Shown: positions 1 through 64,000 of the stretch, one piece after another
Numbering within the stretch: position 1 is the stretch's first letter
Layout: each line of letters opens with the position of its first letter
Origin: Malacoraja senta
Lineage: Eukaryota
Length of the DNA stretch: 64,000 bases
Direction: 5' to 3'
NCBI GenBank assembly: GCA_038087875.1
Contig: CM075994.1
Span: forward strand, 10,356,001-10,420,000
Made by a program: the position numbers and the translations under genes
Notes under the pieces: generated by a model
Database searches by the model: none
What the model was told of the DNA's origin: nothing
Seen by the model: only the letters and a program-made list of their open reading frames with translations

Positions 1-790
1 TAAAGATGGGATAGCAGCACATTTGGAAAGTGGTGAAATCATTGGACCAAGTCAGCATGGATTTACGAAAGGTAAATCATGTCTGACGAATCTTATAGAA
101 TTTTTCGAGGATGTAACTAGTAGAGTGGATAAGGGAGAACCAGTGGATGTGTTATATCTAGAATTTCAGAAGGCTTTCGACAAGGTCCCACATAAGAGAT
201 TAGTATACAAACTTAAAGCACACGGTATTGGGGGTTCAGTATTGATGTGGATAGAGAACTGGCTGGCAGACAGGAAGCAAAGCATAGGAGTAAATGGGTC
301 CTTTTCAGAAAGGCAGGCAGTGACTAGTGGGGTACCGCAAGGCTCAGAGCTGGGACCCCAGCTATTTACATTATATATTAATGACCTGGATGAGGGAATT
401 GAATGTAACATCTCCAAGTTTGCAGATGACACAAACCTGGGGGGCAGTGTTAGATGTGAGGTGGATGCTAGGAGGAAGACCAGGACAAGGGGTCACAGTT
501 TAAGGATAAAGGGGAAATCCTTTGGGACCGAGATGAGAAAAACATTTTTCACACAGAGAGTGGTGAATCTCTGGAACTATCTGCCACAGAAGGTAGTTGA
601 GGCCAGTTCATTGGCTATATTTAAGAGGGAGTTAGATGTGGGCCTTGTGGCTAAAGGGATCAGGAGGTATGGAGAGAAGGCAGGTACAGGATACTGAGGG
701 ATGCTCAGCCATGATCATATTGAATGGCGGTGCAGGCTCGAAGGGCCGAATTGCCTGCTCCTGCACCTATTTTCTATGTTTCTATGTTTC
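1..790 (+). mobile_element. CR1 LINE 3' portion (RT fragment, internally deleted)
   Basis: ORF 23-697 has CR1 RT motifs ([26 protein letters not shown]) and jumps at ~475 to the C-terminal TRGHSLRI segment. It ends in a (TTTCTATG)n tail. Same subfamily as 56390-57740. Confidence 0.93.
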
Positions 791-886
791 TAATTACCAT
801 TCGCATCAATCTCCTCTTCCAACAATCTCCCGCCACCCCCCCCCCTCCCACCACCACCATTCGGTCCTTCGAGCCAGCACCGCCAT

Positions 887-1117
887 TCTCACAGCGTCAT
901 ACCGATAGAAGAAGCTGTTGAAATCTACAAGGTAAAAGCAAACCGATATTGATCATATCATTGTGTCATGTTTTGTTTATTTTCTAACATTTATCTTCTC
1001 TGATCTGAAACCCAACTCCAGGATCAGGTGAAATCTTCTTTCGAATCTCTCACAAAAAAGGAATCAGAGATCGAGAAAATAGAGCAGCAACAGAAAGAGA
1101 GCATTTCAGGAGTTCAG
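887..1117 (+). pseudogene. TRIM copy A relic: 3' end of exon 1 (887-931) and complete 96-nt exon 2 (1022-1117)
   Basis: Near-identical to the TRIM-B exon 1 end and exon 2 (AAG|GTAAAAGC donor at 932, CAG|GATCAGGTG acceptor, donor at 1118). It lacks the RING, most of the B-box and exons 3-6. Confidence 0.88.
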
Positions 1118-1570
1118 GTGAGGCTTTGTACTATTGCTTTGATGTTTATTGTATAGATTTGATGCCTGCGATGGCTGTAATAAGTGGGCACCTCTATAGA
1201 GCTCAGTAGTCGAGGACCCGAGATCTTGGGAGCGATTGAGCAGCCAAGGACTTTACTCACTGGAGCGCGGGAGTCTGAAGAATGTTCTGTTGCAGGTGTA
1301 TAATATCACAAAACGAAATGTTAGGGTGAATACTCAGTCTTTTACCCTGAGAAAGGCGTCGAGCATGCAAGGGCATAGGTTTAAGGTGAGAGGGTACAGA
1401 TTTAATGCGAACATTAAGGGCAACTTTGGTATATGGAATGAGCTGCCAGGGGAGGTAGTTGATTCAGGAACCATAACAATAACGAAAAGATATTTGAACA
1501 AATTCGTGGAGAGAAAATTTTAGAACCAGGTGGGCCAAATGCGAACAGGTGGAAATAGCACACATGGGGC

Positions 1571-2885
1571 AATGGACAATAGACAATAGGTGCAGGATAG
1601 GCCATTTGGCCCCTCGAGCCAGCACCGCTATTCAATGTGATCATGGCTGATCTTCCCCAATCAGTACCCCGTTCCTGCCTTCTCCCCATATCCCCTGACT
1701 CCGCTATCTTTAAGAGCCCTATCTAGCTCTCTCTTGAAAGCGTCCAGAGAACCTGCCTCCACCGACGTCTGTGGCAGAGTATTCCACAGACTCACAACTT
1801 TCTGTGAGAAAAGTGTTTCCTCGTCTCCGTTCTAAATGACTAATATTGTGGCGGCGCTGTCGTACAGCAGCGGCTCGCCTGCAGACCGTCTGTTTTTACT
1901 TTTGTTGTTGTTTTCTTTTGTCCTGTTTTAGTTAAATTTTAGTTTATTGGGTTGTGTATGTGTGGGGTGGGGGGGTGAAACATGACTTTTGTCTCTTCCT
2001 TCGGGGGAATGCGACTTTTTCTTGTCTTATCCCCCTTCTCTTCCTCCGTCTGCGCTGAGGCCAAAATGGCGGAGCTGCTCCGGAGGCAGAGCCAGGACTT
2101 ACCAGCGCGAGGCTGGCCAACTTCAGGGCTGCGGTGGCGTTCCGGCGGTGGCGACCGAGGACACTGGTGGCGACCTGAATCCGGAGGCTCGGCCGCAGCT
2201 GGCCCAGTGGACGACATCTTCGGGAGCGCGAGGCGGGCCAACTTCGGGGCTGCGGTGGTGTTCCGGCGGTGGCGACCGAGGACACTGGTGGCGACCTGAA
2301 TCCGGAGGCTCGGCCGCGGGCCCAGTGGACGACATCGTCGGGAGCGCGCAGGTCACAGGTTGGTGACCTGTTTTTCTGGGGCTCCCGCAACTACAGCTGC
2401 GTCCGCTGGACTGGGGGGCGGCAGCTTCGACCACCCCGGGCCGCGGAGTTTGAGCCGGCCCGTCGCGGAGCACGGATTCGGCCGCGGGACTGGCTTACCG
2501 TCGCCCGGCGGGGTCACAGCATCAGAAGCCTGGATCGCCTCAGCGCAGAGGGAGAACAAAGCGGGAAGAGACAGAGACTTTAAGACTTTTGCCTCCATCA
2601 CAGTGAGGATGTGCCTGGTGAACTCACTGTGGTGGATGTTAATTTGTGTTTATTGTGTGTTTTGTCATTTATTATTATATGTATGACTGCAGGCAACGAT
2701 ATTTCGTTCAGACCGAGAGGTCTGAATGACAAATAAAGGAATCTCTAATCTCTAATCTCTAATCTCTAATCTCTCTAATCTCTAATCTCTAATCTCTCTC
2801 TCTTACCCCTTATTCTTAAACTGTGACCCCTGGTTCTGGACTCCCCCAACATCGGGAACATGTTTCCTGCCTCTAGCGTGTCCAC
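1571..2885 (-). mobile_element. CR1 LINE 3' end in intron 2 of TRIM-A, split by an insertion at 1843-2800
   Basis: Reverse complement of the CR1 3'UTR and the RT C-terminus ([21 protein letters not shown]). It sits at the same intron position as the CR1 in TRIM-B (8800). Confidence 0.85.
1843..2800 (+). mobile_element. Non-autonomous GC-rich retroelement with 3' stem-loop, AATAAA and (AATCTCT)n tail; internal ~121-bp tandem duplication
   Basis: Interrupts a CR1. Hairpin TTCAGACC-GAGA-GGTCTGAA at ~2708-2727, microsatellite tail 2740-2800, direct repeat ~2115-2235 / 2236-2350. Confidence 0.7.
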
Positions 2886-3702
2886 AAACTTAGATAGGCA
2901 CAAAATATTTGAGACCGTCTCGACTCGAAACGTCACGCATTCCTTCTCTCCGCTGCCTGTCCCGCTGAGATACTCTAGCATTTTGTGACTGTCTTCGATT
3001 TAAACCAGCATCATCAGTTCCTTCCTACATCATCAGTACTTTATGTTGAATCGGTATAAAACACAGGTTTGGACACAACTGGTGCATCAAGCCTATTTCT
3101 GGTCACCAAACTTAATGAATGAAGCGAGGATCATCGGGAGGGTGCAGGAGATATTCACTGGAATGGTTTCAAGGATGAGGACATTCGGGTCGAGGGTGAG
3201 GCCGGAGAAGCAGGTGCAGGTTCTCTGTGGAGAAGGGCATTTGAAAGCTTTCACAGAGGGTTCAAGCTCGGGTCCGGTGTGGAGAGGGGGAATGGGGGTG
3301 GTGGTGGGGGGGATCTTTCCCATCTGTGCGAGGTTCAAATGGGCACAGATTTGAGAGAGAGAGAAGCAACAAGTGGGATACCTCCAGGAGCCCTGCCGGC
3401 AATCTGTTCGTTTTTCATTCCTTTTGTTATTTTTTTGTGTATTAAAAGTTGTTTTAATGTTCTTCTGTTTGTTGTATGTGGGGGACGGGGGAGGGGATCG
3501 GGGTAATTTTTTTTTCAAGTTCTTACCTTGCCGGAGATGTGATTAATTTTCGGATCACATTCTCCGGGCTCTGCGGCCTTCCATCGATGGAGCTGGAAGC
3601 CTCCTCGGCCTGTCGTGAGCCCCACCGCGGGTCGCGGACTTAACATCGGAGCTGATCCCTTGCCTGGGATTTATCATCAAGCTCGCAGTCTCGGGAGAGG
3701 CT

Positions 3703-5665
3703 AGTCAAGTTAAGTCAAGTCAAGTGAGTTTATTGTCATGTGTCCCTGATAGGACAATGAAATTCTTGCTTTGCTTCAGCACAACAGAACATAGTAGGCA
3801 TTGACTACAAGGCATTCTATAAATATATACACAAATGAATCAATATACTGATAAAGTGCAAATAACAGTATTGGCTAATAAAGTTCAGTGTTATGTCCGA
3901 GCCAGGTTTAATAGCCTGTTGGCTGTGGGGAAGTAGCTGTTCCTGAACCTGGTCGTTGCAGTCTTCAGGGTCCTGTACCTTCTACCTGAAGGTAGTAGGG
4001 AGATGAGTGTGTGGCCAGGATGCTGTGGGTCCTTCAATTCAATTCAATTCAATTTATTTGTCTTTTTGGACAAATTTGTCATTTGGACCCCTTGAGGTCC
4101 AAACGAAATGTCGTTTCTGCAGCCATACAATACAAAACGAAGAAGACCCGAGACACAACACAATTTACACATACATCCATCACAGCGCTGTGATGGAAGG
4201 CAAAAACACGTATCTCTCCACTGCACTCCCCCCCCCCCGATGTCAGAGTCAAAGTCAAAGCCCCCGGCGGGCGATGGTGATTGTCCCGCAGCCATTAAAG
4301 CCACGCCGGGTGATGCAAGGTCGCGCACCGGGTCTTGGTGTTAGAGCCCCGGCGTGCGCCCGCAAAGTCCGGCGGTCATTCCAAGCCGCGCGGGGGGACG
4401 ATGTAAAGCCCCGCTCCAGGTGCTCTTCAACCCAGCAACTCGGGCGGGAGAAGTCGCCGCTGCGGAAGCCCCGAAAAGCGGTCTCCCACCAGGGGACCCG
4501 CGGGCTTACGGTGTTGCCGTCCGCCAGACCCGCGGTTGTAGCCTCCGAATCTCCGGCGGTCGGGTAGCAGCAGCGATTGTCTCCACCACAGCTCCACCCG
4601 CTCCGGACTCGGCCAGCCCCGTGACGGTGAGTAGTCCGCAGCTCCGCAACTGGAGCCCCAGGTCGTTCCTGCTGGAGGCCGCTCCACGTTGCCCAGCCCC
4701 AACGACAACGGAGACCAAACAAAGAAAAGGTCGGGTCTCCCGTGCAGCGGAAAGATTTCAAAGTTCCCCCACCCCCACCCCCACCCCCACCCCCACCCCC
4801 ACCCCCCCCACACACACCCCGACAAAAAAAAATAATAAAAAACTACATAAAAACAAGACAAAAATAATAAAAAAGACAGACGGACTGCAGAGGCCGCTGC
4901 TGACGAAAGTCGCGCCGATAATACTGCCAGCCTTTTTGAGGCTGCGACTGTGATAGATCCCCTCGATGGAAGGGAGGTCAGAGCCGATGATGGACTGGGC
5001 AGTGTTTACTACTTTTTGTAGTCTTTTTCCTCTCCAGGGCGCTCAAGTTGCCGAACCAAGCCACGATGCAACCGGTCAGCATGCTCTCTACTGTGCACCT
5101 GTAAAAGTTAGAGAGAGTCCTCCTTGACAAACCGACTCTCTGTAATCTTCTCAGGAAGTAGAGCGCTGATGTGCTTTCTTAATAATGGCATCAGTGTTCT
5201 CGGACCAGGAAAGATCTTCAGAGATGTGCACGCCCAGGAATTTGAAGCTCTTGACCCTTTCAACCATCGACCCGTTGATATAAACGGGACTATGGGTCCC
5301 CATCCTACTCCTTCCAAAGTCCACAATCAGTTCCTTGGTTTTGCTGGTGTTGAGGGCCAGGTTATTGTGCTGGCACCATATGGACAGTTGCTCGATCTCT
5401 CTTCTATACTCTGACTCATCCCCATCAGTGATACGTCCCACAACAGTGGTGTCGTCAGCGAACTTGATGATGGAGTTCGCACTATGTCCGGCTATGCAGT
5501 CATGAGTATAGAGTGAGTACAGCAGGGGGCTGAGCACGCAGCCTTGAGGTGCTCCCGTGCTAATTGTTATCGAGTCTGACACATTTCCACCAATACGAAC
5601 AAACTGTGGTCTGAGAGTGAGGAAGTCGAGGATCCAATTGCAGAGGGATGCGCAGAGACCCAGTT
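3703..5665 (-). mobile_element. Rex1/Babar-type LINE, 5'-truncated, split by an insertion at ~4035-4915
   Basis: ORF 5151-5582 ([22 protein letters not shown]...[10 protein letters not shown]...FKFLGVHI) is a Rex/Babar-like RT. A (CTTGA)n tail lies at ~3703-3725 on the minus strand. Confidence 0.85.
4035..4915 (-). mobile_element. Non-autonomous GC-rich retroelement (same architecture as 1843-2800)
   Basis: Shares the GCCTCTGCAGTCCGTCTGT head, T-rich stretch and G-run. Has a 3' hairpin (TTTGGACC...GGTCCAAA) and a (GAATT)n tail. Confidence 0.65.
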
Positions 5666-6623
5666 CCGCAAAGACCCAGTCGGGAGCTCCAACGCCGCGG
5701 AAGGTTCGACCCGCCCCGACGCAAGGTCAGATCGCCCGGTGCGGGGGAGCTGACATCCCCCCGATGCGGGAGCTGATCGCCTCGACGCGGAATGCCCATA
5801 CGCCGCCGGCTACGGGAGTCAAGGTCGTCCCGTCAACGGAGGGCTCGAGGCCCCCGACCGAGGAAGAACAAAGGGAAGGACTTGAACTTTCTTTCGCCTT
5901 CCATCACGGTGAGGAATGTGGAGGAGTCACAGTGGTGGATGTTCATGTTAAAATGTGTTTTTGAGTGATCTGCTGCTTTTTATTTGTATGACTGACTTGG
6001 CAAATGAAATTCCTCGTATGTTGTAAAACATACTTGGCGAATAATGTTGGATTGTGATTCTGATTCTGATGCCTCGGAGTGTAGGAAGGAATTGCAGATG
6101 CTGGTTTAAACCGAAGATAGACACAAAATGCTGGAGTAACTCAACGGGACAGGCAACAGCTCTGCAGAGAAGGAATGGGTAGCGTTTCGGGTAGAGACGG
6201 TCTCCAGCATTTTGTGCCAATCTAAGGGCAATAAGGCTTTTCAGCTTAGTTTATTGTCACGTGTTTAGAGGTACATTGAAATACTTTTGTTGCGTGCTAT
6301 CCAGTCGGAAGAAAGACAATATATGATTACAATCGAGCCACGTACAGTGGACAGATACTCGATGATGGAATAACGTTTAGTGCAAGCTTAAACCAGCAAA
6401 GTCCGATCATAGTTAAAGTGAGAATTGTTGAGGTGGGAGTAGAGATTTAAGAGTGTGGGGCGATTGTAATATGTGATTGTAGATCTGCATCGCACGCAAA
6501 TCGGCGCCTTGGTTGGGCGCCATCTCGGAAGCATTAGCGGCAAGAATGACCTGCAGGGGCGGAGGAAATGCTGCTAATTGGGCTTTCGAATCTGAGTGTT
6601 CCGTGTTCCACACTCACTGATTC

Positions 6624-6955
6624 CACGGTGGCGCAGCGGTAGAGTTGCTGCCTTGCAGCGCCAGAGACCCGGGTTCGATCCCGACTACAGCTGCTGTCTG
6701 TACGGGGGTTGTACCTTCTCCCTGAGACCGCGTGGGTTTTCTCCGAAATCTTCGGTTTCCTCCCACATCTAAAGACGTACATGTGTGTAGGATAGTTGCA
6801 TGGTGGATGTGGAAATGTGTTCCTAGTGTGTGCAGGATAGTGTTAATATGCGGGGATCGCTCGTCAGTACGGACTTCGCAGGTCGGTGCGGATCGGTGGG
6901 CCGAAGGGCCTATTTTCGCGCGGTATCTCTGCATTAAACTAAACTGAATTAAACT
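6624..6955 (+). mobile_element. tRNA-derived SINE (HE1/V-SINE-like)
   Basis: Box A TGGCGCAGCGG, box B GGTTCGATCC, central GGGTTTTCTCCG...TTCCTCCCACA core, CR1-like 3' end and (TAAAC)n tail. Confidence 0.85.
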
Positions 6956-7411
6956 GGTTAGCAGACAAATTGAACCTTTGCAAACTGCAATGAATGTTAG
7001 AGGGTCATATAATATCCATTAAACAATACACACAAACATAGATTGCCCCGTAGACTGCTGCATGAGAGACAGGTGCACTGTTGTGGAATAAAATAAGGGC
7101 GGAGGGAGATCTCCGTCCATCCTGATCCCGGGCTGTGAATGGAGATGCGGGCGGCGGGTTCCGCTGCCCAACAGGTGCAACGTCTCCACAGGTTACACCC
7201 GAGGCTTCCTTAGTGCCGGGCCCCGTCCCTTTCTGTCCTGCCTTCGTCTTTCTCGTCCATATTCAGGCCACTTTAATGTCCAATCTACCCCTCCCTCGTG
7301 TGAGATGAGTTGGAAGCGGCCAGGACATCTTAACACTGAACACTGGCAGCCAAATAGCATTCATTGCCCGGGACGGCAGCGGGCGCAGCGACACGGTATC
7401 GAAGTGGTGGA

Positions 7412-7691
7412 GTTTAATTTAGTTGAGAGATACAGCGCGCAAACAGGGCCTTCGGCCCACCGGGTCCGCGCCGACCAGCGATCCGCGCACATTAACACCA
7501 TCCTACAGCCACTAGGGACATTTGTTACTTTTGCCAAGCCTCTGAAGACCCAAGATTTCGGAGAAAAAAGCACGCAGATCACGGGAGAACGTACGAACTC
7601 AGTACAGACAGCACCCGTAGTCGGGATCGAACCGGGTCTCTGCAGCGCTGCATTCGCTGCTTTGCAGCAACTCTACCGCTGCGCCACCGTG
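7412..7691 (-). mobile_element. tRNA-derived SINE (HE1/V-SINE-like), inverted
   Basis: Reverse complement of the 6624-6955 family. Its head ends ~75 nt upstream of the TRIM-B ATG. Confidence 0.82.
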
Positions 7692-7766
7692 ACGGTCACG
7701 TGACCACGACCATATTCAGCAGCTCCACGTCAGTGAAAATATTTTGAACCAGGAAGCGGATTTAAA

Positions 7767-8176
7767 ATGGCTGCGAAAGACCAGGTCGAGAGTTTGACCG
7801 AGGAGGGAGTTTGTCCCATCTGCCTGGATTTCTTCACCGATCCGGTGACACTGGAGTGTGGCACAATTTCTGCCGCTCCTGTATCACACAGAGTTGGGAC
7901 AGGGAGGCGAGAAACTCCTGCCCGGAATGCAGAGGCCAGTTTACAGACCGCACCCTCAAAGTAAATTGGGCCTTGGTGAGACTCTCTGAGAAAGCTCGAG
8001 CACTGAGCCAGAATCTCAAAGAGAAGGAAAGTAAACTTCAATGCGAGAAACATCAGGAAGAACTGAAGCTGTTTTGTGAAACTGACAAGAAAGTGATTTG
8101 TCTGATCTGTCGAGATGCGCGTGAACACAAGTCTCACAGCTTCAGACCGATAGAAGAAGCAGTTGAAATCTACAAG
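7767..8176 (+). CDS. TRIM-B exon 1: C3HC4 RING and B-box2 (frameshifted at ~7860)
   Basis: MAAKDQVESLTEEGVCPICLDFFTDPVTLECG / [12 protein letters not shown]...CPEC...[32 protein letters not shown]. Length 410 nt (one short of a multiple of 3); donor AAG|GTAAAA. Confidence 0.9.
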
Positions 8177-8266
8177 GTAAAAGCAAACCGATATTGATCA
8201 CATCATTGTGTTATGTTTTGTTTATTTTCTGACATTTTTCTTGTCTGATCTGAAACCCAACTCCAG

Positions 8267-8362
8267 GATCAGGTGAAATCATCTTTCGAATCTCTCAATG
8301 AAAAGAAATCAGAGATCAAGCAAATGGAGCAGCAACAGAAACGGAGCATTTCTGGAGTTCAG
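8267..8362 (+). CDS. TRIM-B exon 2 (96 nt, coiled coil)
   Basis: CAG|GATCAG...GTTCAG|GTGAG, open frame, homologous to exon 2 of A and C. Confidence 0.9.
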
Positions 8363-8799
8363 GTGAGGCTTCGTACGTTTTTGTGTAAAATGCATCCATA
8401 TGATGCGTGTAATAAGTTGGCACCTCTATGAAGCTCAGTGGTCGGGGACCCGAGATCTTGGGAGCGGTTGAATAGCCAAGGACTTTACTCCCTGGAGCGC
8501 AGCAGTCTGGAGAATGATATATTGCAGGTGTATAATATCACGAAACGAAATGTTACGGTGAATAGTCAGTCTCTTACCCTGAGTAGGGCGTCGAGCATGC
8601 GAGGGCATACGTTTAGGGTGAGAGGGATCAGATTTAATAGGAACATTAAGGGCAACTTTGGTAGTGGGTATATGGAACGAGCTGCCAGAGGAGGTAGTTG
8701 ATTCAGGTACCATAACAATATTTAAAAGATATTTGAACACAATCGTGGAGAGAGAATTTTAGAACCTGGTAGGCCAGGTGGAAATAGCGCAGATGGTGC

Positions 8800-11080
8800 A
8801 ATAGACAATAGACCATAGGTGCAGGTGTAGGCCATTCGGCCCTTCGAGCCAGTACCGCCATTCAATGTGATCATGGCTGATCATCCCCAATCAGTACCTC
8901 GTTCCTGCCTTCTCCTCATATCCCGCTGAATCCGCTATCTTTAAGAGCCCTATCCAGAGAAACAGCCTCCACCACCTCTGAGGCAGAGAATTCCACATTC
9001 ACTACTCTCTGTGTGAAAAAGTGTATCCTCATCTCCGGTCTAAATGGCTTACCCCTTATCCTTAAACTGTGGCCCCTTGTTCTGTAATCCCCCAACTTCG
9101 GGAACATGTTTCCTGCCCCTAGCATGTCCTAACCCTTAATAATATTTTCTGTCTCCATTAGATCCCCTCTCATCCTTCTAAATACCAGAGAATAAAAGCC
9201 TAGCCGCTCCACTCTCTCAACATATGACAGTCCCGCCATCCTGGGAATTAACCTTGTAAACCTACACTACACTCACTCAATAGCAAGAATGTCCTTCCTT
9301 AAATTAGGGGACCAAAACTGCACACAATACTCCATATGTGGTCTCACTAGAGCCTTGTACAACTGCAGAAGGACCTCTTTGTCCCGATACTCAACTCCTC
9401 TTGTTAAGAAGGCCAACATGCCATTTGCTTTCTTCATTGCCTGCTGTACCTGCATGCATACTTTCATTGACTGATGAACAAGGCCCCCAGATCCCGTTGT
9501 ACTTCCCCTTTTCCCAACTTGACACCATTTAGATAATAATCGGCCTTCCTGCTTTTGCTTCCAAAGTGGATAACCTCACATTTATCCACATTAAATTGCA
9601 TCAGCCCACTCACCCAACCTGCCAAGTCACCCTGCATTCTCATAGCATCCTCCTCACAGTTCACACTGCCACCCAGCTTTGTGCCATCTGCAAATTTGAT
9701 AATGTTACTTTGAATCCCTTCATCTAAATCATTGATGTATATTGTAAATAGCTGCCGTCGCAGCACCGAATCTTGCGGTACCCCACTAGTCATTGCCTGC
9801 CATTCTGAAAGGGGCCCGAGAATCCCTGCTCTTTGTTTCCTGTCTGACAACCAATTTTCTATCCATGTCAGCTCTCTACCCCCAATACCATGTGCCCTAC
9901 GTTTGCCCACTAATCTATGTGGGACCTTCTGAAATGCATTCTGAAAGTCCAGGTACACTACATCCACTGGCTCTCCCTTGTCGATTTTCCTAGTTACACA
10001 CTCAAAAAATTCCAGAAGATTAGTCAAGCATGATTTCCCCATCGTAAATCCATGCAGACTCGGTCCGATCCTGTTACTGCTATCCAAATGTGCCGCTAAT
10101 TCATCTTTTATGATTGACTCCAGCATCTTCCTCACCACCGATGTCAGGCTAACTGGTCTATAATTACCTGGTTTCTCTCTCACGCCTTTCTTAAAAAGTG
10201 AGATATCATTAGCTACCAGATATTTCAGAATTATCATGATCACCAATGCATCCACGATTACTAGAGTCACTTTCTCAAGTACCATGGGATGCAGACCATC
10301 AGGCACTGGGGATTTGTCAGCCTCAGTCCCATCAGTCTGCCCAATGTGGATTTCCTGCCCACATTCCTGCTTAATGTGGATTTCCTTCAGTTCCTCCATC
10401 ACCCCAGATCCTCTGGCCACTACTATATCAGGAAGATTGTTTGTGTCCTCCTTAGTGAAGACGGATCCAAAGTACCTGTTCAACTCAGCTGCCATTTCCT
10501 TGTTCCCCATAATAAATTCACCTTTTTAAGTCTTCAAGGTTCCAGCTTTGGTCTTAACTGATGATTTCCTCTTCGCATACCTTAATAAGCTTTTGCTATC
10601 CTTCATAATCTTGGCTAGCTTTACTTCGTACCTCATCTTTTCTCCCCCTATTGCCTTTTTGGTATATTCTCTTGCACTTTAAACTTTACCCAATCCTCTT
10701 GCTTCCCACTCATCTTTGCTACGTTGTACTTCTCTTTTATTTGTATACCGTCCCTGACTTTCCTTGTCAGCCACGGTCCCACCTTATTCCCCTTGGAATC
10801 TTTCTTCCACTTTGGAATAAACTGATCCTGCACCTTCTGTATTATTCCCATAAATACCTGCCATTGATGATCTACAGTCATCCCTGTTAGGGTATCTTTC
10901 CAGTCATCTTTGGGCAGCTCCTCCCACATGGCTCCACGGTCCCCTTTGTTCAACTGTAACACTGACACCTCCAATTTACCATTCTCCCTCTCAAATTGTA
11001 GATTAAAACTTACCATATTATGGTCACTACCTCCTAATGGCTCCTTAACCTCGAGTTCCCTTTATGAAATCCGGTTCATT
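8800..11080 (-). mobile_element. CR1 LINE, degenerate, in intron 2 of TRIM-B
   Basis: ORFs 9464-10510 (RT), 10648-11016 (linker) and 9273-9467, with multiple frameshifts. 3' tail at ~8800. Confidence 0.92.
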
Positions 11081-11369
11081 GCACATGAACTGGATTTGAT
11101 AAGGTCTTGGACGGTTACATTACTTTCACCAGATATTTCAGAATTATCAAGAAGAGCTCTTGAATTGCCAAGGTAATGAAAGCTATGGATTACATACGGG
11201 TAAATAGAATTAGTGTAGATACGTACAGAGCCCAGCATGGACATATTGGTCCGAAGGGACTATTTCTGCACATCAGGACTTGGATTCACTAGCCAAATGT
11301 CGCCTTCTATGTCATGAGGAAACTCAGCAGAGTGACATAATCTATTGATTTTAATCTTTCATCTGACAG

Positions 11370-11603
11370 GAAGAGTCACACACCCTTCAGGCACTGATCA
11401 CATCCCAGTTTGCTGAACTGCACCAGATATTCACTGAGAAAGAGCAGCGGTTACTTGGAGATATCCGGGAGGAAGAGAAAAAGATTGTAAAAAGAATGAA
11501 GAAAAATCTTAAAGAGATTCAAGAGAATTTAAATTCCATTAAAGAGGAACTCTCAAAGTTACAGAAACAGATAGACCACAAGGACGGCGTGATGTTTCTG
11601 AAG
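11370..11603 (+). CDS. TRIM-B exon 3 (234 nt, coiled coil)
   Basis: CAG|GAAGAG...CTGAAG|GTGAGT. Open frame EESHTLQALITSQFAELHQ...DGVMFLK. Confidence 0.9.
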
Positions 11604-12364
11604 GTGAGTGGTTACACTGCAGTTAGGATAAGTGAAAGTGCACAGTCACAAAATGGTGGGATAAATTTCTGAAATAAATGCTGCATTTACCAGTAATTCA
11701 GTACTGGGTCAAAGTTCCGTCTGTTCCATCTTCTCTCCACATCCGACAATAATGCCCCAAATACCCCTCTCTACATCATGGACATTCGGCCCATCCACTG
11801 CTGTCAGTTTTCCTGCTCCGCAAAAGCCTCTCCCCACCTACTCACAACATCAAGCAGCAGTGCCCACAGTTGCCACATCTCTCGTGGATATCAACCTTTA
11901 TCCACCTCCCCATGGAATTACCACTCCTGTGGCAGAGGGTTATATATTATGTTGTCTGAATCTCAGTTCAGAAGTGATAGGAACAGAATTAGCCCATGAA
12001 GTCTGCTCCGTCATTCAATCATGGCTAATCTACCTGTCCTAACCCCATTCTCCTGACTTCTCCCCATACCCGTGACACCCGCACTAAACAAGATAATGTT
12101 AAATTCCATTAATTTTCCTTTAATTAGCAATAGAAACTCATGAAGTGAGCAGTCTTTCCGGTACGTTTGATCCTCAGATTAATGGCAGATTTTTCACTAA
12201 CACTCCTTACACATTCTCCCTTGGTTCTTTGTTCATTCGTGTAATACTTTCTACCCGTGACAGCTGGGTCAGAGTTGGGAAATGGGAATTTTCAGCAGTT
12301 CCTAAAGTTCTATGGAATTGTCTCTGTTGTGATGTTAATCATCGGTCCCAATAAATTCAGGAAA

Positions 12365-12980
12365 AAAATCAAGTGTTGGAGCTACTCTGCGGGTTAGGCA
12401 ACATCTGTGGGGGATTTGGATGGGTGACGTTTCGGGTCGGGACCCTTCTTCAGATTGTTGTTGTGAGGGGTGGGGAGCTGGAAAAGCGATGGAGTTTAAG
12501 AAAGCCTCATGACAGGCAAATAATACAGGCGAGGGCGGTTTGGCTGGCAGTTTGGTGGACATAGACTAGAGATGAAATGCATTGAAAAGGGGGTCAGGTA
12601 AGAAAAGAGTGATATGTTAAGCCAGACGGAAGATTAGAGGAGTAATGGATCTGGGGGAATGGGTAAGAGAGCGGGTTGGTGCGAAAAGTTGAAGCTCATT
12701 AGGCTGGGCACATGGAAGAAATGGGGTAAAGAGGAGAGAGATGGTGTTACCTAAAATTGGAGATTTCAATGTTCATTCTGCTGTGTTGTAAACTACCCGA
12801 GCGGCATATGAGGTGCCGATCCTCCATTTTGCGTGTGACCTCACTCTGTCAATGGAGGAGGCCCAGGATAGGAAGGACAATATGGAAATGAGAAGTGGAG
12901 TTGGAATGTTGAGCAACCGGGATGTTCCGCAGATCTGGGTCTCTTAGTCTACGCTTGGTCTCGACGATGTGCAGGAGGGA
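12365..12980 (-). mobile_element. Penelope-like element remnant (GIY-YIG tail and terminal repeat with hammerhead motif)
   Basis: Reverse-complement similarity to 21480-21930. Motif CTGAAGAAGGGTCCCGACCCGAAACGTC on the minus strand at ~12425-12453. Confidence 0.7.
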
Positions 12981-13121
12981 GCGAACTGAAGCGTCACCAA
13001 TCCACATCCTCGTGAAATGCTGCCTGCTACGACGTGTTCCAGCACTTTGTGTTTTATATAAGACGGCATTTTGTATTTCTTGTATCTCAATGAATTGAGC
13101 TTTGTGTTTTATTTATTTCAG

Positions 13122-13144
13122 GATAAAGCTGGTCGGGAGAGCAG
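13122..13144 (+). CDS. TRIM-B exon 4 (23 nt)
   Basis: TTTCAG|GATAAAGCTGGTCGGGAGAGCAG|GTAGGA. Same size and donor as in C and D. Confidence 0.85.
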
Positions 13145-13236
13145 GTAGGACATGCTCTTGACTGAAACTCTGTGTGGATGTGTAATGTAACAACAATTAC
13201 ATGCCCAATTTATAACCATGTGTTTACTATTTGCAG

Positions 13237-13373
13237 TACGAGTGTTGATACTGAATCGTTGTCAGTGACAGATGCTGCCCCGGCCTTTGAATCGTTCTAT
13301 CGCCCCTTTGTGTTGAGCACAGTGATAACAGAAATATCTGATGCCATTAAGCGGTGTAGCTTTTCACCTTACG
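13237..13373 (+). CDS. TRIM-B exon 5 (119 nt to 13355, or 137 nt to 13373)
   Basis: TTGCAG acceptor, then TSVDTESLSVTDAAP...ISDAIKR. Two in-phase candidate donors: GTAGCT at 13356 and GTAAAA at 13374. Confidence 0.75.
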
Positions 13374-14111
13374 GTAAAAATATTGAATTCTATGTTTTTT
13401 TAAACTAACATCATCCTCCCCTCCCTCACACACACGCACACCTTCTACCTCTATCACCCAACACATCCTCCTGCAGCTTCTCGACCCTCCCCCCCCCCCC
13501 ACCATCATTTCCTTATACCTCACCTGGACTCGTATCCATTGCGCCCCTCTACCACAACCTCCACGGATATCCCTACCTCTGGCTTCACGATTTACACCCC
13601 TACACCGTTTGTCTTTTCATCCCTGCCATTATTCAATTGGCCTATCAAAACAATCCTCTCGCTGGTGTCCGCCTCCCACTGGCGTTGGGTGGAGATGGAA
13701 TCCCACCACTAGCCACAACTTCCCATCTCACTGCTTTCCGCTTTCCGCAGACTGTTCCCTCTGCAACTTCCTAGTTCACTCGTCCCTTCCCACCCAAACC
13801 ACCCTCTCTCCAGGTATTTCCCCCTGCAACTGCAGGCGATGCAACACCTGTCCCTTTACCTCCCCTCTTCGACTCCGTCCAAAGACCACGACAGTCTTAT
13901 CAGGTGAGGCAGAGGTTCATTTGCACCTTCTCCAATGGTGGATGATCAGCCATTATCAGATTGAATGGCGATGCTGGCTCGAAGGGCCAAATGGCCTACT
14001 GCTACATCAATTGTCTATTGTCTATATGGCGAGACCAAGTGCAGGCTCGGCGATCGCTTCACTGAACACCTCCGCTCAGTCCGCCTAAATATACCTGATC
14101 TCCCGGTTGCT

Positions 14112-15430
14112 GGAAGGTCATGGAAGGTCATGCTTGACTAATCTTCTTGAATTTTTCGAAGAGGTTACTAGGGAAATTGATGAGGGTAAAGCAGTGGATG
14201 TTGTCTATATGGACTTCAGTAAGGCCTTTGACAAGGTTCCTCATGGAAGGTTGGTTAAGAAGATTCAATTGTTGGGTATTAATGGTGGAGTAGCAAGATG
14301 GATTCAACAGTGGCTGAATGGGAGATGCCAGAGAGTAATGGTGGATGGCTGTTTGTCAGGTTGGAGGCCGGTGACTAGTGGGGTGCCTCAGGGGTCTGTG
14401 TTGGGTCCACTGTTGTTTGTCATGTACATCAATGATCTGGATGAAGGTGTGGAAAATTGGATTAGTAAGTATGCAGATGATACTAAGATAGGTGGTGTTG
14501 TGGATAATGAAGTAGATTGTCAAAGTCTACAGAGAGATTTAGGCCATTTGGAAGAGTGGGCTGAAAGATGGCAGATGGAGTTTAATGCTGACAAATGTGA
14601 GGTGCTACATCTCGGCAGGACAAATCAAAATAGGACGTACACGGTAAATGGTAGCGAATTGAGGAATGCAGTTGAACAGAGGGATCTAGGAATAACTGTG
14701 CATAGTTCCCTGAAGGTGGAATCTCATGTAGATAGGGTGGTAAAGAAAGCTTTTGGTGTGCTGGCCTTTATAAATCAGAGCATTGAATATAGAAGTTGGG
14801 ATGTAATGTTAAAATTGTACAAGGCATTGGTGAGGCCAATTCTGGAGTATGGAGTACAATTTTGGTCGCCTAATTATAGGAAGGATGTCAACAAAATAGA
14901 GAGAGTACAGAGGAGATTTACTAGAATGTTGCCTGGGTTTCAGCAACTAAGTTACAGAGAAAGGTTGAACAAGTTAGGTCTTTATTCTTTGGAGCGCAGA
15001 AGGTTAAGAGGGGACTTGATAGAGGTCTTTAAAATTATGAGCGGGTTAGACAGAGTGGACGTGGATAAGCTTTTCCCATTGAGAGTAGGGAAGATTCAAA
15101 CAAGGGGACATGACTTGAGAATTAAGGGACAGAAGTTTAGGGGGAACATTAGGGGGAACTTCTTTACTCAGAGAGTGGTAGCTGTGTGGAATGAGCTTCC
15201 AGTGGAAGTGGTGGAGGCAGGTTCGATGTTATCCTTTAAAAATAGATTGGATGGGTATATGGACGGGAAAGGAATGGAGGGTTATGGTCTGAGTGCAGGT
15301 AGATGGGACTAGGGGGAAGTATTTTATTTTTAATTATAAAAAAAAATTAAAAAAAATTTAAATGTTCGGCACGGACTTGAAGGGCCGAGATGGCCTGTTT
15401 CCGTGCTGTTATGGTTATATGGTTATATGG
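14112..15430 (+). mobile_element. Young 5'-truncated CR1 LINE with uninterrupted RT reading frame
   Basis: ORF 14107-15312 (401 aa; SCLTNLLEFFEEVT...GVPQGSVLGP...KYADDT...TRGHDLRI) has no stops. (GGTTATAT)n tail. Confidence 0.95.
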
Positions 15431-16139
15431 AATGCAAATGTACAGTTTAACGTGGTACCAGGGCCAGCACATATATTGTGGGCCGAATGGCCTGTTTCTG
15501 TGCTGTGTTGTTCAATGCAGCAAACGGGAAGAGATCTAAGATAGACACTAAAAGCTGGAGTAACTCAGCAGGCCAGACAGCATCTCTGGAGAAAAGGAAT
15601 GGGTCGAGACCCTTCTTTGGAAAGCGATCTATATTATTTTGGTGTCTCAATACAACAACTTGCACAGATTCAGTTTAGCCTCAGAGGGATTTCATAGGGA
15701 AAGAATAGAAAAGCAATCTCCTGGTGAATTGAAACCGGATGGCTTTTGTGTCCACCGCAGTAACCATGGATACCGAATGACGATTGCAATTTCTTCATGA
15801 CGTCTGTGTCTGCTCCATCCAAGCAGTGTAAATATTTAGATTAAAGACTGAGTGTGGGATCAAGGGCACTTGATTTATTGAAAGATGCAGCTTGGAAACA
15901 GGTCCTTCTGAACAAGTCTGAAGAAGGGTCTCGGGAGCCTTTTCCGCTGGTGGGCCAGAGGTCATAGCCTCGGAATTAAAGGTCGCTCTTTTAAAAAGGA
16001 GATGAGGAGGAACTTCTTCAGTCAGAGGGTAGTTAATCTGTGGAACTCATTGCCATAGAGGGCTGTGGAGGCCGTCAGTGGATATTTTTAAGGCAGAGAT
16101 AGACAAATTCTTGATTAGAACGGGTGTCAAGGTCTAGAC

Positions 16140-16612
16140 AATAGACAATGGGCAATAGACAATAGGTGCAGGAGTAGGACATTCGGTCCTTCGAGCCAGC
16201 ACCGCCATTCAATGTGACCATGGCTGATCATCCCCAATCAGTACCCCGCTCCTGCCTTCTCCCCATATCCCCTGACTCTGCTATCTTTAAGAGCCCTATC
16301 CAGCTCTCTCTTGAAAGTATCCAGAGAACCAGCCTCCACTGACCTCTGAGGCAGAGAATTCCACAGACTCACAACCCTCTGTATGAAAAAGTGTTTCCTC
16401 ATCTCCGTTCTAAATGGCTTACCCCTTATTCTTAAACTGTGACCCTTGGTTCTGGACTCCCCCAACATCGGGAACATGTTTCCTGCCTCTAGTGTGTCCA
16501 TACCATTAATAATCTTATGTGTTTCAATAAGATCCCCTCTCATCCTTCTAAATTCCAGAGTACACAAGCCTAACCGCTCCATTCTCTCAGCATATGACAG
16601 CCCCGACATCCC
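16140..16612 (-). mobile_element. CR1 3' fragment
   Basis: ORF 16238-16609 is the CR1 ORF2 C-terminus, followed by the 3'UTR and tail. Confidence 0.88.
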
Positions 16613-16849
16613 GTTTGGTTATGGGGAGAAGGCAGGAAAATGGGATCAGGAGGCTGAGATCAGCCATGATTGAATGACGGAGGAGACTCGATGGGCCGAA
16701 TGGCCTAATTCTAGTCCGTGAACTTGTGAATTGGAACGCCACCTATTCCGTTTCTCCAGAGATGCTGTCTGACCCGCTGAGTTACTCCATCTTATCTTTT
16801 CCAGTCTACCTTCAACCCACCAGGTCCACTCCGACCATCGATCACCCGT

Positions 16850-17532
16850 TTGCAGGCAGTGAAGAAAGCGAATGGCATGTTGGCCTCTATAACAAGAGGA
16901 GTTGAGTATAGGAGCAAAGAGGTCCTTCTGCAGTTGTATAGGGCCCCAGTGAGACCACACCTGGAGTATTGAGTGCAGTTTTGGTCCCCTAATTTGAGGA
17001 AGGACATTCTTGCTATTGAGGGAGTGCAGCGTAGGTTTACAAGGTTAATTCCCGGGATTGTAGGACTGGCATATGGAGCAGCTGGGTTTGTAGGACTGGA
17101 GAATGGAGCAGCTGGGTTTGTATACTCTGGAGTTTAGAAGGGTGAGAGGGAATCTTATTGAAACAGATAAGATTATTAAGGGTTTGGACACGCTAGAGGC
17201 AGGAAACATGTTCCCGATGTTGGGGGTGTCCAGAACCAGGGGCCACAGTTTAAGAATAAGGGGTAAGCTATTTAGAACGGAGACGAGTAATCACTTTTTC
17301 TCACAGAGAGTAGTGAGTCTGTGGAATTCTCTGCCTCAGAGGGCAGTTGTGGCCAGCTCTCTGGATACTTTCAAGAGAGAGTTAGATAGGACTCTTAAAG
17401 ATAGCGGAGTCAGGGGATATGGGGAGAATGCAGGAACGGGGTACTGATTGTGGACGATCAGCCATGATCACATTGAGTGGCGGTGCTGGCTCGAAGGGCC
17501 GAATGGCCTACTCCTGCACCTATTGTCTATTG
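16850..17532 (+). mobile_element. CR1 3' fragment
   Basis: QAVKKANGML... and ORF 17103-17447, then the 3'UTR ending TATTGTCTATTG. Confidence 0.88.
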
Positions 17533-18988
17533 CACTAGTTCTACGCTTTCCCACTTTCTCATCCACTTCCTGCACACACGGGGCAATTTGGAGTTGAGAG
17601 ATTCACCGTGGTAGCAGGAGCTGCAGTCCATACTGATTCATTCACGGTGGTTCTATGTTATCCCGCCTTCACATCCACTCCCTACACACTGGATATTTCA
17701 GAGGCCCTATCGTCTTTTTGGGACGTGGGAGGAAACCCAGGTGGTCACAGGGAGAAAAAAAATTTAAATGTTCGGCACGGACTTGAAGGGCCGAGATGGC
17801 CTGTTTCCGTGCTGTTATGGTTATATGGTTATATGGTTGCTAAACTCTTTAACTCTCCCTCCCATTTCCACATTGACATTTCTGTCCTGGGCCTCCTCCA
17901 TTGTCAGTGTGAGGCCAAGCGCAAATTGGAGGAACAGCAGCTCATATTTCATTTGATTACAACCCAGCGGTATGAATATTGACTTCTCTAAATTCAAGAA
18001 GCCCTTCCTTTCACTCACTCTACATCCCTCCACTTCACAATTCTCCGACCAGTTTGACTGTCTCCGATTACATTGTATCTCTGTTAGCTTTGTTGTTACG
18101 TTCTCCCAGCTAACAATGATCTATGCTACATTTTTCTTGAACTCCATCCCCTTGGTCTCGTTTTCACACCTTGCACTTCCTTATCTCGTAATCTCTCTGA
18201 ACCTGACTTCGGTCTCGACCCGAAACGCCACCCATTCCTTCTCTCCAGAGATGCTGCCTGTCCCGCTGAGTTACTCCAGCATTTTGTGTCTATCTTTGAA
18301 ACAAAACGTATCCATGTTCTGCAAAGATGCTGACCCAGCCTCTGTTAATTACTTCAGCACATTCTGTCTTTTTTGTAAACTTGCATCTGCAATTCATTCT
18401 GTTAAATAAAACTGACATAGATTTATTTTTCCTCATTTATCAGACACATCTGTAGAAGCAGAGCTTGTGTGTAATTATGGGCTGCGGGGAAATTGTCGTT
18501 TTATTCCAGTAGCAAACGCAGCTGCCGGGAAGGTTCACTTTCACACAGGCAGCTGGAGATGGGAGATGCCTGAACACAACCGACAACCACACCCCTCCCT
18601 CTGTCTCACCGCCTCTCAAGAAAACAGGAGCACGTCACCTGGCCCCTCATGTCCGCCCTCGTTCAGTATGATCAAGGCGACTCCACCACAACTCTACCTC
18701 CTCTTTAACCACCTCTAATTACCAGTCGCATCAATCTCCTCTTCCTACAATCTCCCCCCACCCACCACTATCTACCACCATCTATCACAACGACAAGCAA
18801 GGGGGGAAAGGAGGTGTGGGGGGGGGGGAGGGGTTGCGTGAGGCTGTGAAACCCCGGGCAAGGTTTAAGTTGTCCTCCCGCCTGTGCCTGAGGCCAAGCG
18901 GCTTCTCCCCCGGTCCCGGGGCCGCGCTGCGCGATTCTCCCCCCGACCCCCCGGGACTGACTCTCTGATTCTCTGCTTCTCCCCCCAG

Positions 18989-19521
18989 TCTCCGTCACCC
19001 TGGACGTGGAAACAGCGCATCCGGAGCTCGAGGTGTCTGAGGATCGGAAGAGGGTGAGATGGACCCGGACCCGGAGGCGTCTCCCTGACACCGGGAAGAG
19101 ATTTACAGTCAATACGCGTGTGCTGGGATCGGAGGGATTCACGTCGGGGAGACATTACTGGGAGGTGGAGGTGGCGGGGAGTCGGGCCTGGAGGCTGGGA
19201 GTCGCCGCAGAGTCTGTGGACAGGAAGAGACTGGTTACACCGAGCCCGGAGACTGGAGTCTGGAGCATCAGGCGGGATGGTGACGTGTTTAATGCATCCA
19301 CATCCCCTCTATCCTGTCTCCCCGCCCGTCCCATCCCCGGGAGGGTGGGAGTTTATCTCAGTTATGAGTCCGGGACAGTTTCATTTTACGACGCGGACAC
19401 CAAGTCCCATCTCCACACCTTCACTGGGAATAAATTCGCGGAGAAACTTTATCCTTTGATCGGTATTGCGGATGAAAACCATTGGCTGAGAATCTGCTCC
19501 GGTTCCGCTCCGGGTGTGTAA
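18989..19521 (+). CDS. TRIM-B exon 6: PRY-SPRY (B30.2) domain
   Basis: CCCCAG|TCTCCGTC acceptor. SVTLDVETAHPELEVSEDRKRV...GRHYWEVEV...GVYLSYESGTVSFYD...KLYP. TAA ends at 19521. Confidence 0.95.
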
Positions 19522-19850
19522 ATGGGTCGGGTCCCGGGACCGGCGTCAGGAGCGGGGCTCAGGGGCTGTGGGGCAGAAACCCGGTGGACAACAGGTCGGC
19601 GCTGAACGGCTCCCATTTAATCCCCAAATTCCGCGTCGTGAAACAAACCCCAGTGAGCGCGGAAATAAAACCAGGGGGAATGTAAATGTGGGAAGAGTGA
19701 AATAAACAGCAACTGAAATCAGAGCTGTCTGTCGATCCGTTCAGTTTAACGCGTTAACCGCGTCCGGCAACGGAACAGAAATTACTTTTGTGAAAATATA
19801 AAGATTGAAACAATCTCCCTTCCCGCGGGTTCAGCAGCAGCCGCCGGCGG
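19522..19850 (+). other. TRIM-B 3'UTR/flank with AATAAA signals (~19664, ~19701), near-identical in C (36145-36475) and D (49800-50125, minus)
   Basis: Direct comparison of the three copies by eye. Confidence 0.75.
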
Positions 19851-20680
19851 CGGGCCTGAGCTCCGGGCTCCCCCGGGTCCTAATGTCCGCCGACCCACTA
19901 AATTCATAACGTGTTTGCAGCATTTGCGCTCCACACAACAGATTCGTTTTCTTAGGAACGGATCTTTGGAAGAATGGGTTCAAACCGAATTCCCGGTTCC
20001 AGGTGGGACCCCGTTGTGCTCTGTCTCTGTCTGTCTCTCTGTAGGATACGTAGATCATTCCTTGTTTCAGTCGCTGCCAGACCCCTCTCTCACCTCTCTC
20101 TCGGGTACATCATGTCTCTATCGGTGCTGCTTCCTGCTCTCGGTCACCGATTTAACGCTTCATCTCGCTCACTGCCAGTTTCCAACCAGCTCCCGCTTTT
20201 CTCTGCTCGAGCCGCGACTCTTCCCTTCGCTTTCTCGCCGTCTCGAGAAAATCCGAGTGACCAATGTCCATTCCAAGCCCGCGGACATCATCGGCTACTT
20301 CGTCTATCCACGACCCCTGTTTGCGCATCGGAAATGGATTATTCCCTCAAAGATCGAGTGCCTACAGCAACAACCCACTTACATTTACACAATGTCCTCG
20401 CATCGCTTTTTGGAGACCCCAAAGTGCTTTACTGGTGGAATTCTCTTTGAAGTGCAGCCAGGAATGGCAATTGAAATGCAGGAGTCAATTTACAGACAGA
20501 AACATTCACAAACAGAGCTTAAAAGCAAGCTATACTGTCCAAAGCGATTTGGGTTTATTTCAATTGGAGTATTAGAAGCACCAACCACATAATTCAAATA
20601 AACACAATCTTTCTATTCGGTTCTTATGAATTTTACTGGTCGTGCGAATTATCCAACTTCAGCAACGGGGTATTAAATGT

Positions 20681-21940
20681 TGCTGAAACATCCTGCACCC
20701 ACACACAACTGACTGACTTCATCCGCTTCACCACCAACTTCCATCCGGCACTCAAATACACCTGGACCATTTCCGACACTTCCCTACCATTCCTTGACCT
20801 CACTATCTCCATCGCAGGTGATAGACTCCTTACCGACATCCACTACAAACCTACCGACTCCCATGGCTATCTGGACTACACTTCTTCCCACCCTGCTTCC
20901 TGTAAGGACTCCATCCCCCACTCTCAATTCCTCCGTCTACGCCGCATCTGCTCCCAGGATGAGGCGTTCCACACCAGGGCATCTGAAATGTCCTCATTCT
21001 TCAGGGAAGGGGGGGTTCCCCTCCTCCACCATAGATGAGGCTCGCACCAGGGTCTCTGCCATACCCCGCAACACTGCTCTCTCTCCCCATCCCCCCACTC
21101 ACAACAAAGGCAGAGTCCCCCTAGTCCTCACCTTTCACCCCACCAGCCGTCACATACAACAAGTGTTCCTCCGTCAGTTTCGCCACCTCCAACGTGTCCC
21201 CACCACTCGCCACATCTTCCCATCTCCCTATGTCTGCCTTCCGCAAAGACCGCTCCCTCCGTAACTCCCTTGTCAATTCTTCCCTTCCCTCCCATACCAC
21301 CCCCTCCCCTGGTACTTTCCCTTGCAACCGCAAGAGATGCAACACTTGTCCCTTCACCTCCCCCCTCCACTCCATTCAAGGACACAAGCAGTCGTTCCAG
21401 GTGCGACAGAGGTTCACCTGCATCTCCTCCAACCTCATCTATTGCATTCGCTGCTCTAGATGCCAGCTGATCTACATCGGTGAGACCAAGCGGAGGCTTG
21501 GCGATCGTTTCGCCGAACACCTCCGGTCGGTCCGCAATAACCAACCTGAACTCCCGGTGGCTCAGCACTTCAACTCCCCCTCCCATTCTGTATCTGACCT
21601 CTCTGTCCTGGGTCTCCTCCATGGCCACAGCGAGCAACACCGTAAATTGGAGGAAATGCACCTCATATTCAGCTTGGGCAGTCTACATCCTGGTGGCCTG
21701 AACATTGAATTCTCCCAATTCTGCTAGCCCTTGCTGTCCCCTCCCCTTCATCAGCCATCTGGTTGTCTCCTCCCCTCCCCCAGCCCTCGGGCTCCTCCTC
21801 CGCCTTTTTCCTTTTTTCCTTTCTTCTCCCCACCCCCTATCAGTCTGAAGAAGGGTTTCGGCCCAAAACGTTACCTATTTCCTTCGCTCCATAGATGCTG
21901 CTGCACCCGCTGAGTTTCTCCAGCATTTTTGTGTACCACC
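20681..21940 (+). mobile_element. Penelope-like element, 5'-truncated (RT C-terminus, GIY-YIG endonuclease, terminal repeat), 10-bp TSD
   Basis: RT tail (...SLPFLDLTIS...YKPTDSHGYLDYTSSHP...). ORF 21194-21727 contains CNRKRCNTC and NLIYCIRC...IYIGETKRRLGDRFAEH. TATTAAATGT occurs at 20671-20680 and 21941-21950. Confidence 0.93.
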
Positions 21941-23264
21941 TATTAAATGTATCTGTTGTATTAATCTACAAACCTACAATATTGTAAGTGGGTTTGATTT
22001 CAATGAACCAATCCCTTTTACATTATTTCCTCTGATTATCTGCCTGTTTCTTCCCTTCTTTCACCCAATCCATCAGGTGAAATTTTAATCGCCGCCCTCA
22101 GCCCAAGAGAGAGAAATTATCATGAGTTGTTAATTGTCATATGTACCGAGGTGGAGTAATTAAATTCTTACTTGTCCTTAATCTGAGTTTGCATCTATAT
22201 CACTCCTCACAACTTTCCCTCCTTAAACTGCGGGCCACAGTTCTCTTCCTGACTACAATGTTAGTAAATAATCCTCGCTCCTCATTCACGGAATGTTGTC
22301 CGTAATCTTCCAGATTTGTAATCAGCATTCCTAACTCCCCAAAAAGTGGGTTGCAAAATCTCTGACTCAGACCATTTTGCCTGAGCCCAGACCTCTGTTG
22401 TGTGGGTAGACAAAGCTGAGATACTCAAGTGGGCTTGGGATGGGTCCGCAGTTGGTCAGACAGGATCTGCGGAGAGAGGACATGAGTTCGCATTCCGAGT
22501 CTCTGGTCGTAATTTGCCCTGAGTCTGTCAGTCCTGCTGCATATAAAAACATTACTGTTAATGGTGTTGTTGGGAATATGAGGCACTGTTCCTCCAGTTT
22601 GTGTATAGCCTCACTCTGGCAACGGAGAGGGCCCAGGACAGAAAGAACAACGTGGGAATGGGAAGAGGAGTTAAAATGGTTGGCATCCGGCAGCCCTTGG
22701 CGGACCGAGTGCGAGTGTTCAGCCAAATGGTCGGCGACTTTCACACGAAGGTGCACCAGGCCTCACCAGGAATACAGGATGCAGTAGATGAGGTGACCGT
22801 CAACCTCTGTCTCATTTGGGAGGACGGCTATGATCCCTGGACGGAGGTGAGGGGGAAGGTACTATGAATGCAGTCTGTTCAGTTGTTCAGTTTAGTTTAT
22901 TGTCACATGTACCGAGCTACAGTGAAAAGCTCTTGTTGCGTTGTATCCAGTTCACAGAAAATCAATCCATTTCCAATGTATAGAAGGCAGGAACGTGGTA
23001 TTGTTTGTGGATGATCAGCCACGATCACATTGAATGGCAGTGCTGTCTCCAAGGGCCGAATGGCCTAATCCTGCATCCATTTTCTATATATCTATGTACC
23101 CATGCCACCGACACACACATCCAAATCATTTACAGTTTTTAACAAATGGTCAACAGTTCAGCCAGCACCGAGCCCTGCGACAAACCATCTGCCCTCTGTC
23201 TCCATTCTCAGCAGCAACCCTCATCGCCCTCGGAATCCGACCTTCAGGCGAATTTTGTATACAT

Positions 23265-24080
23265 AGATACATAGAAAAATAGGTGCAGGAGTAGGCCATT
23301 TGGCCCTTCGAGCCTGCACCGCCATTCAATATGATCATGGCTGATCATCCAACTCAGTATCCCGTACCTGCCTTCTCTCCATACCCCCTGATCCCTTTAG
23401 CCACAAGGGCCGCATCTAACTCCCTCTTAAATATAGCCAATGAACTGGCCTCAACTACCCTCTGTGGCAGAGAGTTCCAGAGATTCACCACTCACTGTGT
23501 GAAAAAGTTTATCCTCATCTCGGTCTTCAAGGATTTCCCCCTTATCCTTAAGCTATGACCCCTTGTCCTGGACTTCCCCAACATCGGGAACAATCTTCCT
23601 GCATCTAGCCTGTCCAACCCCATAAGAATTTTGTACGTTTCTATAAGATCCCCTCTCAATCTCCTAAATTCTAGCGAGTATAAGCCAAGTCTATCCAGTC
23701 TTTCTTCATATGAAAGTCCTGACATCCCAGGAATCAGTCTGGTAAACCTTCTCTGCACTCCCTCTATGGCTATAATGTCCTTCCTCAGATTTGGAGACCA
23801 AAACTGTACGCAATACTCCAGGTGTGGTCTCACCAAGACCCTGTACAACTGCAGTAGAACCTCCCTGCTCCTATACTCAAATCCTCTTGCTATGAAGGCC
23901 AACATACCATTCGCTTTCTTCACTGCCTGCTGCACCTGCATGCCTACTTTGAATGACTGGTGTACCATGACACCCAGGTCTCGCTGCATCTCCCCATTTC
24001 CTAATCGGCCACCATTTAGATAATAGTCTGCCTTCCCGTTTTTGCCACCAAAGTGGATAACCTCACATTTATCCACATTA
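23265..24080 (-). mobile_element. CR1 3' fragment
   Basis: ORF 23492-24151 (NVDKCEVIHFG...RPHLEYCVQFWSP). Nearly identical to 56920-57730. Confidence 0.92.
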
Positions 24081-24959
24081 TCCCATTGGCTTGTTGAAAG
24101 CGTGAAAACACCCACCTCCAGATTCAGGGACTGTTTCTTCCCAGCTGTCATCAGGCAACGGAATCATCCTACCACAATCAGAGATCATTGCTGGACTACT
24201 ATCTACCCCATTGGTAGAACTGCATCACACAACAGTCTGTCTGTCTTTTCGTCTGTTTTGTTATTTTAAGTGTATGGGTTAATCTTCTCTGGTGTGTTTT
24301 ATGTGGGGGTGGGGGTGGGGGTCGGGGGAATTTTTTTTTCAATCTCTTACCTTGCCGGAGATGCGATTGTTTTCCGGGTCATATCTCCGGTCGCTCTGCG
24401 GCCTAACATCATGGAGCTGGCGGCCTTGATTATGATTATGATTATGACTATGATTATGATTATGATGCACTGTAATGGCTCGATTGTAATCATGCATTTT
24501 CTTTCCGCTGACTGGAGTGCACGCAACTAAAGCTTTTCACTGTACCAGATTTTAAAACCACGCTCTAAAGTCCATACAGTTTGGGGTTTGTTTCATTTAA
24601 ACACTGAAACCAAGGCAAGAAATTCAAATAAACAAAACTTTTCTATTAGGATCTTTTGCATTTTATAGGTCGTGCGAATTATCCAAATTCAACAAAGGGG
24701 GATTAAATGTATCTATTGCATTAATCTATTAATGTATCAATTCGTCATGTTTAGGGGGTCTTTGCCCTCAAAGAGGATCCCCTCATAGCTTCCACAAATG
24801 CTTCTTGATCAATTTAATTCTACCAGAAGTTCACATCTCGTTCCTGCATTGAGGGTTTCTCCACTATTCCACCTCATGCATGTGCCGTATCTGCAGACTC
24901 TTGTGTCCCAGTGAATTCTGGACATCAACAATGATGAACCAAGCATTATAAATTATTGT

Positions 24960-25365
24960 ATAAGTAAGTAAGTAAGTTTATTGGCCAAGTATTCACATAC
25001 AAGGAATTTGCTTTGGTGCTCCGCCCACAAGTAACAACATGACATACAGTGACAGTTACGAATGACTCAGATAATACTAAACATTAATAATAATAAAACA
25101 TCAATGATAAAACACCATTAATCAAGCATGTGAACCAACAAAATACTAGATCAAAGGGAGGCTACAGATTTTTGGCTGTCGGGTAGAGCAACTATTCGTG
25201 GATAAAAACTGTTTTTATGTCTGGCTGTGGCAGCTTTGACAGTCCGGAGTCGCCTTCCAGAGGGAAGTGATTCAAAGAGTTTGTGGCCAGGGTGAGAGGG
25301 GTCAGAGATGATCTTGCGCGCTCGCTTTCTGGCCCTTGCAGTGTACAGTTCATCAATGGAGGGAA
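24960..25365 (-). mobile_element. LINE 3' end (Rex/Babar- or L2-like) with (TTAC)n tail
   Basis: Minus strand encodes a ...LPSGRRLRTVKAATARHKNSF... type C-terminus. Same family as 50676-50975. Confidence 0.75.
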
Positions 25366-27010
25366 TATTAACAAATGGGGGGAATATGGGGGAACAATGG
25401 AGGGAATATATTAAACAAATCGCATGTTTGTAGAACTACAAAATAGCAGAATATGTTTTTTAAATTTGCAGCATGTCAAGTAGGTTCGTACAAATTTCAT
25501 ACACGCCACCTCGTGCATGTCAAGAAGTTCTGTTCGCTGCAGTGCCGCTTTCAACTAATGCCGAGCTGTCTAAATGTTTGCGCGGCGGAAGGTTCCAACC
25601 TGCTGGTAAAAAAACGGACACTGCGGAATCGGCCGATATATTAACCCATTGCCCGTGGGGATTGTGAATCTAGGGCAGGGAGAATGAACAGATTCCGATG
25701 CTGGAGGCCGGCATCGACGTGGGAGCAGTGGCGGTGACTGAGACACAATCCGGCATGACGAGAGAAACGAACAGGAGAGACCGCAAGAGCTACCTGGTTG
25801 TCTAACTTGAGTAATACATTGTGCTATTATTTGCATTGTTTTTCATCAACTTCACGAGTTAATACAATACTGTTCTTAATAAACAAAACTTAACCTTCTT
25901 ATTAAGGAATTAATGTAAGTAGGTGATCAATTTCTCAGGGTATAGATGTCGCTGCAAGATTGTATTTCAACTGTTTATTTCTTTCCAGCATTTGCGCTGA
26001 TTAACTGTATTTAAGGTGGGGGGGAATATTTAAAATTGTGTCCGTGGATTGTGCTACTGTTTACAATCAAGTCAAACTCCAGTACAATAGATAAGGAAAA
26101 GGGACAGATACAATGGGCAGCATATAGTTCTCAGCAATGCAGCGTCGAGTGGGTGACATTTCGGGGCGAGACCTTCTTCAGACTGAGAGTTAGGGGAAAG
26201 GGAAACGAGAGATATAGACGGTGATATAATGAGATGTAGAAATAAATGAGTGAAAGAGTCCGAAGAAGGGTCTCGACCCGAACGCCAGTCATTCCTTCTC
26301 TCCAGAGACGCTGCCTGTCCTGCTGAGATACTCCAGCGTTTTGTGACTGTCTTCGATTTAAACCAGCATCTGCAGTTCCTTCCTACATCATCAGGAGATT
26401 ATGTTGAATCGGTATAAAACACAGGTTTAGACCCAACTGGCGCATCAAGCCTATTTCTGGTCACCAAACTTAATGTATGAAGGGAGGGTCATCGGGACGG
26501 CGCAGGAGATATTCACTGGAATGGTTTCAAGGATGAAGAGGTTCGGGTCGAGGTTGAAGCCGGAGAAGCAGGTGCAGGTTCTCTGTGGAGAAGGGAATTT
26601 GAAAGCTTTCACAGAGGGTTCAAGCTCGGGTCCGGTGTGGAGGGGGAATGGGGGGGGGGGGTCTATCCCATCTGTGCGAAGTTCAAATGGGCACAGAATT
26701 GAGAGAGAGAATCAACAAGGGGAATATGGCTGGAAGTGCTGGCGTAACTCAGTGGGACAGGCAGCATCTCCGGAGGCAAGGAATGAATGACGTTTCGGGT
26801 AGAGACGGTCTCCAGCATTTTTTGCCTATCTAAGGGGAATAAGGCTTTTCAGTTAGTTTATTGGCACGTGTTTCGAGGTTAAGTGAAATAATTTTGTTGC
26901 GTGCTATCCAGTTAGCAGAAAGACAATACATGATTACAATCGAGCCACTTACAGTGTACAGATACTCGATGATGGAATAACGTTTAGTGCAAGGTTAAGC
27001 CAGCAAAGTC

Positions 27011-30000
27011 AATAGACAACAGACAATAGACAGTAGGTGCAGGAGTAGGCCATTTGGCCCCTCGAGCCAGCACCGCCATTCAATGTGATCATGGCTGATC
27101 ATCTCCAATCAGTACCCCGTTCCTGCCTTGTCCCCATATCCCCTGACTCCGCTATTTTTAAGAGCCCCATCTAGCTCTCTCTTGAAAGCATCCAGAGAAC
27201 CTGCCTCCACCGCCCTCTGAGGCAGAGAATTCCACAGACCCACCACTCTATGCGAGGAAAAAGTGTTTCCTCGTCTCCGTTCTAAATGGTTTACCCCCTT
27301 CTTCTTAAACTGTAGCCCCTGGTTCTGGATTCCCCAACATCGGGAACATGTTTCCTGCCTCCAGCGTGTCCAACCACTTAACAATCTTATATGTTTCAAT
27401 AAGATCCCCTCTCATTCTTCTAAACTCCAGAGTGTACAAGCCCAGCTGCTTCATTCTCTCAGCATATGCAATCCCGGGAATTAACCTTGTAAAGCTACTC
27501 TTCGGGTACACAAAAATGCTGGAGAAACTCAGCGGGTTACCTATTTCCTTCGCTCCATAGATGCTGCTGCACCCGCTGAGTTTCTCCAGCATTTTTGTGT
27601 ACCTTCGATTTTCCAGCATCTGCAGTTCCTTCTTTAACACTAAAGCTACTCTGCAATCCCTCAATAGCAAGAATGTCCTTCCTCAAATTAGGGGACCAAA
27701 GCTGCACACAATATTCCAGGTGTGGTCTCACTAGTGCTCTGTACAACTGCAGAAGGACCTCTTTGCTCCTATACTCAACTTCTCTTGTTATAAAGGCCAA
27801 CATGCCATTTGCTTTCTTCACTGCCTGCTGTACCTGCATGCTAACTTTCATAGACTGATGAACAAGGATCCCTAGATCCCGCTGTACGTCCCCTTTTCCC
27901 AACGACGCCATTTAGATAGTAATCTGCCTTCCCGTTTTTGCTACCAAAGTGGATAACCTCACATGTCTCCACATTAAACGGCATCTGCCATGCATCCGCC
28001 CATTCCCCCAACCTGTCCAAGTCACCCTGCATTCTCATAGCATCCTCCTCACAGTTCACTCTGCCACCCAGCTTTGTGTCATCTGCAAATTTGCTAATGT
28101 TACTTTGAATCCCTTCATCCAAATCATTGATCTATATTGTACATAGCTGCGGTCCCTGCACCGAGTCTTGCGGTACCACACTAGTCACTGCCTGCCATTC
28201 TGAAAGGGACCCGTTCATTTCCATCCATCCAGCACTCCACCCCCAATACCATGTGCCCTTATTTTCCCCACTAATCTCCTATGTGGGACCTTATCAAATG
28301 CTTTCTGAACGTCCAGGTACACTACATCCACTGGCTCTCCCTTGTCCATTTTCCTAGTTACATCTTCAAATAATTCCAGATGATTAGTCAAGCATGATTT
28401 CCCCTTCGTAAATCCATGCTGACTCGGACCGATCCTGTTACTGCTATCCAAATGTGCCGCTATTGCATCTTTTATAATTGACTTCAGCATCTTCCCCAAC
28501 ACCGATGTCCGGCTAACAGGTCTATAATTCCCCGTTTTCTCTCTCCCGCCTTTCTTAAAATGTGGGATAACATTAGCTACCCTCCAATCCACAGGAACTG
28601 ATCCTGAGTCTATAGAACATTGGAAAATTATCACCAATGCATCCACGAATTCTAGCCACTTCCTTAAGTACCATGCGATGCAGACCATCAGGCCCTGTGG
28701 ATTTATCAGCCTTCAGTCCCCTCGGTTTATCCAACTCCATTTCCTGCCTAATGTGGATTTCCTTCAGTTCCTCCGTCACCCCAGATCCTCTGGCCACTAC
28801 TATATCAGGAAGATTGTTTGTGTCCTCCTTAGTGAAGACAGATCCAAAGCACCTGTTTCAACTCATCTGCCATTTCCTTGTTCCCCATAATAAATTCACC
28901 TTTTTCGGTCTTCAAGGGTCCAACTTTGGTCTTAACTAATTTTTTCCTCTTCACATACCTAAAGAAGCTTTTACTATCCTGCTTTATATTCTTGGCTAGG
29001 TTACCTTCGTACCTCATCATTTCTCCCCGTATTGTCTTTTTGGTTATCTCCTGTTGTTCTTTACACATTACCCAATCCTCTTGCTTACCGCTGATCTTTG
29101 CTACATTGTACTTCTTCGCTTTAATTATTATACTGTCCCTGACGTCCCTTGCCAGCCATGGTCGCCCTTTTCTCCCCTTGGAACCTTCTTCCTCCTAGGA
29201 ATGAACTGATCCTGCACCTTCTGTATTATTCCTAGAAACACCTGCCATTTTTGTTCCACTGTCATCCCTGCTATTGTATCTTTCCAGTCAACCTTGGCCA
29301 GCTCCTCGCTCATGGCCCCTTTGTTCAACAGCAACACTGACACCTCCGATCTACTCTTCTCCCTCTCCAATTGTAGATTAAACCTGACCATGTTATGGTC
29401 ACTGCCTCCTAATGGCTCATTAACCTCGAGGTCCTTTATCAAATCTGGTTCATTACACAACACTAAATCCAGAATTCCCTTCTCCCTGGTAGGCTCCAAT
29501 ACAAGCTGTTCTAAGAATCCATCACGAAGGCACTCTACAAAGTCCCTTTCTTGGGGTCCAGTACCAACCTGATTTTCCCAGTCTACCTGCATGTTGAAAT
29601 CTCCCATAACAACCACAGCATTACTTTTACTACATGCCAATTTTAACTCCTGATTCAACATGCGCCCTATGTCCAGCCGATTGTTTGGGGGCCTGCAGAT
29701 AAGTCCCTTTGGGGTATTTTTACACTTACAATTCCTTAGTTCTATCCATACTGAAACCTCATCTCCTGTTTCTATGTCACCCCTTGCAAGGGACTGAATT
29801 TCATTCCTCACCAACAGGGCAACCCCACCCCCTCTGCCCACCTGCCTGTCTTTTCGATAGGAGGCATACCCTTGAAGTTTCCAGCCCTGGGAAGTTCCCA
29901 GCCCTGGTCCTCTTGCAGCCATGTCTCAGTAATTCCCACAACATCATACTTGCCAGTTTCTAACTGAGCTTCAAGCTCGTCCACTTTAATCCTTATACTT

Positions 30001-30335
30001 CGCGCATTCTTATACAATACTTTGACCTCCGAATTCACTTCACCCCTCGCAATTGGCCCTGACCCTACTCTGTTGTCCATTCTCAAGCTTTCCTTCCCAT
30101 TAATTCGAGATTCTTTTGTAATTTTTCCTGTAGCCACTTCCCCTACAATTCCATCATTATACTCCCAATTTGTCAACCCCCCCACACACACACTATTTAG
30201 TTTAAACCCACACGTGTAACCCTAGCAAACCTGCCTGCCAGAATGTCGGTCCCCCTCCAGTTAAGGTGTAACCCGTCCCTTTTGTACAGGTTACCCCTAC
30301 CCCTGAAGAGATCCCAGTGGTCTATAAATCTTAAT
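27011..30335 (-). mobile_element. CR1 LINE (end of ORF1, endonuclease, RT; frameshifted) upstream of TRIM-C
   Basis: ORFs with DGLHLN (ORF1 esterase end), NARSIRIKVDEL/GDFN (APE) and RT motifs. Absent at the homologous site upstream of B (~6403-6412). Confidence 0.93.
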
Positions 30336-30546
30336 CTAAAGTGGGAAATGTTGAGGTGGGAGTAGAGATTTAAGAGTGTGGGGCGATTGTAATATGTGTT
30401 TGTAGATCTGCATCGCACGCAAATAGACGCCTTGGTTGGGCGCCATCTCGGAAGCATTAGCGGCAAGAATGACCTGCAGGGGCGGAGGAAATGCTGCCAA
30501 TTGGGCTTTCGAATCTGAATGTTCCGTGTTCCACTCTCACTGATTC

Positions 30547-30880
30547 CACGGTGGCGCAGCGGTAGAGTTGCTGCCTTGCAGCGCTTGCAGCGCCAGAGAC
30601 CCGGGTTCGACCCCGACTACGGGTGCTGTCTGTACGGAGTTTGTACGTTCTTGCCAAGACCGCGTGGGTTTTCTCCGAGATCTTCGGTTACATCCTACAC
30701 TCTAAAGACGTACAGGTATGTAGGTTAATTGGCTTGGTGGATGTGGAATTTGTTCCTAATGTGTGCAGGAGTGTTAATATGCGGGGTCACTGGTCGGTAC
30801 GCACTTCGCAGGTCGGTGCGGACTCGGTGGGCCGAAGGGCCTGGTTTCGCGCCATATCTCTAAAGTAAACTGAACTAAAA
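30547..30880 (+). mobile_element. tRNA-derived SINE (paralog of 6624-6955)
   Basis: Box A, box B and tail; same position in the duplicated unit. Confidence 0.85.
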
Positions 30881-31341
30881 TAAATTGATCAGCAGACAAA
30901 TTGAACCTTTGCAAACTGCAATAAATGTAAGGGGGCCATATAATATCCTTTAAACAATACACACAAACATAGATTGCCCCGAAGACTGCTGCATGAGAGA
31001 CAGATGCACTGTTGTGGATTAAAATAAGGGCGGAGGGAGGTCTCCGTCCATCCTGATCCCGGGCTGTGAACAGAGATGCGGGCGGCGGGTTCCACTGCCC
31101 AACAGGTGCAACGTCTCCTCAGGTTACACCCGAGGCTTACTTAGCGCCGGGCCGCGTCCCTTTCTGTCCTGCCTTAGTCTTTCTCGTCCATATTCAGGCT
31201 AGTTTAATGTCCAATCTACCCCTCCCTCGTGTGAGATGAGCTGGAAGCGGCCAGAACATCTTCACACTGAACAGTTGCAGCCAAATAGCATTCATTGCCC
31301 CGGACGGCAGCGGGTGCAGCGCCACGGTACTGTAGGGGTTG

Positions 31342-31643
31342 AATTTAATTTAGTTTAGATATACAGCGCGCAAACAGGCCCTTCGGCCCACTGGGTCCGC
31401 GCCGACCAGCGCTCCCCGGACAATAACACTATCATACACCAACTAGGGACATTTTTTACATTTACCAAGCCTTTTCTTTTACATTTACCAAGCCTCTGAA
31501 GCACCGAAGCGGAGAAAACCTGCGCAGATTAATTGGAGAACGTACAAACTCCGTACAGACCGAACCCGTAGTCAGGATCGAACCCGGGTCTCTGGGGCGC
31601 TGCATTCGCTGTAAGGCAGCAACTCTACCGCCGCGCCACCGTG
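31342..31643 (-). mobile_element. tRNA-derived SINE (paralog of 7412-7691)
   Basis: Reverse complement of the SINE; same position upstream of the TRIM ATG. Confidence 0.83.
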
Positions 31644-31719
31644 ACGGTCACATGACCGCCGATGTTCAGGAGCTCCACGTCAGTGAAAATACTTTGAACC
31701 AGGAATTGGTGGATTTAAA

Positions 31720-32127
31720 ATGGCTTCGAAAGACCCGGTCGAGAGTTTAACCGAGGAGGCAGTTTGTCCCATCTGCCTGGAATTCTTCACCGATCCGGTT
31801 ATACTGGAGTGTGGGCACAACTTCTGCCGCTCCTGTATCACACAGAGCTGGGACAGGCAGGCCAGAAACTCCTGCCCGGCATGTAGAAAGTATGTGGACC
31901 GCACCCTCAGGGTGAATCGGGCCTTGGTGAGACTGGCTGAGAAAGCTCGAGCACTGAGCCTGAATCTCAAAGAGAAGAAAAGTAAACTTCACTGCGAGAA
32001 ACATCAGGAAGAACTGAAGCTGTTTTGTGAAACGGACAAGAAACTGATCTGTGTGATTTGTGCAACTGGGCGGGAACACAAGTCTCACAGCTTCATGCCG
32101 GTAGATGAAGCAATTGAATTCTACAAG
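31720..32127 (+). CDS. TRIM-C exon 1: RING and B-box2 (408 nt, intact)
   Basis: [39 protein letters not shown]...CPAC...[32 protein letters not shown]. Donor AAG|GTAAAA. Confidence 0.95.
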
Positions 32128-32217
32128 GTAAAACCAAATGAACTTCGATCGCATCATTGTGTAATCTGTTCTTAATTGTCTGACATTTTTATTCTCTGAT
32201 CTGAAACCCAACCCCAG

Positions 32218-32313
32218 GAACAGGCGAAATCTTCTTTCGAATCTCTCACAGAAAATAAATCAGAGATCGAGAAAATGGAGCAGAAACAGAAAGAGAGCAT
32301 TTCTGGAGTTCTG
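32218..32313 (+). CDS. TRIM-C exon 2 (96 nt)
   Basis: CAG|GAACAG...GTTCTG|GTGAG; homologous to B exon 2. Confidence 0.9.
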
Positions 32314-33190
32314 GTGAGGCTTTGTACTATCGATTTTATTATTTTGTGTAGATTTGATGTGATGCGTGTAATAATGGGCACCTGTATACAGCTCAGTAGT
32401 CGAGGACCCGAGATCTTGGGAGCGGTTGGGCAATCAAGGACTTTACTCCCTGGAGCGCAGCAGTCTGAAGAATGATCTATTGCAGGTGTATAATATCACG
32501 AAACGAACTGTTAAGGTGAATACCTTTACCCTGAGTTGGGCGTCGAACATGTTAGGGCATAGGTTTAAGGCGAGAGGGATCAGATTTAATACGAACATTA
32601 AGGGCAACTCTGATAGTGGGTATATGGAACGCGCTGCCTGGGGAGGTAGTTGATTCAGGTACCATAACGATATTTAAAAGATATTTGAACAAATTCGTGG
32701 AGAGAACATTTTAGAACTATCTGGGCCAAATGCGGACAGGTGGAAATAGTGCAGATGGGGCGTCTTGGTCGGTATCTAACACCCCTTGCTGTATGACTCT
32801 ATGAAGTCTATCATTCTAAGTGGTGATGCTGTCTGCTAGTTCTGGTGACCTGGTTCGTCCAGTGAGTGTTAATGGACGCATGAAATGGAATAGGTTGCAG
32901 GGAATTGTACTGGGGAAATGGGAATGATGTGATTGTACATAACTTTCACCAAATATTTCAGAATTATCAAGACGAGCCCTTGAATTGGCAAGTTAATGAA
33001 AGCAACGGATTGAATACATGTAAATAGAATTAGTGTAGATACATACAGAGCCCAGCATGGACATGTTGGGCCGAATGGCATATTTCTGCACTCCAGAACA
33101 AGAAATTAATTAGCTAAATGTCACCTTCCATGTCATGAGGAAACACAGCAGAGTGACACAATATATTGATTCTCATCTTTCACCTGACAG

Positions 33191-33422
33191 GAAGAGTCAC
33201 ACAACCTTCAGTCACAGACCACATCCCAGTTTGCTGAACTGCACCAGATTCTCAGAGAGAAAGAGCAGCGGTTACTCGGAGATATCCGGGAAGAAGAGGC
33301 GAATATTGTAAAAACAATGGAGACAAATCTTCGAGATTCAAGAGAATTTAAATTCCATTCAGGAGGAACTCTCAAAGTTACAGGAACAGATAGACTACAA
33401 GGACGGCGTGATATTTCTGAAG
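33191..33422 (+). CDS. TRIM-C exon 3 (232 nt, frameshift at ~33332)
   Basis: Homologous to B and D exon 3 with canonical splice sites; 2 nt missing. Confidence 0.88.
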
Positions 33423-33994
33423 GTGAGTGGATACACTACAATTTGGCGGTGAAAGTGCACAGTCACAAAATGGTGAGTTAAATTTCTGAAATAAATGCAG
33501 GATTTACCAGTAATTCAGTACTGGGTCAATGTTCCATCTGTTCCATCTACTCACCACATCCGACAATAATGCCCCAAATTCCAGGAATACTCGTGTATTT
33601 ATCCCACTTCAACTTCAATTTATCTGCAATATTTTCTTCAGGCAACCCTGTGAGTTCCACGTTCTGTTTACTGCATTTCTTGTGGAGTTTATTAAAAGCC
33701 GTCATACATTCCAGGCATTCTTCTCCCCGCAAGTAGTGATAATAGTTCCAACCCCCGCTCATTGAAATCCACCGCTGATCTTGATATATTCCATCCCATT
33801 ATCTCTGACATTCCTATGCTTTCCCCCGTGTCCGATGTCTCTGCGACAATATCCAATTTCTGTCTGTGGGAGAGCGGCAAAGAGTTGGGAAATGGGACTT
33901 ATCAGAGGGTTTTTTGTAGCAATTTGGTGAAATACCCGCCGTCGGGATCATGATCCATCTCAGTCTATTTAGATTTGTGTTTTATTTATTTCAG

Positions 33995-34017
33995 GAGCAA
34001 GCTGTTCGCAAGAGGAG
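33995..34017 (+). CDS. TRIM-C exon 4 (23 nt)
   Basis: TTTCAG|GAGCAAGCTGTTCGCAAGAGGAG|GTAGGA. Confidence 0.87.
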
Positions 34018-34114
34018 GTAGGACATGCTTTTGACTGAAACAATGTATGTTTTTATAGTACAGCTCAAAAAACAGCTCATGCTCAGTTTCCAACCAGCTG
34101 TTAAATATTTGCAG

Positions 34115-34233
34115 GGTTAGTGATGAAACCAAACCAATGTTGGTGGTAGATGGTGCGTTACCCATTGAAAAGTTTGATCTCACATTTTTCCACAACATGG
34201 CATTGAGAGAAACATCTGATATCATCAAACGAG
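34115..34233 (+). CDS. TRIM-C exon 5 (119 nt)
   Basis: TTGCAG|GGTTAG...AAACGAG|GTAAAA; VSDETKPMLVVDGALPIEKFDLTFFHNMALRETSDIIKR. Confidence 0.87.
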
Positions 34234-34641
34234 GTAAAACTCATACCTATTAACAACTCTTTGTGTGAAGAACACCTCGTCCTCCAGTATTGATATCCCT
34301 GCATGGCAATAAGGTTTCGATGATCTAGCCTATATCTTCTTGCAGACTGACAGACTTCCTCGCTATCCACATTTCCCATTCTCCACAAAAGTAATTTTCA
34401 CACCTCCTACATTCACATCTAAGCCACGAAAATAGAAAATAAACAGCAAATGTTGCAGCACCGATCTCTGCTGCACACCACCAGTCACAGACCTCCAAGC
34501 AGAACATCCTTCCACTGCTACCTTCCACCTCCAACCACCAAGACAATTTTGGATCAATTTTACCAACTCGTCTTGGCTTTCTGGACCAGCCTTTCATGCA
34601 AAACATTGTCACGTCCCCCAGTGAAGTTTATATAATGGTTC

Positions 34642-35100
34642 ACAATTAAGATGTGGATTATGGAGACCTTACATTTGGGAAAAATTAGATATGTCTTAAT
34701 TGACAAACCAGAATTATTTACTAAAATATAGTCTCCATTTATAGATTATCTGAAGGGGTAGACTGGGCCGGCGCGGAGACCTGACTGAAACCTGAACCCA
34801 GGTCTAGATGAATAGTTACGTCTTCTGACCTATAGACCGATCTCCTAGGTTGTATTATTGATAGTTTATCTTACTTTTCTAATTTCTTCTCTTTATTTCT
34901 TTATTTTTATTATCTATAAATATAAATAAATAATTAGAGGCAACGTTAATATGTAACCGATAAAGGAGGACCCCAGCTACTTTGGTAACTGGGTATCCGG
35001 AACCCTGGATACTTAATATGTAATCGTTATACAAAGTTTGTAATGGGCTGGACTATGATATGCAGATACCTCATAAAAAATTACAATACAAAAAAAAAAG
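34642..35100 (+). mobile_element. L1-like LINE 3' end with poly(A) tail in intron 5 of TRIM-C
   Basis: Short MWIMETLHL...PFIDYLK-type ORF2 tail, AT-rich UTR and an A-run at ~35089-35099. Absent from the homologous site in D (~52110-52125). Confidence 0.6.
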
Positions 35101-35611
35101 AATGTTATTGGTTGTAAAGACGCACAAATCTACCCTACTCTAAAGAAAGCAAGTAAACAGTGGCAGATTGCCTCTCCCGTCCAGTCCACTCTCGTTCAGT
35201 ATGATCACGTCAACTTCACCCCGCATCTCTACCTCCTCATTAACCACCTCTAATTACCTCTCCTCATCTGCCTCTCCCTCGCCATCTACTGGCAAGATAT
35301 TTAAATACCCGCCTTATTTCGCCATCCCCACCCGCAATATCTCGTTCATCCTCACTTTCCGCATTCGTTTTCCACGTCTGCACGCACCACCGACTCCCGT
35401 TCCCGATAACCCGCGGAATTCCCCCTCTCCTGCCCGGTTGAGGAAAGATGTCTGTTGACCATCCGATGTTGTTGGGGTGAAGGTGTCAGTTGTCCTCCCG
35501 CCTGTGCCTGAGGCCAAGCGGCTTCTCCCCCGGTCCCGGGACCGCGCTGCCCGAGTACCCCCCCCCCCCCCGACCCCCGGGGACTCTCTGATTCTCTGCT
35601 TCTCCCCCCAG

Positions 35612-36144
35612 TCTCCGTCACCCTGGATGTGGAAACAGCGCATCCAGAGCTCGAGGTGTCTGAGGATCGGAAGAGGGTGAGACGAACCGAGACCTGGAGG
35701 AATCCCCCTGACACCGGGAAGAGGTTTACATACTGGGAGTGTGTGCTGGGATCGGAGGGATTCACATCGGGGAGAAATTACTGGGAGGTGGAGGTGGCGG
35801 GGAGTCAGTGGTGGAGTCTGGGAGTCGCCGCAGAGTCTGTGGAGAGGAAAGGAGAGGACGACCTGACCCCGGAGACTGGAGTCTGGAGCATCGGGCGGCA
35901 GGATGACGTCTTTCATGCATTCACCTTCCCTCAATCCCCTCTCCCCGCCCATCCCATCCCCGGGAGGGTGGGAATTTATCTCAGTTACGAGTCCGGGACA
36001 GTTTCATTTTACGACGCGGACACCAAGTCCCATCTCCACACCTTCACTGGGAATAAATTCACGGACAAACTTTTTCCTTACTTCGAGACATGGGATGAAA
36101 ACCAGTGGCTGAGAATCTGCTCCGGTTCCGCTCCGGGTGTGTAA
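35612..36144 (+). CDS. TRIM-C exon 6: PRY-SPRY (B30.2) domain
   Basis: CCCCAG|TCTCCGTC; ORF 35629-36144 with YWEVEV and SFYD motifs; open to TAA. Confidence 0.95.
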
Positions 36145-36650
36145 CAGGGTCGGGTCCCGGGACCGGTGTCAGGAGCGGGGCTCAGGGGCTGTGGGGCAGA
36201 AACCCGGTGGACAACAGGTCGGCGCTGAAAGAACGGCTCCCATTTAATCCCCAAATTCCGCGTCGTGAAACCCCAGTGAGCGCGGAAATAAAACCAGGGG
36301 GAATGTAAATGTGGGAAGAGTGAAATAAACAGCAACTGAAATCAGAGCTGTCTGTCGATCCGTTCATTTTAACGCGTTAACCGCGTCCGGCAACGGAACA
36401 GAAATTACTTTTGTGAAAATATAAAGATTGAAACAATCGGCCTTCCCGCGGGTTCAGCAGCAGCCGCGGGCGGCGGGTCCTGAGCTCCGGGCTCCCCCGG
36501 GTCCTAAAGTCCGATAACTATTCTAATTAATATCGTGTTTGCAGCATTTGCTCTCCACACATCAGATTCGTTTTCTTCGGAACGGATCTTTGGAAGAATG
36601 GGTTCAAACTGAATTCCCGGTTCCGGGTGGGAACCCGTTGTGCTCAGGCT

Positions 36651-36970
36651 CTGGAAATGCTAAAGTTGCCTTCTCTTTGGAAATGCTAAAGTTGCCTTGG
36701 CTTTGGAAATGCTCAAGTTGCCTCGGGTTTGGAAAAAAGTTGCCTCGGGTTTGGAAATGCTAACGTTGCCTTTGGTCTGGAAATGCTAAAGTTGCCTGTG
36801 GTCTGGAAATGCTAAAGTTTCCTATTGTCTGGAAATGCTAAAGTTGCCTTTCGTCTGGAAATGCGAAAGTTGCCTTTGGTTTGGAAATACTAAAGTTGCC
36901 TTTGGTTCGGAAATGCTAAAGTTGCCTTGCCTAATTGAAATGTTGCTTTGCATAATTGAAAATTTGCCTT
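36651..36970. repeat. Minisatellite, ~26-bp unit (TGGAAATGCTAAAGTTGCCTTnGnT), about 12 copies
   Basis: Direct tandem repeats visible; degenerate toward the 3' side. Confidence 0.9.
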
Positions 36971-36973
36971 GCC

Positions 36974-38046
36974 GCTATATAATTAAAAGTCTAATCTTGA
37001 CCACTTCCTTTTTGATCTGTATATTGATTTTAGAAAAAAACGCTACCACGTACGGCTGTGAATTTTGGCCATCTTACTCAGAGTCCCCTCCGCTCATCAG
37101 GTGCCGAGGATTTTTCCCATCGATGAATAATAAGTTATTAGTGTTTTTAAAATGTTTAGATTCTCTCCTGTCAATCACGTCATGAAGGCCACGCCCCTTC
37201 TGGTGGGAGGGGGAGGGGCTATAGAACCCGGAAGTGTGGGCGTGGCTCAGTCTCTGCAAGATGGGAGAGGGAGAGGTCATACTCCCTGTCTTTAGTGGCC
37301 TTGCACCCTGCTTGAAATGGTATGAAACTGCAGTTGAATTTGGTGTCCTTGCAACCTGCTTGAAATGGTATGAAACCACTTGAATTTGGTGGCCTTGCAC
37401 CCTGCTTGAAATGGTAGGAAAATGCACTTGAATTTGGTGGCCTTGCACCCTGCTTGAAATGGTAGGAAACTGCACTTGAATTTGGTGGCCTTGCACCCTG
37501 CTTGAAATGGTATGAAACTGCACTTGAATTTGGTGGCCTTGCACCCTGCTTGAAGTGGTAGGAAACTGCACTTGAATTTGGTGGCCTTGCAACCTGCTTG
37601 AAGTGGCATGAAACTGGATTTGAATTTAGTGGCCTTGCACCTTGCTTGAAGAGGTATGAAACTGCACTTGAATTTGGTCGCCTTGCACCCTGCTTGAAAT
37701 GGTTGGAAACTACACTTGAATTTGGTGGCGTTGCACCCTGCTTGAAATGGAATTTCAAGGAATAGCCGTGAGTCAACTGCCAGCCCACCAGCCATGAGTG
37801 AGTGAGCTGCCTGCACAACAGGCTTGAGTGACTGAGCTGCCAGCCCAATAATCCATTCATCCCACAATGTCCATACTAGCCCCCTGGAAACCCGTCCCTT
37901 CAGCCCACAACACCCATACTTGCGCTCCAGAAAGCCTCCCCCACTGGCCACCAATATTGGAATTGGGGAGAGGTGGAATATTGCGTTTGGGGACCAGATG
38001 GAACTTGAAATTTGAAGCTGGAACCAACGGGTCCCACTTAGTCTAG
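36974..38046 (+). mobile_element. Non-autonomous Helitron with internal 48-bp minisatellite
   Basis: 5' (G)CTATATAATTAAAAGTC, 3' imperfect hairpin GGAACC-AAC-GGGTCC then CACTTAGTCTAG|T. Ends are homologous to 38102-39531. Confidence 0.8.
37295..37750. repeat. 48-bp minisatellite, ~9.5 copies, inside a Helitron
   Basis: Unit GTGGCCTTGCACCCTGCTTGAAATGGTATGAAACTGCACTTGAATTTG; explains the 16-aa periodic ORFs. Confidence 0.92.
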
Positions 38047-38101
38047 TATGTATATAAATATAAATATACACAATATATATATATATACACACAGACACAT
38101 A

Positions 38102-39531
38102 TCTATACTATTACTAAAAGTCTCATCTTGACCACTTCCTGTCTTCGTTGTAAATACATTTTAGAAAAAACGCTACCCTGTATAGCTATGATTTTTCCCC
38201 ATCTTACTCACCGTGCTCCTCTCCTCCAACCGCCCCAAGGTTTTTTCCGATCAGTGAAATAATAAAAAGGTTATGAATGTTCAAAAAATCGTGAAATTAG
38301 CAGATTGGTCCTCTCGCCTGTCAGTCACCATGATGAAGGTAACGCCCCTTCTGGGGGGCCAGGAGAATAAAGCCCCGGAGGCCGGACGTGAGTCAGTCAC
38401 CCCGGAAGACCGTGAGAGTTGAGTCCAGAACTGTGAGTCTACGCCGTGAGTGAACTGAACTGTGAGTCTGCACTCTACTTGAAATGAAATGAATTGGTGG
38501 CCTGCACTCTGGTTGAAATGAAATGAATTGGTGGCCTGCACTCCGCTTGAAATGATATGAATTGGTGGCCTGCACTCTGCTTGAAATGAAATGAATTGGC
38601 AGCTGTGAGTCAACTGCCAGCCCACCAGCCTTGTGTGAGTCAACTGCCAGCCCACCTTTGGCCTATCTGAAACCACTCATTTCGGCCCACAAAGCCCCTA
38701 TTAGCCCAGAAACCAGTCCCTTTTACTCAAAATGCCCGTATTAGCCAAGGAGGATCATTTTGGCCCAAAAGGCCCATGCCAGGCCCGGAAAAGTCCAGAA
38801 AAAGTGTCACTCAGATTTTTAACTTTCTTAAAGATTCCCACCGGCCCATCAGTAAGTATTCTCCCTGTGTATTAAACCTCACCCCCGTATTTTTCACCCT
38901 CCCTTCATTGGCTCCCTGTGAGATCCAGGCCAGGATAGACTTTCCTCATTCATTGCTGTGATCTGTAGAAACAGATGAAAAATGTCTAAAATTGATTCTC
39001 CACCCTCTCCCCCTTCTCTCTCACAGAGTCTCTCACCTGTTTTGGGTAGAATCTCTGGCAGTTTCTGAGCTACCAGCCCTGTGAGACTGATCTGCCAGCC
39101 CACCAGCCCTGAGAGACTGAGCTACCAGCCCACCAGGCCTGAGTGACTGGGCTGCCAGCCCAGAGTGACTGAGCTGCCAGCCCACCAGCCCTGAGTGACT
39201 GAGCTGCCAGCCCACCAGCCCTGAGTGACTGAGTTGCCAGCCCACCAGCCCTGAGTGACTGAGCTGCCAGCCCACCAGGCCTGAGTGACTGAGCTGCCAG
39301 CCCACCAGGCCTGAGTGACTGAGCTGCCAGCCCAAGAATCTATTCATCCCACAATGTCCATACAATCCCTCTGGAATCGTCCCTTCGGCCCACAACACCC
39401 ATACTAGCGCTCCAGAAATCCCCCCTCCCCCACTGGCCACCAATATTGGATTTGGTGGAGAGGTGGAATATTGTGTTGGGGGACCCATCTCCTGTGTGAA
39501 CATGGGACCCAACGGGTCCCACTTAGTCTAG
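38102..39531 (+). mobile_element. Non-autonomous Helitron with ~35-bp and 30-bp internal minisatellites
   Basis: A|TCTATACTATTACTAAAAG 5' end. Perfect hairpin GGGACCC-AAC-GGGTCCC followed by ACTTAGTCTAG|T. No TSD. Confidence 0.88.
39065..39332. repeat. 30-bp minisatellite (GAGCTGCCAGCCCACCAGCCCTGAGTGACT), about 9 copies
   Basis: Direct tandem repeats. Confidence 0.9.
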
Positions 39532-41655
39532 TATATATATATATTTCTCTAATTTCTTTCTTGTGATTTCCTCTAATTATTTGTTGACCTACCCTTTTCT
39601 TTCAATCTCTCTCTCTCTCTCTATGAAATCCTAATATTGTGAATAAAATATCCGTGAACACATGCCAAGATATTTTTTTCATTTGTTTCATTCTATATTA
39701 GTGTAATAAAATGTAGTGTATACATACCTACACTGATACAGAAGTGCCAGCTTAAGACACGAATAATGTATATTGCTACCATAGTTTAGTTTGAATTTAA
39801 CATATATCATGATCTTGATTTTTTGAAGTCCCATTAAATCATTTAAATGTTGTCTAAATTATACTTGAGGAAGTTTTAAAATTTAAATTGCATTTTTCCA
39901 TTTATTGTTTGATTCACATAATTCAATATATCTACATTATATGTTCTCAAACTTAAATGATAAGTAGATAAGAACTTATTCAGTGTTCATTTTCACAATT
40001 GGCCAATTTGTTTCTTAATGTGTGCAATGTCTAAACAAATTACCTGCCTCTTAATTACTTTTTAATACATGAATAAAAGTTAATGTGAATGCAAGCACCC
40101 AAGGACAGATCAGGGAAACTTCCCACATTTTCGATCCCAGAGTGCACGCGTTTTTCACTGCAATCCCATTCAAAAAAGTTTGCACAATGAATTAAATTAA
40201 TTGCATGGTCCAAACTTGTGATAAATTACTTCCTCAGGGATAACGCGGTAAGTACACGGAGCAAGGAAAGCTGTTGCTATGGTGCAAGCTGACTCAAATC
40301 ACTTAATCACGGCTGCAGACTAATGGGGCCCCCCTATTAATGTGCCTTAATATAATAACATTAATGTGTGGCGCTGGCATGACTAACGTGGCGCTGCGTA
40401 CTCTGTACACGCAGGCAAAGATACTAATCACGAAACCGGTTCCCAAGATGGCGCTAAAAATCACCCATCACATACGACTTTTTCGCCGAGTGGACCATCT
40501 TGCCGCGCTCTAAGATCTTTGCTCTGGGGTCTTCTAAAAAGAGATGCGAGGACATTGTGTAAATGTAAGCGGGCTGTTGGTGTACGCACTCGATCTTGGA
40601 GGGAATATTCCATTTCCAATGCGCAAACAGGATAGACGAAGTAGCCGATGGCTTCCGCGGGCTTGGAATGGATTTTGGTCACTCTCGTTTTCTCTGATAC
40701 CGAGAAAGAGACGGCGAGAAAGCGAAGGGCAGAGGAAAGGGGGAGCTGGTTGGAAACTGGCAATGAGTGAGATGAAGCGTTAAATGCTGATGCTCTATAA
40801 GACGCTGGTCTGGCAGCATTTCAAATATTGTGAGCAATTTGGGACACCATATCTGAGGAAGCATGGCCGTCCGAAGGGGGGGGGGGTGCGTTGGGTGCGC
40901 TGGCACCCCCCTTTTTTCCCCCACAATAAGAAAAAATCCCGAGGAAAAAAAAGTGGTTTTGCAGTCTGTCCCGAGGGTAGGACAGACTGCAAAACGACTC
41001 TCTTCTGTATCATCAGCAAACTTGCGAATCTTGCCCTGTGCTGTGACGTTTCACAGAGTGCAGGAGTAATTCAGCGGGTCAGGCTTAGTATAGAGGTTGG
41101 GAGGTCATGTTGCGGTTGCATAAGAAGCTGGTGAGGCCGCATTCAGAGTATTGTATTCAGTTCTGGGCACAATGTGAGAGGAAAGATGTCATCAAACTGG
41201 AAAGGTTACAGTGAAGATTAACGAGCATGTTGCCAGGACTAGAGGGCCAGAGCTATAGGGAGAGGTTGAGTAGGCTGGGACTCTATTTCATGGAGCACAG
41301 GAGGATGAGGGATGATCTAATAGAGGTGTATAAAATCATGATTTGAATAGATCTGGTTGAGTCTTTTACCCAGAGTAGGTGATTCGAGGAGCAGAGGACA
41401 TAAGTTTAAGGTGAAGGGGAAAAGATTTAATAGGAATCTGAGGGGTATATTTTTCACACAAAGGGTGGTAGGTGTCTGGAACAAGCTGCCAGAGGAGGTA
41501 GTTGAGGCTGGGACTATCGCAACATTTAAGAAACAGTTAGACAGGTACATGGATAGGGCAGGTTTGGAGGGATATGGATCAAACGTGGGCAGATGGGAGG
41601 GACTAGTGCAGATGGGACATGCTGGGCCAAAGGGCCTGTTTCCACACTGTATCCG

Positions 41656-42366
41656 TGAAAAAGTTACTTTTATAACTACTAAACCAGGTTCGCTTCTCAA
41701 TAAACAGACACCACACAAACTGTTTGGTAGACCAGTTCAAAACTTTACTTAACATCGGCCGATGGAAGGGAGCGAGAATTCCAGCTAAGTGACCAATGTA
41801 GACACTCGACTGTCCTCGGTCCCCTTCTCTGAACAACAGAATTACATCGCATTATATAGTGTTTCTTTGTCACATTAGCACATTCCACAGACATTAGTCA
41901 TGGTCAGAGGTACAGGAAAAGGCATCACATCAAAGGCCTTTTGTTTACATGGTACAAGATATACTGAAAACATTGGCCATTTGTCTTAGGTCATTTTATC
42001 TTAAAAGAGATCACCCTAGCTCTTTCGCTACTTCCTCTCTGTCACTTGGTCCCTCATAAACATAGGCCATTTGGTTTATGGCATCTTATCTTTCCACTTC
42101 CCTGGTTCCTCTCTCATCACCTCCTCCCCCATAAACATTGGCCATTTGTCTTATGGCATCTTACTTCAAAGATGTGACTAGCTGTTTCTTTCTCTGTCAC
42201 TTCCTCACTTGGGAGACAATGTTATGGTATTTATTATCTCAATACCCCAAAACCTGAGGCAACTTAACTTGCCTTTCTGTATTATTCTACTGGAGAAAAG
42301 CCTGATTTGAGACTAAATATAAGCTGTAAGCTTTTCTTATATTTTTAACATAATTCAGCTTTATCA
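41656..42366 (-). repeat. ERV 3' LTR (711 bp)
   Basis: Direct repeat of 46083-46793, preceded on the minus strand by the purine tract AAAAGGATGGAA (42367-42378). Minus-strand CCAAT-type repeats, TATATAA (~41852-41858) and AGTAAA (41744-41749). Confidence 0.95.
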
Positions 42367-43856
42367 TTCCATCCTTTTATCAAAATCTTGATAATAACTA
42401 CAGTCCTTGCCGAGTACATACAAAAGACCATAAGCATCTCATCAGGCAAATTATCTCACTGTCTGTAGTCAGGGTATCTTTGCTGCATTTGTCATGTTTG
42501 ACTCCAATCTTGTTTAAAAGGATGTGTGTACCATCCTTTAAATGTGGGTTAGTCCGCAAGTTTGCCATTCTGAAGAAAGTCCAGTCCATGTGGGCCACCC
42601 CAGAATAAAAGAGGGTCAATAGCTCCACAAACCGTTCACAGTCAATCAAATGTATCCAACGACGATGATCTTCAATCTTCACAGCAGTTTATGTTGTTGA
42701 TAGCACTTGGTTTTTCCTTTCAACACAATCTCAATTTCTTCTTGTCCCAGCACATGGTCATTTTGTAGCCTTTATGGACTCGTCCCTGTGCTCACAGCTC
42801 CTCTAACCTGGGAATGCAGATCTGGCAAGACCTGGGTTAATTGCTGTCCATACATAATTAGTTAATTGCCCAGGGCCTGTAGTTGGCTTCCCCCCACTCT
42901 CCAGGGGGTGGGCACAGCAGCCTTTCCTGTATCAATAAAAAAGTTGTAAATTCTGTTTCTCTAGCTGCAGTTGAATGACCCCTATCTACTCTGAAGAAGG
43001 GCTTCGGCCCAAAATGATGCCTATTTCCTTCGCTCCTTTGATGCTGCTTCATCCCCTGAGTTTCTCCAGCACTTTTGTCTACCTTTGATTTTCCAGCATC
43101 TGCAGTTCCTTCTTAAACACTTCTCTGTGAACTTATTCTTTAATCCGATTATATCTGAAGAGGCTCTCCCCACCTAAATATTAAATTCTCCAAATATGTT
43201 CTCTTCCCCAATTTACTTATCTTCTCACCTTTTATCCCTCATTAAAGGACAACCTCTGTTATCACATCAAAACAATCTTTCCCAAAAGAACTCACTCAGA
43301 ATCGGTAATCAATAATACATTTTCTTTTTCTCTGTAATTTTGACATTTCCAATCTCATTTAACACTTTAATTGGGATGAGTCTCTTTTTGAACTCGGCTC
43401 AAAAGATTTATAACAACCAACACATTTTATCATTTGAGTATAGCTCCACCCCCCATTCATGGCAGTGTCTTAAAGGAACACACCATAACCTGCCTGTTCA
43501 TTTGCATTTTAAAGGACAAACTGTTCTTAAAGGGACTCACACCTTTGCTCATTGCTTCAAATTTCACACATTCCACATAGAAAAAACATTGTTTTACAAG
43601 CAGTACATACACACAAAAAAATTGTTTTACCAGCAGTATATAATATTTCATCTTCAAAGACGTCTCTTTGTAATTTACTTTCCCTTTTTCTGACAAGACT
43701 TCTGTTTACCAGAATCCTGGTTACCTAACCCTAATTGGACTTTGATCCAGATCATGATTAGTCAGACTCCCCGTGACTTTTCAGTCTCCCTATCCTATCC
43801 TCATTTCTCCACCGAATTTGTCTTCATCCCCAATTTTTCTATAACATAGTTGCTTG

Positions 43857-44471
43857 TCAGAAAAAGGATTCCCCCGGGGTAATTTTGTTTTGCAATGCCC
43901 CATAGGCTCTTTCCACCATCCCAGATGCCTGTGGGTGATGTACACAGTGAAATTGCTGTCGGATATAAAAATGTGTACATATTTCCTTATTAATAGTGGC
44001 AATAAAATGGGGACCATTGTCCAAGCTTATGACAGTAGGTAGGCCAAACCTGGGAATAACTTCCCTTAACACCAATGTTACTGTAGTCTTAGCAGTATCA
44101 TTAGTGGTTGGTAGAGCTTCAATCCACCTGCTAAATAAATCTAAAATAACTAAGCAATATTTATAACACTGGGCCCTTGGCATTTCAATAAAATCAATCT
44201 GTATGCATTCAAACGGTCGTGATGGCATTGGTGTCACCCCTGAGGGTATCCTAATTGGTTTGCCTGGATTATTTCGTTGGCAAATTTTACATTCAGAGGC
44301 CTGCTTCAGTGCCTCTTGCCGGATTTTTAGGTGCCACCACGTTTCCTTTGTCATCCTTATCATTCCCTCCTTACCAGCATGGGTAAGTGAGTGAATATAT
44401 GTTAGTAAAACAGGTAAAAATGCATCAGATACACCAACTTGTCCAAGCGGGGTGAGCCGAATCAATGGCAC
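43857..44471 (-). pseudogene. Retroviral integrase (HHCC zinc finger and DDE core), truncated
   Basis: IHSLTHAG...CKICQRNN...QIDFIEMP...DLFSRWIEA...SLDNGPHF...HPQASGMVER. A separate C-terminal remnant (AVKIEDHRRWIHLIDC) lies at ~42640-42690. Confidence 0.9.
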
Positions 44472-45408
44472 AGCCCTCTTGTTTCCATAGTTGTTTTGGG
44501 TTATCAGAGGCGTCCCTCTGTAATGTACATACTTCCCTCATGTTTGGCAGGACCGTTCTATTTGCTAGCATCTGTTTACCTGCTGTCACTAAGCATTTGT
44601 ATGCATAGGCTGCTTGTTTGGCTACACTATCGGCAAATGCATTGCCTTTTGTTATAGGGTCCCCAGCACCAGTGTGTGCAGCACATTTAATAATGGTCAG
44701 CTGTTCTGGTATCATCAATGCCTTAAGCAAATAATGCACAGAAAGGCATTCCCGTGCTCCCAATCCTGGGGAGCTTTGTAAGGTCAGAACTTCAAGGTAT
44801 AGGGATATTACTGACGGAGCTGTCAGAGGTAAGTATGCCATCGCTACTGGTAGGACGTAGGGAGGTGGACATCTCCCAGGATTATCTAACTCCTCATCTT
44901 CACTACCAAACAGGGTCGTCGTGCCAGACATGAAGTCTCCTCCAGAGGATTTACCAGTACTGAGGTTATTTTTACTAACCATCACCTGTTGCTCACCTCC
45001 TGCCTGTCTCTTAATTATTTTCTCTTGTTCCTCCGCCCACTGGCATTCTAGTTGCAATACTTTCCATCCTTTCATAGTGCCATCCTTATTTCGTAACTCT
45101 ATCCCTTGTTTACATGCAGTATCCATCCAACTTCGATCTCTACTCTCCTCATGCTTCGTCTCTGCTTCTGCTTTCCACGTTTTAATTCCCTTCTTCCATT
45201 TCTTTCCTGCCTTCCTTTCCCATATCAACATTTCTGCTTTTTTAATTGTCTCGACATTCCATGTGCCCCCTACTGGCCAGGCTTCATCCCCCAACCGTTT
45301 GGTCAACTTGTAACTTAACATTCTAAATTTCTTATTATACTTAGGATTCAAATAACACATATGTTGGACGGGGGTTCCCCCCTCACTGTTATCCAAAGCA
45401 TTCCCCAT
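44425..45408 (-). CDS. ERV Gag N-terminus (MG start, PPPY late domain) fused in frame to the RNase H C-terminal segment, 327 aa
   Basis: MGNALDNS... (ATG at 45408)...GRCPPPYVLP...LLKALMIPEQLTIIKCAAHTGAGDPITKGNAFADSVAKQAA. Confidence 0.75.
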   Translation of the reverse strand: MGNALDNSEGGTPVQHMCYLNPKYNKKFRMLSYKLTKRLGDEAWPVGGTWNVETIKKAEMLIWERKAGKKWKKGIKTWKAEAETKHEESRDRSWMDTACKQGIELRNKDGTMKGWKVLQLECQWAEEQEKIIKRQAGGEQQVMVSKNNLSTGKSSGGDFMSGTTTLFGSEDEELDNPGRCPPPYVLPVAMAYLPLTAPSVISLYLEVLTLQSSPGLGARECLSVHYLLKALMIPEQLTIIKCAAHTGAGDPITKGNAFADSVAKQAAYAYKCLVTAGKQMLANRTVLPNMREVCTLQRDASDNPKQLWKQEGCAIDSAHPAWTSWCI

Positions 45409-46064
45409 AGCTAGATAGAGAAAAAGAGAGAGAGAGAAAAAAAAAATAAAAGAAAAAGAAAAAGAAAAAGAAAGCAGACCGCTTGATTCCGAAACGTGCA
45501 AAATATATCAACCAGGCCGACTCGCGACTCGAGACCCCAGTTTCTCAATTTGGCTGACTGTTTAACTTTGTAATATACAACGCCACTTATTTCTCAATCC
45601 GACAACTCCCCGGATGTTTCAATAAGCCAGACGCACACCTCACCTCCCGTATCTCAACCCGACAAAACACGGATGTCTCAACGAGGCCGATAAGCCCTTA
45701 GTAGAGAGAAAAGAAAAAAACAAAGAGAGATAGACAGAGAGAGAGAAAGAGAAACCACTCACGTCCTTCTTAACAAGATACACAAGCCCTTCTTAAAAAT
45801 ACAAGCACAAGTCTGTCTTAAAAATACATACACAATCCCCACTAAAAAAACCCTATAAAGCCCAACTGGTCTTACCTTAGTCTGTTGCTAAGAACCTCGG
45901 CAGGGAACCTGGATCAACCTCTGATGAAGGATCACAGACGTTCCCGGGAGTTTCTAGGGAGTCGGTCTTACAAGGGGGCCGATAGAGCTCAGTTATCTCC
46001 CTTCCAATCCCGGCAACCTCTGCAACCTCTTGCACAGTCAGCCGTTGATGTGGTCCCAGCGAGG

Positions 46065-46081
46065 CCTGCATAACTACGCCA
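46065..46081 (-). promoter_or_regulatory. ERV primer-binding site, tRNA-Ser-like
   Basis: Minus strand TGGCGTAGTTATGCAGG starts 1 nt after the 5' LTR. It resembles the complement of the tRNA-Ser 3' end (TGGCGTAGTCGGCAGG), imperfectly. Confidence 0.75.
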
Positions 46082-46082
46082 A

Positions 46083-46793
46083 TGAAAAAGTTACTTTTAT
46101 AACTACTAAACCAGGTTCGCTTCTCAATAAACAGACACCACACAAACTGTTTGGTAGACCAGTTCAAAACTTTACTTAACATCGGCCGATGGAAGGGAGC
46201 GAGAATTCCAGCTAAGTGACCAATGTAGACACTCGACTGTCCTCGGTCCCCTTCTCTGAACAACAGAATTACATCGCATTATATAGTGTTTCTTTGTCAC
46301 ATTAGCACATTCCACAGACATTAGTCATGGTCAGAGGTACAGGAAAAGGCATCACATCAAAGGCCTTTTGTTTACATGGTACAAGATATACTGAAAACAT
46401 TGGCCATTTGTCTTAGGTCATTTTATCTTAAAAGAGATCACCCTAGCTCTTTCGCTACTTCCTCTCTGTCACTTGGTCCCTCATAAACATAGGCCATTTG
46501 GTTTATGGCATCTTATCTTTCCACTTCCCTGGTTCCTCTCTCATCACCTCCTCCCCCATAAACATTGGCCATTTGTCTTATGGCATCTTACTTCAAAGAT
46601 GTGACTAGCTGTTTCTTTCTCTGTCACTTCCTCACTTGGGAGACAATGTTATGGTATTTATTATCTCAATACCCCAAAACCTGAGGCAACTTAACTTGCC
46701 TTTCTGTATTATTCTACTGGAGAAAAGCCTGATTTGAGACTAAATATAAGCTGTAAGCTTTTCTTATATTTTTAACATAATTCAGCTTTATCA
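46083..46793 (-). repeat. ERV 5' LTR (711 bp)
   Basis: No differences from 41656-42366 found by eye; followed on the minus strand by the PBS. Confidence 0.95.
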
Positions 46794-47726
46794 TCCGTCT
46801 ATGACTATCTATCTTTCCCTCTCAAACCCATTCTCCTGTCTTCTCCCCATTACCTCTGACAATCAAAAATCTATCAATCTCCTCCTGAAAAATGTCCACT
46901 GACTTGGCCTGCACTGCTGTCTGCGGCAATGAATTCCACAGTTCACCACCCTTTGACAAGAAATTCCTGCTCATCTCCTTCCTAAAGGAATGTTTTTTTT
47001 ATTCTGAGGCTGTGGCCACTGGTCCTAGACTCTCCCACTAGTGGAAACATCCACTCCACATCCACTCCATCCAGGCTTTTACCAGGGTAGGACAGAGTGC
47101 AACAGCGTCACACCATGTCACAAAGCTCATGTCCTGTCCTGCATCACCCAAGGCAGCAGAGACGTTATAGGAGAGGGCAAGCACCGTCACAAAGTAGCTC
47201 ACGATGGTTTTGGTAACATTCAGGAATGTCTATGCATGTCACATCATGTATATTACTGAAGAAGGGTCTTGACCCGAAATATAATCTATACCTTTTCTCC
47301 AGAGATGCTGCCTGGCCCACGGAGTTACTCCAGCACTCTGTGACATGTCACCCAACCATGTTCTCCACAGATGCTGCCTGACCCACTGAGTTACTCCATT
47401 CTGTGACATGTCACCTATCCATGTTCTCCACAGATACTGCCTGACCCACTGAGTTACTCCAGCACTCTGTGTCTATTTTCCCTTCACCCATCTGCCCAAG
47501 CCCACCCTCCCCCCTCCTTTCCTATGTTCCTTTCCACCCATAAACCTCTCTCTGCCTTTACATTTCACTCCTCTTTGAAATCTGCTCTACTTATCTACAT
47601 GCATTTTTCTTCTTAACGTTTTAGTCATAGAATGATGCAGTGTGGAAACAGGCCCTTCAACCCAACTTGCCCACACCGACCAACATGTCCCATCCACACT
47701 AGTCCCACTCACACACGTTTGGCCCA

Positions 47727-47730
47727 TCTA

Positions 47731-47788
<58 letters not shown>

Positions 47789-47792
47789 CTAT
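47727..47792. repeat. (ATCT)n microsatellite
   Basis: Direct inspection. Confidence 0.95.
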
Positions 47793-48780
47793 CTTAAGCA
47801 CGTTCGGTGTCCAGACCCAACGGGTCTGCAATTGGTCTAGTAATATATTAAAACTCTGTGGCTGCCGGCCGCCTGCTTGACTTGTGCCAGCCAGCCCCTT
47901 TGATACGCCAACACCGCACGCAGAAACGGCGAGATTTTTTTTCCATTTCGGTAGAGATTTCTTTTTTCTTTACGAATAGCCGCTCCTGATTAAATTTCGT
48001 CGTGTTTATGTACACTTTTTTAAATAAAATCATTCTCCCCCCCTACCCCCGAAATACACAGCTCTCAGCAATAGAATGTTAGTGAAGCTTCCGTCGTGTG
48101 ATGTCACAATGCCCAATGCTCACACATGTCCAATCGGAATTGATCCATTTACATATGCCTTTGAAGCAGCCCAAGCCAAAGCCCTTCCCCCTTTTTTTTC
48201 ACTAATGATTTTCACCCCGGGGTCTGAAAAACGTTCGGGATCTCACACCCCGGGGTCTTAAGCACGTTCGGTGTCCAGACCCAACGGGTCTGCACTTGGT
48301 CTAGTAATATATTAAAACTCTGTGCCAGCCAGCCCCTTTGATACCGCGCTACACCAACACCGCACGCAGAAACGCCGATATTTTTTTTCAATTTCGGTAG
48401 AGATTTCATTTTTCTTTACGAATAGCCACTTCTGATTAAATTTCGTCGTATTTATGTACACATTTTAAAATAAAATCCTTCACCCCCACCCCCCCCCCCC
48501 CCCCCCCACTCACTCATTTTGTCTCCTCCTGCTGGTCAGCTGCTGTCGACCGCCTCTGCTCCGAAAATGACGCAATCTTTTTTTCGCTAGCGATTTTCAC
48601 CCCGGGCTATGAATCACATTCGGACTCTAAAACCCCGGGTTCTGAAGCACGTTCAGTGTCCAGGGATCTGAAGCACGTTCTGAATTTTCACCCCGGGGTC
48701 TGAAACATGTTCTGTTTTTTTTTTCGCTAATCGATTTTCACGTTCGGTGTCCAGACCCAACGGGTCTGCACTTGGTCTAG
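47793..48780 (+). mobile_element. Head-to-tail array of short non-autonomous Helitron units (three 3' ends)
   Basis: CAGACCC-AAC-GGGTCTG hairpin plus TTGGTCTAG|T ending at 47840, 48304 and 48780; units of ~465-475 bp. Confidence 0.8.
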
Positions 48781-49137
48781 TATCCATCTAAACCTGTCCT
48801 ATCCATCTACTTATCCAAATGCCTCTTAAACATTAGGATAGTCCCAGCCTTAACTACCTCCTCTGGCAGCTCGTTCCATACACCCACCACCCTTTGTGCG
48901 AAAAAGCTACCTCTCAGATTCCTGTTAATTTCTGAAATATTGGTCATAAATTTGGTGCAAAAATGCAACAAAATAAGGCTCAGAATGCATTAGAGAGCAT
49001 CTAAAACCCCTGAGCTTCGAGGGACTTCACGCTTCGCGCTCGTGATGTACACAGCGCGCACATTATATCACATTAAAATGTTTGTAATCCTTTCATGCCA
49101 CCCCCCCCCCCTTTTTGAAAAACTTCGTACGGGCCTG

Positions 49138-49640
49138 GGAAGGATGTGCAGGCTCTGGAGAGGGTCCAGCGGAGGTTTACAAGAATTATCCCAGGAATTA
49201 GTTATTTAACATATGACGTGCATTTGACGGCACTGGGCCTGTATTCGCTGTAGTTTAGAAGAATGAAGGGGAACCTCATTGCAACACACAGAATAGTGAA
49301 AGGCTTGGATAGAGTGGATGTGGGGAGGATGTTTCCACTAGTGGGAGAGTCCGGGACAAGAGGTCACAGCCTCAGAATTAAATGACATTCTTTTAAGGAG
49401 AGGAGGAGGGATTTCTTTAGTCAGAGGGCGGAGAACCTGTGGAATTCTTTGCCACAAAAGGCTGTGTCAGTTGATATATTTAAGGCAGAGACAGATAGAT
49501 TCGTGATATGGGTGTCAGAGGTTATGGGGAGAAGGCAGGAGAATGGGGTTAGGAGGGAGTGATAGATCAGTTATGATTGAATGGCGGAGTTCACTTGATA
49601 GTCCGATTAGCCTAATTCTTCTACTCCTATTACGAATGAA
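49138..49640 (+). mobile_element. CR1 3' fragment (5' part at 40785-40861)
   Basis: RKDVQALERVQRRFTRIIPG...TRGHSLRI plus 3'UTR; contiguous with 40785-40861 once the nested elements are removed. Confidence 0.85.
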
Positions 49641-50125
49641 CTTAATGCGGTGAACGAAAGCAGGAAACAGCAGCAATGTAGACTTGATATAACAGAGAGA
49701 GATGAGGGAGGGGTCTGGCGGCGACTGAATCAAGGGATGATCTATGTAACCACGTTCAACTATGGACTTTAGGACCAGGGGGAGCCCGGGGCTCAGGACC
49801 CGCCGCCCGCGGCTGCTGCTGAACCCGCGGGAAGGGCGATTGTTTCAATCTTTATATTTTCACAAGTAATTTCTGTTCCGTTGCCGGACGCGGTTAACGC
49901 GTTAAAATAAACGGATCGACAGACAGCTCTGATTTAAGTTGCTGTTTATTTCACTCTTCCCACATTTACATTCCCCCTGGTTTTATTTCCGCGCTCACTC
50001 GGGTTTCACGACGCGGAATTTGGGGATCAAATGGGAGCCGTTCAGCGCCAACCTGTTGTCCACCGGGTTTCTGCCCCACAGCCCCTGAGCCCCGCTCCTG
50101 ACGCCGGTCCCGGGACCCGACCCTT

Positions 50126-50664
50126 TTACACACCCAGAGCGGAACCGGAGCTGATTCTCATCCACTGGACATCGTCCGAAGGCTCAAAGAATGGATAAAG
50201 TTTCTCCGTGAATTTATTCCCAGTGAAAGTGTAGAGATGGGACTTGGTGCCCGCGTCGTAAAAAGAAACTGTCCCGGACTCGTAACTGAGATAAACTCCC
50301 ACCTTCATGGGGACGGGACGGGCGGGAAGACGGGATGGAGGGGAGGTGAATGCATGAAACGCGCCATCCCACCGCCTGATGCTCCAGACTCCAGTCTCCG
50401 GGGTCAGTGTGACCGTACTATTCCTCTCCACAGACTCTGCGGCGACTCCCAGACTCCAGCCCCGACTCTCCACCACCTCCACCTCCCAGTAATGTCTCCC
50501 CGACGTGAATCCCTCGGATCCCAGCACACACGTACTGTATGTAAACCTCTTCCCGGTGTTAGGGAGACTCCTCCGGAACAAGATCCGGGCACATCTAACC
50601 CTCTTCCGATCCCGAGACACCTCGAGGAGTGGACCGGCCGTTTCCACATCCATGGTGACGGAAA
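50126..50664 (-). CDS. TRIM-D exon 6: PRY-SPRY (B30.2) domain
   Basis: CACCAG|TTTCCGTC acceptor. SVTMDVETAGPLLEVSRDRKRV...YWEVEV...SFYD...KLYPFF, with a 2-aa insertion in the first variable loop. Confidence 0.93.
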
Positions 50665-53600
50665 CTGGTGGGAGAATGAATGAATGAATAATTTTGTTGG
50701 GCAAGTATTCACATACCAGGAATTTGCCTTGGTGCTCCGCCCGCAAGTGACAACATGACATACAGTGACAGTTAAGAATGATTCGTAAAACATTAAACAT
50801 TAATAATAAAACATTATAGTTTAAACATGTGAATTAAATAATATACCAGAGTAAAAGGAGCTACAGATTTTTGGTTATTGAATAGAGCAACTTCTCGTGG
50901 AAAAAAGCTGTTTTTATGTCTGGCTGTGGCAGCTTTCACAGTCCAGAGTCGCCTTCCAAAATGAAGTGATTCAAAGAAGCAGAGAATCAGAGAGTCCCCA
51001 GGGATCGGTGGGAAACTCGGGCAGCGTGGCCCTGGGACCCGGGGGGGGGGGAAGAAGCCATTCGGCCTCAGGCACAGGCACAGGCGGGCAGACAACTGAA
51101 ACCTTGCCCCAACAACAGCGGGTGGACAACAGACATCTTTCCCGGGGTTACTCAACCGGGCAGGAGAGGGGGAATTCCGCGGGTTATCGGGTACGGGAGG
51201 GGGCGAGGCGTGCGGACAGGGAAAACGAATGCGGAAAGTGAGGATGAACGAGATATTGCGGGTGGAGATGGAGAAATAAGGCGTGTATTTAAATATCTTG
51301 CCAGTAGATGGCGAGGGAGAGGCAGATTGGAAGATGAGGAGACGGATGTGAGTGGTAATTAGAGGTGGTTAAAGAGGATGTAGAGATGCCGGGTGGAGTT
51401 GCCGTGATCATACTGAACGGGAGTGGACTGGACGCACGAGGCCATCTGCTACTGTTTACTTGCTTTCTTTTTTCCTTCTTTTTTTTAATTTAATTTTATT
51501 TTATTAGAAGTAAGTACAGTCATATGGCACCATGGTGCCTAATATATATTGACATAATACATTTTATGTACAGCTTCTTATTTTTTTTTAAAATAATGAA
51601 AAAGAAAAAGAGAGAATAGATAATGAAAGATAGAAAAACGTGTGATATATAGTGTGTGAGGGAAAAAAGGGTGAAAGAAGAAACATCAAGAAAAGAAGAT
51701 AGAAAGAAAAAGAGTAGAAAGTAAAAGATTAAGGAGATCGTTATTTATATTCTTGACCATCCCTCACCCAGTCCAGGAACAGTAAGCTTCTACGATTCTG
51801 TTGCACCATATGTTTCCAAAAAGTCGACAAATGGAGACCAACTCGTTAAGAATTGGTCTGATTTATCTATTTGGAGGAATCGCATTTCCTCAAGATGTGC
51901 GGTGTCCAACATGTTTGAAATCCACATTTTAAGCGTTGGTGTGGGTGTATTTTTCCAAAATTTAAGCATACGTTTTTTTGCCGTTATTAACCCATAATTA
52001 AAAAATAAATTTTGAGATGAGTTCAATTTATTCCCATCTTCCATTACTCCAAATATAATCTTGCTTTCTTTACGGGAGGGTGGAATTGGTGCGTCTGTAC
52101 AACCAAGAACATTCTGATCGCATTGTGAAGCAATATATGAACTTCACTGAGGGGCTTGACAATGTTTTGCATGTAAGGCTGGTCCAGAAAGCGAAGGCAG
52201 GTGGGATCCAAGACGGGTTGGTAAAATGGGCCCACAATTGGCTTGGTGGTTGGAGGTAGAAGATAGCGCTAGAAGGATGATTTTGCTGCCTGGAGGTCTG
52301 TGACTGGTGGTGTGCAGCAGAGATCGGTGCTGCAACCTTTGCTGTTTATTTTATGTTTTCATGGCTTGGATGTGAATGTAGGAGGTGTGACTACAAAGTT
52401 TGTGGAGAACGGATAATGTTGTGGATACCAAGGCAGTCTGTCAAAGTCTGCAGCAGGATATAGGCTGGATCATCAAAACCTTATTGTCAGGCAGGGATAT
52501 CAATACTGGAGACGCAGTTTTCTTCACACAAAGAGTTGTTAATACCTGGAATATTTTGCCAGAGGAGGTGGTGGAATCAGATGTAATCACTACATCTAAG
52601 AGGCATTGCGATTTAGCAAATGAGGTGTAGAATAATACGGTTCTAATGTGGGCAAATGGGTTTTGTGTGGCTGGGAAAAAAGGTGGACATAGACGCGATG
52701 GGCTGAAGGGCCTGACTCTGTAATGTACAACCATAGCTCTCTGGCTCCAAGAGCGCTGAATGACTGATTATCCACAGCCGCCAGTGCAGGGATTTCCAAA
52801 GGTTGCCCAGTCTCTGCGTGCAGTAATGTCTCCTTGTCTCTGTCCTAAATGGTCCAGCTCACATTCTGAGAGGGTTTCCGCTGACTCCAGATCCCTCAGA
52901 CAGGGGAAGCATCCTCCCTGCATCCAGCCCACTGAGTCCTGTAAGGACTTTGCAGGGCTCTCGCTTAACTTTTTTCCCCTGCTGCCAGCCGGGCAACCTA
53001 GGCAGCTTTTTAGGTTGCCAAATGACAGTTTAGGTGGTCATTTAAGACGGCTTGCATGACGCGTGCGATAATGTGCTCGGACGAAGTGCGTAGTTCCCAG
53101 TCGGAATTATACTCAATGAAGCATTCACATATTATTTCTGCTTCAAATAAAGTCACAAACTAAACATATTCACCAATCAAGACATGATATATCACACAAT
53201 GACATGCAGCAAAATTATAAGACAGTATCTCAACTCTTTTTACACAGAGGCCCGAGAGCCGTTGGAGCGGTCGCAGAGGGAGGAGCTAGGGCAGTTTACT
53301 GTTCTGGATGTCAGATGTATTGTATCCAGGGTAAGGGGGGAGTATGAGGGCCAGGGCAGTTTACTGTTCTGGATGTCAGATGTATTGTATCCAGGGTAAG
53401 GGGAGTATGAGGGCCAGGGCAGTTTACTGTTCTGGATGTCAGATGTATTGTATCCAGGGTAAGGGGGGAGTATGAGGGCCAGGGCAGTTTACTGTTCTGG
53501 ATGTCAGATGTATTGTATCCAGGGTAAGGGGAGTATGAGGGCCAGGGCAGTTTACTGTTCTGGATGTCAGTTGTATTGTATCCAGCGTAAGGGGAGTATG

Positions 53601-56600
53601 AGGACCAGGGCAGTTTCCTGTTCTGGATGTCAGATGTGGGAAGTCATGGAGTCTGATAGCCCTCCAGACGTCCACATCTGCGCCAGGTGTATCGAGATGG
53701 GGCTCCTAATGGACCGTATTAGGAACCTGGAGCAGCAGCTCGATGACCTCCGTCTGGTCAGGGAGAGCGAGGAAGTCATTGAGAGGAGTTACAGGGAGGT
53801 GGTCACTCCAAGACCACAGGAGGCAGGCAAGTGGATCACGGTTGGGAGAGGCAAGGGGCACAGGCAGGGACTAGAGAGTACCCCAGTGGCTGTACACCTT
53901 GACAATAAGTACTCCTGTTTGAGCACAGTTGGGGTGGACAGCCTACCTGGGGGTAGCGACAGCGGCCGGGCCTCCGGTATAGAGACCGGTCCTGTTGCTC
54001 AGAAGGGTAAGGAAAAGAAGAGGAGGGCAATACTAATAGAGGACTCTATAGTTCGGGGGTCAGACAGGCGATTCTGTGGATGCAGTCGGGAGACCCGGAT
54101 GGTAGTTTGCCTCCCTGGTGCCAGGGTCTGTGATGTGTCTCAACGTGTCCAAGATATCCTAAAACGGCAGGGAGAGGAGCCTGAGGTCGTGGTACATATA
54201 GGTACCAATGACATAGGTAAAAAAAGAGAAGAGGTCCTGAAAGGAGAATTTAGGGAGTTAGGAGTTAAAGAGAAGGACAGCAAAGGTAACAATCTCGGGA
54301 TTACTGCCTGTGCCACGCGACAGTGTGAGTAGGAATGGAGCGAGGTGGAGGATAAATGCGAGGCTGAAGGACTGGTGCAGAAGGCAGCGATTCAAATTTC
54401 TGGATCATTGGGACCTCTTTTGTGGAAGGTTCGACCTGTACAAAAAGGATGGGTTGCACTTGAACCTGAGGGGGACCGATATCCTGGCGGGGAGATCTGC
54501 AAAGGCTACTCGGGAGACTTTAAACTAGAATGGTTGGGGGGAGGGACTCAAATAGAGAATGCTATTAGACAGTGTGTGAGGCAGGAGGCAGAGAAGGAAA
54601 GCACTCAGACGCAACATGTAGGGGGGAAAGAAGAAAACAATAATAAACACAGAATAAGAGGTGGTGGGGTTCTTAAATGGGTGAGCAGAGAAACAGAGGG
54701 GTGTAAAATGCGGGCGGAAGCAATAGGTAGCAAGGTGAAAAGTAAAAGTGGCAGGCAGACAAATTCAGGGCAAAAATCAAAAAGGGCCACTTTTCAACAT
54801 AATTGTATAAGGGGTAAGAGCGTTGTAAAAACAAGCCTGAAGGCTTTGTGTCTCAATGCAAGGAGCATTCGTAATAAGGTGGATGAGTTGAACGTGCAGA
54901 TAGCAATTAATGATTATGATATAGTTGGGATCACGGAGACATGGCTCCAGGTTGACCAAGGCTGGGAGCTGAACATCCAGGGATATTCAATATTCAGGAG
55001 GGATAGAGAGAAAGGAAAAGGAGGTGGGGTAGCGTTGCTGGTTAGAGAGGACATTAACGCAGTGGAAAGGAAGGACATTAGCTTGGAGGATGTGGAATCG
55101 GTATGGGTAGAGCTGCGAAACACTAAGGGGCAGAAAACGCTGGTGGGTGTTGTGTACAGGCCACCTAGCAGTAGTAGTGAAGTTGGGGATGGCATCAAAC
55201 AGGAAATTAGAAATGCGTGCAACAAAGGCAAAACAGTTATAATGGGTGACTTTAATCTACATATAGATTGGGTGAATCAAATTGGCAGGGGTGCTGAGGA
55301 AGAGGATTTCTTGGAATGTATGCGGGATAGTGATCTAAACCAACATGTAGAGGAACCAATGAGAGAGCAGGCTATTCTAGACTGGGTATTGAGTAATGAG
55401 GAAGGGTTAGTTAGCAGTCTTGTTGTGCGTGCCCCCTTGGGCAAGAGTGACCATAATATAGTTGAGTTCTTCATTAGGATGGAGAGTGACATTGTTAATT
55501 CAGAACCAACGGTTCTGAAATTAAAGAAAGGTAACTTTGAGGGTATGAGATGTGAATTGGCCAAGATTGACTGGCAATTAGTTCTAAAAGGGTTGACGGT
55601 GGATATGCAATGGAAGGCATTTAAAGACTGCATGGATGAACTACAAAAATTGTTCATCCCAGTTTGGCAAAAGAATAAATCAGGGAAGGTAGTGCATCCG
55701 TGGATAACAAGGGAAATCAGGGATAGTATCAAAGCAAAAGATGATGCGTACAAATTAGCCAGAAAAAGCAGCATACCAGAGGACTGGGAGCAATTCAGAG
55801 ACCAGCAGAGGACGACACAGGGCTTAATTAGGAAAGGGAAAATAGATTATGAAAGGAAACTGGCAGGGAACATAAAAACTGACTGCAAAAGTTTTTATAG
55901 AAATGTGAAGAGAAAGAGATTAGTTAAAACAAATGTAGGTCCCTTGCAGTCAGAAACAGGTGAATTGATCATGGGGAACAAGGATATGGCGGACCAATTG
56001 AATAACTAAATTTGGTTCCGTCTTCACTAAGGAAGACATAAATAATCTGCCGGAAATAGCAGGGGGCCGTGGGTCAAAGGAGATGGAGGAACTGAGTGAA
56101 ATCCAGGTTAGTCAGGAAGTGGTGTTGGGTAAATTGAATGGATTAAAGGCCGATAAATCACCAGGGCCAGATAGGCTGCATCCCAGAGTACTTAAGGAAG
56201 TAGCTCCAGAAATATTGGCTGCATTAGTGATAATTTTTCAAAACTCTTTAGATTCTGGAGTAGTTCCTGAGGATTGGAGGGTAGCAAACGTAACCCCACT
56301 TTTTAAGAAGGGAGGGAGAGAGAAAACGGGGAATTACAGACCAGTTAGTCTAACATCGGTAGTGGGGAAACTGCTAGAGTCACTTATTAAAGATGGGATA
56401 GCAGCACATTTGGAAAGTGGTGAAATCATTGGACAAAGTCAGCATGGATTTACGAAAGGTAAATCATGTCTGACGAATCTTATAGAATTTTTCGAGGATG
56501 TAACTAGTAGAGTGGATAGGGGAGAACCAGTGGATGTGTTGTATCTGGACTTTCAGAAGGCTTTCGACAAGGTACCACATAAGAGATTAGTATACAAACT

Positions 56601-59600
56601 TAAAGCACACGGTATTGGGGGTTCAGTATTGATGTGGATAGAGAACTGGCTGGCAAACAGGAAGCAAAGAGTAGGAGTAAACGGGTCCTTTTCACAATGG
56701 CAGGCAGTGACTAGTGGGGTACCGCAAGGCTCAGTGCTGGGACCCCAGCTATTTACAATTTATATTAATGAGCTGGATGAGGGAATTGAAGGCAACATCT
56801 CCAAGTTTGCGGATGACACTAAGCTGGGTGGCAGTGTTAGCTGTGAGGAGGATGCTAGGAGACTGCAAGGTGACTTGGATACGCTGGGTGAGTGGGCAAA
56901 TGTTTGGCAGATGCAGTATAATGTGGATAAATGTGAGGTTATCCACTTTGGTGGCAAAAACAGGAAAGCAGACTATTATCTAAATGGTGGCCGATTAGGA
57001 AATGGGGAGATGCAGCGAGAGCTGGGTGTCCTGGTACACCAGTCATTGAAAGTAGGCATGCAGGTGCGGCAGGCAGTGAAGAAAGCGAATGGTATGTTAG
57101 CTTTCATAGCAAAAGGATTTGAGTATAGGAGCAGGGAGGTTCTACTGCAGTTGTACAGGGTCTTGGTGAGACCACACCTGGAGTATTGCGTACAGTTTTG
57201 GTCTCCAAATCTGAGGAAGGACATTATAGCCATAGAGGGAGTGCAGAGAAGGTTCACCAGACTGATTCCTGGGATGTCAGGACTTTCATATGAAGAAAGA
57301 CTGGATAGACTCGGCTTGTACTCGCTAGAATTTAGGAGATTGAGAGGGGATCTTATAGAAACGTACAAAATTCTTATGGGGTTGGACAGGCTAGATGCAG
57401 GAAGATTGTTCCTGATGTTGGGGAAGTCCAGGACAAGGGGTCACAGCTTAAGGATAAGGGGGAAATCCTTTAAGACCGAGATGAGGAAAAACTTTTTCAC
57501 ACAGAGTGGTGAATCTCTGGAACTCACTGCCACAGAAGGTAGTTGAGGCCAGTTCATTGGCTATATTTAAGAGGGAGTTAGATGTGGCCCTTGGGGCTAA
57601 GGGGATCAGGGGGTATGGAGAGAAGGCAGGTACGGGATACTGAGTTGGATGATCAGCCATGATCATATTGAATGTCGGTGCAGGCTCGAAGGGCCGAATG
57701 GCCTACTCCTGCACCTATTTTCTATGTATCTATGTATGTATTAGTTCTTTCCACTTCCAAACAACAATGTGGTTGGATTATTCAGCGTATGATCAACCTG
57801 TGTCAATAAATCCTGGACCATGGTAACATATATGCGTACGTATAGTTGTGAATGTTGCTCATTAAATAACTACAGTACTGATACTCCATATTAAGAGCAT
57901 TGATTTGCCGTTAAAATGAATTCTGTAATAACGTGTCAACGGCAGCAGTGACAAGCGAACACTGCGGTTTTAATGTTTCACGTGTTCACAATTTAATTAA
58001 TCCATCTTAATGGATTAAAACAAATAATAACATTGGGAATTAAAACACATTTGATTGCATTCCGTTATCAAACATACTCAAAGTTCGCTCTGAAGACATT
58101 TCCAGCACAATAGGGGCAGGGAGGGGTGTGTGTGTGAATCAGTGCGGGGTGGATAGATGGCCGGGGGGGGGGGGTGGGTTAGAAGGCAGTCGGTGCAGAA
58201 TGGATGGATTGAGGCAGGTGAATTAGTACGTGTTGGTTGGTAAAATTGTGAGGGGAGAGCACCGGGGATGTCAGTGGTGTTGAATGGGGGTTCAGTATGG
58301 GATGGATGGGGATAGACAAAAGTGCTGTAGAAACTCAGCGGGTGAGGCAGCATTTATGGAGCGAAGGAAATAGGCAACGTTTCGGGTCGAGACCCTTCTT
58401 CAGACTGTTCCCCCCATTCTTCTTGAATGGGAGGATCAGTACAGGATGGATGGGGGGGGGGGGGAGATCAGTGCGGGATGGAGTGGAGGGGTCCCAGGAT
58501 AAGGGGGTGGAGGGGACGTACAAGAGAGAGAGAGAGAGAGAGGGAGAGGGGGGGCGAGGTGGGGAGGAAGGAAGATCAGCGCTCCTCGGACAACAAACCC
58601 TCCCGCACGCCGAGGCCTCCCCCTCCCCCTCCCTCCTCCCAGCCTCGGCGTGCGGGAGGGTTTGTTTCGAAAGCGGTTATCGCCGTTACCGGAGTGGCAA
58701 GCAGCGGCCCTTATCAGGGCGGGCGGGGGCCGGGAGGAGGAGGATATGGAGCCGCTGTCGCGGCCGCTGTGCGAAGCCCGTCATTCACTCTGACTCCACT
58801 GAAGCAGCTGCACCAAAGATCTTATAGCTATAGGATCTCTGAGCTGCACCGCTCGGCCCCGCACCTTGCTGTTGGCTGTTTCAGGGCGGGCGGGGTGTAG
58901 GAGGAGGAGATGGAGCCGCTGTCGCGACCACTGCTGCCGCTGTGCGAAGCCCGTCATTCGCTCCGACCCTTCCTCACCCCGCACCTAGTATCTTTGCCCC
59001 GCACAGCCGCTGCCGACACGAAACGTCGCGTTCCTTTTCTCCAGAGATGCTGCCTGACCCGCGGAGTTACTCCAGTTTATTGTGTCTATCTTCGGTACAA
59101 ACCAGTATCTGGTTGCCAAGCCGGGCAAAATGACTCGGTGTTTAGGTTGCCCGGCGGCGCTTTGAGTGGTCAGTGGCACCCGGGCAACCTCTAATTTCGA
59201 GCCCTGCTTTGTGTTTCACTGAGATCTCCTCTAATACGCCTGAACCCTCGAGTACACAGGCCTAGTCTACGCAATTTCACCCAGCACAGCAAACCCATTC
59301 TCCCAGGAGCAAGGATTCGTTCAAGTGCAAACAAACTTCGCTCTTTGTCTCTGTGATACTTCCCCCAGAATCCATTAATACCATTCATCTTCACAAATAA
59401 GTGTTGCATAAAGATGTCTTAAAAAAGAACAATGGGAAAGGTTTTAGTTTTACCTCGTTTGATGAGATCAGATGTTTCTCTCAATGCCATGTTGTAGAAA
59501 AAGGTGCGATCATAGTTTTCAGTGGGCAACGGGCCATATACCACCGACATTGATTTGGTTTCATCTCTAACCCTGCAAATATTTAACAGCTGGTTAGAAA

Positions 59601-60594
59601 TGAGCATTAGCTATTTTTTTGAGCTGTACAATAAAAACATACATTGTTTCAGTCAAAAGCATGTCCTACCTCCTCTTGCGACCAGCTTGCTCCTGAAATT
59701 AATAAAACACAAATCTCAGATTTCAGACTGAGATGGATCATGATCCCGACGGCGGGTATTTCACCAAATTGCTACAAAAAAAACCTCTGATAATTCCCAT
59801 TTCCCAACTCTTTGCCGCTGTCACACAGAAAGTGGATATTATCGTAGAGACATCGAACACGGGGGAAAGCATTCGGAATGTCGATGAAAATAACTGCGAG
59901 TATGCAACTTACGAGTAAGACCGGGCAGGTCGTGGGATTTTATCTGGAGAAGATGTCAGAGATAATGGGATGGAATATTTTAAGATTATCGGCGGATTTA
60001 AATGGGTGGGCGTTGGAAATATTATCACTACTTGTGGGGAAAATAAAAATAAAACCTGAAATGCATGATGGCCTTTAATAAATTCCACAAGAAATGTAGT
60101 AAACAGAACGTGGAACTCACAGGGTGGCCTGAAGACAATACTGCAGATAAATTTAAGTTGAAGTGGGATAAATGCATGAGGGTTAAGAATAAATTCCTGG
60201 AATTTGGGTAATTATTGTCAGATGTGGTGAGTAGATGGAACAGACGGAACATGGACCCAGTACTGAATTACTGGTAAATGCAGCATTTATTTCAGAAATT
60301 TAACCCACCATTTTGTGACTGTGCACTTTCACTTCGCCAAACTGTAGTGTAACCCCTCACCTTCAGAAATATCACACCGTCCTTGTGGTCTGTCTGTTCC
60401 TGTAACTTTGAGAGTTCCTCCTGAATGGAATTTAAATTCTCTTGAATCTCTTGAAGATTTTTCTCCATTGTTTTTACAATCTTCGCCTCTTCTTCCCGGA
60501 CATCTCCGAGTAAGAGCTGCTCTTTCTCAGTGAGAATCTGGTGCAGTTCATCAAACTGGGATGTGATCAGTGACTGAAGGTTGTTTGACTCTTC
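50126..60594 (-). CDS. TRIM copy D, exons 3-6 (coiled coil, linker, PRY-SPRY), no lesions seen; exons 1-2 presumably beyond the window
   Basis: Minus-strand exons 60361-60594 (234 nt), 59670-59692 (23), 59454-59572 (119) and 50126-50664, all GT-AG and in phase. Confidence 0.88.
50676..50975 (-). mobile_element. LINE 3' end with (TTCA)n tail inserted in the polypyrimidine tract of TRIM-D exon 6
   Basis: ...GRRLWTVKAATARHKNSFFPREVALFN. The flanks rejoin as the intron end seen in B and C (GATTCTCTGCTTCTCCCnCCAG). Confidence 0.82.
51471..52059 (-). mobile_element. L1-like LINE 3' end with poly(A) tail and 12-bp TSD, in intron 5 of TRIM-D
   Basis: ORF 51790-52044 (AKKRMLKFWK...WSPFVDFL). CTTGCTTTCTTT is duplicated at ~51459 and ~52060. 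Confidence 0.8.
53247..57740 (+). mobile_element. Near-full-length CR1 LINE (ORF1 zinc finger/leucine zipper and SGNH esterase; ORF2 APE and RT), few frameshifts
   Basis: ORFs 53472-54332 and 54310-54528 (CSGC..CARC, EDSIVRG, HIGTND, DGLHL), 54345-56009 (LNARSIRNK, GDFN, SDH) and 56083-57546 (RT). TATG/TATC tail. Confidence 0.96.
53286..53635 (+). repeat. 63-65-bp tandem repeat (about 5.5 copies) spanning the CR1 ORF1 start codon
   Basis: ATGAGG(G/A)CCAGGGCAGTTT recurs at 53344, 53407, 53472, 53535 and 53598. Confidence 0.93.
58373..58407 (-). ncRNA. Minimal type I hammerhead ribozyme motif (Penelope terminal repeat)
   Basis: Minus strand CAGT-CTGAAGA-A-GGGTC-TC-GACCC-GAA-ACGT-T-GCC. Confidence 0.6.
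59454..59572 (-). CDS. TRIM-D exon 5 (119 nt)
   Basis: VRDETKSMSVVYGPLPTENYDRTFFYNMALRETSDLIKR with canonical splice sites. Confidence 0.88.
59670..59692 (-). CDS. TRIM-D exon 4 (23 nt)
   Basis: TTTCAG|GAGCAAGCTGGTCGCAAGAGGAG|GTAGGA on the minus strand. Confidence 0.87.
60361..60594 (-). CDS. TRIM-D exon 3 (234 nt)
   Basis: EESNNLQSLITSQFDELHQ...DGVIFLK, open frame, canonical sites. Confidence 0.9.
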
Positions 60595-60967
60595 CTGTCA
60601 GATGAAAGATGAGAATCAATATATTATGTCACTCTTGAGTGTGGAAATATGCCATTCGGCCCAACATGTCCATGCTTGGCTTTATACGTTTCTACACTAA
60701 TCCCATTTACATCTATTTAATCCGGAGCTTTCATTACCTTGGCAATTTAAGAGCTTGTCTTGATAATTCTGAAATATTTGGTGAAAGTAATGTACAAGCA
60801 CATCATTCCCATTTCCCCAGTACAATTCCCTGCAACCTATTCCTTTTCATGTGTCCATTAACCCTCAGTGGACAGAACCAGGTCGCCAGAACTAGCAGAC
60901 AGCAGCACCACTTAGATTGACAGACTTCATTGATTCATACAGCAAGGGATGTTGGATTCTGACCAAG

Positions 60968-62160
60968 AAATTTTCATTAGGCAATAAATAGTATTGTGTA
61001 GGCTAATGGGACTGAAGGATGATAAATTCCCGGGGCCTGATTATCTGCATCCCAGAGTCCTCAGGGAGGTGGCTCTAGAAATAGTGGACGCATTGGTGAT
61101 CATTTACCAATGTTCAATAGATTCAGGATCAGTTCCTGTGGATTGCAGGATAGCTAATGTTATCCCACTTTTCAAGAAAGGAGCGAGAGAGAAAACGGGG
61201 AATTATAGACCAGTTAGCCTGACTTCGGTGGAGGGAAAGATGCTGGAGTCAATTATTAAAGAGGTAATAATGGGGCATTTGGATAGAAGTAAAAGGATTA
61301 GTCCAAGTCAACATGGATTTATGAAAGGGAAATCATGCTTGACTAATCTTCTGGAATTTTTTGAGGATGTGACAAGTGAAATGGATGAAGGGAAGCCAGT
61401 GGATGTAGTGTATCTAGACTTTCAGAAACCCTTTGATAAGGTCCCGCATGGGAGACTGGTGACTAAAATTAGAGCACATGGTATTGGGGGTAGGGTGTTG
61501 ACGTGGATAGAAAATTGGTTGGCAGACAGGAAGCAAAGAGTAGGAGTGAACGGGTCCTTTTCAGAATGGCAGGCAGTGTCGAGTGGAGTGCCGCAAGGCT
61601 CGGTGTTGGGGCCGCAACTGTTTGCCAAATATATTAATGATTTAGAAGAGGAAATTAGGAGCATCACTAGCAAGTTTGCGGATGAGACAAAGCTGGATGG
61701 CAGTGTGAACTGTTAGGAGGTTGCAGGGTGACCTGGACAGGTTGAGTGAGTGGGCAGATACGTGGCAGATGCAGTATAATATAGATAAATGTGAGGTTAT
61801 CCACTTTGGTGGTAAAAACAAGGGGGCAGATTATTATCCCAATGGAGTTAGGTTAGGTAAGGGGAAGGTACAGCGAGACCTGGGTGTTCTTGTACACCGG
61901 TCACTGAAAGTTGGTGTGCAGGAACAGCAGGCAGTGAAGAAAGCTAATGGAATGTTGGCCCTCAAAAGAAGAGGATTTCAGTATAGGAGTAGAGAGGTTC
62001 TTCTTCAGTTGTATAGGGCTCTGGTAAGACCACATCTGGAGTATTGCGTACAGTTTTGGTCCCCTAATTTGAGGAAGGACATCCTTGTGATTGAGGCAGT
62101 GCAGCGTAGGTACACAAGATTGATCCCTGGGATGGCGGGACTGTCATATGAGGAAAGATG
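60968..62160 (+). mobile_element. CR1 RT fragment in intron 2 of TRIM-D
   Basis: ORFs 60994-61716 and 61721-62161 with RT motifs. Confidence 0.92.
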
Positions 62161-62224
62161 ATCAGAGCTCCCGTGGATTTGGAAGCATTTGGAAAAAATT
62201 AGGCAATTTATCAATCAATATAAG

Positions 62225-64000
62225 CATTTGGCTCTGAGGGAGCGGCAGTGAGGGAGCGGCCTTGTGAGAAAAGTGCAAGTCTTTGGCTCGAGAGTCTTCG
62301 GCGAGGAGGCTGAGGAGAAGAGGCTACGCAAAACGCTGGAGAGGGAGAGACGAAAGAAGGTGATGTCAAGCAAGCTGATTCAGTGTGATGCTTGCAGTAT
62401 GTGGGAGGACAAGGACACTGCTGGTGCCTCTGGCTGCTACAAATGTGAGAAGTGCATCCAGGTACAGCTCCTGAAGGACCATGTAGGGGAACTGGAGAAG
62501 CAAGTGGATGACCTCAGGTTCGTCCGAGAAACTGAGTCGTTCCTCGACAAGTCCTACAGTAAGATTGTTACACCTAAGGTACTGGAAGAGAGAAAGTGGG
62601 TGACGGTGAGAAATGGAGGGAAACATGGAATGCAAAGGTCCCCGGGTGTTGTACCTCTTGTGAACAGGTTCGCCCACTTAGAAGCTGTCGGGACAGAAGA
62701 AGTTATCACACTGAACGGCGGACTGGCTTGCGAAGCAAAAAGGGCTGTTGAGCCAAAACCAAAGAGGTCAATGTCAGACAACGCCATTGTAGTTGGAGAC
62801 TCCATTGTGAGAGGTACAGACAGGGATTTCTGCGGCAACTGACGGGATTCTAGGATGGTGTGCTGCCTTCCTGGTGCCAGGATCCAGGATGTCACGGACA
62901 GAGTGCAGAAAATCCTCAAGGGCGAAGGTGAACAGCCGGAAGTGGTAGTGCATGTCGGCACAAACGATGTCGGAAAGAGGGGGATGATTATTCTGCAGCG
63001 TGCCTTTAGAGAGCTCGGAAAAATGCTGAAAAGCAGGACTTCCAGGGTTGTTATCTCCGGTTTGCTTCCAGTTCCTCGTGCTGGCGAGAGCAGGAACAGG
63101 GAGATACGGGACCTGAATGTGTGGCTGAGGAACTGGTGCAAGGGGCAGGGATTTAGATTCTTAGATCACTGGGATCTGTTTTGGAGTAAGGGGGAACTGT
63201 ACAAAAGGGACGGATTGCATCTTAACAGGTGGGGGACCAGCATTCTGGCAGGTAGGTTTGCCACTGCTACACGGGTGGTTTTAAACTGAATAAGGGGGGT
63301 GGGGTGTCAAATGGAAGTCGAGAATGGAGTTAAAGGGAAAGAGAGTAAAGGGAGGGTTACTAACCCAGAATTAACAGGAAAGGAAGCTCACAAAGGGATA
63401 GGAGAGTATGGCCAAGTGTAATAGGGATCGATGTGAAAGGTGAGATGCGTAAGGAATTAAAAGTATTGTATATGAATGCGCGAAGTATAAGAAGTAAAGT
63501 AGATGAGTTTGAGACTCAGTTACAGGTTGGTAGATATTACATTGTGGGGATTACTGAGACGTGGCTGCAGGAGAATCGGGCCTGGGAACTTTAATATTCA
63601 GGGTTATACATCCTATAGAAAGGACAGACAGGTGGGCAGAGGAGGGGGGGTAGCTTTGCTGGTGAGGGATGGAATTCAGTCCCTTGCGATGGAAGAAATA
63701 GGGACTGACGAGGTAGAGTCACTGTGGATTGAGTTGAGGAATTGTAAAGGCAAGAAGACACTAATTGGAGTTATTTACAGACCCCCAAATAGTAGCCCGG
63801 ATGTAGGTGTAAGTTGCAGCAGGAGTTAAAACTGGCATGTAACAAAGGTAATGCCACTGTGGTGATGGGGATTTCAATATGCAGGTAGACTGGGAAAATC
63901 AGGTTGGTTCAGGACCCCAAGAAAGAGAGTTTGTAGAATGCCTCCGAGATGGATTCTTAGAGCAGCTTGTAATGGAGCCGACCAGAGAAAAGGCAATTCT
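62225..64000 (+). mobile_element. CR1 5' portion (ORF1 and start of ORF2 endonuclease), runs off the window
   Basis: CDACSMW...CEKC, GDSIVRG, HVGTND, DGLHLN, then MNARSIRSKVDE; stops and frameshifts present. Confidence 0.92.

Follow-up and report, generated by a model that had tools for sequence, protein, structure and literature searches.

Last exons under diversifying selection and likely gene conversion in a very large TRIM family of the skate Malacoraja senta

We analysed a 64,000-nt stretch of Malacoraja senta DNA (the window) together with related copies across the assembly. The reading we consider probable is that the last exons of a very large skate TRIM family encode a predicted ligand-binding face under diversifying selection, with gene conversion as the likely force that homogenises the remainder of a ~1-kb block and shuffles its variable patches from copy to copy. 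Frequent short-tract conversion among paralogues would wipe out silent and flank differences, with the long unbroken homology of exon and flanks as its substrate, selection would retain new variants at the binding face, and tracts shorter than the exon would recombine them. The outcome is likely a repertoire of intracellular sensors, as known from zebrafish.

Results

Three TRIM genes of a large family

Judged by their sequence, genes B, C and D, which carry this last exon (exon 6), are class IV TRIM genes (RBCC-B30.2): RING, B-box, coiled coil and PRY-SPRY follow in order on one strand (Pfam on the C and B exons; exon order by tblastn). Their features in the window are as follows.

7767-8177, plus strand: gene B exon 1, RING and B-box (Pfam, tblastn); a 1-nt deletion near 7862 causes a frameshift in this assembly
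8266-8360, plus strand: gene B exon 2, coiled coil
11370-11603, plus strand: gene B exon 3, coiled coil, Pfam TRIM_CC
18865-18988, plus strand: gene B intron end, conserved, GC-rich (GC 0.69, CpG o/e 0.75)
18989-19521, plus strand: gene B exon 6, PRY-SPRY (B30.2), open frame; selected codons 12, 24-30, 40-42, 64-68, 80-84, 92-109 and 156-162
19522-19725, plus strand: gene B likely 3' UTR, AATAAA at 19664 and 19701; weak hint from contigs guessed to be RNA
19726-19849, plus strand: gene B conserved flank past the second AATAAA; its last part recurs upstream of exon 1 in some paralogues
19850-20100, plus strand: gene B downstream stretch common to a dispersed element with terminal inverted repeats; contains a non-coding hypervariable spot (19890-19909)
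31720-32127, plus strand: gene C exon 1, RING and B-box, intact
32217-32312, plus strand: gene C exon 2
33188-33422, plus strand: gene C exon 3, with a 2-nt deletion near 33335; the closest copy, L079, lacks the deletion
34113-34232, plus strand: gene C exon 5
35480-35611, plus strand: gene C intron end, conserved
35612-36144, plus strand: gene C exon 6, PRY-SPRY, open frame
36145-36512, plus strand: gene C 3' flank, conserved, AATAAA at 36287 and 36324
49764-50125, minus strand: gene D 3' flank, conserved
50126-50664, minus strand: gene D exon 6, PRY-SPRY, open frame; patch 1 has 2 extra residues
50677-50978, minus strand: gene D insertion of ~300 nt inside the polypyrimidine tract
50979-51109, minus strand: gene D intron end, displaced
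59455-59574, minus strand: gene D exon 5
60361-60594, minus strand: gene D exon 3

The limits of exon 6 given for B and C by the first-pass annotation were confirmed, and the corresponding exon of D is that at 50126-50664. No exon 1 or 2 of gene D was found within the 64-kb window, where only its exons 3, 5 and 6 are present. With the frameshifts of B and C, there is apparent upstream damage in all three genes, each of which looks broken upstream of exon 6 in this assembly; of 22 whole genes of the family, 15 are free of scored lesions in exons 1, 2, 3 and 6.

An exon-6 23-mer matched 337 times across the assembly, haplotype duplicates included (control, 0), which bears out the large repertoire previously surmised. 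The closest proteins to the family come from skates and rays, and its relatives bear the best-match names “zinc-binding protein A33-like” and “nuclear factor 7-like”, with some TRIM39-like. The genes have a single B-box stretch and thus fall outside the definition of finTRIM (teleost-specific, two B-boxes); with RING, B-box and coiled coil in their upstream exons, and NACHT and LRR absent, they also lie outside the NLR-B30.2 family. Related sequences show the family to be batoid-wide, as rays and sawfish also have it with the same variable positions. The epithet “lineage-specific” therefore suits the scaffold signatures, such as position 134, where all 64 skate units (100%) carry D and 99% of the 135 ray units carry N, but not the family or its variable positions.

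From the domains we infer a receptor and E3 ubiquitin ligase role with target binding. In TRIM5 and TRIM21, the protein dimerises via its coiled coil, binds its target with B30.2 and ubiquitinates it with RING, and by analogy each intact skate protein would do the same. The targets would likely be pathogen proteins, probably viral ones. There is a small chance that the diversification is real and the ligands are instead host proteins, transposon products or germ-cell targets. The names A33 and nuclear factor 7, which belong to amphibian oocyte proteins, might point that way, although on the relatives they are similarity-based labels. Zebrafish bloodthirsty works in erythropoiesis (PMC3137616), but such strong selection on one face across hundreds of paralogues fits immune families (PMC2657112, PMC4852459). 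This alternative touches the ligand alone and would leave the proposed evolutionary mechanism as it is.

Variable patches between conserved flanks

Exon 6 of B and C differs at 66 of 531 bases and, as had been counted by hand, at 39 residues, though out of 176 rather than 171. The six patches listed earlier (B/C/D: WTRTRRRL/RTETWRNP/CARILFRRSL, VNTR/YWEC/YSTC, RAWR/QWWS/RGWS, RLVTPS/GEDDLT/STVTLT, RRDG/GRQD/RRWD and LIGIA/YFETW/FFEPS) were all present in the translations. Between B and C, they hold 26 of the 39 amino-acid differences and differ at 44 of 93 bases, against 22 of 435 bases and 13 residues in the exon outside them, and the differences are clustered (permutation, p=1e-4). The first 330 nt past the stop differ at 7 of 326 positions with 2 indels, and the intron end at 8 of 121 with 2 indels. 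Thus, the coding patches are indeed more diverged than the neighbouring non-coding DNA (patch vs 3' flank, p=4e-26), and flank divergence does not equal that of the loops; for the remaining exon vs the 3' flank, p=0.054. That flanks and scaffold differ at only a handful of positions is true of the B and C flanks, but the scaffold is less clean than claimed, partly because a seventh variable patch (codons 99-109) had been overlooked. The intron end of gene D shows 14% divergence and is interrupted by the ~300-nt insertion. What had been termed a ~330-nt 3' UTR stands as a conserved non-coding flank, of which only ~190 nt is likely UTR, given AATAAA at +143 and +180 and a distal end common to the dispersed repeat. 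A whole-exon dN/dS for B vs C (pN 0.135, pS 0.096) was uninformative, as scaffold and patches cancel.

Likely homogenisation of the block and shuffling of its patches

The decoupling of exon 6 was assessed in 41 genes, with 20 of the 41 exon pairings assigned by the nearest downstream exon. Between subfamilies, pS fell from 0.367 in exon 2, 0.276 in exon 3 and 0.141 in exon 1 to 0.045 in the exon-6 scaffold (UTR, 0.047). Exon-2 distance predicted that of exon 3 (rho 0.84) but neither the scaffold (-0.06) nor the UTR (0.0), and the tree of exons 2+3 was rejected by the exon-6 data (AU test, p=2e-9); silent divergence of the B30.2 is uncoupled from the N-terminal subfamilies, as in the NLR-B30.2 mode. 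Within exon 6 there is mosaicism (PHI-like p=0.0005), and patch-to-patch correlations of -0.02 to 0.25 mean that patches assort almost freely. An identical 15-nt loop occurs in 12 of 76 copies whose other loops mostly differ, and where 8 near-identical pairs do differ, the changes are clustered (19 vs 10 expected, p=2e-4). Low scaffold pS, tree conflict and near-free assortment thereby uphold the idea of exon-level homogenisation with exchange of patches. A uniform scaffold with freely assorting patches likely reflects gene conversion along short candidate tracts.

CpG-rich flanks might promote conversion, as had been suggested, but homogenisation also ranks with homologous-block length (exon 6 > 1 > 3 > 2). 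Fourfold-site GC ranks with homogenisation too, across four exons only (0.68, 0.645, 0.51, 0.31). A test for GC-biased conversion gave p=0.098 (62 copies); conversion may itself have produced the high GC. As to the origin of the block, a mobile cassette with fixed ends was rejected on its ragged boundaries, and a retrocopy on the intron end and post-poly(A) DNA that it holds.

Homology between copies ends near exon 6, at a median of 100 nt upstream and 360 nt downstream (2346 pairs). These close limits would also suit a block that spread once, recently, onto older 5' halves, whether by exon shuffling or by unequal crossing-over within intron 5, and then diversified with no conversion going on; tandem exon-6 copies on contig C4250 without nearby RING or coiled-coil exons, and the lack of linkage decay with distance at scaffold-only sites (p=0.66), point the same way. 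However, multi-base loop haplotypes recur on differing backgrounds, the clustered differences in near-identical pairs include a run of which both versions exist in other paralogues, the boundaries are ragged, and rays have their own uniform scaffold, so that a sweep would be needed anew in each lineage. We regard such a single spread as unlikely.

It is less likely still that purifying selection through splicing, RNA structure or regulation, rather than conversion, keeps silent sites and flanks uniform. Consistent with such constraint, the flank differs less than scaffold silent sites between B and C (0.028 vs 0.063), the flanks of a butyrophilin gene on contig C2171 (0.036, 0.076; see below) are nearer to TRIM copies than its scaffold third positions (0.108), flank differences are few in sequencing runs of four other organisms (contigs presumed to be RNA, one of them probably DNA), and the flank gives a weak folding signal (z=-2.1). 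Yet a search of the flank for structured RNA gave no Rfam match near threshold, the diverged copy L183 has flanks (0.27, 0.34) more diverged than its third positions (0.20), scaffold residues shift in concert by lineage, and the mosaic patches would be left unexplained.

Positive selection on the predicted binding face

Selection was analysed in 76 exon-6 copies, a sample skewed toward copies resembling B, C or D, with codon models fitted by our own codon code and not PAML. It yielded 32 positively selected codons with omega about 6. Comparison of M1a and M2a gave a 2dL of 946 with omega 6.7 on 17% of sites, and M8a/M8 gave 900 (refit); the M0 omega of 1.03 was uninformative, scaffold and patches again cancelling. 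M1a/M2a was not relied on alone, because mutation hot spots mislead it (2dL 346 and 386 in nulls vs 909 for the real data). A test allowing a free synonymous rate gave 226 vs 20-52 in 4 null simulations. Furthermore, a tree-free dN/dS reached 3.2 (CI 2.4-4.4) at 32 sites defined independently from 135 ray proteins, 28 of the 32 matching the skate selected sites. The proposed diversifying selection is thus supported, the ratio at these sites lying well above 1.

The predicted B30.2 model (pLDDT 87.8) resembles the B30.2 of BTN3A1 (TM 0.92) and of TRIM21 (0.91). Along its strands the selected residues alternate (66/68, 92/94/96, 99/101/103, 156/158), and all six BTN3A1 pocket residues, taken from PMC4303140, align to selected codons (41, 68, 83, 101, 107, 158), each of which varies among 6-8 residues in skate copies. 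Strand alternation and pocket equivalence suggest that the variable residues are exposed and not in the buried core. All 76 sampled combinations of variable positions differ.

That the patches are mutation hot spots, tolerated rather than selected, is largely refuted already and seems to us very improbable. At selected codons piS is 0.14, 2.4x that elsewhere (0.06), the non-coding 20-nt spot near exon 6 equals the patches in variability (diversity 0.34-0.42 vs mostly 0.04-0.15 alongside; 33 copies), and hot-spot nulls yield the large M1a/M2a values given above. Among the eight near-identical pairs, selected codons were not significantly enriched in amino-acid changes (11:1 vs 24:10, p=0.24). 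Hot spots do not account, however, for a piN of 2.6x piS at the independently defined sites, as pairwise dN/dS in two hot-spot nulls was only 0.8 and 1.1, nor for the strand alternation, a protein-level pattern, or the variability of the same positions in rays. Given the raised piS and the equally variable non-coding spot, local mutation may add to patch diversity.

Recent whole-gene duplication with selection and no exchange between genes, which tandem arrays and many near-identical partners (within 2.5%, at 12 of 88 distinct intact places) might suggest, can practically be dismissed, since exons 1-3 and introns are far more diverged than exon 6 in the same genes and the conflict between the exon 6 and exon 2+3 trees rules it out unless gene pairings are wrong.

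Butyrophilin genes that appear to end in the same exon

Two butyrophilin genes, at loci on contigs C2171 and C4250, appear to end in the same exon 6 with its flanks. Here IgV, IgC and transmembrane exons are followed by B30.2 with no RING or coiled-coil exon between (exon order by tblastn); IgC was not detected for the gene at C4250:123863, and a further butyrophilin, at C4250:271371, showed no B30.2 exon up to position 311999. The join is contained in the annotated skate proteins P0066, P0080 and P0040. Skate TRIM and butyrophilin B30.2 are about 80% identical. In such a butyrophilin, the TRIM-type exon may have replaced the original B30.2. The skate butyrophilin ectodomain groups with its shark and sawfish orthologues (support 100/100), and the B30.2 is at a distance of 0.157 to skate TRIMs vs 0.467 to those orthologues. 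It lies inside a 27-row skate clade (92/90); grouping with the orthologues is not rejected, however, in an AU test (p=0.34).

Speculatively, and with the odds rather against it, skates might keep one germline pool of B30.2 faces, combined from ~7 small modules by micro-conversion and exchanged between cytosolic TRIM ligases and butyrophilins of the membrane; a specificity selected for intracellular destruction would then pass to a surface molecule alerting gamma-delta T cells.

Discussion

The closest system to the skate family is that of the zebrafish NLR-B30.2 and finTRIM genes. As described by Howe et al. 2016 (PMC4852459), NLR-B30.2 comprises hundreds of genes in old N-terminal groups across which B30.2 is exchanged, B30.2 is under positive selection, and sub-exon tracts are proposed to combine variants. 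The skate family is alike in its hundreds of copies, in B30.2 selection and in the decoupling of B30.2 from N-terminal parts, and the mechanism itself, selection and conversion on B30.2, is already known in zebrafish. In contrast, the skate carrier is a RING/B-box/coiled-coil TRIM of cartilaginous fish without NACHT or LRR, the non-coding flanks are also homogenised, and butyrophilins carry the same block.

Among TRIM genes, the teleost finTRIM, btr (TRIM39-like) and TRIM35-like sets are likewise class IV expansions (PMC2657112, PMC3137616). The finTRIMs are described as teleost-specific with two B-boxes, have 16-18% of B30.2 sites positively selected (PMC2657112), and number 89 ftr genes in zebrafish, whereas the skate genes have one B-box and a larger copy number. 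B30.2 is also common to finTRIM and NLR by exon shuffling, with 55-65% similarity, compared with the ~80% identity of B30.2 across skate TRIMs and butyrophilins. A “TRIM69” expansion reported in chondrichthyans (PMC7677710), averaging 18 copies, with 13 on the bamboo shark MHC chromosome, resembles the skate family as an expanded TRIM set of cartilaginous fish. Mammalian TRIM5alpha, TRIM21 and BTN3A1 share the predicted fold, and on the model the skate variable positions match the BTN3A1 phosphoantigen pocket; those are, however, single or few genes, and the BTN3A1 pocket is a fixed basic site. By title and abstract opening, with most subscription journals outside the scope of the search, we found no published description of such an analysis in cartilaginous fish or of TRIM-butyrophilin sharing.

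The skate family extends the strategy of a diversified B30.2 repertoire from teleosts to cartilaginous fish, with hundreds of copies. Furthermore, its near-identical scaffolds with 32 variable positions make it an unusually clean case, in which loop-swap tests of B30.2 specificity are easy to design. The exon common to TRIMs and butyrophilins, if its exchange is ongoing and functional, would connect two arms of immunity.

Hypervariable patches within a uniform exon

The PRY-SPRY exons (exon 6) of the three TRIM genes B (18989-19521, plus strand), C (35612-36144, plus strand) and D (50126-50664, minus strand) and the strings of their six variable patches, as given in the first-pass annotation, proved correct on re-reading and translation. 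Its count of 39 amino-acid differences between B and C also held, albeit over 176 residues instead of 171, and 26 of them do lie inside the patches; the other 13 fall outside, five of these at residues 101-109. At the nucleotide level, B and C differ at 66 of 531 bases of exon 6, namely 44 of 93 within the patches and 22 of 435 in the remainder (the scaffold), at 8 of 121 bases of the intron end, and at 7 of 326 in the 3' flank (first 330 nt past the stop), and these differences are clustered (p=1e-4). The contrast between patches and flank is far beyond chance (p=4e-26), so that the coding patches are indeed more diverged than the neighbouring non-coding DNA, and the hypervariable-patch observation is real and well supported.

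Exon 6 encodes PRY and SPRY; a RING, a single B-box and a coiled coil are encoded by the exons upstream. The nearest relatives, at up to 85% identity, come from Leucoraja and Rhinoraja and are named "zinc-binding protein A33-like", "nuclear factor 7-like" or "TRIM39-like", and the host is therefore likely a skate. In this assembly, a 1-nt deletion affects the RING exon of gene B and a 2-nt deletion affects exon 3 of gene C, where the closest copy is intact at that point; gene D has an insertion of ~300 nt at the splice acceptor, with no exons 1-2 found within the window. Because several other copies also carry single-base indels, assembly error is a possible source of these upstream lesions; 15 of 22 whole genes are free of lesions (insertions not scored). 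A fourth TRIM gene survives at 887-1570 as a remnant comprising exon 2 and the last part of exon 1, with no match to further exons in the window. Repeats in the window are as follows.

41656-42367 and 46083-46794: direct repeats of 712 nt, 100% identical, bounding the integrase stretch
43857-44537, minus strand: integrase core domain, between the 712-nt repeats
9464-10525, 14089-15312, 53463-57546 and 60988-63829: LINE-type reverse transcriptase/endonuclease fragments, filling introns and intergenic DNA
36650-36927, 37291-37753 and 53280-53637: short-unit tandem repeats, downstream of C and upstream of a LINE

The stretch 41656-46794 is a recent LTR retroelement insertion, and the LINE-type fragments are presumably CR1.

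Protein searches of the genome with three queries gave at least 150 matches each, a 23-base exon motif, with one mismatch allowed, matched 337 times in the assembly (against 0 for the control), and a 25-base UTR motif 98 times exactly. Since small contigs hold many of the matches, and a partner within 2.5% exists for 12 of the 88 distinct intact places, the haploid copy number may be well below 337 (rough range 170-340). Among 131 loci examined, 101 passed the intactness filter, 22 were flagged as broken (at least four with open frames, failing the motif test only), six were partial, one lacked the acceptor and one had no match. Subtracting 13 re-fetches and 12 near-duplicates left 76 copies for analysis, a sample biased toward copies resembling B, C or D. 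One frameshifted block (exon 6 with intron end and 3' flank) is solitary on the largest contig (C1, at 219.73 Mb), away from the cluster.

Positive selection on a predicted binding face

Codon models (our own code, with scaled branch lengths from the M0 tree) detected positive selection across the 76 paralogous exons, both in the M7/M8 comparison (2dL 1002) and in M8a/M8 (2dL 900; both after refits), as well as in M1a/M2a (2dL 946, omega 6.7 on 17% of sites). In four null simulations without positive selection, mosaicism alone yielded M1a/M2a values of 25 and 40, and mosaicism with fourfold mutation hot spots 346 and 386, versus 909 for the data; a grid test with free synonymous rate gave 226 versus 20-52 in the nulls. 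When sites were defined independently as the 32 most variable columns in 135 ray proteins, 28 coincided with the 32 codons selected here (p=9e-24). Tree-free dN/dS in this genome was 3.2 at the ray-defined sites (CI 2.4-4.4) and 0.73 elsewhere, thus exceeding 1, the bound set beforehand for the patches; piS was also higher at these codons (0.14 vs 0.06). All 76 strings of selected residues are distinct.

The predicted model of C (pLDDT 87.8) resembles the B30.2 domains of BTN3A1 (TM 0.92) and TRIM21 (TM 0.91). The selected residues are found in its loops and at alternate positions along four strands, which points to one face of a predicted sheet. According to PMC4303140, the BTN3A1 pocket comprises H351, H378, K393, R412, R418 and R469; counted along the alignment, these correspond to exon-6 positions 41, 68, 83, 101, 107 and 158, all six being selected codons.

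Uncoupling of exon 6 from the upstream exons

We compared 41 genes (42 minus one near-duplicate; 820 pairs), for 20 of which exon 6 was assigned as the nearest downstream exon, in subfamilies defined by exon 2. Between subfamilies, median pS was 0.367 in exon 2, 0.276 in exon 3 and 0.141 in exon 1, and 0.045 in the exon-6 scaffold; the corresponding medians for UTR and intron end were 0.047 and 0.036. Within subfamilies, scaffold, UTR and intron end gave 0.054, 0.048 and 0.054. Exon-2 distance tracked exon 3 (rho 0.84, p=0.001), predicted neither scaffold (rho -0.06, p=0.71) nor UTR (rho 0.0, p=0.47), and weakly predicted the selected codons (rho 0.19, p=0.003). The exon 2+3 tree was rejected in 32 genes, at p=2e-9 when tested on exon 6 and at p=9e-4 on the scaffold with its flanks. 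The common block has ragged boundaries, at a median distance of 100 nt on the upstream side and 360 nt on the downstream side. Exon 1 (e.g. 31720-32127) is likewise homogenised in part between subfamilies, its pS of 0.14 comparing with 0.28-0.37 in exons 2-3.

Coiled-coil distances are about equal between skates (median 0.39) and between skate and ray (0.42), and scaffold distances are 0.065 and 0.138, respectively, with several near-fixed lineage residues. An age beyond the skate-ray split would be only tentative, as both protein sets were chosen by similarity and skates form nearly one clade in the coiled-coil tree.

Within exon 6, linkage among the 76 copies fell from r2 0.078 at 1-6 nt to ~0.025 past 15 nt (PHI-like test p=0.0005), and distances correlated only at -0.02 to 0.25 from patch to patch. 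Twelve of the 76 copies share one 15-nt loop haplotype exactly, while mostly differing in their other loops. Scaffold-only sites showed no linkage decay with distance (p=0.66). Differences are also clustered within eight pairs of near-identical copies (19, against an expectation of 10.0 from a site-weighted null; p=2e-4), and the amino-acid excess in these pairs was not significant (p=0.24).

The block in butyrophilins

Annotated skate butyrophilins carry a terminal B30.2 at 80-84% identity to C. In the present genome, a gene on contig C2171 consists of IgV, IgC and transmembrane exons followed by a block that includes intron end and UTR (837 nt, 84%), whose distances to the TRIM copies are 0.036 and 0.076 in the flanks and 0.11 in the scaffold (0.038 among TRIMs). 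A second gene (C4250) has a closer block copy downstream (scaffold distance 0.10), a third is followed by frameshifted block copies, and a fourth has none within the stretch examined; another (C5771) retains its own B30.2 (41% identity). The ectodomain of a Rhinoraja butyrophilin clusters with shark and sawfish orthologues (100/100), whereas its B30.2 is much nearer to skate TRIMs (distance 0.157) than to these orthologues (0.467); the orthologue clade is nevertheless not rejected by the AU test (p=0.34).

Flanks of the block

The block is a CpG island (GC 0.59, o/e 0.89; window 0.47 and 0.56), but any promotion of conversion by the CpG-rich flanks, as put forward in the first-pass annotation, would be conjectural: homogenisation ranks with the length of the homologous block, and a test for GC-biased conversion did not reach significance (p=0.098, 62 copies). 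The diverged copies L183 and L185 (C406; 66% identity to B) seem to have departed from the homogenised pool, and in L183 flank similarity was lost faster than silent similarity, which argues against strong constraint on the flanks. The C2171 butyrophilin is the opposite, its flanks being closer to the TRIM copies than its silent sites.

Two AATAAA motifs occur within the first 400 nt of the flank in 64 of 76 copies. At the acceptor, three runs from other organisms yield contigs with loose ends, two of which resemble the exon-5 end, indicating that family members are spliced in those organisms. Summed depth drops past the second AATAAA, which is no more than a weak hint.

Dispersed elements on other chromosomes share the distal 3' flank, as do certain paralogues in the DNA preceding their exon 1. 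The dispersed elements (L214-L221) represent a non-autonomous element with terminal inverted repeats that has internal sequence in common with the TRIM 3' flank; the C11 copy (L220) has an 8-base flanking duplication and is, we assume, hAT-like. In L222 (C282), L223 (C1858) and L224 (C3060), up to ~70 nt of distal flank recur upstream of exon 1, within a promoter-like stretch of high GC. A non-coding hypervariable spot of ~20 nt (19890-19909 and 36514-36533) has a match in 57 copies. Among the 33 copies that share one type of flank, its diversity is 0.34-0.42, compared with mostly 0.04-0.15 in the adjoining sequence; the two remaining flank types give 0.34 and 0.22. Visual inspection suggests less variation where this repeat occurs as dispersed copies, and in one flank type several copies form small hairpins.

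Probable conversion and selection in a TRIM family, likely of a skate

Conversion together with selection on the B30.2 is the most likely account of the exon-6 pattern: frequent short-tract conversion across a long homologous block would keep scaffold and flanks uniform, while selection would retain new variants at the predicted binding face, and conversion would recombine them. By analogy, we presume that the predicted proteins would act as sensors of the TRIM5/TRIM21 type. The same model has already been proposed for zebrafish NLR-B30.2 genes (PMC4852459), and PMC2657112 and PMC3137616 describe selection on the B30.2 of finTRIMs and its sharing across gene families. A chondrichthyan "TRIM69" expansion of ~18 copies is reported in PMC7677710, and the excerpt of PMC12841164 reports butyrophilins in cartilaginous fish and does not contain the analysis made here. 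This mode of selection and conversion on the B30.2 is thus of an already known kind, of which the skate TRIM family is a new instance.

Follow-up and report, generated by a model that had tools for sequence, protein, structure and literature searches.

The window analysed here, a 64,000-nt stretch of the Malacoraja senta sequence CM075994.1, contains a provirus located between two convergent TRIM-type genes. The left gene, on the plus strand, has a RING/B-box exon (31717-32172) and a last, PRY-SPRY, exon (35611..36144) lying 5.5 kb from the element. The right, TRIM-like gene, on the minus strand, has a PRY-SPRY exon (50126..50676) 3.3 kb from the element, and no RING exon of this gene was observed inside the window. 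These exons end at 36144 and 50126, respectively. The element is intergenic, in agreement with the TRIM context described in an earlier note on the same DNA.

Boundaries, LTRs and retained signals

The provirus occupies positions 41656..46793 on the minus strand. Its 5' LTR (46083..46793) and 3' LTR (41656..42366), both on the minus strand, are 711 bp long, have TG...CA termini and showed 0 mismatches in 711 positions when aligned, confirming what had previously been judged by eye. The same four bases abut the LTRs at 46794..46797 (the 5' side of the provirus) and 41652..41655 (the 3' side); the probability of such a match by chance is 0.004, and we also retain the earlier identification of an intact 4-bp target site duplication (TSD). 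The target was the tail of a decayed LINE, which we take to be CR1-like from its translated RT end. The U3 region of the 5' LTR comprises internal repeats of 65-80 bp, 78-82% identical to each other; a TATA-like box at 46285 and a candidate variant poly(A) signal at 46176 may have the roles that these motifs suggest.

A PBS-like stretch (46065..46081, minus strand) begins one base past the 5' LTR. Its first nine bases presumably fit the 3' end of a vertebrate tRNA-Ser, with the pairing broken beyond them; the 64-kb window holds no tRNA genes for comparison. It lies in the 674-bp leader (45409..46082, minus strand), which has two upstream ATGs, low-complexity runs and, presumably, a packaging signal. 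At the other end, the PPT (42367..42378, minus strand), also reported earlier, has 12 bases with one pyrimidine inside. The presumably poor PBS pairing past nine bases and the pyrimidine in the PPT could hinder copying. An Rfam scan of the element yielded one match only, far under the cut-off.

The Gag-RNase H fusion, the split integrase and the class of the element

In a single open reading frame of 327 codons, the N-terminal part of gag continues without a change of frame into the RNase H end, about 3 kb having been lost between them. The gag part (codons 1-211; 44776..45408, minus strand) has a Met-Gly start, a matrix-like region and a PPPY motif. It is 58% identical to Rhinoraja P0003 and 36-38% identical to shark-like gag N-ends, and in comparison with P0006 the identity is 83% over 53 aa, P0006 going on into the capsid and a zinc knuckle. 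Gag residues 1-210 had a top score of 0.82 in the ESM Atlas, which we treat as a lead only. According to the protein alignments, the deletion junction (44747..44775, minus strand) includes about 28 bases without a matched origin. It is followed by the RNase H end and the start of the integrase region (44428..44746, minus strand), which stay in the gag frame until a frameshift near 44440-44455. The RNase H remnant aligns with positions 102-140 of 141 in Pfam RNase_H (E 0.003, below the cut-off) and is 64% identical to Leucoraja P0004. Missing at the junction are the capsid, nucleocapsid, protease, RT and most of RNase H, about 3.1 kb as estimated via alignments to the Leucoraja Gag-Pol P0136.

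No capsid, protease or RT pieces were found in the element by tblastn with 132 proteins retrieved via the gag-RNase H frame and the integrase; these included full-length pol relatives and a gag protein with capsid and nucleocapsid, env proteins not being among them. Thus, the losses of capsid, protease and RT listed in the earlier note stand, although it had overlooked the approximately 211 surviving gag codons fused in frame to the RNase H end.

The integrase is, as had been proposed, both frameshifted and split, by approximately 0.9 kb of inserted DNA; Pfam, the translation and tblastn agree on this. The zinc finger and the core (43860..44450, minus strand) were recognized by Pfam (rve, E 5e-18; Integrase_H2C2, E 1e-6) in a frame different from that of the fusion, with HHCC and D,D,E residues seen by eye in the translation, and the gene is truncated past the core. 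The C-terminal part (42617..42978, minus strand) is frameshifted and carries an MLV-type C-terminal domain: tblastn matched 42709-42617 to P0003, P0024, P0027 and P0036, the corresponding part of P0003 being Pfam MLVIN_C, and the upstream extension was drawn by eye. Between these remnants lie a 738-bp insert (43122..43859, 35% GC), which matched no protein and nothing else in the window, and a piece of a host interspersed repeat (42979..43121, plus strand), 86-91% identical to its best window copies. No second integrase or env remnant was seen by eye in the 738-bp insert, and tblastn with the same queries, hence without env proteins, yielded nothing at E <1e-3. As only about 250 bp separate the integrase end from the PPT, there is no room for env, which, judging from this layout, appears to be absent from the element, as had been claimed.

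The element itself has no RT, hence its class was assigned on relatives. P0094, 45% identical over the integrase, scored 458 bits against the MLV-type RT p80, 185 against foamy virus and about 69 against HIV-1, and the best matches of P0004 (64% over the RNase H end) were in the same MLV-type group. The integrase core alone matched foamy structures best in the PDB, among whose listed entries we noticed no gamma or epsilon core. In an integrase tree of 21 rows, which included no labelled epsilon references, the element grouped with Leucoraja elements and two other rows (98/96), apart from the teleost and caecilian sequences. The MLV-type pol relatives, the MLVIN_C domain recognized through P0003 and the 4-bp TSD support the assignment, proposed earlier, to class I ERVs (gamma/epsilon-related).

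Copies sharing the junction and the origin of the insertion

If the element belongs to a defective family, other copies should carry the same deletion. We observed the junction in a protein and in contigs. The Logan protein P0002, 79% identical over 108 aa, has the same residues and keeps the same frame across the junction; it loses the frame about 55 codons further on, which does not favour strict conservation. There were two matches in 52 candidates for further junction proteins, P0002 alone spanning the junction. Among the matches listed (32 contig pieces of a set with 222,218 more), at least two bridge it with at least 31 letters on each side, namely X3 record 20 of organism B (88.7%) and X8 record 30 of organism D (89.0%); none of the 32 spans the whole element. 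Thus, the concern raised in the earlier note, that no other copy might share the deletions, is answered by the junction common to P0002 and these two contigs, and the sequences support the reading given there, in which the element would belong to a multi-copy family that was defective prior to the present insertion.

Contig depths were compared in four runs of the 24 listed. X1 (organism A) contains three contigs at 98.0-99.6% identity with depth 346-423 and four diverged contigs with depth 6.7-14.6, a ratio of near-identical to diverged of 24-63; contig depth is not equal to copy number. A comparison of depths at 44733 and 44735 leads us to infer that, in organism A too, the junction is part of the high-depth subfamily. 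In each of the four runs, the median depths of gag, the pol remnant, the insert and the 3' part differ from one another by no more than about three-fold, hence the damaged layout is the abundant unit. The LTR depth is 3-6 times that of the interior in all four runs, and the joint between the PPT and the LTR is covered to a depth of 364 in X1 and of 3750 in X2. At the one flank included in the comparison, a host repeat, the depth is overwhelmed by other copies of host repeats.

The lesions within the interior differ between organisms. The 738-bp insert has contig coverage in organisms A, B and D, and X8 record 28 bridges its right edge. Indels near 43870-43900 are carried by most of the depth in B, and those at 43871-43873 likewise in D; their depth in A is zero, thus the A copies share the state of the window there. 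The edge of the host repeat piece was seen in one X2 contig with depth 1994, the depths in B and D being only 58 and 22. Among further deletions at high depth, 94 bases of the leader are skipped at depth 107 in X1, and 108 bases of the integrase core at depth 2503 in X8.

Candidate undeleted relatives are X1 records 5 and 6 (86-87%), whose match ends at 44746 and which continue beyond it, X8 record 31, whose match ends at 44772, and P0006, which runs into the capsid. None of the relatives was found to be a coding-competent helper; the closest intact Gag-Pol, from Leucoraja, is just 45% identical in the integrase. A word-index search for longer integrase relatives yielded none in 361 candidates, and no related loci were found in viral contigs or, by protein or by junction pattern, in metagenome contigs. 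No RNA set is listed among the datasets carrying the element sequence, so that they have no bearing on expression.

The absence of LTR differences (0/711) only bounds the age: at shark rates (2.2e-10 per site per year), the insertion may be as old as about 10 My. Thus, the identity noted earlier stands, although "very young" was an overstatement. Among the 40 rows listed of 220, at least 15, all in the interior, have a state other than that of the window in nearly all of the X1 and X2 depth; these 15 window-private differences are perhaps overcounted, as rare variants are lost from contigs and the species of organism A may not be that of the window. If all 15 post-dated the insertion, the LTRs should differ at about 5.7 positions, and the probability of observing none is 0.003, which speaks for an interior that had diverged before the insertion.

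An alternative is an older insertion of the same non-autonomous family, whose LTRs were later equalised by gene conversion. The interior is about 1.3% away from the nearest organism A contig sequence (word share 0.67), the PBS and the PPT look imperfect, and conversion of this kind, involving the 5' and 3' LTRs, has been described in bats for no fewer than two of four orthologous proviruses (available part of PMC4643047). Still, conversion would have to cover the whole 711 bases, the TSD is also perfect, and the CpG decay pattern is seen in just three of the 15 differences, hence not dominant; the interior distance is explained without it if the parent copy was diverged or if the subfamily is that of a sister species, and we consider conversion quite unlikely. 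It is very improbable that the LTR identity was produced by assembly or polishing: the LTRs are the only pair at 100% among the 66 window repeat pairs of at least 200 bp (the runner-up is at 96.8%), but the same window keeps pairs with 95-97% identity apart, one TSD fits both LTR ends exactly, and there is no N in the window sequence.

The TRIM cluster has duplicated blocks (82-90% identity), and the copies bearing the junction could stem from duplications of host DNA, segmental or tandem, rather than from retrotransposition. However, the paralogous TRIM blocks of the window contain no further LTR or interior copy, the excess of LTR depth fits dispersed proviruses together with solo LTRs, and duplication would not reset the LTR identity, making this origin hardly credible. 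We give equally little weight to a role of the insertion in the regulation of the flanking antiviral TRIM genes. The element is flanked by the 3' ends of two convergent TRIM-like genes, and its LTR has promoter-like motifs, but it is located past both stop codons (by 5.5 and 3.3 kb), the left gene has AATAAA signals less than 200 bases from its stop, the landing site is a LINE tail in a repeat-rich region, and a many-copy family will strike such clusters by chance.

We therefore favour, with a probability of about 0.8, a recent insertion from a family of non-autonomous class I ERVs whose hosts are skate-like cartilaginous fish. The structure, the common junction and the near-identical relatives at high depth are direct observations, whereas mobilisation in trans is inferred from the lack of the capsid, protease, RT and a whole integrase, and the identity of the helper and the age are presumed. 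An ancestral provirus would have undergone a deletion of about 3 kb from gag to RNase H, the loss of env and an interruption of its integrase, while retaining the LTRs, PBS, leader and PPT. The proteins of a related complete ERV would then package, reverse-transcribe and integrate the defective RNA. Such rounds of copying may have been repeated across several host species, with later lesions (the host repeat piece, the further deletions) marking successive master copies. As reverse transcription resets LTRs to identity, an old, scarred interior would come to lie between identical LTRs.

A more far-reaching possibility is that a class I lineage still mobilises defective copies in skate germ lines today, the fusion being a selected device with which the defective RNA captures helper particles. 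It would have evolved in convergence with mouse IAP 1-delta-1 and persisted across several speciation events; we regard this possibility as rather unlikely. Rhinoraja P0003 is a second skate derivative, with a different in-frame fusion, of gag and integrase. If the possibility were true, this fusion would represent the same solution reached again, although annotated proteins are biased to open frames.

Comparison with known systems

Non-autonomous ERVs are well known in rodents; thus, this lifestyle itself is not new, although it is hardly described in sharks and rays. A literature search that covered few subscription papers yielded nothing on a skate non-autonomous ERV, and the family may already be catalogued in Repbase or Dfam.

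According to the accessible parts of PMC6466679, mouse IAP 1-delta-1 is likewise non-autonomous and env-less, with one large deletion fusing gag and pol in frame, and is copied in trans. Unlike this class II element with its 1.9 kb deletion, the skate element is of class I and has lost about 3.1 kb, including all of the capsid and RT, and its fused frame stops before the integrase core. The IAP 1-delta-1 fusion protein is reported to aid retrotransposition in cis. ETn/MusD, VL30/MLV and the deer-mouse non-autonomous ERVK, as far as they are described in the parts available (PMC6466679; bioRxiv 10.1101/2022.10.18.512801), are similar in being abundant, keeping LTRs and cis signals, and using the proteins of a related ERV. 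Their helpers are identified, whereas none was found for the skate family, which differs also in its cartilaginous-fish host and in retaining clear gag and pol remnants.

A common deletion breakpoint in class I copies is also described for cat FcERV-gamma6 (29 of 43 copies), where the available text of PMC4643047 reads it as amplification of a deleted progenitor; there the shared deletion removes env, whereas the skate element has lost the copying genes too. The elephant shark CmiERV lineages II/III (epsilon-related), compared here by description, also are retroviruses in a cartilaginous fish genome. These lineages are defined by having env, which the skate element appears to lack, and have LTR divergence of 2.4-3.3%, dated to 54-75 My, in the portion of PMC4422223 available.

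Identical LTRs are shared with the invading ERVs (ERVi) of Wang and Han 2023 and, according to an excerpt of PMC8672886, with 248 of 890 ERV-like elements in zebrafish. As stated in the parts of PMC10435555 at hand, ERVi require intact genes, which the skate element does not have, and insertion polymorphism; the screen also required an RT hit and hence would miss it. The 37 orders with ERVi include no cartilaginous fish there, for which the authors blame limited data. The junction, the nested lesions and the LTR may serve as markers for a helper search, for dating of the bursts, and for a test of selection on the fusion outside mammals. The element adds evidence for recent retroviral mobilisation in cartilaginous fish, presumably through young insertions of a class overlooked by RT-based screens, whereas, in the available parts of the two studies, the described cartilaginous-fish ERVs are dated to more than 50 My (PMC4422223), and an RT-based screen of 2,004 genomes yielded no invading ERV in this group (PMC10435555).

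Termini, surroundings and interior

On the minus strand at 41656-46793, paired LTRs and a flanking duplication delimit a provirus. The LTRs (711 bp each, TG...CA ends) align with 0 mismatches, which bears out the identity reported in the earlier note, and the same 4 bases abut both outer edges (chance of such a match 0.004), as the intact duplication described there implies. This is the sole identical pair among the 66 repeat pairs of at least 200 bp in the window, and pairs at 95-97% identity stay separate in the assembly. A PBS-like stretch begins one base beyond the 5' LTR, presumably resembling tRNA-Ser over 9 bases only, and the previously noticed PPT is present, containing one pyrimidine. 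U3 carries imperfect direct repeats of 65-80 bp (41968-42202 and 46395-46629), possibly enhancer repeats. The insertion target was the tail of a decayed LINE, which we take to be CR1-like.

The flanking PRY-SPRY exons terminate at 36144 (+) and 50126 (-), hence the provirus indeed lies inside a TRIM cluster, with converging gene 3' ends at distances of 5.5 and 3.3 kb. AATAAA signals occur at most 200 bases from the stop of the left gene, and the window analysis found no tie between the insertion and the flanking TRIM genes, described in the earlier note as putatively antiviral. The cluster exons (887-970, 7764-8215, 18988-19518, 31717-32172, 35611-36141 and 50129-50665) comprise two RING/B-box exons plus a fragment and three PRY-SPRY exons; a frameshift near 7862 lies in the RING exon at 7764-8215, which makes this paralogue a possible pseudogene. 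Units of 26, 48 and 30 bp form tandem arrays (36610-37800 and 39083-39376) in the stretch separating the provirus from the left TRIM gene. A long, presumably CR1-like LINE with large open stretches (53463-57737) is matched at 96.8% identity by a partial copy on the opposite strand (23259-24081), and its family is fairly young.

In the interior, a leader of 674 bp precedes a 327-codon ORF (45408 to 44428, minus strand) fusing gag to RNase H. Codons 1-211 are gag (58% identity to a Rhinoraja protein; 83% over 53 residues to the database protein P0006, which continues into capsid and a zinc knuckle), and the RNase H end continues in the gag frame from approximately 44746 (64% to the Leucoraja protein P0004). 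Alignment with the Leucoraja Gag-Pol P0136 gives an estimated loss of approximately 1045 codons (3.1 kb) at the junction (44747-44775), in line with the reported lack of capsid, protease and RT. After a frameshift near 44440-44455, the integrase zinc finger and core follow in the new frame (Pfam, E 1e-6 and 5e-18), the core breaking off at approximately 43860. The split already noticed in the integrase gene is due to an AT-rich 738-bp insert (43122-43859) and an adjoining 143-bp piece of host repeat (86-91% to the best window copies), beyond which the C-terminal domain picks up again, frameshifted, to 42617. As this is 250 bp before the PPT, there is no room for env. The element has no coding capacity for capsid, protease or RT, nor for a complete integrase.

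Relatives and the shared deletion

As the element lacks RT, its class was tested on relatives, the nearest named ones being from Leucoraja, Amblyraja and Rhinoraja, which makes a skate-like cartilaginous fish the probable host. Against MLV-type RT the related protein P0094 reaches 458 bits, vs 185 against foamy and approximately 69 against HIV-1, P0004 agrees on the MLV-type affinity, and the C-terminal integrase piece of the element matches the MLVIN_C part of P0003; for the integrase core alone, foamy structures are the first matches. In an integrase tree of 21 rows, the element groups with Leucoraja elements and two further rows (support 98/96). These comparisons support the proposed class I membership. 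P0003 itself (Rhinoraja longicauda, XP_078286998.1), annotated as an uncharacterised gene, is actually another deleted ERV form, in which the gag N-part is joined in frame to the integrase core's end and an MLVIN_C domain. The gene models P0129 (Amblyraja) and P0136, in which ERV sequence (RNase H or Gag-Pol) adjoins C2H2 zinc fingers, are annotation chimeras or else genuine ERV-zinc-finger fusion transcripts.

The reading in the earlier note hinged on other copies having the same deletions, and such copies were found. The Logan protein P0002 (79% over 108 residues) reads identically across the junction. Contigs of four of 24 runs (X1 and X2, organism A; X3, B; X8, D) were aligned to 42367-47250, and among the 32 pieces listed, with 222,218 others beyond that list, at least two contigs bridge the junction (X3 record 20, 88.7%; X8 record 30, 89.0%), leaving out X1 record 4, which spans it with too few gag-side letters. 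In X1 the depth climbs from 405 to 803 between 44733 and 44735; thus, a contig of approximately 400 depth begins at this point and has to extend across 44746 by no fewer than 31 letters, and from this step we infer that the high-depth subfamily of A crosses the junction. The internal deletion is shared with other copies of the family. Three X1 contigs at 98.0-99.6% identity have depths of 346-423, and four diverged ones 6.7-14.6 (ratio 24-63); the high-identity subfamily probably numbers tens of copies, contig depth not being a copy number. In each of the four runs, the median depths of gag, pol remnant, insert and 3' part are within approximately three-fold of one another, and that of the LTR is 3-6 times higher. 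The insert, containing a short tandem duplication near 43580-43650, is at the interior level in all four.

Near 43870-43900, organism A copies lack the indels that dominate depth in B and D, and hence share the state of the window. The host repeat piece seems to mark the main subfamily of A: its edge is covered by one X2 contig at depth 1994 (B, 58; D, 22), and X8 record 25 and X1 record 1 cease matching at 42981. Apparent skips of 94 bases in the leader (X1, depth 107) and 108 bases in the integrase core (X8, depth 2503) were also observed. Nested lesions of this kind are the pattern left by copying from one defective master after another.

X1 records 5 and 6 (86-87%, depth 84 and 7) follow RNase H as far as 44746 and then continue for 300-400 letters that differ. 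On the gag side, X8 record 31 (94%, depth 906) agrees down to 44772 and no further, and P0006 extends from gag into capsid. These relatives lack the junction and are candidate helpers only. The intact Leucoraja Gag-Pol, with only 45% integrase identity, probably belongs to another family.

Age of the copy

The absence of mismatches over 711 bp limits the age, at 95% confidence, to 9.6 My at 2.2e-10 per year, the rate assumed in PMC4422223, or to 3 million generations at a rate of 7e-10 per generation (PMC10587355). Among chondrichthyan ERVs this copy is young, but "very young", as initially claimed, goes further than LTR identity allows. At 15 of the 40 rows listed (of 220), all interior, nearly all X1 and X2 depth differs from the window. 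Had the insertion come before these differences, the LTRs should carry 5.7 of their own (P(0)=0.003); hence either they mostly predate the insertion or the LTRs were converted. This reading is soft, as contigs lose rare variants and organism A is possibly a sister species. Gene conversion, documented between LTRs (PMC4643047), is the main rival explanation for the age of this copy, and would leave the family-level result standing.

Probable propagation in trans and known systems

The cis elements are retained, the copying genes are gone, and the lesions are common to many copies in three organisms. We consider it likely (probability about 0.8) that defective copies with retained cis elements are copied in trans by the proteins of a related ERV. 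The 5' LTR would drive transcription, the RNA would be packaged by Gag-Pol of the related ERV, reverse transcription would reset both LTRs to identity, and integration would generate the 4-bp duplication. As env is missing, the whole cycle is probably intracellular.

No description of a skate non-autonomous ERV was found in a literature search that covered few subscription papers; the family may be catalogued in Repbase or Dfam. Among other vertebrates, there are reports of non-autonomous ERVs and many identical LTR pairs in zebrafish (PMC8672886) and abundant non-autonomous ERVK in deer mouse (bioRxiv 10.1101/2022.10.18.512801). The element falls outside ERVi as defined in PMC10435555, where the screen required RT. 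Its mode of working is that of mouse ETn and VL30, and the closest in working is mouse IAP 1-delta-1, whose deletion likewise joins gag to pol in frame, giving a fusion that reportedly acts in cis (PMC6466679). For the gag-RNase H fusion the case for a cis role is weak: P0002 holds the frame at the junction and loses it approximately 55 codons later, and P0003, the second in-frame fusion, may owe its open frame to biased annotation. Being class I and from a fish, the element lies outside the ETn, VL30 and IAP 1-delta-1 families; it is real, and is a further case of a known lifestyle in a little-studied clade.
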